Assembly: GCA_000217635.1 (NCBI GenBank)
Contig: CP001817.1
Coordinates: 90,001-122,000, forward strand
Direction of reading: 5' to 3'
Origin: Candidatus Saccharimonadota bacterium
Lineage (GTDB): Bacteria; Pseudomonadota; Gammaproteobacteria; Enterobacterales; Enterobacteriaceae
DNA length: 32,000 nucleotides
Shown here: positions 1-32,000 of the stretch, one piece after another
How the letters are laid out: the number at the start of each line of letters is the position of its first letter
How positions within the stretch are numbered: the stretch's first letter is position 1
Position numbers and translations under genes: made by a program
Notes under the pieces: generated by a model
Told to the model about the DNA's origin: nothing
The model's database searches: none
What the model saw: the letters and a program-made list of their open reading frames with translations, nothing else

Positions 1-89
1 GTCAATCAATTACGGATTCCTGTTTAGGCTGGGAAGATAGTGTTTTAATTTTGGAAAAATTAGCTAAGTCAGTTAGTAGACGTTTTTAG
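1..89 (+). CDS. aroH: 3' end of DAHP synthase (3-deoxy-7-phosphoheptulonate synthase), truncated by the window edge
   Basis: Frame 3 reads QSITDSCLGWEDSVLILEKLAKSVSRRF, with stop TAG at 87-89. The ITD.C.GWED motif and the C-terminal length match enterobacterial AroH/AroG/AroF tails as I recall them. Confidence 0.55.
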   Translation, partial: QSITDSCLGWEDSVLILEKLAKSVSRRF

Positions 90-304
90 GTGTCTTTTTA
101 ATATTTATTATTGATATTTATAAAAATTATTATTTCATTATAGAATTTTTATAAAAAAATTAGATAAAAATTTTTAACAAAAAATAATATTTTAATATAA
201 ATCATTTTTTTATAAATAAATGTTGAAATATTTTATATTTATTTATTTCTATCTAAAAATAGAAGATTGTGTTTATATTTTTATAAAGTTGTGAAGGATT
301 AAAC

Positions 305-2242
305 ATGCCGGTTATTATGTTATGTAATGGAATAAGTAAAACTTATAAACGTGCGGTTTCTTTAAAAAAAATAATTCAAGATTTATATCCAGTTACAGAG
401 CATAAAAATTTTATAGCTGGGTCAATTAATAAAAAAATAATTGATTTAAATACATTAATAATATGCGACTCTGTAATAACATTAATTAAAGAAGATGATA
501 AAAAATTTTTATCAATGATTAGATATACTTTTATACAGTTATTAAATTATGTTTTAAAAGAAATGTGGCCTTCAATACAATTAGCGGGAGGAAAAATATC
601 TGATTCAGGATTTTTTTGTGATTTTTATTGCCCAGTTTCTTTAAATAAATCAGATCTTAAAAATATTTCAACAAATATGTCTGATAAAATTGCTTTGAAG
701 TATAATATTATTAAAAAAAAGTATGTAAAAATTGGTTTTTTTCTATTTTTAAAAAAAAATAATGAAAAATATAAACTTGATATTATTAAAGAAAAGTTAA
801 TACAATCTAAAACTATTAATATATGTTATCATGAAAAATATTTTGAAGAATATGACATATCTCCAGTTCCTAATATTTCATTTTGTAGTCATTTTATTAT
901 AAAAAATATATCAGGTGTTTATTGGAAAAATAATAAAAAAAAATATAATGTTACAGCGTATTCATGGTATTGCGTGGGCATCAAAAATCAATTATTAAAT
1001 TATATATTCTCTCTTAAAAAATTTGAACAACGTGATCACCGTAAGATAGCAAAAAGATTAAATTTATATCATATACAAAAAAATTCCCCTGGTATGATTT
1101 TTTGGCATCAAAATGGATTTATTATTTTCCAAGAACTAAAAAAATTTATTCGTATTAAATTAAAAAAATATTTATATTATGAGGTAAAAACTCCTATAGT
1201 GATTGATAAATCATTATGGAAAAAAAGCGGGCATTGGAAATTTTATAAAAATTCTATTTTTGTTACAAAGTCTGAAAATCAAGAATATTGTATTAAGCCT
1301 ATGAATTGTCCTGGACATGTACAGATTTTCAAACAAGGTATTAAATCATATAAAGATTTACCGATACGTATTGCGGAATTTGGTAGTTGTCATCGTAATG
1401 AGGCATCTGGTTCATTACATGGATTAATGAGGGTGCGTGGATTTACTCAAGATGATGCGCATATATTTTGTACAAACGAACAGGTAAAAACAGAATTAAA
1501 TTTTTGTATTAAAATATTATTTGAATTATATAATACTTTTGGTTTTAAAAAAATTACTGTAAAATTTTCTACCAGACCAATACAACGTATTGGACATGAT
1601 AAATTATGGGATCAAGCAGAAAAAGATTTAGAATCTGTATTAATTGAAAATAAATTGCCTTTTATTTATCAAAAAGGTGAAGGTGCCTTTTATGGTCCGA
1701 AAATTGAGATTGTTTTGGAAGATAGTTTAAAAAGATTATGGCAATGTGGTACTATTCAATTAGATTTTTATTTAGCAAAACAATTAAAAGCTTTTTATAT
1801 AGATAAAAATAATATTCGAAATTTTCCCATTATTATACACCGTGCTTTTTTAGGGTCTATTGAACGTTTTATTGGAATTTTAATTGAAGAATATAATGGT
1901 AGATTACCGGTATGGTTATCACCAGTACATGCGGTAGTTATGAGTATTTCTCAAAAAAATATTAATTTTGTTAAAAAAGTTACGAAATCATTAATAAAAA
2001 ATAGTATTCGTGTTATTTCTGAAATTTCAGAAAACAGTATTAATTTTAAAATACGTACATATGTTATGCAATATATACCATATTTATTAATATGCGGCGA
2101 TATAGAAGAAAAAAATAATTGTTTGACTATTCGATTACGTTCGGGTCGTCTTATTAAAATGCAAAAAATTGATGATTTTATAAAAAAAATTAAAGAAATA
2201 ATTTTTAATCGTAGTTGTTACGATTTTGATAGGGAGGATTAA
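305..2242 (+). CDS. thrS: threonyl-tRNA synthetase
   Basis: The 645-aa ORF is collinear end to end with E. coli ThrRS (642 aa). Matching segments include MPVI..., RDHRKI, CIKPMNCPGHVQIF, FGSCHRNE.SGSLHGLMRVRGFTQDDAHIF, GEGAFYGPKIE and IHRA.LGS.ERFIGIL.EE. It contains an out-of-frame patch at 944-982 (see findings). Confidence 0.95.
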   Translation: MPVIMLCNGISKTYKRAVSLKKIIQDLYPVTEHKNFIAGSINKKIIDLNTLIICDSVITLIKEDDKKFLSMIRYTFIQLLNYVLKEMWPSIQLAGGKISDSGFFCDFYCPVSLNKSDLKNISTNMSDKIALKYNIIKKKYVKIGFFLFLKKNNEKYKLDIIKEKLIQSKTINICYHEKYFEEYDISPVPNISFCSHFIIKNISGVYWKNNKKKYNVTAYSWYCVGIKNQLLNYIFSLKKFEQRDHRKIAKRLNLYHIQKNSPGMIFWHQNGFIIFQELKKFIRIKLKKYLYYEVKTPIVIDKSLWKKSGHWKFYKNSIFVTKSENQEYCIKPMNCPGHVQIFKQGIKSYKDLPIRIAEFGSCHRNEASGSLHGLMRVRGFTQDDAHIFCTNEQVKTELNFCIKILFELYNTFGFKKITVKFSTRPIQRIGHDKLWDQAEKDLESVLIENKLPFIYQKGEGAFYGPKIEIVLEDSLKRLWQCGTIQLDFYLAKQLKAFYIDKNNIRNFPIIIHRAFLGSIERFIGILIEEYNGRLPVWLSPVHAVVMSISQKNINFVKKVTKSLIKNSIRVISEISENSINFKIRTYVMQYIPYLLICGDIEEKNNCLTIRLRSGRLIKMQKIDDFIKKIKEIIFNRSCYDFDRED

Positions 2243-2245
2243 AGT

Positions 2246-2785
2246 ATTAAATTCAGAAAGAAAAATCAATTAATACACCCTCACCGTATAAATTATGAAA
2301 TTCGCTCGTTACAAGTGCGATTAACAAATTTAAATGGTGATTCTATGGGTATTGTTAACCTAAAAGATGCTTTAACTGAAGCAAAAGCATGCGGAGTAGA
2401 TTTAGTTGAAATAAGTCCAAATGCTGATCCTCCAGTATGTAAAATTATGAATTATGGAAAATTTCTTTATGAAAGAAGTAAAACTCTTAAACGTCAAAAG
2501 AAAAAACAAAAAGTTATACATATAAAAGAAATAAAATTTAGACCGAGTACTGAAGAAGGGGATTATAAAGTTAAATTACGTAATTTAATACGATTTTTAA
2601 AAGAAGGTAATAAAGTAAAAATTACTTTACGATTTCGTGGTCGTGAAATGGCACATCAATATATTGGAAGAAATTTATTATTACGTATAAAACAGGATTT
2701 AGATACTATTTCAATAGTTGAATTTTTTCCGACACGGATTGAAGGTCGTCAAATGGTTATGATGTTATCACCAAAGAAGATATAA
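2246..2785 (+). CDS. infC: translation initiation factor IF-3, with non-canonical AUU start
   Basis: The ORF track starts at GTG 2315, but the frame is open back to ATT 2246, just after the thrS stop (2240-2242). The extra residues (I)[26 protein letters not shown] align residue for residue with E. coli [27 protein letters not shown]. A Shine-Dalgarno sequence (GGGAGG) lies at 2232-2237. The AUU start is a known conserved feature of infC. Confidence 0.85.
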
Positions 2786-2856
2786 TATGTATTTTTTTAA
2801 AGTTATAAATATTTATTATATTTAATTTTTTTTATTTATTTTTTTTGGAGTTCTTG

Positions 2857-3054
2857 ATGTTTAAAATGAAAACATTACGTAGTGCTGCGAAAAGATTTAA
2901 AAAAACAGCTACTGGACGTTTTAAACGTAAACAAGCAAATTTAAGACATATTTTAACAAAAAAAACTACTGCTTGTAAACGTCATCTTCGCTCTAAAATT
3001 GTTATATCACCTTCTGATCATAATGCGGTTTTAACCTTTTTTCCATATAGATAG
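2857..3054 (+). CDS. rpmI: 50S ribosomal protein L35
   Basis: [17 protein letters not shown]...[10 protein letters not shown] matches E. coli L35 ([17 protein letters not shown]...). GGAG at 2847-2850 sits 6 nt upstream of ATG 2857. The TTG 2845 in the ORF track is probably an over-extension. Confidence 0.9.
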
Positions 3055-3113
3055 AAATAAAAAAGGACAATAGATATTACTATATATATTTATGTAATTG
3101 GAGGTTATTATTT

Positions 3114-3476
3114 ATGACACGTATAAAAAGAGGTGTTACCGCTCATGCGCGTCACAAAAAAGTTTTAAAACAAGCAAAGGGATATTATGGAGCTCGTTCT
3201 CGTGTATATCGAGTAGCATGTCAAGCCGTTATTAAAGCGGGGCAATATGCTTACCGAGATAGGCGTCAAAAAAAACGACAATTTAGAAAATTATGGATTA
3301 TCAGAATTAATGCTGCCGCACATAACTATGATCTTTCATACAATAAATTTATGTATGGCTTAAAAAAAGCATCTATTATAGTTAATCGTAAAATATTATC
3401 TGATTCTACAATTTCTGATATACCTTTGTTTAAATTATTAATAGAAAAATCAAAAGAATCGTTGCGTAGTAAGTAA
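3114..3476 (+). CDS. rplT: 50S ribosomal protein L20
   Basis: [57 protein letters not shown] is near-identical to E. coli L20. GGAGG lies upstream. Confidence 0.95.
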
Positions 3477-3507
3477 ATATAAATTGTGTTATTAAAAAAT
3501 ATTTATA

Positions 3508-3531
3508 AGGGAGAAACCAATCTCCCTTTTT
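3508..3531 (+). terminator. rho-independent terminator-like hairpin downstream of rplT
   Basis: AAGGGAGA (3508-3515) pairs with TCTCCCTT (3521-3528) and is followed by a T-run. The stem is GC-rich in an otherwise AT-rich spacer. It occupies the position of the rplT terminator / pheST attenuator in E. coli. Confidence 0.6.
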
Positions 3532-3600
3532 AAAAAGTATAAAAATTTAAATATATTATTACGCATATTTTTTATAAATTTATTATTTTGGTACAAAATT

Positions 3601-4608
3601 TTGAAATCTGAAGCTAAATTAATTAATTATACGGATCGCTTATTTTCTATATTTTTATCAGATTTAAAAAAAATCTATACGAATGATAAATTAAATCAAT
3701 GTAAATCTAAATATTTAGGTAAAAATAGTTTTTTATTGCGTTATTTAAAAAAATTATCTGCTTTAGATTTTGATTTAAAAATTAAGTATAGTAAAATTTT
3801 AAATATTATGAAAAAAAAATTCAATATTATATTTTATCTCGAAAAAAAATATATCAAAGATTATATGAATTTGAATAGAACAAATAAAAAATACTTTGAT
3901 GTTTCGTTACCTGGACGAAAAATTGACTATGGTTGTTTACATCCTATTACTTTAGTAATTAATGATATAGAAAGATTTTTTTATTATCTTGGCTTTTTAA
4001 CATATCACGGTCCTGAATTAGAAGATGTATATCATAATTTTGATGCGTTAAATGTTCCAATGCATCATCCTGCTCGCGATAAAAGTGATACATTTTGGTT
4101 TGATTCTAAACGTTTGTTACGAACTCAAACATCTAATATGCAAATAAGAATTTTAGAAAAAAATTCATGTCCAATAAAATTTATAGTACCTGGCAAAGTA
4201 TATCGTCGAGATTCAGATCAAACACATACACCAATGTTTCATCAAGTTGAAGGTTTAATAATTGATAAATCGATTTCTTTTTCAAATATAAAATGGATAT
4301 TACAAAATTTTATATGTCAATTTTTTCAGAATCAAAATCTTGTTTTTCGTTTTAGAAGTTCATATTTTCCATTTACTATCCCTTCAGCGGAAATGGATAT
4401 CCAAACATCTTCTGGAAGTTGGTTAGAGGTGTTAGGATTTGGAATGATACACCCAAATGTTTTAAAAAATTTTAATATTGATAATAAAAAATATTCAGCC
4501 TGTGCATTTGGTATCGGTGTAGAACGAATAGCTATGATAAAGTATTCGGTTTCTGATATCCGTTTATTTTTTGAAAATGATATACGTTTTTTAAAACAAT
4601 TTGTTTAA
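3601..4608 (+). CDS. pheS: phenylalanyl-tRNA synthetase alpha subunit
   Basis: DVSLPGR, LHP, HNFDALN.P.HHPAR, DTFWFD..RLLRTQTS, THTPMFHQ.EGL, SYFPFT.PSAE and FEND.RFLKQF all match E. coli PheS. The start is uncertain: TTG 3601 is the only canonical start before the conserved region, and the N-terminus is about 7 aa longer than in E. coli. Confidence 0.9.
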   Translation: MKSEAKLINYTDRLFSIFLSDLKKIYTNDKLNQCKSKYLGKNSFLLRYLKKLSALDFDLKIKYSKILNIMKKKFNIIFYLEKKYIKDYMNLNRTNKKYFDVSLPGRKIDYGCLHPITLVINDIERFFYYLGFLTYHGPELEDVYHNFDALNVPMHHPARDKSDTFWFDSKRLLRTQTSNMQIRILEKNSCPIKFIVPGKVYRRDSDQTHTPMFHQVEGLIIDKSISFSNIKWILQNFICQFFQNQNLVFRFRSSYFPFTIPSAEMDIQTSSGSWLEVLGFGMIHPNVLKNFNIDNKKYSACAFGIGVERIAMIKYSVSDIRLFFENDIRFLKQFV

Positions 4609-4623
4609 TAGTGAGAATAAGCA

Positions 4624-7020
4624 ATGAAATTTGGAGCAGATTGGTTAAAAAAATGGATTAATTTACCTATTTCAAATCAATATATGTATGAAAATATGAC
4701 AATTTCTGGTTTAGAAGTTGAACAGATTTTAAATGATTTAATGATAAAATTTACTAATGTTTTTGTGGGTAAAATTATATCAAAATTTATACATTTTAAA
4801 AATTTAAAATATATGGTATATCTTGTAAAGATTAAAGATAATATAAATGTTAAAATTTTAGATAAAAGAAAAAAATATAGTATAGGAACAAAAATTTTAG
4901 TTGCTTTAGTTGGAGCAAAGTTACCGAACGATTTAAAAATTAAAAAAATATATATTGATGGTATTAGTTCATCTGGAGTTTTTTGTTTTTTTCAAGATTT
5001 AGGGATAAAATTAAAAAATAATAATATAAATATGTCATTACAAAATTTAAAAACAGGTATAAATTTTTTTAATTATTTATATAAAAATATAATAAAAGTA
5101 ACATTTCCTATTAATCGAATAGATTTACGTTCTATTATAGGAATTGCTCGAGATATAGCTATAATACACAATACACCATTACCTGAAATTCTATATTCTC
5201 CTATTTGTGTTTATAAATTACCATATAAACATCATATAATGATTGATCATTATGAGATTCCAATGCAGTATATTTCACGGGAAATATATTCAATTAATAT
5301 CCAAAAACCTTTGCCATTTAAAATATATCAACGTTTAAAAAAATTTGGTTTTAAATTTGACAATAATAATTTAATAAATATCATAAATTATGTTTATATA
5401 GAAACTGGTTATTGGTTACATGTATTGGATGCAGACCTGTTATGTGGTAATATATCATTAAAATATCACTCTGATATAAACAATAAACATATCAAATATA
5501 ATGATGATTTAAACATACATACTAATTCTATTATTCTCCAAGATGAAAAACAAATATTAACATATGATGATATGAATCATATTAAACATGCATATATATC
5601 TAATAATACAAAAAATATTTTTTTAGGATCTTTGTGTATACATTCATCTTTTTTAAATAATTCATCTATCATTATAGGGAATAAAGAAAAAAAACTTGAG
5701 TATTTAAAGTATAATATTATTCCTGAAATACAATTAAATACAATAGAGTATTGTACAAAATTAATTATTAAAATATTTGGAGGATCACCTACTATAATAC
5801 AAATAAAAAATGTATTATTTTCAAAATTCTTAATTTCTTCTATTATGCTCAATTTAGATCAACTTAATAAAATTACTGGTTATCATTTTACTAAAAAAAA
5901 TGTTATTAAAATTTTAGAAAAATGTAAATTTCAATATATATATAAAAATAATAATAATTTTTTAATTAAACCGCCTTTTTGGCGTACAGATATTACCATT
6001 GAAGATGATATTATCGGAGAAATAGTACGTATATATGATTGTAATAATATTATTGCTTTTCCTCCGAATCATAATTCAATTTTATTAAAAAACTATCATA
6101 ATAAAGATAACATATTATTTCGTGCAAAGTTATTTTTAATTAATCAAGGATATTATGAAATTATTTCTTATAGTTTTATTGATCCTAAATTACAAAAGAT
6201 ATTTTTTCCAAAACACAAATATTTTAAGATTATTAACCCTCTATCTTTAGATATGTCGGTTATGCGTTTATCTTTATGGATTGGTTTAATTCGTTGTATC
6301 GCATACAACCAAAATCGTCAGAATAAATCTCTTAGAATTTTTGAGACTGGATTATGTTTTTTATCAGATACATCAAAAAATTTAGGTGTACATCAAGAAA
6401 AACATATATCAGGTGCTATCAGTGGTTATACTAATTATCGTGCTTGGAACATGCCTTATAAAAAGTTTGATTTTTATGATTTGAAAGGCATTGCAGAATC
6501 TATATTAAGAATATATGGATTAACTGAGGTAGTTGAATTTGTTTTGGAAGATTTTTCTGGTTTAACACCAGAATTTAGTACTGGTATTTATATTTCCAAT
6601 AAATTAGTCGGACGTATAGGAGTATTAGATACTTCTTTTCATGAAATATTTAATTTAATAGATTCAGTGATTTTATTTGAAATATTCTATACTAAATTAT
6701 TTTTAAATAATTCAATATTAATTAAATCGGTTTCTGATCTACCGACAAGTAAGCGAGATCTTTCTATTATTGTATCAGATTTTATAAAAAGTATTGATAT
6801 TATCAATGTTTGTAAAAATAATATTTCTTTAAAAAATGTTGAAATATATATATATGACGTATATTATAGTGTAAATTTTCCTAAGGGAAAAAAAAGTGTT
6901 TCTATTCGTTTTATTTTTGAAACTAAAAAAATGATGTTAATAGAGCAGGAAATTAATATAAATATTAAAAAATGTATTTCAGTATTAAAAACCCAATTTC
7001 AGGCGATTTTAAGAGATTAA
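4624..7020 (+). CDS. pheT: phenylalanyl-tRNA synthetase beta subunit
   Basis: 798 aa versus 795 in E. coli. MKF...WL..W, PNR.D, FWRTDI.IEDD, MRLSLW.GL, YNQNRQ, FYDLKG and the C-terminal FQA.LRD match. The editing-domain motifs are strongly diverged (see findings). Confidence 0.93.
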
Positions 7021-7024
7021 ATTC

Positions 7025-7333
7025 ATGGTATTAACTAAAGCAGAAATTTCAGAATATTTATTTAATAAGTTTAAATTAACTAGACAGGATATTAAAGATT
7101 TAGTAGAAATTTTTTTTGAAGAAATGCGTTGTGCATTAGAATTAGGAGAACAAGTAAAATTATCTGGGTTTGGAAATTTTTATTTAAGAAATAAAAAATC
7201 GCGACCAGGACGAAATCCTAAAACCGGTGAAAATATTCCAATTTCAGCAAGAAGAGTGGTGATATTTAAACCGGGTCAAAAACTTCGAAAAAGAGTTGGG
7301 ACATTAAAATATATACAATCTAAGAATAAATAA
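7025..7333 (+). CDS. ihfA: integration host factor alpha subunit
   Basis: M.LTKAE.SEYLF.K......[52 protein letters not shown] matches E. coli IhfA. Confidence 0.93.
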
Positions 7334-7400
7334 TATTATATGACTTTATTTTTATCAGTATTCACTACATTAATTAAATATTAATAATAATAACATTATA

Positions 7401-9554
7401 TTAAATATAAATTGTATAAAAAATGATCCAAATGAATTGGATCATAAAAATCTTAATTAATAAATTTTTTAATAGTATTTTATAAATAATAAAAATTAGT
7501 GATATATAAAAATATATTTTTATATTTCCTAAAATAGATAATCTAAATTTTCTTTTCTTTTTATTTTTATCATAAATAAATGATGTATCGAAAAAACTAT
7601 TTATTATTATTACTAATTTTTCTATATGAGAAACTATTATAGAATATTTTTTTTTATTTTTGATATCATTATAAATATTATTTAGTGACTTGATTAATAT
7701 CTCTTCTATAGAAGTAAGATTATTATGGTTTTTTATTTTCGGGAAATCGCTATACATTGTAAAATAATCTGGTTGATTTTTTAAGATATTTTCAACTCTT
7801 TTAAAAGTTTTTATGATCGGATCAATTTTTTTTTGTTTATATAATTTTTCTAAAATTAAAATTCTGGAATGTATATCGATAAAATCAATAGTATTTAAAG
7901 CAAAAACAGATTGTATGATTTTTTTATCACAACCCTTTTTTTCTAAAAAATGTTTAAATTTTGATAATATAAATTTTAATACATTCTTTTGAATTTGTTT
8001 TTTATTAGTAATATGTGAATATATATGAATAGATTTTTTTATCAATTGTACAATATTAATATTAAGTTCTTTTTCTATAATTATACGTATGATACCAATG
8101 GTAGCTCTACGTAATGCAAAGGGATCATTATGATTTTTTAATTTTTTTTCTAAACTAAAAATCCCAGTTATTGTATCTATTTTTTCAGCAATACTTAGAG
8201 CATAAGAAATGGGTTGTGTAGGTAAATTTGCTGTTGAGGTATTTGGTAGATATTGCTCTTTAATAGCTAGTGCTACTGTTTTTTTTTCTTTATTTTTGAT
8301 TGCATAATACATTCCAATACTACCTTGTAATTCTGGATATTCAATAATCATATATGTAGTTAAATCACATTTTGACAATAACGCTGCACGTTCTGTATCG
8401 CTAACATTAGCATTTATTTGTTTAGCAATATATATACTAATTAAACGTATTCGATTAGTTTTATCGTACATAGATCCTAATTTTTTTTTAAAGCATATAT
8501 TTTTTAATAATAATAATCTATCAAAAAATGGTATATTTAAATCTTTTTTTAAAAAAAATATAACATTGCTTAATTTAGATTTTAAAACACTTTCATTACC
8601 TTGAATAATGTTATTAGGATTTTTTGTTTCTATATTACTAATAAAAATAAATTTAGTTAAAATTTTTTTATTAATAACATCATATAAAGGAAAGTATTTT
8701 TGACATGCCTCCATTGTATGAATTAATATTTTTTTTTGGTATATCAAGATATTTTTTATTGAATTTCCATAAAGAATAACTGGCCATTCTACTGACGATG
8801 TTACTTCATTCAATTGTTTTTTATGAATTTTCGGTATACTATATAATTTTTTTGCTAATTTTATAATTTCATCTTTTATAAAATTTTTTCTTTTTTCATA
8901 ATTTATCATTACATAAAATTGATAAAAAAATTTTGATCTGTATTGTTTTGCACAGTTTATTTCAATTTTTTGAGGATTCATAAATACATGGCCTCGAGAA
9001 AATCGATTAGATGATAGATTAAAAATATTTATTGGAATAATTTGATCGTCCAATAATGCAATAATATTTCTAATAGGTCTTGAAAATTGAAATTTTTCTT
9101 CATTCCAATGCATAGTTTTTTTTGATGGTATATGAACTAATACATACAAAATAATTTTTTTAACTGTTCTAATAAGGAAATATTTTTTATATTTTGTTTT
9201 ACAAGTTAAGTATTTTTTTTTATTAATTGTTAAAGATTTTGCATCTTTTATATTGATACCGCAATGTTGAGCCCAGGAAAGAGCGATCGGTGTTGCATTT
9301 CCTTTTTCAGTAAAAGAATGATCTAATAACGGTCCTTTTTTACGTATTTCTTTATATTTTTGAATATAGTGTATCGAACAAATAGTAATAGCTAATCTTC
9401 GCGGGGTGGCAAATGATTTTATCATATCATATTGAATCTTATTTTTTTTAATGTTTTTTTTAAATATTTTTAAAAAAGATTTAGAAATACTTTTTAATTC
9501 TTGTGCTGGTAAATCTTCTATATATAATTCTAATAAAAAATCGTGCTTTTTCAT
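7401..9554 (-). CDS. glyS: glycyl-tRNA synthetase beta subunit. The annotated ORF carries an internal out-of-frame patch and a 3' frameshift, with the inferred ancestral stop at 7480-7482.
   Basis: Collinear with E. coli GlyS: ATPRRLA, VEWPV, QKYFP, NIE.K.P..II.GNE, LSKCDL.T.M..E, DPFALRRA. The ORF is 717 aa versus 689 in E. coli, and the excess is a hydrophobic tail created by a frame jump at the A5 run (7517-7521). Confidence 0.9.
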   Translation of the reverse strand: MKKHDFLLELYIEDLPAQELKSISKSFLKIFKKNIKKNKIQYDMIKSFATPRRLAITICSIHYIQKYKEIRKKGPLLDHSFTEKGNATPIALSWAQHCGINIKDAKSLTINKKKYLTCKTKYKKYFLIRTVKKIILYVLVHIPSKKTMHWNEEKFQFSRPIRNIIALLDDQIIPINIFNLSSNRFSRGHVFMNPQKIEINCAKQYRSKFFYQFYVMINYEKRKNFIKDEIIKLAKKLYSIPKIHKKQLNEVTSSVEWPVILYGNSIKNILIYQKKILIHTMEACQKYFPLYDVINKKILTKFIFISNIETKNPNNIIQGNESVLKSKLSNVIFFLKKDLNIPFFDRLLLLKNICFKKKLGSMYDKTNRIRLISIYIAKQINANVSDTERAALLSKCDLTTYMIIEYPELQGSIGMYYAIKNKEKKTVALAIKEQYLPNTSTANLPTQPISYALSIAEKIDTITGIFSLEKKLKNHNDPFALRRATIGIIRIIIEKELNINIVQLIKKSIHIYSHITNKKQIQKNVLKFILSKFKHFLEKKGCDKKIIQSVFALNTIDFIDIHSRILILEKLYKQKKIDPIIKTFKRVENILKNQPDYFTMYSDFPKIKNHNNLTSIEEILIKSLNNIYNDIKNKKKYSIIVSHIEKLVIIINSFFDTSFIYDKNKKKRKFRLSILGNIKIYFYISLIFIIYKILLKNLLIKIFMIQFIWIIFYTIYI
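7417..7445 (-). terminator. rho-independent terminator for glyS, lying inside the non-ancestral ORF tail
   Basis: On the minus strand, ATGATCCA (7445-7438) pairs with TGGATCAT (7430-7423) around a 7-nt loop. A T-run follows (complement of the A-run at 7418-7422). It lies downstream of the inferred ancestral glyS stop at 7480-7482. Confidence 0.6.
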
Positions 9555-9593
9555 ATTCAGAAACCTCTTATCTGGGTATCGTGTTCGTATATT

Positions 9594-10469
9594 TTACTTA
9601 TTAGTTACATATTTTTGTGCGATTTTTTTTATTTTAGATCGTATCGTTAATATATAATCTGTACGTTCTGTTGTAGAAAGAATTTTTTTACAATCTAATA
9701 AATTAAAATAGTGAATAGCATGTAACATATGTTCATATGCAGGAACAGATAATGAAATAGAAATTTCAATTAATCGACTTGCTTCTTGAATATGTAAGTT
9801 AAATAATTTAGATAATAATTGGGTATTAGAAAAATCAAAATTATAATATGAATTTTGTTTTTCATCATTATAAAAAAGATTTGAATATGTTATTGTTTTA
9901 TTATTTAATTTTGACCAAATAATATCATAAATATTTTTTTTATTTTGTATATGCATAGCAATACGTTCTAATCCATAAGTAATTTCTACAGATGCAGGAT
10001 GACAATTTAATCCTCCCATTTGTTGAAAATATGTAAATTGTGTTATTTCCATTCCATTTAACCAGACTTCCCAACCTAATCCGGAAGCTCCTAATGTTGG
10101 ATTTTTCCAATTGTCTTCAACAAATCTTATATCGTTTTCTTGATCTTTAATACCTATTTCTTGCAAAGAATGCAAATAAATATCTTGAATAGTATTTGGA
10201 GCTGGTTTTATAATAACTTGAAATTGGTAATAATGTTGAAGTCGATTGGGATTTTTCATATATCTTCCGTCTGATGGACGTCGAGACGGTTGTACATATG
10301 CAAAAGATATTTTTTGAGATCCTATAACATTAAAAAAGGTTTTATGATGAAATGTTCCGGCTCCTACAGAAATATCGAGTGGTTGTAAAATAATACATCC
10401 GTGATTAAACCAAAATTTTTGTAAAGTTTGAATAAGATTATAAAATGTTTTTTTTTCTTTATGAACCAT
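9594..10469 (-). CDS. glyQ: glycyl-tRNA synthetase alpha subunit
   Basis: YVQPSRRP.DGRY..NPNRLQHYYQFQV.IKP.P, IRFVEDNW.NPTLGA.GLGWEVWLNGME.TQFTYFQQ.GG and EITYGLER.AM match E. coli GlyQ. Confidence 0.95.
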   Translation of the reverse strand: MVHKEKKTFYNLIQTLQKFWFNHGCIILQPLDISVGAGTFHHKTFFNVIGSQKISFAYVQPSRRPSDGRYMKNPNRLQHYYQFQVIIKPAPNTIQDIYLHSLQEIGIKDQENDIRFVEDNWKNPTLGASGLGWEVWLNGMEITQFTYFQQMGGLNCHPASVEITYGLERIAMHIQNKKNIYDIIWSKLNNKTITYSNLFYNDEKQNSYYNFDFSNTQLLSKLFNLHIQEASRLIEISISLSVPAYEHMLHAIHYFNLLDCKKILSTTERTDYILTIRSKIKKIAQKYVTNK

Positions 10470-10653
10470 GACGATAATACCTTATAAAATTATAATTTTT
10501 TATTTTTAATAATATTTATATGAAATATATAATTATTAAATTAATATATAATCTTTATTGTATATCATTTTCTATTTTAGAAAAATAATTTCAAAATAAT
10601 ATTTTTATATATAATAAATATTATATATATGTTTTTTATTAAGGTTTTAAAAT

Positions 10654-11517
10654 ATGTGGTATATTGGAGCGCATGTTAGTGCAGCTGGAGGTGTAGAAAA
10701 GTCTATTATACGAGCGCATAAATTGGGAGCTACTGCTTTTTCTTTTTTTTTAAAAAACCAGCGTCAATGGAAAAATACGTTGTTAAATGAAACGAAAATT
10801 AATCTTTTTCATAAGTTTTGTAAATTATATGGATATTCATCAAATCAAATTTTACCGCATGGTAATTATTTGATGAATTTAGGTAATCCTGATCCCGACA
10901 TGCGTCAAAAATCGTGTGCTGCATTAATTGATGAATTATTAAGTTGTGAAAAATTAAAATTATCTATGCTTAATATCCACCCAGGTAGTCATTTAAAAAA
11001 AATTACAGAAAAATCTTGTTTAAATAATATTATTTATTGTATTAATAAGGCATTAAGTAAAACAAATAATGTTACAATAGTTTTAGAAAATACAGCTGGG
11101 CAAGGTAGTTCTGTTGGTTATTGTTTTGAACATCTAGCTTATATTATTCGTTATATAGAAGATAAATCTCGTATTGGTGTGTGTTTGGATAGTTGTCATT
11201 TATTTTCTGCTGGATATGATATTGGAAATTTTTCAAATTTTTTAAATATTTTTAAACATTTTAATAATATTATTGGAATTAATTATTTATGTGGCATACA
11301 TTTAAATGATTCTATAGGTGCCTTGCATAGTCGATTAGATCGGCATCAAAATTTAGGATATGGTCAAATTAATAAAGAGGCTTTTTCTTGGTTTATGCAA
11401 TCTATACAATTCCAAAAAATACCAATAATTTTAGAAACAAAAAATATGAATCTATGGGTACATGAAATAAAATGGTTATATAAAAAATCTTTAAATAATC
11501 AATTTAATATTATATAA
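10654..11517 (+). CDS. nfo: endonuclease IV
   Basis: YIGAHVSAAGG, KNQRQW, HPGSH, ENTAGQGS..G..FEHLA.II, DKSR.GVC.D.CH.F.AGYD, H.ND and R.DRH..LG.G match E. coli Nfo. Length is 287 versus 285 aa. Confidence 0.93.
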   Translation: MWYIGAHVSAAGGVEKSIIRAHKLGATAFSFFLKNQRQWKNTLLNETKINLFHKFCKLYGYSSNQILPHGNYLMNLGNPDPDMRQKSCAALIDELLSCEKLKLSMLNIHPGSHLKKITEKSCLNNIIYCINKALSKTNNVTIVLENTAGQGSSVGYCFEHLAYIIRYIEDKSRIGVCLDSCHLFSAGYDIGNFSNFLNIFKHFNNIIGINYLCGIHLNDSIGALHSRLDRHQNLGYGQINKEAFSWFMQSIQFQKIPIILETKNMNLWVHEIKWLYKKSLNNQFNII

Positions 11518-11636
11518 ATATTTTATACAAATAATTGATATATAGAATAATATATATTTAAAAAATCTTTAAAAAAATAAAAATTTATCGTTTATTTTTT
11601 TTGTTGAGTTTTAATAATCTACTATTAGAGACAGAA

Positions 11637-11936
11637 ATGATTACATTAAATGCTATTCAACGTTATAACTGTGGTACCGGATATAGTCGTCGTTTACGTA
11701 AGATATATCATCAATTGCCAGGTATTATATATGGAGTAAATTTAATTAAAAAACCTTTATTAATTTCTTTAATACATGATAAAGTTTTTTATTTACAAGA
11801 AAAAAATGAATTTTATTCAGAAGATTTATTATTAATTGTTAATAAAAATAAATTTTTTGTTAGGGTTAAAGAAATTCAACGTCATGCATTTAAATTAAAT
11901 ATATTACATATAGATTTTATAAGTATTAAAATTTAG
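11637..11936 (+). CDS. rplY: 50S ribosomal protein L25
   Basis: From ATG 11637, MITLNAIQRYNCGTGYSRRLRK....PGIIYG...HDKV......EFYSE.L......K...VK..E.QRH.....L.HIDF matches E. coli L25. The TTG 11601 in the ORF track adds 12 unsupported residues. Confidence 0.88.
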   Translation: MITLNAIQRYNCGTGYSRRLRKIYHQLPGIIYGVNLIKKPLLISLIHDKVFYLQEKNEFYSEDLLLIVNKNKFFVRVKEIQRHAFKLNILHIDFISIKI

Positions 11937-12079
11937 CTGATAAAATATCACCTATAAATAATAACATTATTTTTTAATATATATAAAAAAATAAAAAAGT
12001 TAATTATTTTAATATTATTTATATTTGATTGATAAATATTTAAATTAATATTGTTAAAAATATTTTGATAGATAGAATT

Positions 12080-12152
12080 ATCGGCACGTACTAGAATTTA
12101 TTTAATATAATGAATAGGAAAATATATAAGTAATTATATTTTTCGTGCCGAT
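12080..12152. repeat. GC-rich 9-bp inverted repeat (ATCGGCACG / CGTGCCGAT) with a ~55-nt spacer, in the convergent rplY / dedA-family intergenic region
   Basis: The arms are at 12080-12088 and 12144-12152. The right arm is followed by TTTTTATT. These are the only GC-rich elements in a ~370-bp AT-rich spacer. Confidence 0.5.
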
Positions 12153-12305
12153 TTTTATTATATTTTATCAACAAATATTATTTATAAATTTATATATAAT
12201 ATCTTTATATTTTTTTTAAATAACATTCTGAATATTGTTATTAATATATCTGTACTATTTTTATTTTTATAAAAAAATAAATAATTTTTAAGTACTATTA
12301 AATAA

Positions 12306-12977
12306 TTAAAAATATAAAAAAATAAATTCTAATTTTAACATTAAAATTTTTTTAATGTCCTGTTTTTTATTTTTATACAAATAACGGTAAATCATATAGG
12401 AAAATAATATAAATATTCCAATACCACTACCTATTATAATATGATAAAATTTATTTTTTATTTTATTCGTTAAGTATTTAAAAATAATTAGCGTACATAT
12501 TCCTGGAGAAAAATAAATGATTGGCCATAATATACATGCTAAAATATCTGGAATTAGAAATTTATAAAATGATAATTTTAATACTCCGGATAACATAGGT
12601 ATTAATGGTCTAGTAGGTCCAATAAATTTTCCTAAAAAAACGGTAATAAAATTATATTTATATAAAAATGTTTGTATTTTTTCAATTAAATTTTTATTAA
12701 TCTGAAATAAAAGAATATTATTTATTTTATTTCTAAATTTTATTCCAAAGTAGTATGAAAAAATATCTCCTATTATACATCCTAACGCACTGCATATCCA
12801 TGCATGATAAAAATTTAATTGACCATTACCTATTAGCGTTCCAAAACTACCCATTATTACTAGTCCGGGTAATACTAATCCTATTAATGCTAGAGATTCT
12901 AAAAAAGACATTATAAAAACTATGATATTCAGATGATTTATAGCAAAATGGGTTGTATACATTAAAAAAGATTTCAT
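12306..12977 (-). CDS. yabI: DedA-family inner membrane protein (YabI-like)
   Basis: FLESLAL.GL.LPG, G.LIG.G.L.F.HAW, G.F.GPTRPL.PM..G.L.L and WP..YF.PG match E. coli YabI and the DedA family. The protein is multi-pass and hydrophobic. Confidence 0.8.
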   Translation of the reverse strand: MKSFLMYTTHFAINHLNIIVFIMSFLESLALIGLVLPGLVIMGSFGTLIGNGQLNFYHAWICSALGCIIGDIFSYYFGIKFRNKINNILLFQINKNLIEKIQTFLYKYNFITVFLGKFIGPTRPLIPMLSGVLKLSFYKFLIPDILACILWPIIYFSPGICTLIIFKYLTNKIKNKFYHIIIGSGIGIFILFSYMIYRYLYKNKKQDIKKILMLKLEFIFLYF

Positions 12978-13569
12978 AATTTCTCTTTTTTGTTTTAATT
13001 CAATAATTATTTAATATTGACTACTCTGAATATTTTTAAATTTTTTTTAATTTTTTTTTTTTTTATTACATTATAGTCAATGTTAATATTAGTCAAATAG
13101 GTATTTTTAATTTATTAATATTTATTAGTTTTTTATAAATATATTATTAACATACTATGAATATATCTAGGAATCAACTAATTTTAAATTGTTATTATTT
13201 GGTCAATATAATATATTATTTATATATCAATAAATATTAAATTATTAAAAAAATAAAATATACTTTTTTTATATAATTTTTTATAATAAATAGAGATTTT
13301 TATTATCGATATTATGATAATAAAATATTTATTTTATAATCAAAATATTATTAATATATTTCATAATAAAACATGTATTTTTATACTAAAAAAATAAATT
13401 TATTTATTATTTAATATTCTTAATTTTTTCTTTATAAGAATATCTTTTATATTAATTAAAGATTTTTTTATTTATTAAGATAAAGTATCTTATATACCAT
13501 TCAAATATAAAGATTTTATGTTATAAAAAATATATATGTAATATAAAAATATTAAATACAGAGTAGAGT

Positions 13570-14403
13570 ATGAATAATATAAAGTTTTATTCACATATTC
13601 CAAATAGAAAGTTAGGGCAAAATTTTTTAATTAATAAAGATATTATTAAATTTATTATTAAAAGTATTAATATAAAATATAATGATAAAATGCTAGAAAT
13701 TGGTCCAGGACTAGGCTCTTTAACTTATCCAGTCAGTCAAATTGTAAAAGAATTAATTATTTTAGAAATTGATAAATCATTACATCCAATATTATATGAT
13801 TTAAAATTTAAAAATCATGTAAAAATTATTTTTGCTAATGCGATGACATTTGATTATAATAATTTTTTTGATAAATATCAAAATAAATTAATACGATTTT
13901 TTGGAAATTTACCATATAATATTTCTACAGCATTTTTATTACATATATTACGTTATAAAGAGAATATATATGATATGCATTTTATGTTTCAAAAAGAAGT
14001 AGCTGATCGTATCATAGCGCAACCCCATGATAAAAAATATGGTCGCCTAAGTATTGTTGTACAATTTTTTTTTACTATTAAATATATTTTGTCTATAGAA
14101 AAAATTCATTTTTTTCCTGTTCCAAAAGTAGATTCGGTCTTTTTAAAATTTTCTCCAATTAATAAATTGTATAAATATAACATTATTCAGTATATTAATA
14201 CAATTAGTTATATTACTAAAATAGCATTTCAGCATCGAAGAAAAATATTAAAACATACATTATGTCATTTATTTCATTTAAAAGAATTATCTTATTTTGG
14301 AATTAATGCCTTACAAAGAGCAGAAAATATATCGGTTAAACAATATTTTCAATTAACAGAATATTTTATTAAAAAAACAAATATTAAAAATATATTTTAT
14401 TAA
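13570..14403 (+). CDS. rsmA: 16S rRNA (adenine1518/1519-N6)-dimethyltransferase
   Basis: GQNFL, the SAM motif EIGPGLG.LT, E.D, FGNLPYNIST, MHFM.QKEV..R, YGRLS and AENIS..QY match E. coli KsgA/RsmA. Confidence 0.93.
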   Translation: MNNIKFYSHIPNRKLGQNFLINKDIIKFIIKSINIKYNDKMLEIGPGLGSLTYPVSQIVKELIILEIDKSLHPILYDLKFKNHVKIIFANAMTFDYNNFFDKYQNKLIRFFGNLPYNISTAFLLHILRYKENIYDMHFMFQKEVADRIIAQPHDKKYGRLSIVVQFFFTIKYILSIEKIHFFPVPKVDSVFLKFSPINKLYKYNIIQYINTISYITKIAFQHRRKILKHTLCHLFHLKELSYFGINALQRAENISVKQYFQLTEYFIKKTNIKNIFY

Positions 14404-14490
14404 ACATAAGTGCGGATGTAATCCTATTACAGAGCTTATATATTGTATGAAAATACTTTTTTTTAATATTTTTTTATATCAGGAATTGTT

Positions 14491-15313
14491 ATGAGTACTT
14501 ATATTATAGGAGATATTCATGGGTGTTATAAAGATTTTCAAAAATTATTAAAAATAATATCTTTTAATATAAAATATGATATTTTGTGGATTACTGGAGA
14601 TTTAGTTTTACGAGGTCAGGATTCATTATCTGTTCTTCGTTTTTTATATTCAATAAAAAATAATATAAAATTAGTATTAGGAAATAACGATTTAAATTTA
14701 ATTAAAATATTGCTAGGTTTACAACCAAACGATAATAAATTAAATATTAATAACATATTGCATGCTTTTGATCGAGATGTTTTAATGTTTTGGTTACTTC
14801 AACAACCATTAGTAAATATTGATATAAAAAAAATTATCTTAGTTCATGCAGGTATATTTCCTTTTTGGACTCTTGAAGAAATAATAAAATATAATAATAT
14901 ACTTCAAAAGTTATTAACTGGAAAAAGTTTTTTTTCTTTTCTTTCTGAATCTTTACAATATACAATGAAATTTTTTTCCTGGACTCAAGCATTAAATTCA
15001 AAAAAATATATTTTTTTTATTTTAAAAGCGTTTACTAGTATGAGATATATTTTTTTAAATGGAGATTTAGCTTTTTCTCATTTTAATAGTCATTTTGAAG
15101 CAAAAAAAAATAAATATTTATCCTTGGTTTGTATTAAAAAATAAAATTATAGAAACAACTAAATATACAATTATTTTTGGTCATTGGGCATCTATACGAG
15201 GTCAAGGTACACCTCGTAATATTATTGGTTTAGATACTGGGTGTTGTTGGAATGGTTGTTTAACTGCGTTACGTTGGGAAGATAAAAAATTTTTTTCACA
15301 AAATTGTTTATAA
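14491..15313 (+). pseudogene. apaH: diadenosine tetraphosphatase, split by a frameshift in an A9 run; the catalytic GNHD motif reads GNND
   Basis: ORF 14491-15144 (M.TY.IGD.HGC......LL, W.TGDLV.RG, LVLGNND) and ORF 15095-15313 (PWF......FGHWAS..G.GTP..I..LDTGCCW.G.LT.LRWEDK) are the N- and C-terminal parts of E. coli ApaH. They join if one A is removed from 15102-15110. Confidence 0.85.
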
Positions 15314-15428
15314 ATATCATTTCATGTATGTTATAACTTCCTTGTTATAAAACTATTAAAATATATAAAAGTATTTATGCGATATTTAGTTAAAATATAA
15401 TATAAAACTAATTAATATTATAAAAAAA

Positions 15429-18400
15429 CTATATTTTTTGATGCATTTTTTGTAACGATAATATTGGGTATTCATTTAGATGTTGTAAAGATATTAAAGT
15501 AGCTAATGTACCATTTAAGGTTGTATCATAGTGTATCTTGTATTTTAAGGCATATTTACAAATTTTATTATATTTTTTACTATTTATTTTATTAATGTCA
15601 GTATTAATAATGTATACATACTTTTTATTTTGTATTAAATTATAGACATTCAATGTTCTTTCGTTTTGTGTGCTTACTAATCGTGTAAAAATACCAGAAT
15701 TTTTTAATATTTTGTTTATATCATTTGTAGAATCAAGTTTAAATCCTAATTTTTTTAATTTTATTGCAATTTGAACGGCAGATTTTTCATCACTTTTTTT
15801 TAAAGATATTAAAACTCTCCCAAATTTTTTTATTTTTGCAGAGATACTTAACATAGCCTTATAAAATGCATATGAAAAATTTTTTCCTATACCCATTACT
15901 TCTCCAGTAGAACGCATTTCGGGACCTAAAACTGGATCTACGTTTAAAAATTTATTAAAGGGTAATACAACTTCTTTCACTGAGTAATATTTTGGTTTTA
16001 TTTCTTTAATATATCCTTGTTGTTTAAGTGAAATACCACACATAACACGCATAGCTATTTTTACTAATGGTAATCCAATAGCTTTAGATACAAAAGGCAC
16101 AGTACGAGCTGCTCTAGGATTGACTTCTAGAACATATATTATATCTTTTTTTATTGCAAACTGAATATTCATCAAACCTAACACAGATAGCTTTATAGCT
16201 AACTTTTTTGTTTGTTTCCGAATTTTATTTTTTATTTCTTTTGTAATTGTATAAGTAGGTAATGAACAAGCTGAATCTCCGGAATGTATTCCTGCTTGTT
16301 CAATATGTTCCATAATACCCCCGATAAAAATATTTTGTCCGTCACAGATAGCATCTACATCAATTTCTATTGCTTTTTCTAAATATTGGTCTAATAAAAT
16401 CTCTTGATTATTACAAAAACAAGTGTGATTTAAAAAATATTTTTTTAAATCTTTTTCATTATTTATAATTTCCATATCTCGTCCACCTAAAACATAGGAT
16501 GGTCTTACAATAATAGGATACGATATTTCTTTTGCTTTTTTTAAAGCGTCTTTTATATTATTAGCAGTATCATTTTTTGGTTGTTTTAGGTTTAATTGTA
16601 GTACAATATTTTGAAATTTTTTTCTATTTTCTGCTATATCGATATATTTTGGTTGTGTACCGATTATATTAATTTTATATTTTTGAAAATATTTTGCTAA
16701 TTTTAATGGTGTTTGTCCGCCATATTGAATTACAATTCCTTGAGGTTGTTCTATTCTTATGATTTCTAATATATTTTCTAAAGTTATAGGTTCAAAATAT
16801 AAACGATCAGACATATCATAATCTGTAGAAACTGTTTCAGGATTACAATTGATCATAATAGTTTCATAATGATCTTTTCGTAATGCTTGAGCGGCATGTA
16901 CGCAACAATAATCAAATTCTATTCCTTGACCGATACGATTAGGTCCACTACCCAATATTATAATTTTTTTCGGATTTTTTGTGGGTAATGATTCACATTC
17001 ATCTTCCCAAGTTGAATACATATATGCAGTGTCAGTAAAAAATTCAGCTGCACATGTATCAATTCTTTTATATACAGGGAATAATTTTAATTTATATCTA
17101 TAATTCCGTACCTCATGTTCTTTTTGACATATTAGTTGTGCAATTCGTAAATCAGAAAACCCTTTACTTTTTAGTTCTTTTAATTTAAAATAATTTAAAT
17201 TATGTAATTTTAATTTCTTTGTTTTTTCTTCAATATCAATAATTTCTTTAATTTGATATAAAAACCATATGTCTATATTAGTTAATTGATTCACTATATG
17301 TATAGTCCATTTTAAACGAAATGCTTCTCCAATATACCATAATCGTTCAGGACCTGCTTTTGTTAATTCATATTGTATTTTTTTTTTATAATTTGATAAA
17401 TTTTCTTGATATTTTTGATTTCTCAAAGTAATGTCAAAACCGCTACTATTAATTTCTAAGCTTCGTATTGCTTTTTGTAATGACTCTTGAAACGTGCGTC
17501 CAATAGCCATGACTTCTCCAACTGATTTCATTTGCGTTGTTAGGCGATCATTACAATTATGGAATTTTTCAAAATTAAATCGAGGTAGTTTAGTTACAAT
17601 ATAGTCAATCGTAGGTTCAAAAGCAGCTGGAGTTTGAATACCAGTGATATTGTTTTTTAACTCATTTAAATTATAACCTATAGCTAATTTAGCGGAGATA
17701 AATGCTATAGGAAATCCTGTGGCTTTTGAAGCTAATGCAGATGATCGAGAAACTCTAGGGTTCATTTCAATTACAACCATCTCTCCATTTTTTGGGTTAA
17801 TAGCAAATTGAACATTAGCACCCCCCGCTTGTACTCCTATTTCTTTTAATACTTTTATTGAAGCATTTCTCATTTTTTGAAATTCTTTATCGCTTAAAGT
17901 TTGTGCAGGAGCCACTGTGATAGAATCTCCCGTATGAATACCCATGGGATCAACATTTTCGATTGAACAAATAATAATACAAGTACCTAATTGATCATGA
18001 ATTACTTCCATTTCATATTCTTTCCATCCAATTAATGATTCGTCAATTAATAATTCGTTTGTGGGTGATTGTTCCAATCCTTGTAAACATAACTGTTGAA
18101 ATTCTTTGTCATTATATGCTATCCCTCCCCCGCTTCCCCCCATAGTAAATGAAGGTCTAATAATACATGGAAAACCAATTTTTTTAATAATATTATTAGC
18201 TTCTTGTATTGTGCGAACAATTCCACAGCGAGCTGTTTTTAAACCAATTTTTTTCATTGATTTTTCAAATAAATTTCTATCTTCAGCTTTTTGAATTGCA
18301 TGAATAGTTACACCAATTAATTCTATATTGTATTTTTTTAATATGTTTTTTTGATTTAGTTTTAACGTACAATTTAATGCTGTTTGCCCACCCATTGTTG

Positions 18401-18662
18401 GTAATAATGCGTGCGGTTTTTCTTTTTTTATGATTTCAGTTATGATGTTATCATTTATTGGTTCGATATATGTAACATCTGCTATTTTTGGATCAGTCAT
18501 TATGGTTGCAGGATTAGAATTTACTAAAATTATTTTATATCCTTCTTCTCGTAATGCTTTACATGCTTGAGCTCCTGAATAGTCAAATTCACATGCTTGC
18601 CCAATAATAATAGGTCCTGATCCTAAGATTAATATTTTTTTTATATCTGTTCTTTTTGGCAT
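15429..18662 (-). CDS. carB: carbamoyl-phosphate synthase large subunit
   Basis: 1077 aa versus 1073 in E. coli, with very high identity throughout ([53 protein letters not shown] ...). It appears intact. Confidence 0.97.
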
Positions 18663-19812
18663 AATTTTTCCTTATCACGCATATTTTTAATAAATTTATT
18701 AAATAATTTTTCAATATCATTAGTGCCCGGACTGGCTTCTGGGTGTCCCTGAAAACCAAATGAATTTTTTTATATAATTTAATTCCTTGGATGGTTTGAT
18801 CAAATAATGAAACATGAGTTACTATAATATTTTTATTAATAGTGTTTGGATTTATTGTAAAGTTATGGTTTTGGGATGTTATAAAGACATGTTTTGTATT
18901 AATATTTTGGACGGGATGGTTGGATCCGTGATGACCAAATTTCATTTTTTTTATTTCAGCTCCCGCTGCTAATGCTAAAATTTGGTGCCCTAGACAAATT
19001 CCAAATATTGGAATGTGTAATTTTAATATTTTTTTTACGCACTTAATTGTGTCCGTACATAGACGAGGATCACCTGGACCGTTTGATAACAATACACCAG
19101 ATGGTTTTAATTTAATTAAAATATTGATTGGAGTATAATATGGTACCAGTGTAATTTGACATCCTTTTTTATTCAGTATATTAAGTATATTTTTTTTACA
19201 CCTAAATCGTATACAACTACATGTAATTTTTTCTTTATATTTTTTTGTATCATTAAAGTAATTATTTTTGTTTTTTATTATATAAATTATTACTAAAATT
19301 AGTCCATTGATATATTTTTTTGTACCTACATATTTAGTTAACTCTATTTGTTTTTTGCTTTTATAAGATTTTATTTTTTTTAATGCATGTTGGATATTTA
19401 TGTATTTGTTAGATTGAATACATCCATACTGCGATCCACGATTTCGTAATATTCTTGTTAATTTTCTGGTATCAATGTTAGAAATAACGATAATTTTTTT
19501 TTCTTTAATATATTGTAATAAATTTTTTGTACTTCGATAATTACTAGAAATATTAGAAATATTTTTTAGAATAACACCTTTGGCATAAATATTTTTTGAT
19601 TCTTCATCATCTATATTAACACCAACATTACCAATATGAGGATATGTAAAAGCAATTAATTGATCAGCATAAGATGGATCGGTTAAAATCTCTTGGTATC
19701 CTGTCATAGAAGTATTAAATACTATTTCACCTATTACATATCCATCGGTTCCAGAATTATAACCATGAAAAATAGTACCATCTTGTAACACTAAAATTGC
19801 TGGTTCTTTCAC
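18641..19812 (-). pseudogene. carA: carbamoyl-phosphate synthase small subunit, carrying four homopolymer frame jumps (three internal ones that cancel, plus one near the 3' end)
   Basis: The N-terminal part (VFNTSMTGYQEILTDPSY, TYPHIGNVG, DTRKLTR.LR) and the glutaminase core (SNGPGDP, P.FGICLGHQ.LALA.GA...KMKFGHHG.NHPV) are in the ORF frame. YQWTNFS, KLHVVVYDLGVKK and the C-terminal FGFQGHPEASPG lie in other frames (see findings). Confidence 0.85.
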
Positions 19813-19835
19813 AAATTTTCTCCAAATAAATCTTA

Positions 19836-20683
19836 ATTATTTATTTTATTTTTTTCAATAGAAGAAAGATTTTTAAATATGTCTGACATATTAAATAATC
19901 CATTTTTTTATTTTTAATCCAAATAGCAGCTTTTATAGCTCCCCTAGCAAAGGCAGATCGATTAGTTGCTTTATGTATAATTTCAATTTGTTCTCCGAGA
20001 TCGGCAAATAAAATTTTATGTTCTCCAATAATATCGCCTCCGCGTACTACGGAATAACCGATTTTATTTTTTTTACGAGGTCCGACGATTCCATATCTTT
20101 GAAATATTGTATCTTTATTAAAATTCCATCCCATAGATTCAGATATATTTTTTCCTATTTGTAAAGCGGTACCTGAAGGCGCATCAACTTTATTTCTATG
20201 ATGATATTCAATAATTTCAATATCTACATATTTACCAATAATAGAAGCGATATATTTTGTAATATTATATAATAAATTAATACCAATACTAAAATTTGGT
20301 GAAAAAAGTATAGCTATATTTTTTGCTGCCGATTTTATAGTTTTTAGTTGTTGTTCATTAAATCCCGTAGTTCCTATAATGATGTTTTTTTGATTTTTTA
20401 TACAGTATTTTAAATTATTTATAGTATTTTGGGGAGTTGTAAAATCTATTAATACGTCATATAATAAATTTCTTTCATGGTTATTTTTTAATATTTTTAA
20501 AAAAAAGTAATTTAGAAAATCTTTTTTTATTTCTGACTGTTGTTCTTTTGCTTTTTTAGAATTTTCATTAATAATAGCACCTATTAATGATGTCTCTTGA
20601 TTTTTTATTGTTTCTTTAATTAATATCTTTCCCATGCGACCAAAAGCGCCGGAGATTATTATTTTTGTTTTTTCTTGATTCAT
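19836..20683 (-). CDS. dapB: 4-hydroxy-tetrahydrodipicolinate reductase, with a 3'-terminal frame jump at an A7 run
   Basis: From ATG 20683, MNQEKTKIIISGAFGRMG puts GRMG at the same position as in E. coli DapB. IDFT.P, IGTTGF, E..HR.K.DAPSGTA and GEH...FA..GE..EI.HKA..R..FA.GA match. The conserved C-terminus NGLFNMSDIF is in the +1 frame after 19903-19909, with the inferred stop at 19836-19838. Confidence 0.85.
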
Positions 20684-20949
20684 TATTATACTCACATATT
20701 TTTGTATTTTTTTAATTAATAATATAAATTTAAATATTTTTGTGGATATTAAAACATAGTAATCGTCTATTCATAAAGAATATATATTAATTATAAATTA
20801 ATATAAGAATTTTACATGTTAAAAACATTCATAATTAATCTAATATTAATATATCTTAATATATAAAAAATTTTCGGTAAAAAAGATAAATAAATTATTT
20901 ATTTATTTTACTTTATGAATTTAATAGTATATATGTTTTTAGAAATTTT

Positions 20950-23793
20950 TTATACAAATAAACGACTTTCTTCTTTTCCTTCAATATTATTCACACATCG
21001 AGCGCAAATATGTATATTTTTTTTAAATTCTTGTAAATATTTAGAATAATTCCAACATCTTTGACATTTTATTCCATTTATTTTTTTAATTAAAAATTGT
21101 ACGTTATTAAATAGACTATTTCTTTTTAAATTCATAGGCGCAAATTTATAGTGACTTAACTTTACTTGTGATACTGAAAATATGAATTTTAATTCTAAAC
21201 AAATAGGTGATAGAATATTTAATATTTTATTATTCGTATATAAAATAACTTCTGTTTCTAGAGAATTTTTAATTTTTTCTTTTTTTATTTTTTTTTCTAA
21301 AATTTTATTTATTTCATTTCGTAATAAGAATATTTTTTTCCAGAAAAAATTATTAAATTTTTTACATGGAGGTATATATTTAATTTTTTTAAACCATTGA
21401 GAAATAAAAATAAATTTTTCTTTATTACCGTGTAATTGCGTCCAAATTTCTTCTGAAGTAAAAGATAGTATAGGGGAAATCCAGCGAACTAATGATTGTA
21501 ATATATAGTATATTGTAGTTTGACTACTTCTCCGAGCTTGACTTTTTTTATTCATGGTATATTGACGATCTTTAATAATATCTAAGTATCGTGATCCTAA
21601 ATTTATTGAACAAAAATAAATAATTTTTTGAACAACATCATGGAAATTATATTCTTGATATTCTTGAATAATTAAAAGTTGTGTTTGGTAAGTTTTTTGT
21701 AAAATCCATCGATCTATAAATAACATTTTTTTATAAGAAATAAGATGTTTCGAAGAATCAAAATCAAAAATATTAGATAATAAAAATCGAATTGTGTTTC
21801 TTATTCTACGATAGTGATCAGAAATTTGTTTTAAGACTGTATTAGAAATGGAAATTTCAGTAGAATAATTAGTATATGCTACCCATAACCTTAAAATGTC
21901 TGCTCCCCATATCTTAATAATATCCTGAGGTTTAATTGTATTATTTAATGATTTTGACATCTTTTTTCCATTTTTATCAACTACAAAACCATGAGTAATT
22001 ACGGTTTGGTACGGAATTTGTTTTTTTGTAATCATAGATATTATTAAAGACGACATAAACCAACCACGATGTTGATCTGATCCTTCTAAATATAAATCTG
22101 CTATATTATTTGTTTTATTTAATACATTGTATTTGTATATATTTAATCGATGATTAGATCCTGACTCAAACCATACATCTAAAGTATCTGTAACTTTTTT
22201 ATATAGATGGATATCTTCTTTTTTTAAAAAATCTCTTTTATTTAATTTCCACCATATTGTACTGCCATGTATTTTAATTTTTTTAATAATTTTTTGGAGT
22301 ATATTAAATGTATCAGAATGCGGTTTTCCAGTTTTTTTATGTATAAAAAATGGAATCGGAACACCCCATGTTCGCTGTCTTGAAATACACCAGTCAGGTC
22401 TATTTTTCAGCATATTCTTCATTTTTTCTTTATTCCATTGAGGAATCCATGAAGTATTTTCGATTTTTTCTGATAATTCTTTTAACCAAGATGAGTTTGA
22501 GGTTTTTATAAACCATTGCGGTGTTGCTCTAAAGATTACCGGTTTTTTATGCCGCCAACAATGAGGGTAAGAATGTATAATATCTTCTGTATATAATAAT
22601 GCATTATTTTTTTTTAATAATTTTAAAACAATATTTTCTTTATTAAAAATATATTTTTTATTTAGTTTAGGAAAGGAGATTAATTTATAATACCCTTTTG
22701 AGTTTATTATATTTATAGGATTAATATTATTTTTTTTACACTCAATAAAATCTTCTAATCCATGATCAGGCGACATATGTACAATACCTGTTCCTAAAAT
22801 TTCTGTAACATATTTTGATATAATAATTGGTATTTCAACATTAAAAAAAGGATGTAATGTTATTAAATCTTTTAATATTTTTCCGGAAAAAATAGAAATT
22901 ATTTTCCATTTTTTAGTATTCATTTTTTTCATTACAGATTCTGTTAATTTAACACTACATATATAATGTTTTTTTTGGACTTTAATTAATTGATAATAAA
23001 AATTTATATTAACAGCAATAGCTTGAGAAGAAGGTAAGGTCCAGGGAGTTGTTGTAAAAATTATAACCGAAATATTATTAATATCATTGAGAGTTTCTTC
23101 ATTTTTATAGGGATAAATTTTTTTAAAAAATTTTTTTGTATCTAAAAGTGTATAAGTTATATAAACAGAAAGAGATTTTTTAGGAAAGTAATCTATTTCT
23201 GCTTCTGCTAAAGCAGATTGACATTTTAAGCACCAATAAATTGGTTTAAAATCTTTAAATATATATCCTTTTTTAAAAATATCTGCTAAAGTTTTAATAG
23301 TATTGGCTTCGTTTACATAATCCATAGTACAACTTGCATTATTCCAGTCCGCTAAAATACCTAATCGAATGAAATCTTTTTTTTGTTTTTTGATTTGTTT
23401 TTTTGTGTATTTAAAACAAAGTTTATGAAAATCATTTTTAGTAATTTTTTTTAATATATTTAATTTTTTTTCTATTTTTTGTTCTATAGGTAATCCATGG
23501 CAATCCCAGCAAGGTATAAATGGAGCATAAAATCCTGACATACGTTTAAATTTTAATATAATATCTTTTAAAATTTTATTAACAGCATGTCCAATATGTA
23601 TTTCCCCGTTAGCATAAGGAGGTCCATCATGCAAAAAAAAATATTTTTTTCGTTCTTTTGACAGAGTATTAATTATTTTATATAAATGGATTTTTTCCAA
23701 TTTTTTTAAAATTTTTGGTTCTTTTTTTATTAGATTTGCTTTCATTGAAAAATTTGTTTTAGGTAAATTTAAAAAATTTTTATTAGTATTCAT
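20950..23793 (-). CDS. ileS: isoleucyl-tRNA synthetase
   Basis: From ATG 23793, [21 protein letters not shown] is the same length as E. coli [67 protein letters not shown], KMSKS and the C-terminal CxxC...CxRC zinc motif are all present. It appears intact. Confidence 0.95.
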   Translation of the reverse strand: [947 protein letters not shown]

Positions 23794-24245
23794 TACATAT
23801 CCGTTATTCATGATTTATATAAAATTAAAAATTCTTATTTATTAAATAAAAAAATTTTAATATTTTAATAGGTATTAAGATAATAAGAAAAAATATTGTT
23901 TTATATAACAATTATAAAATTTAATAAATATTTATATATAACAATATTAATTAAAAATTGATTATTTGTTTTTCTAATATTCATTATTTATTTTAAATAT
24001 ATATAAATTTTAAATCTATTTTTTAAGTATATAACTGTTTCATTTTTATCGGGTGTTTTAAGATTTTTTAAATATTATTAAATAATATATATTGTACACA
24101 TATTTTGTACATGTTAAAATTATATATTCATCTAAATTAGTATTATTTTTTAATAAAAAATATAATATTTAAAATATTATAAATATTTAAATTTAGACAT
24201 TGGTATATTAATATTAATCTATATATGCAAGGAGATAATAATAAT

Positions 24246-24509
24246 TTGGCTAACTTAAAAGCATCAAAAAAAGATTCACTTGCATCCAAAAAACGTAGAA
24301 TTTACAATGTTAGTAAACGCTCTATGATCAAAACATTTATAAAAAAGGTGTATTTTTTTATTAAGGAAGGAAATAAAAAAAAAGCATTACATGCATTTTC
24401 TTTAATGCAACCTATACTTGACAGACATGTTGCGAAAGGAATTATACATATTAATAAAGCGTCAAGACATAAATCAAAACTAATCAATTGTATTAAGAAA
24501 ATAATATAA
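24246..24509 (+). CDS. rpsT: 30S ribosomal protein S20, probable UUG start
   Basis: LANLKASKK......KRR..N.S.RSM.KTFIKKVY..I..G.K..A...F..MQPI.DR..AKG.IH.NKA.RHK..L matches E. coli S20 (MANIKSAKK...). AAGGAG lies at 24229-24234. E. coli rpsT is known to use UUG. The ATG 24225 in the ORF track would add 7 unsupported residues. Confidence 0.85.
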   Translation: MANLKASKKDSLASKKRRIYNVSKRSMIKTFIKKVYFFIKEGNKKKALHAFSLMQPILDRHVAKGIIHINKASRHKSKLINCIKKII

Positions 24510-24542
24510 TAATTATTTTATTGAGTAAATAAAATATATAAC

Positions 24543-24601
24543 GGGAGAAATAAGTATTGCTTCTATGGTAATAATGGTAGAAAGCAATACCCCTTTCTCT
24601 C
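24543..24601. terminator. imperfect long stem-loop between convergent rpsT and dnaJ, a candidate bidirectional terminator
   Basis: The core stem is GTATTGCTTCT (24554-24564) paired with AGAAAGCAATAC (24579-24590), with one bulge. The outer arms GGGAGAAA (24543-24550) and TTTCTCTC (24594-24601) pair partially. Confidence 0.6.
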
Positions 24602-24609
24602 TATTATTT

Positions 24610-25752
24610 TTATGCAGTTAAGTTATCAAAAAATCTTTTTACACTATCGAAAAAATGTTTTGAACGCGGGCTATTATTTTTTCCTTTATAATTATTTCCA
24701 AAACTTTGACCTAATTTTTGTAAAAGATCTTTTTGAGATTCATTTAAATTGACGGGGGTTTCTACAATAACTTTACAGAATAGATCGCCAGGATATCCTT
24801 TACGAACTGAAGTTACACCTTTACCTCTAATTCTAAATAGTTTTCCGGATTGTGTTTCAGGCGGTATTTTAAAATTAATTCTTCCAGTAAGCGTTGGAAC
24901 TTCTATTTCTCCTCCTAAAGCAGCTAAAACAAAAATTAATTGGGACTTCACAAGATAAATTATTTTCATCTCGTTCAAAAATATTATGTTTTTTACGGAA
25001 ATTTGTACATATAAATCTCCTGAATTTGCGCCACGTTTTCCTGCTTCACCTTCTTTATTTAATCGAATTCGATCGTTTGTATTAATACCTGCAGGAATCT
25101 TAACGGATAATTTCTTGGATTTTTTAACTCTACCTTGTCCATAACAGATTGAACATGGATTTTTAATAATAGTTCCGGTACCATGACATGTTGGACATGT
25201 TTGTTGTACACTAAAAAATCCTTTTTGCATTTGAATTTGTCCATGTCCATTACAACTATGGCATGAATTGGATGCTGTTCTATTATTAGAACCAGTACCA
25301 TAGCAAGCGTGACATTTTTCAAATCTTGGAATTATTATTTCTTTAGTTATTCCATGAACTGCTTCTTCTAAAGTTAAAGTGAGATTATATTGTAAATCAG
25401 AGCCTTTTTCTTGCGTTTTTTGTTGATTATTACCGAAAATATCTCCAAATACATCTCCAAAAATATCATTAAAATCTGATGTTGATGATGTAAAGGTACT
25501 ATTAAATCCATTGGTTGTATTATTTTGTTCAAAAGCAGCATGTCCATATTGATCATAAGCGGCTCTTTTTTTACTATCACTTAGTACTTCATAAGCTTCT
25601 TTAACTTTTTTAAATTTTTTTTCTGCGTCTTTTTTTCCTTGATTTCGATCTGGATGATATTTCATTGCTAATTTTTTATAGGCTCTTTTAATTTCATAAT
25701 CTGTTGCGGTATTACTTAGCCCTAATGTTTGGTAATAATCGTTTTGTGCCAT
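24610..25752 (-). CDS. dnaJ: chaperone DnaJ; the ORF is open but holds an ~18-codon patch read out of the ancestral frame
   Basis: The J domain (DYY..LG......[17 protein letters not shown]), the G/F region, four CxxCxGxG zinc-finger repeats and the C-terminal NSPRSK.FFD.VK.FFD.LT match E. coli DnaJ (380 versus 376 aa). Confidence 0.93.
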
Positions 25753-25773
25753 GATTTTTTATTATTCTTAGTA

Positions 25774-27777
25774 TTAAAAATTATATAAACGGATGAAAAT
25801 ATTTTTACATCCGTTATATAATATTTGAGTGATATATGAAAATATTTTATATAATTTATGGTTATTTTTTTTGTTTTCTTTTACTTCTTCAAATTCTGCA
25901 TCTTCAACATTTTCTGTTTTTTTATTATCATTAATATCATTTGGTTGATTTTTATTATTTTCTTCGTTTTGTTGAATTTTTGTGATATTTTCATTTAGTT
26001 TAATAACATTTGTTATTTTTTCTTCTATATTTTTTTTGTTCTCTCCTTTTAAAGCTATTTCTAAATCTTGTAGAGATTGTGAGATTTCATTTTTTATAGA
26101 GTTTGAAATTTTATCTTTATATATTTCTAATTGTTTTTTAGTACTATGGATTAGTTGATCGCCTTGATTACGTACTTTTACTAATTCTTCGAATTGTAAA
26201 TCTTTTTCAGCATTTTCTTGAGCTTCAGAAATCATTTTTTTTATTTCAGATTCATTCAATCCAGATGATGCTTGTATTGTGATTTTTTGTTCTTTTCCGG
26301 TTGTTTTATCTTTTGCAGAAACATGCAAAATTCCATCAGAATCAATATCAAAAGTTACTTCAATTTGTGGAATTCCTCGTGGAGCACCTTGAATTCCATC
26401 TAAATTAAATTGTCCTAATGATTTATTATCTGCTGCTCTTTTTCTTTCTCCTTGTAAAATGTGAATTGTAACAGCGGATTGATTATCTTCTGCAGTAGAA
26501 AAAACTTGGCTATGTTTTGTAGGAATAGTAGTATTTTTTCCTATTAATGGAGTCATAATTCCACCCATAGTTTCTATACCTAAAGATAAAGGTGTAACAT
26601 CTAATAATAAAACATCTTTTACATCTCCAGACAATACTCCGCCCTGTACTGCAGCACCAACCGCAACCGCTTCATCAGGATTAACATCTTTTCTTGGTTC
26701 TTTTTTAAAGAAATCTGCAACCTTTTTTTGTACTAATGGCATCCTTGTTTGCCCACCTACTAAAATGACATCATGAATTTGTGAAATATTTAATCCAGCA
26801 TCTTTTAGTGCCACTTGTACAGGATTGATAGATTTCATAATTAAATCTTCAACTAAAGATTCTAATTTTGATCTGGTAACTTTAATATTTAAATGTTTTG
26901 GACCAGTTTTATCAGCACTAATATATGGTAAATTTACATCTGTTTGTTGAGCAGAGGAAAGTTCTATTTTTGATTTTTCTGCAGCTTCTTTTAATCTTTG
27001 CATTGCTAAAGGATCATTTCGTAGATCTATTCCTTGTTCTTTTTTAAATTCATTTACTAAAAAATTAATTAATCGATTATCAAAATCTTCACCACCTAGA
27101 TGTGTATCTCCATTTGTTGCTAATACCTCAAAGGTTTTTTCTTTATCAACATCATCAATTTCTATAATAGAAATATCAAATGTTCCTCCGCCTAAATCAT
27201 ATACAGCTATGGTACGATTTCCTTTACCTTTATCTAATCCATATGCTAATGCAGCTGCGGTAGGTTCATTAATGATTCTTTTGACATTTAATCCTGCTAT
27301 TCTTCCGGCATCTTTTGTAGCTTGTCTTTGAGCATCATTAAAATAAGCAGGAACAGTAATAACAGCTTCTGTCACTTTATGTCCTAAATAATCTTCAGCA
27401 GTTTTTTTCATTTTTTTTAAAATTTCTGCAGAAATTTGAGGTGGAGCAATATTATCATTATTTACTTTTATCCATGCATCTCCATTATTTGATTCAATAA
27501 TTTTGTATGGCATAATTTTTAGATCACGTTGAATATCATCTTCTTTAAATTTTCTTCCAATTAATCTTTTAATGGCAAACAATGTATTTTTTGGATTTGT
27601 TATAGCTTGTCGTTTTGCTGGTTGACCTACTAATATTTCATTATTTAATGTGTAAGCAATGATAGAAGGAGTGGTTCGATCTCCCTCAGCGTTTTCTAAA
27701 ACTCGAGCTTTAGTTCCATCCATGATTGCTACACATGAATTTGTTGTTCCTAAATCAATTCCTATAATTTTACTCAT
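25774..27777 (-). CDS. dnaK: chaperone DnaK (Hsp70); the ORF runs 28-29 codons past the conserved C-terminus
   Basis: Near-identical to E. coli DnaK from [16 protein letters not shown] through AEFEEVK.. . The ORF is 667 aa versus 638 in E. coli. One extra A in the A8 run (25865-25872) would create TAA and give exactly 638 aa. Confidence 0.96.
25788..25815 (-). other. dnaK-dnaJ intercistronic stem-loop (AACGGATG / CATCCGTT)
   Basis: A perfect 8-bp inverted repeat, at 25788-25795 and 25808-25815, with a 12-nt loop. It is GC-richer than its surroundings and lies inside the 28-codon tail of the dnaK ORF that extends past the conserved C-terminus. Confidence 0.55.
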
Positions 27778-27855
27778 TGATCAATTACCTCTTAGTTATA
27801 ATATATTTTATATATTATATATAATATAAAAATTTGTAACAAGATAATATTAATT

Positions 27856-27887
27856 ACATGGGGTCAGTTTATCTAGCGTCAAGGGTT
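27856..27887 (-). promoter_or_regulatory. sigma-32 (RpoH) heat-shock promoter of dnaK
   Basis: The minus strand reads CCCTTGAC-GCTAGATAAACTGA-CCCCATGT. CTTGA and CCCCAT are separated by 15 nt, the same spacing as in E. coli dnaK P1 (CCCCCTTGATGACGTGGTTTACGACCCCATTTA). It forms a GC island in an AT-rich spacer, about 80 nt upstream of the dnaK ATG. Confidence 0.8.
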
Positions 27888-28157
27888 AACAAGAAATTTA
27901 ATTTATAAAATATGATTTTATATTTTTGTAATAAAATTAATTTTTTAAAAAATCGTTACAATATTTAAATTTTTTAACTATTATTTATATATATTTATTA
28001 AAAATTATCATTTTTTTAGAATAAAATGGTATAATTATTAAACTCAAAACATTAAAAATTATTTTTTAAATAAAAAAATTATATATATAACAAACAATTA
28101 CATTGAAATTAAATAAATTTTTTATTTTTAAGATATCTTACTTATAAGATTTTAATT

Positions 28158-28535
28158 ATGACATTATATAATTCAAGGCAAGTTGATAATTTTTTATTTT
28201 TATTTGTGGTAGTTTTTTATTTGTATGATTATGTTATTATGTGGTTTTTTTTAGGTGCAAAATCTGAATCTAAAAATAGAGATATACCTTTTGAATCAGG
28301 CGTTAATACTGTTGGACGAATTAATTTACGAATGCCTATTCAGTTTTCTTTATTTGCTATTTTATTTGTAATTTTTGATGTTGAGGCTTTTTATTTATAT
28401 TTATGGTCAGTTAATGTAGAGGAAGTAGGTTGGATAGGTTTTTTTGAAATATTTTTTTATTATAATGTTTTTAATTACTATCTTGTATTTAATAAAAAAA
28501 ATATGTTAAAATGGATTTTATCTCATAAAGAATAA
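28158..28535 (+). CDS. nuoA: NADH-quinone oxidoreductase subunit A; the ORF is open but probably contains two short out-of-frame patches
   Basis: SKN.....PFESG....G......P..F...A..FVIFDVEA.YL..WS.......GW.GF.E matches E. coli NuoA. It is the first gene of a nuoA-B-CD-E-F series. Confidence 0.88.
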   Translation: MTLYNSRQVDNFLFLFVVVFYLYDYVIMWFFLGAKSESKNRDIPFESGVNTVGRINLRMPIQFSLFAILFVIFDVEAFYLYLWSVNVEEVGWIGFFEIFFYYNVFNYYLVFNKKNMLKWILSHKE

Positions 28536-28639
28536 TATATATTATTGATCTATTAAATAAAAAACATTTTTTATATAAATAAATATCATATTATAGTTAT
28601 AATATATTTGTTAATAATAGAAAAAGGGTTTATTAACTT

Positions 28640-29320
28640 ATGAAATATACATTAACACGTATTCATAAAAAAAAAAAATAAATTGTTAAAATCCTATCCT
28701 TTACGTGATGTACAAACAGCTATAGATCCATTTGAAGAATATTTAAAAAAATAATATTTTTTTTGGAAGTATTGCAAAATTTTTTCACAAATGTGTTAAC
28801 TGGGGCCGTAAAAATTCTTTATGGCCATATAATTTTGGTCTTTCATGTTGTTATGTAGAAATGGTTAGTGCTTTTACTTCGATACATGATGTATCTCGTT
28901 TTGGTTCAGAAGTATTACGCGCATCTCCTAGACAGGCAGATTTTATGGTTATTGCTGGTACACCATTTATAAAAATGGCTCCTGTAATACAACGATTATA
29001 TGATCAAATGTTAGAACCTAAATGGGTAATTTCTATGGGATCTTGCGCTAATTCTGGTGGTATGTATGACGTGTACTCAGTGGTACAAGGTGTTGATAAA
29101 TTTATTCCTGTAGATGTCTATATCCCCGGTTGTCCTCCAAGACCTGAAGCATATATTCATGGTTTACAGTTATTACAAGACTCAATTTCTCAAGAACATA
29201 GACCATTATCTTGGGTAATAGGAGAGCAAGGTATATATAAAGCTGATTTTGTTGCGGAAAAGAAAAAAAAATATTAATAGAATTGCTGTAACTAATATTT
29301 CAAATGACGATATTATTTAA
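28640..29320 (+). pseudogene. nuoB: NADH-quinone oxidoreductase subunit B, interrupted by three +1 A-run frameshifts (slippage-rescued gene, pseudogene or assembly error)
   Basis: Four consecutive frame segments reconstruct a full NuoB. They are MKYTLTRIHKKK / [24 protein letters not shown] / [41 protein letters not shown]...GCPPRPEA...PLSWV / [15 protein letters not shown]. For comparison, E. coli has MDYTLTRI..., ...[23 protein letters not shown]..., and ...RIAVTNLRTPDEI*. The ORF track only shows 28861-29277. Confidence 0.88.
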
Positions 29321-29443
29321 AATAAAATACCGTCTGTACGTATATTACTTATACATTTTATTTCACTCTTATTGTATGTTACTGTGGTAAAATCAAGTTT
29401 GATTTTTTTGACATACTTTTAAAAAATTTAATATAATATATTT

Positions 29444-31204
29444 ATGAAAAATATTTCAACTTGTTCCATTGTTTCTTCTTTATTTCAACATTTTGGAAAA
29501 GAAAATTTTTTTTCTCAAAAAACATATTTAGACTGTCCGGTATTGTGGATTGATCGTTCTTTATTGTTAAAAGTAATTCAATATATATATGATTTTAAAA
29601 ATAATACATATTCAATATTATTTGATTTACATGGTACCGATGAACGTTTACGAAAAAATCGTATTTTTCTTCCTGAAAATATTGATTTTTCTGTATTTTA
29701 TCACTTTCTTTCGATTTATGATAATAGTGATTTAATGATTAAAGTTGCTTTATTAAAAGATCATTTAAAATTACCAACCATATCATCTATTTTTTTAAAT
29801 GCTAATTGGTATGAACGTGAAACATGGGAAATGTTCGGAATAACTTTCACTAATCATCCGCATTTAACTAATCTTTTAATGCCAGGTAATTGGGTTGGAC
29901 ATCCATTAAGGAAAGATTATCCATCAAGAGCAACAGAGTTTGACTCATTTTTTTTTAATAAACAAAAAGAAGAATTAGCGATGGAAAATCTTAATTTTAA
30001 ACCAGAATCTTGGGGTTTAAAAGAAAGTCAAGATGGATTAGATTATATGTTTTTAAATTTAGGTCCAAATCATCCATCTTCTCATGGTGCTTTTCGTATA
30101 ATTTTACAATTATATGGTGAAGAGATTATTAATTGTGTTCCTGATATAGGATACCATCATCGTGGTGCAGAAAAAATCGCTGAAAGACAATCTTGGCATA
30201 GTTATATTCCATATACTAATCGTATTGAATATTTAGGCGGGTGTATTAATGAAATGCCATATGTTTTAGCAGTAGAAAAATTAGCTGGTATTACTGTACC
30301 CAGTAAAGCTGAAGTAATTCGTATTCTTTTATCTGAATTATTTCGTATTAATAGTCATTTACTATTTATTTCTACTTTTATTCAAGATACTGGTAGTATG
30401 AGTACCGTTTTTTTAGCTTTTACAGATAGACAAATCATTTATGATTTGATTGAAGAAATTACAGGTGCCCGTATGCATCCTGCATGGTTTCGAATAGGTG
30501 GTGTAGCAAAAGATTTACCAAAAAATTGGTCAATTTTATTAAAAAAATTTTTAAAATGGTTACCAAAACGATTAAATTTTTATATAAATGTAGCTTTAAA
30601 AAATAGTATTTTAATTTCTCGCTCTAAAGGTGTTGCATCATATAATCGTAAAAATGCGTTATCATGGGGAGTAACTGGTGCAGGATTAAGAGCCACAGGA
30701 ATTAATTTTGACATACGTAAATGGAGACCATATTCTGGATATCAGAATTTTGATTTTGATATACCAATTGGTGATAATTATAGTGATGCGTATACCCGTG
30801 TTTTATTAAAAGTTGAAGAGATTAGACAAAGTTTAAGAATATTGCAGCAATGTTTAAAAAATATGCCGTCAGGACCCTTTAAATCAGATCATCCATTATC
30901 AACTCCACCTAATAAGTCTAATACAATGCAACATATCGAAACTTTAATCACACATTTTTTACAGGTTTCATGGGGTCCAGTTATACCAGCGAATGAAAGT
31001 TTTCAGATGGTTGAGGCTTCTAAAGGTGTTAATAGTTATTATTTAATTAGTGATGGTAGTACAATGAGTTATCGTACTAGAATTCGTACTCCAAGTTTTG
31101 CTCATTTACAACAAATTCCTGCAGTAATTAATGGATCGTTAATATCAGACTTAATTGTTTATTTGGGTAGTATTGATTTTGTGATGTCTGATGTTGATCG
31201 TTAA
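29444..31204 (+). CDS. nuoC: NADH-quinone oxidoreductase fused subunit C/D
   Basis: 586 aa with very high identity to the E. coli fused NuoCD ([72 protein letters not shown] ... [13 protein letters not shown]). It appears intact. Confidence 0.96.
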
Positions 31205-31246
31205 ATAAAAATTTTAAAAATATAATTAATTATAGGAAATTTAATT

Positions 31247-31716
31247 GTGTTTCAATTAAGTAAAACTGAAATTTCAGAAATCAATATAAAAAAAAACATT
31301 ACTCTGATATGAGAGCTGTTTCTATAGAAGCTTTAAAAATTGTTCAGAAAAATAGAAAATGGATATGTACGGATGCAATTCTTTCTATTGCTACTATTTT
31401 AGGTATTTCAGCGGAAGAGGTAGAGGGTGTAGCGACTTTTTATTGTCACATCTTTCGTCAACCTGTAGGGCGTAATATAATTAAGTATTGTGATAGTGTA
31501 GTTTGTTTTATTAATGGATATTTAGATATTGAAAAAAAGTTAATGCAATTGTTAAAAATCAAAATTGGGGAAACAACACAAGACGGAAGATTTACTTTAT
31601 TACCAACATGTTGTTTAGGGGCATGTGATAAAAGTCCAGTATTATTGATTAATGAAGATATACATCATAACTTAACAGGTGATTGTATTTCTCATTTATT
31701 GGAAAAATATAAATAA
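31247..31716 (+). CDS. nuoE: NADH-quinone oxidoreductase subunit E, with a 5'-proximal frame jump at an A9 run
   Basis: ORF 31309-31716 matches E. coli NuoE from [13 protein letters not shown] onward ([41 protein letters not shown]). Upstream, GTG 31247 (AGGAAA 8 nt before it) opens [16 protein letters not shown], matching E. coli [24 protein letters not shown] (E. coli HYEDPRAAS) joins it only if the run 31288-31296 has 10 (or 7) As instead of 9. Confidence 0.85.
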
Positions 31717-31718
31717 AT

Positions 31719-32000
31719 ATGATGAAAAAAAAATCAGAAACACATCCTTTAACCTGGAGATTAGATGGATTATATACTCCTATTTGGATAGAGGAATATT
31801 CCAATAAAAATGGTTATAATGCATTGAAAAAAACATTAAAAACTTTAAGTTCTCAAGATATTATTTCATTAGTTACTAAATCTGGTTTAAAAGGAAGAGG
31901 GGGTGCTGGTTTCCCAACTGGTTTAAAATGGGAATTAATGGTAAAGAATTCTACTCCTCTTAAAAAACGTTATTTAATATGTAATGCTGATGAAATGGAA
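31719..32000 (+). CDS. nuoF: NADH-quinone oxidoreductase subunit F, 5' part (truncated by the window edge)
   Basis: [15 protein letters not shown].......W..EY...NGY.....L........I...[19 protein letters not shown].........YL.CNADEME matches the E. coli NuoF N-terminus. Confidence 0.92.

What the first reader, a model, noticed from the sequence alone, without database searches (positions are those of the whole stretch)
1..32000. Window-wide pattern: ~22 single-nucleotide frame jumps at A/T homopolymers in 10 genes, many in tight compensating clusters
I compared each ORF with its E. coli orthologue, recalled from memory. In thrS, glyS, apaH, carA, dapB, dnaJ, dnaK, nuoA, nuoB and nuoE the conserved reading frame jumps by one nucleotide. 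Every jump coincides with an A- or T-run (A3 to A12, mostly 5-9).

Thirteen sites form compensating clusters. The pairs are 26-53 nt apart, and carA has a triple within ~130 nt. In these cases the ORF stays open, but about 9-39 codons are read in a non-ancestral frame. The other sites are uncompensated.

Conceptual +/-1 corrections restore orthologue-like lengths: DnaK 638 versus 638 aa, GlyS 691 versus 689, ApaH 273 versus 280, NuoB 225 versus 220.

The hidden ancestral-frame peptides are still strongly E. coli-like and free of stop codons. Examples are dnaJ at 16/21 identities and thrS at 10/13. So either these events are very recent or the ancestral frame is still what gets expressed. Transcriptional slippage at poly(A)/poly(T) tracts that rescues frameshifted genes is established for Buchnera and Blochmannia, in work I recall as Tamas et al. 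2008 and Wernegreen et al. 2010.

The tight +1/-1 pairing is not what random homopolymer sequencing errors would produce. Retention of the ancestral-frame signal is not what old compensated frameshifts would produce. The combination is therefore unexplained and worth resolving.
Basis: partly seen in the sequence, partly recalled or inferred. Interest (0 to 1): 0.75.

Follow-up and report, generated by a model that had tools for sequence, protein, structure and literature searches.

The report
Homopolymer miscounts in old Buchnera assembly
The roughly 30 one-base frame jumps really are in this database record (Buchnera aphidicola of the aphid Cinara tujafilina), but they are most likely miscounted A/T runs left by early sequencing and ORF-guided finishing, not frameshifted genes rescued by slippage.

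Summary
The window is Buchnera aphidicola BCt (Cinara tujafilina), GenBank CP001817. Frameshift-aware alignment to E. coli and to the two nearest Buchnera genomes finds 32 single-base indels in 11 genes, almost all at A/T runs. Correcting them restores orthologue lengths: DnaK 638, GlyS 691, ApaH 273, NuoB 225.

The pattern is not random:
- Indel frequency rises from 0.2% at runs of 3-4 to 23% at runs of 9.
- Sites are clustered (P about 5e-5).
- All 10 tight clusters sum to 0 mod 3.
- All 9 uncompensated sites lie in the first 16% or last 25% of a gene.

The hidden frames have no stops and are 69-72% identical to relatives, against 79-80% elsewhere. At many sites the corrected run length equals that of a relative.

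The same genes in both relatives show no concordant frameshift. Whole Blochmannia genomes have only 4-8 such genes.

The best explanation is still an artefact: homopolymer miscalls in a 2011 assembly (454 platform is my recollection only), shaped by ORF-guided finishing. Slippage rescue fits poorly. Confidence about 0.8. Interest is low.

The parts
713..759 (+). thrS compensated pair 1: A8 at 713-720 is one base short; T5/A9 at 746-759 has one extra base
   Evidence: The corrected A9 and T4 equal the runs in the relatives.
935..987 (+). thrS compensated pair 2: A9 at 935-943 has one extra base; A5 at 983-987 is one base short. The hidden peptide is KKNIMLQRIHGIAWAS.
7517..7521 (-). glyS C-terminal uncompensated site (T5 on + strand, one base short). 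It makes the annotated GlyS 717 aa instead of 691.
   Evidence: The corrected context is identical to relative A.
8729..8766 (-). glyS compensated pair: T9 at 8729-8737 has one extra base; T6 at 8752-8757 or T3 at 8764-8766 is one base short
9155..9188 (-). glyS second compensated pair: T7 at 9155-9161 is one base short; T6 at 9183-9188 has one extra base
   Evidence: (both references agree)
15102..15110 (+). apaH uncompensated site (A9, one extra base) at 75% of the gene. The annotated ApaH is 217 aa; corrected it is 273.
18765..18771 (-). carA C-terminal uncompensated site (T7, one base short)
19190..19321 (-). carA triple, each site one base short: T8 at 19190-19197, a middle run within 19227-19276 (exact run uncertain), and T7 at 19315-19321. 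Net -3.
19903..19909 (-). dapB C-terminal uncompensated site (T7, one base short)
20469..20532 (-). dapB triple in a variable N-terminal region, with runs at 20469-20475, 20484-20489 and 20522-20532. Less certain.
   Evidence: An alternative path appears at the lower penalty.
23691..23707 (-). ileS compensated pair 10 nt apart: T6 at 23691-23696 is one base short; T7 at 23701-23707 has one extra base. The genomic reading KLE replaces the conserved NWK.
24931..24994 (-). dnaJ compensated pair: A5 at 24931-24935 has one extra base; T6 at 24989-24994 is one base short. The hidden peptide [21 protein letters not shown] is 16/21 identical to E. coli.
25865..25877 (-). dnaK C-terminal site (T8 at 25865-25872 or T4 at 25874-25877, one base short). 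The annotated DnaK is 667 aa; corrected it is 638.
   Evidence: A hairpin with a U-rich tail lies inside the false 3' extension.
28190..28252 (+). nuoA triple, each site one base short: T6/T5 at 28190-28201, T6 at 28213-28218, T8 at 28245-28252
   Evidence: The corrected T7 and T9 equal the runs in the relatives.
28452..28501 (+). nuoA compensated pair: T7 at 28452-28458 has one extra base; A8 at 28494-28501 is one base short
28667..28764 (+). nuoB N-terminal sites: A12 at 28667-28678 has one extra base; A7/T8 at 28745-28764 has one extra base. The annotated NuoB starts at 28861 and lacks the GLSCCYVEM motif, which the DNA still encodes.
29263..29271 (+). nuoB C-terminal site (A9, one extra base)
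31288..31296 (+). nuoE N-terminal site (A9, one base short). Both relatives have A10.

Best explanation
These are errors in the deposited consensus sequence, not features of the living genome.

Proposed sequence of events:
1. The record is CP001817, published in 2011. From memory, it was produced by 454 pyrosequencing, which counts long A/T runs imprecisely.
2. Many runs were called one base too long or too short.
3. During finishing and annotation, miscalls that visibly broke a gene were repaired.
4. Some repairs were probably made by adding or removing a base at a nearby, wrong run so that the ORF closed again. That leaves a +1/-1 pair, or a net -3 triple, around a short out-of-frame stretch.
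5. Miscalls that left a long ORF were never noticed. These are tight compensating sets with no stop between them, and single errors near gene ends.
6. The longest ORFs were then annotated as intact genes.

What is shown: the indels, their link to run length, their ORF-preserving pattern, their absence from relatives, and the annotation of the mechanical ORFs.

What is inferred: the sequencing platform and the finishing practice.
For: 1. Identity of the record. PheT and IleS are 100% identical to Buchnera (C. tujafilina) proteins on a 444,925-bp contig. Nine of the frameshifted ORFs are exactly the GenBank proteins AEH39671-AEH39695, annotated as ordinary CDS.

2. Indel frequency per run rises steeply with run length: 0.2-0.3% at lengths 3-4, 2.3% at 5, 2.5% at 6, 5.3% at 7, 8.9% at 8, 23% at 9 and 50% at 10 or more. 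Both signs occur.

3. The pattern is specific to this record. The same genes in the two nearest Buchnera genomes show 0 frameshifts against E. coli and none on which two references agree.

4. Density is far above real cases. Here there are 32 indels in 11 genes within 32 kb. Whole Blochmannia genomes have 4-8 homopolymer-frameshifted genes.

5. The hidden frames have no stops and are 69-72% identical to relatives, against 79-80% for the rest of the same proteins. They include conserved elements such as the NuoB CC motif and the IleS Trp.

6. At many sites the corrected run length and its flanks equal those of a relative.

7. There is an ORF-level filter. All 10 tight clusters are net 0 mod 3. 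All 9 uncompensated sites lie in the first 16% or last 25% of a gene, which has probability 0.41^9 = 3e-4 if positions were uniform.

8. The false DnaK extension runs through a terminator-like hairpin (z = -4.6).

9. Precedent. Homopolymer indels unique to a 454-derived Portiera record were judged likely sequencing errors. A sister paper from the same lab in 2011 used 454, Newbler and Gap4.

10. Under uniform re-annotation, CP001817 has the most noncoding DNA and the most CDS among the Lachninae Buchnera listed.
Against: - Independent random errors plus a passive ORF filter give only 2-3.5 compensated clusters, even with 100-150 raw errors. Ten are observed. The artefact therefore needs an extra ingredient, either wrong-run repair or local error-rich zones, and I cannot verify either.
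- The source paper is not held. The 454 platform for this record is my recollection, not a tool result.
- No independent reads or second assembly of this strain could be found.
- Nine longer genes have no or almost no indels where about 13 would be expected from their runs. This calls for regional heterogeneity.
- A few uncompensated sites at very long runs could be genuine. Candidates are nuoB A12, nuoE A9, and apaH A9. apaH is missing from one relative.
Confidence: 0.8

Rival explanations
1. The indels are real, and the ancestral-frame proteins are made because RNA polymerase slips at the A/T runs. This is the rescue described by Tamas et al. 2008 and Wernegreen et al. 2010.
For: - All sites are at A/T runs and the ancestral frames are intact.
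- Slippage rescue is accepted for single poly(A) frameshifts in Buchnera and Blochmannia.
- Seven sites are at runs of 9-12.
Against: - 8 of the 11 genes need 2-5 slips of the right sign in one transcript.
- 11 sites need a transcript deletion. In Buchnera, only 16 of 57 transcript deletions fell in runs, against 151 of 157 insertions. No frame-restoring event was seen.
- Most runs are 5-8 nt long.
- None of the frameshifts is conserved in the nearest relatives. Conservation is the criterion used for real cases.
- For compensated pairs, an unslipped transcript already gives a full-length protein, so there is nothing for slippage to rescue.
Confidence: 0.06
2. The indels are real, very recent mutations in the BCt lineage. 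The tight sets are fixed compensated frameshifts, and the terminal ones are gene truncations or extensions or early pseudogenes. The genomic frame is what gets expressed.
For: - Net-zero clusters and terminal-only singles are what purifying selection would leave.
- Independent sequencing errors underpredict the compensation.
- apaH is absent in one relative, so relaxed selection on that gene is plausible.
Against: - Ten compensated clusters would all have to be recent enough that the abandoned frame shows no stops and near-normal conservation.
- They replace conserved segments of ThrRS, IleRS, DnaJ and NuoA.
- There are none in two sister genomes of similar size and composition.
- The density is tens of times that of any well-sequenced endosymbiont cited.
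Confidence: 0.05
3. Run lengths vary among the many genome copies and cells of this polyploid symbiont. The consensus picked a minority or arbitrary length at some runs.
For: - Frequency rises with run length, as expected for replication slippage.
- Long runs are known indel hot spots in these genomes.
Against: - This does not explain the net-zero clustering or the terminal bias without the same ORF-level filter.
- Short runs (3-6) are also affected.
- Relatives assembled from short reads show no such calls.
Confidence: 0.07

Closest known systems
Homopolymer-length miscalls in pyrosequencing (454) consensus sequences, for example the Portiera BT-Q record CP003835 discussed by Sloan and Moran 2013
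   Same: - The indels are +/-1 and confined to single-nucleotide runs.
- They are specific to one record and absent from sister genomes.
- Their frequency rises with run length.
   Different: - The density here is much higher, about 1.1 per kb of coding sequence.
- The surviving errors are strongly ORF-preserving and clustered. This points to ORF-guided finishing on top of the raw errors.
- The platform of this record was not verified with the tools.
Poly(A) frameshifts rescued by transcriptional slippage in Buchnera and Blochmannia (Tamas et al. 2008; Wernegreen et al. 2010)
   Same: - Single-base indels in A/T runs of otherwise intact genes in an AT-rich insect endosymbiont.
- The downstream frame stays conserved.
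   Different: - Known cases are one indel per gene, in long tracts, conserved among related strains, and number a handful per genome.
- Here there are up to five per gene, mostly in runs of 5-8, none shared with relatives, and 11 genes are affected within 32 kb.
Homopolymer indels as the first step of gene inactivation in endosymbionts (Moran, McLaughlin and Sorek 2009, cited)
   Same: The mutation type and the sequence context are the same.
   Different: Real cases are rare per genome and are followed by decay. Here essential genes (thrS, glyS, ileS, dnaK, dnaJ, nuo) are hit many times with no decay.

Membership tests
Slippage-rescued poly(A) frameshift (Tamas 2008 type) | A single indel per gene, so that one slip restores the frame | tested here: not met
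   8 of the 11 genes carry 2-5 indels.
Slippage-rescued poly(A) frameshift (Tamas 2008 type) | The indel lies in a long A/T tract (about 9 nt or more) | tested here: not met
   In one search's table of 28 sites, six are at runs of 9 or more. Most of the others are at runs of 5-8, and four are assigned to runs of 3-4.
Slippage-rescued poly(A) frameshift (Tamas 2008 type) | The frameshift is conserved among related strains or species | tested here: not met
   Both nearest relatives are in frame at every site.
Slippage-rescued poly(A) frameshift (Tamas 2008 type) | Transcripts are heterogeneous in run length while the DNA is not | not testable with these tools
   Needs DNA and cDNA amplicon sequencing.
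Sequencing or assembly homopolymer artefact | +/-1 indels confined to homopolymers, more frequent in longer runs, with both signs | tested here: met
Sequencing or assembly homopolymer artefact | Specific to one record and absent from closely related genomes sequenced otherwise | tested here: met
   The density is far above published real cases.
Sequencing or assembly homopolymer artefact | The affected frame shows no evolutionary consequence: no stops and normal conservation | tested here: met
Sequencing or assembly homopolymer artefact | The record was made with a homopolymer-prone platform | not testable with these tools
   The source paper is not held. 454 is my recollection. The same lab used 454 in 2011 and on this aphid.
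Sequencing or assembly homopolymer artefact | Independent reads disagree with the consensus at these runs | not testable with these tools
   No reads or second assembly could be reached.
Fixed compensated frameshift (real) | The abandoned frame decays and the new frame is the conserved one | tested here: not met
   The abandoned frame is 69-72% identical to relatives and free of stops.

The most novel reading that the evidence does not exclude
The deposited run lengths are correct. Under this reading, the BCt lineage has very recently accumulated dozens of homopolymer indels in essential genes. Many would be tight compensating sets, tolerated because polyploidy and polymerase slippage buffer the intermediates. 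That would make BCt a natural case of frameshift-and-compensate evolution at a density not seen in any other symbiont.
Probability: 0.07. Interest if true: 0.8.

Novelty: not a real feature. Interest (0 to 1): 0.12.

Why it matters
If this is an artefact, the value is practical.
- A reference genome used for scaffolding and comparative work would carry about one indel per kb of coding sequence.
- Its ThrS, GlyS, IleS, DnaJ, DnaK, CarA, NuoA, NuoB and NuoE entries in public protein databases would contain wrong segments or wrong ends.
- These errors would distort rate estimates, gene-loss calls and structure predictions.

If the run lengths were real, this would be an exceptional system for studying how essential genes survive frameshifts.

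Tried and rejected
1. The single genome-contig scan, run with CarB, returned only distant Gammaproteobacteria because one peptide pattern was too conserved. Relatives were obtained instead through the search for homologous proteins and the look-up of encoding contigs.

2. The window's own proteins are not in the contig index, so no flanks or other copies of the source were available.

3. The source paper (Lamelas et al. 2011) and Tamas et al. 2008 are not held. No held paper comments on frameshifts in CP001817.

4. A metagenome scan for either length of the dnaJ run found nothing.

5. I considered that carry-over in pyrosequencing might move one base from a run to the next run of the same nucleotide. 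Two of the seven pairs involve different nucleotides, and same-base pairs are expected anyway from K-codon runs, so I did not pursue this.

6. I tested independent random errors plus a passive ORF filter and rejected this as sufficient.

7. Candidate pairs in pheS (3811-3849) and ileS (23086-23103) are supported by one relative only. That matches the false-positive level seen in the controls, so they were not counted.

8. The terminator scan did not flag the dnaK hairpin. Folding did support it.
Full report
**Source of the window.** The window has 22-29% G+C. Its gene order is thrS-infC-rpmI-rplT-pheS-pheT-ihfA-glyS-glyQ-nfo-rplY-yabI-ksgA-apaH-carB-carA-dapB-ileS-rpsT-dnaJ-dnaK-nuoA-F. PheT and IleS are 100% identical to proteins of Buchnera aphidicola (Cinara tujafilina) on a 444,925-bp contig. 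Nine of the frameshifted ORFs are exactly GenBank proteins AEH39671-AEH39695, named as ordinary genes. The window is therefore part of CP001817 (strain BCt).

**Checking the observation.** I wrote a protein-to-DNA alignment that allows +/-1 frame jumps.
It finds none in thirteen other genes.
- The nearest available genomes are Buchnera of C. confinis (LT667503.1; identified) and a Logan contig from SRR21069242. With their proteins as references, both agree on 28 jumps.
- A lower frameshift penalty adds one pair in glyS and one in ileS, again in both references. The ileS pair turns the genomic 'KLE' back into the conserved 'NWK'.
- The total is 32 sites in 11 genes.
- Twenty-eight single-base edits at A/T runs give ThrS 645, GlyS 691, ApaH 273, CarA 391, DnaJ 380, DnaK 638, NuoA 126, NuoB 225 and NuoE 157 aa.

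**Is the pattern more than chance?** Yes, on several counts.
- 24 of the 28 sites lie at runs of 5 or more, whereas 22% of coding positions are that close to such a run.
- Indel frequency per run climbs from 0.2-0.3% at lengths 3-4 to 23% at length 9 and 50% at 10 or more.
- Sites are clustered even after weighting by run length. There are 12 gaps of 150 nt or less, against 3.45 +/- 1.64 expected (P about 5e-5).
- There are seven -1/+1 pairs and three -1/-1/-1 triples. Every one of these ten tight clusters is net 0 mod 3.
- The nine uncompensated sites all fall in the first 16% or last 25% of their gene. The probability is 0.41^9 = 3e-4 if positions were uniform.
- I simulated independent errors on the corrected sequence, keeping only those that leave an ORF intact. 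Even 100-150 raw errors gave only 2-3.5 compensated clusters, and no run in 400 reached ten.

**State of the hidden frames.**
- About 370 residues are read in the wrong frame or cut off in the record. In the corrected frame they have no stops.
- They are 69-72% identical to the two relatives, against 79-80% for the rest of the same proteins. Against E. coli the figures are 47% and 53%.
- They include the NuoB 'GLSCCYVEM' cluster-binding motif, which lies upstream of the annotated start, and the conserved IleRS Trp.
- At many sites the corrected run and about 25 nt of flank are identical to a relative. Examples are thrS A9 and A6, glyS A8 and A6, carA A8, dnaJ A7, nuoA T7 and T9, and nuoE A10.
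- The 29-residue extension of the annotated DnaK runs through a stable hairpin followed by a U-rich tail (z = -4.6). This looks like the gene's terminator, although the simple scan did not flag it.

**Controls and baselines.**
- The same genes in the DNA of both relatives show no frameshift against E. coli and none on which two references agree, even at the low penalty.
- Whole Blochmannia genomes sequenced with Illumina or Sanger have four to eight genes with homopolymer frameshifts. Here eleven genes are affected within 32 kb.
- In a uniform re-annotation of 90 Buchnera genomes, CP001817 has more noncoding DNA (78,487 bp) and more CDS (394) than the other Lachninae strains listed. That is what widespread ORF breakage would give.

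**Explanation.** The indels are specific to this record and depend on run length. They have left no evolutionary trace and are arranged so that long ORFs survive. The most economical reading is consensus error at homopolymers, followed by finishing guided by ORFs.
- Breaks that were seen were repaired. Some repairs were probably made at a neighbouring run rather than the true one. That produces a tight compensating set with no stop between the sites.
- Errors that did not break an ORF were left in place, and the longest ORFs were annotated.
- Local error-rich zones, for instance from low coverage, may add to the clustering.
- I recall that BCt was sequenced by 454 pyrosequencing, but I could not verify this because the paper is not held.
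- The same laboratory used 454, Newbler and Gap4 in a sister paper of 2011, and 454 on this aphid's bacteriocytes.
- Homopolymer indels unique to another 454-derived endosymbiont record were judged likely errors by others.

I put this explanation at about 0.8.

**Rival explanations.**
- *Slippage rescue* fits poorly. Most genes would need several slips in one transcript. Eleven sites would need a transcript deletion within a run, which is rare in Buchnera, where no frame-restoring event was observed. Most runs are short. None of the frameshifts is conserved in relatives, which is the criterion used for accepted cases.
- *Real, recently fixed compensated frameshifts* would explain the ORF-preserving pattern. 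But ten events in 32 kb would all have to be very recent, fall in conserved parts of essential proteins, and be absent from two sister genomes.
- *Length heterogeneity among genome copies* could contribute at the longest runs, but it does not explain the compensation.
- A few uncompensated sites at long runs could be genuine. Candidates are nuoB A12, nuoE A9 and apaH A9. apaH is absent from one relative.

**Verdict.** The feature is most likely not real. Mapping existing Illumina reads from this aphid's symbionts to the 32 runs would settle the matter.

Noticed in passing
window 3811-3849 (pheS) and 23086-23103 (ileS): Two further candidate compensating pairs at A9/A8 and T runs. Each is supported by only one of the two relatives, which is the level at which the controls also give spurious pairs.
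   Followed up: partly
window 25770-25830 (- strand): A stable hairpin (-14.7 kcal/mol, z = -4.6) followed by a U-rich tail lies inside the annotated 3' extension of dnaK. It is probably the dnaK terminator. The simple terminator scan did not flag it.
   Followed up: yes
window 2246-2248: The alignment to E. coli and Buchnera IF3 starts at an ATT codon just after the thrS stop. The unusual infC start codon therefore seems to be kept. The mechanical ORF list starts the gene later, at a GTG at 2315.
   Followed up: partly
window 14404-14490: apaG, which lies between ksgA/rsmA and apaH in E. coli, gives no tblastn hit. Only 87 nt separate the two genes.
   Followed up: partly
L087 18314-19089 (Logan SRR21069242 contig): No apaH gene is called between carB and ksgA in this relative, so apaH seems lost or eroded there. 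That makes the apaH frameshift in the window the most plausible candidate for a real lesion.
   Followed up: no
L086 22010-22844 / L088 16215-17082 (C. confinis Buchnera): nfo is called as 50-aa and 214-aa pieces, against 287 aa in the window and in the other relative. It may be split or truncated in that genome.
   Followed up: no
window 12978-13569: A spacer of about 590 nt between yabI and ksgA contains no ORF of 50 aa or more. It lies in the lowest-GC part of the window (15.9% over 12001-14000) and may be the remnant of lost genes.
   Followed up: no
whole record CP001817 (outside the window): In the Sci Data 2024 table of 90 Buchnera genomes, this record has the largest noncoding length and CDS count among the Lachninae strains listed. 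This is consistent with ORF breakage across the whole genome.
   Followed up: partly

Follow-up and report, generated by a model that had tools for sequence, protein, structure and literature searches.

The three frame breaks that interrupt nuoB, the gene for NADH-quinone oxidoreductase subunit B, in the deposited sequence CP001817.1 are probably wrong homopolymer lengths in an old assembly, and they most likely do not constitute a real biological feature. Sequencing error is the most likely origin of the nuoB breaks because the same kind of break hits about 40% of the conserved genes of this genome and not those of its relatives. The window under study, a stretch of 32,000 nucleotides, corresponds to positions 90001-122000 of a genome that consists of a single contig of 444,925 bp. 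It is AT-rich (~23% GC) and contains dnaK on the minus strand followed by nuoA, nuoB, nuoCD, nuoE, and the start of nuoF, all on the plus strand. The genome (G000 in our set) matches Buchnera aphidicola of Cinara tujafilina (BCt, CP001817.1), an aphid symbiont. It was published in 2011 and was presumably obtained by 454 pyrosequencing. DNA of C. tujafilina was sequenced in the same laboratory by 454 FLX/Titanium, and the genome of the Serratia co-symbiont obtained there, for which HiSeq 2000 data were generated, needed Illumina polishing (PMC4122931). The comparison was built on the sister genome, that of Buchnera of C. confinis (G013, 443,747 bp; PMC11193766), and on an outgroup, Buchnera of C. 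cedri (BCc, G010, 416,380 bp; PMC11193766).

As written, nuoB (28640..29320, plus strand) is made of four segments that succeed one another in frames 0, 1, 2, and 0 again, as delineated by tblastn in the three frames, by Pfam, and by homologues. The first segment, in frame 0 from the ATG at 28640, reads MKYTLTRIHKKKK before a stop, and the second, in frame +1, ends with EEYLKK and a stop. The third, in frame +2, starts with NNIFFGS, passes through GCPPRPEA, ends with AEKKKKY and a stop, and forms a core of 173 residues, while the fourth, the C-terminal tail, lies in frame 0 once more. The frame changes at three runs of the plus strand, A12 (28667..28678), A7 (28745..28751), and A9 (29263..29271), that is at 4%, 15%, and 92% of the gene; positions and lengths are exactly those of the original prediction. 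Each run carries one base too many, or, for A9, two too few, the addition of two A's at this run giving in the alignment a protein equal in length to that of the relatives. A12 is directly followed by TAA (28679-28681), A7 by TAA as well, and A9 by TAT TAA. These TAA triplets, which had been pointed out, are indeed present but uninformative, because AAA-AAT-AAx shifted by one base yields them automatically. The stops in nuoB are solely those made by the shifts; the gene contains neither substitution stops nor larger deletions.

A full-length NuoB is restored, as had been proposed, when each of the three runs is shortened by one A. The resulting 225-residue protein scores 89.9 bits against the Pfam family PF01058 (Oxidored_q6, cut-off 27), which places it within this family, and its best homologues are the NuoB proteins of Buchnera from Cinara species, with 74-85% identity. 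Independent support comes from a frameshift-aware alignment which, without prior knowledge of the runs, called three events of one extra base at 28671, 28747, and 29264. The motifs GLSCCYVEM and PGCPPRPEA are identical to those of the relatives in the alignment, and the read-through product displays the conserved-cysteine pattern of the family (CCxxE ... C ... CP), whose cysteines are the established ligands of the iron-sulfur cluster N2 in NuoB. With 85% identity to the closest Buchnera NuoB and with GLSCCYVEM and GCPPRPEA kept, this product differs from its counterparts by the written frame only, its sequence content being ordinary. The longest ATG-started open reading frame of the broken gene (138 aa, 28861..29277, plus strand, from the ORF list) begins 3' of both adjacent cysteines of GLSCCYVEM, a motif conserved in all relatives; deprived of this cysteine pair, it therefore would not provide a working NuoB alone.

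Examination of the relatives shows that the three lesions are private to the CP001817.1 record. Indeed, each of the other 16 genomes of the genus has nuoB as a single open frame, including the sister genome (86% nucleotide identity), which has an in-frame A10 at the A12 site; at the A7 site, the relatives have an in-frame AAAAAATAAT (Lys-Asn-Asn). This private character distinguishes the nuoB lesions from those poly(A) frameshifts of Blochmannia and Buchnera that are conserved under selection. Exact look-ups with the 138-aa frame and with NuoCD, together with a homologue search in which no hit exceeded 85% identity, returned no independent copy of the locus of this strain, and pattern scans over two of the nuoB runs in metagenome and genome contigs gave no match. 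The original prediction that all four segments retain orthologue-like sequence holds true, and both alignment and dN/dS indicate that they are under purifying selection. Against the sister, dN/dS amounts to 0.145 for the whole gene and 0.049 for the core, the intact nuoCD reaching 0.124 against the closest relative. Private amino-acid changes number eight in the C. tujafilina symbiont and six in the sister, all of them in the variable tails and none in the core, and the alignment reveals neither an acceleration on the C. tujafilina branch nor an excess of private changes. When all genes are ranked by similarity to the outgroup, nuoB stands at the 43rd percentile. Purifying selection of this kind is a property of slippage-rescued genes, and assembly error predicts the same.

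The behavior of the rest of the genome was established by a census of frame jumps, called by a purpose-written frameshift-aware protein-to-DNA alignment. Pairwise alignment at the DNA level was dropped because, at ~80% identity in AT-rich sequence, it opened paired gaps by the hundred that were spurious. When BCc proteins served as a neutral query, symmetrically against the C. tujafilina and sister genomes, 263 frame jumps were detected in 146 of the 349 genes of the former versus 86 in 70 of the 358 genes of the latter, and much of the sister's figure is alignment noise (short runs and upstream parts of stop-to-stop ORFs). At least one event is thus found in about 40% of the conserved genes of the C. 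tujafilina symbiont and at least three in 27 of the 349; three events in the 680 bp of nuoB exceed the genome average. At A/T runs of 7 bases, events affect 42 of 1,120 runs in the C. tujafilina genome and 0 of 1,201 in the sister. Corresponding figures are 25/531 versus 2/625 at runs of 8 bases and 18/218 versus 2/292 at runs of 9 bases, which brings the pooled counts for 7-9 bases to 85/1,869 versus 4/2,118. Solely at runs of at least 10 bases do the rates draw near each other (9/118 versus 7/190). A second census, with the sister's proteins as query, gave 57 events in BCc, of which 10 fall in its 2,283 runs of 7-9 bases, and 276 in the C. tujafilina genome, of which 136 fall in 1,905 such runs. 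The C. tujafilina genome is therefore the outlier among the three.

Several features of these jumps are those expected of assembly errors. They are confined to homopolymers, they occur with both signs, and their rate climbs as the runs lengthen, being 0.5%, 1.2%, 1.9%, 3.8%, 4.7%, 8.3%, and 8.2% for runs of 4 to 10 bases, respectively. Furthermore, the lesions are absent from close relatives obtained independently, namely the sister and BCc; the excess of one-base jumps at A/T runs in the C. tujafilina genome, absent from both, amounts to ~200. As regards sign, 150 events lack a base and 113 have an extra one. The three lesions of nuoB do share one sign, as initially pointed out, but this is unremarkable because such a genome-wide split gives P ~0.26 for three alike. 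Runs of at least 10 bases number 152 in the C. tujafilina genome, 264 in the sister, which is less AT-rich, and 626 in BCc, a deficit that fits under-calling of long runs. The sister has a small set of jumps, mainly located at runs of 10-12 bases (for instance 318197-318208, 325418-325429, and 64659-64669), that look like genuine endosymbiont poly(A) frameshifts of the classical type. The rRNA genes, considered as an orthogonal test of error, have too few long runs for this purpose, and what sets them apart from the relatives is solely the loss of one base from a C3 run. In the 23S rRNA gene, at ~378,914 of the C. tujafilina genome, C3 is written C2 within GAAATACCACCCT, a motif identical in both relatives; either the short run was miscalled or a highly conserved helix has truly changed.

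The census also speaks to the constraint acting on the affected genes. The rate at runs of at least 7 bases is 4.2% in the least conserved third of genes, 5.8% in the middle third, and 3.9% in the most conserved one, and is thus independent of gene constraint or essentiality, as assembly error would have it. Likewise, the divergence from the outgroup of genes with at least three events has a median ratio of 1.01 to that of clean genes. Uncompensated shifts are located in the first 20-50 codons of the genes for SecA, HisS, FtsA, TrpS, and ThrB, where the N-terminal peptide, although displaced into the other frame, retains its conservation; if real, such N-terminal shifts would abolish indispensable single-copy genes. 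The idea of a mutator lineage was rejected, MutS and MutL domains being absent from all four Cinara Buchnera genomes tested; such a shared absence therefore cannot account for a difference between genomes.

The position of the events within genes carries a further signature. Whereas runs of at least 7 bases are themselves evenly spread along genes, the uncompensated events at these runs number 10, 5, 0, 0, 0, 3, 2, 8, 14, and 12 in the successive deciles of gene length; they lie toward the gene ends and are lacking between 20% and 50%. Pairs of opposite sign are frequent in the C. tujafilina genome (~45 within 150 nt, or in a second count 52 within 120 nt versus 9 in the sister), and these compensated pairs are uniformly placed along genes. 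This distribution shows that some filter acted on the deposited sequence. The filter was presumably a curation or annotation step rather than raw error or selection alone: selection could account for a bias toward the C-terminus, but it would not spare breaks at the N-terminus. Mid-gene breaks that truncate an open reading frame may have been repaired or compensated during curation, those near either end being spared, and such an end-biased pattern is what filtering by ORF length or by BLAST coverage would yield. The three events of nuoB fall in the zones where uncompensated events survive. The likeness to the known homopolymer miscalls of 454 sequencing in AT-rich endosymbionts is close, with one-base changes in A/T runs that depend on run length, have both signs, occur at a rate independent of constraint, and are absent from relatives. 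The difference resides in the confinement of uncompensated events to gene ends and in the over-representation of pairs, which point to an added layer of curation. The cause would lie in the sequencing chemistry combined with incomplete curation.

The surroundings of nuoB conform to this picture. The original prediction presented nuoB as broken amid clean neighbors; this is correct for nuoCD (29444..31204, plus strand), which is intact with 586 aa and no event inside, but the claim fails for the operon as a whole, since nuoA, nuoE, nuoG, and nuoI display the same kind of homopolymer lesion as nuoB, and for the genome, given the ~40% of genes affected. In nuoA (28158..28535, plus strand), an open ORF of 125 aa, the census records three events, and three-frame translation discloses two stretches that are out of frame. 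The first stretch, FFICMIMLLCGFF, lies in frame +1 at ~28213-28251 between a T6 and a T8 run, the second, IIMFLITILYLI, in frame +1 at ~28440-28501 between a T7 and an A8 run, and both match NuoA of the relatives. Judged from these translations, nuoA holds compensated shift pairs hidden in an open ORF, with both stretches predicted to be membrane helices. nuoE (31247..31716, plus strand) is broken near its start, the switch being located at A9 31288-31296: the first ~21 codons lie in another frame than the body of 135 aa, while NuoE of a relative is a single frame of 156 aa.

Elsewhere in the window, DnaK is 667 aa long as compared with 634 aa in the closest relative, and the tail of its ORF (3' end at 25774-25900, minus strand) consists of ~33 unrelated extra residues, which suggests that the run 25865-25872 is off by one base, with loss of the usual stop. 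Other A/T runs display frame jumps as well, at 936/984, 8735/8765, 9163, 18762, 19196/19244, 19906, and 24912/24993; several of these form pairs of opposite sign, separated by 30-80 nt, and do not close the ORF. The genes concerned are presumably thrS, glyS, carA, dapB, and dnaJ, names that we assign by sequence recognition.

Slippage, very recent lesions, and mis-assembled run lengths had all been put forward to reconcile the broken nuoB with its preserved neighbors. The last of these is the one favored by our analysis, and the lean of the original prediction toward an interesting contradiction is not sustained. Slippage nonetheless deserves consideration, as slippage rescue is established in Buchnera and Blochmannia (Tamas et al. 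2008; Wernegreen et al. 2010; Williams and Wernegreen 2010, PMC3017870), and nuoB resembles the genes concerned in being an intact, selected gene of an AT-rich obligate symbiont broken at an A run, with the appropriate tract length in the case of A12. Known cases have just one indel, within a tract that is long (usually at least 9-10 bases), and are often conserved, while nuoB has three indels, one of them in an A7. Among the nuoB runs, A12 alone attains the length (~9-10 bases or more) of the genuine poly(A) frameshifts seen in relatives; none of the 16 relatives carries any of the lesions, all being in frame at the three sites, and every lesion requires the removal of a base. That all three breaks are real and that full-length NuoB arises by slippage at three A runs in succession is highly improbable, even though the four segments are orthologue-like and under purifying selection. 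Three independent corrections would be needed, each of them a deletion, the rarer kind of slippage at homopolymers in Buchnera (PMC5574713), and with a best yield of ~30% per site, among those given in PMC3017870, no more than ~3% full-length product is expected over the three sites. A7 is moreover shorter than the ~9-bp RNA:DNA hybrid needed for efficient slippage, and conservation of the frameshift, the hallmark of selected cases, is found in no relative. Extending slippage to the whole genome fares no better: it is hardly credible that run lengths are right throughout, with ~200 real lesions in ~40% of genes (secA and those for aminoacyl-tRNA synthetases among them) read through because the polymerase or the ribosome slips pervasively at A/T runs down to 7 bases, nuoB being corrected three times per molecule.

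A mixed case, in which A12 is a genuine poly(A) frameshift partly corrected by slippage of the RNA polymerase (or of the ribosome) and A7 and A9 are assembly errors, is unlikely but has points in its favor. A12 alone might be genuine because relatives jump at runs of at least 10 bases at about half the rate of the C. tujafilina genome (7/190 in the sister versus 9/118), so that the excess attributable to error is just about two-fold at such lengths. The sister's in-frame A10 at this site moreover denotes a long-standing slippage-prone tract, and single long poly(A) frameshifts are rescued with ~30% of full-length transcripts, according to PMC3017870, which cites Tamas 2008. Yet A12 needs a base removed from the transcript, while homopolymer slippage in Buchnera is overwhelmingly insertion, with 151 of 157 insertions located in runs versus 16 of 57 deletions and no restoration of frame transcriptome-wide (PMC5574713). 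The A12 shift is, in addition, found in none of the 16 relatives, and the assembly's own error rate at long runs is high. It is very unlikely, finally, that the three lesions all exist in the bacterium and arose recently, nuoB being a young pseudogene and complex I on its way to being lost. Three independent frame breaks in one gene, the homopolymer lesions of nuoA, nuoE, nuoG, and nuoI, and the lack of mismatch repair in Cinara Buchnera, which should make indels at runs frequent, could be read in this manner. Against it, nuoB displays no relaxed selection, as judged from the core dN/dS, the lack of private changes in the core, and the 43rd-percentile similarity to the outgroup; substitution stops and larger deletions, the marks of further decay, are absent from it, and its partner nuoCD is intact. 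SecA, the aminoacyl-tRNA synthetases, and FtsA share such lesions and cannot all be pseudogenes, and no jump at a 7-base run occurs among the 1,201 of the sister, which is equally deficient in repair.

The breaks of nuoB, if real, would have made a core subunit of complex I depend on three slippage events, a striking case of error-dependent expression. With wrong homopolymer lengths as the preferred explanation, the value of the nuoB case lies instead in a practical warning about the CP001817.1 reference record, which appears to hold ~200 homopolymer-length errors; automatic re-annotation would therefore call nuoB, nuoE, secA, hisS, and many others pseudogenes. Studies of Lachninae symbionts that deal with gene loss, retention of complex I, or slippage rescue should discount the lesions of this genome until it is polished with accurate reads. 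In the living bacterium, nuoB would most likely be an ordinary, intact gene of 225 codons, and complex I would most likely be complete.
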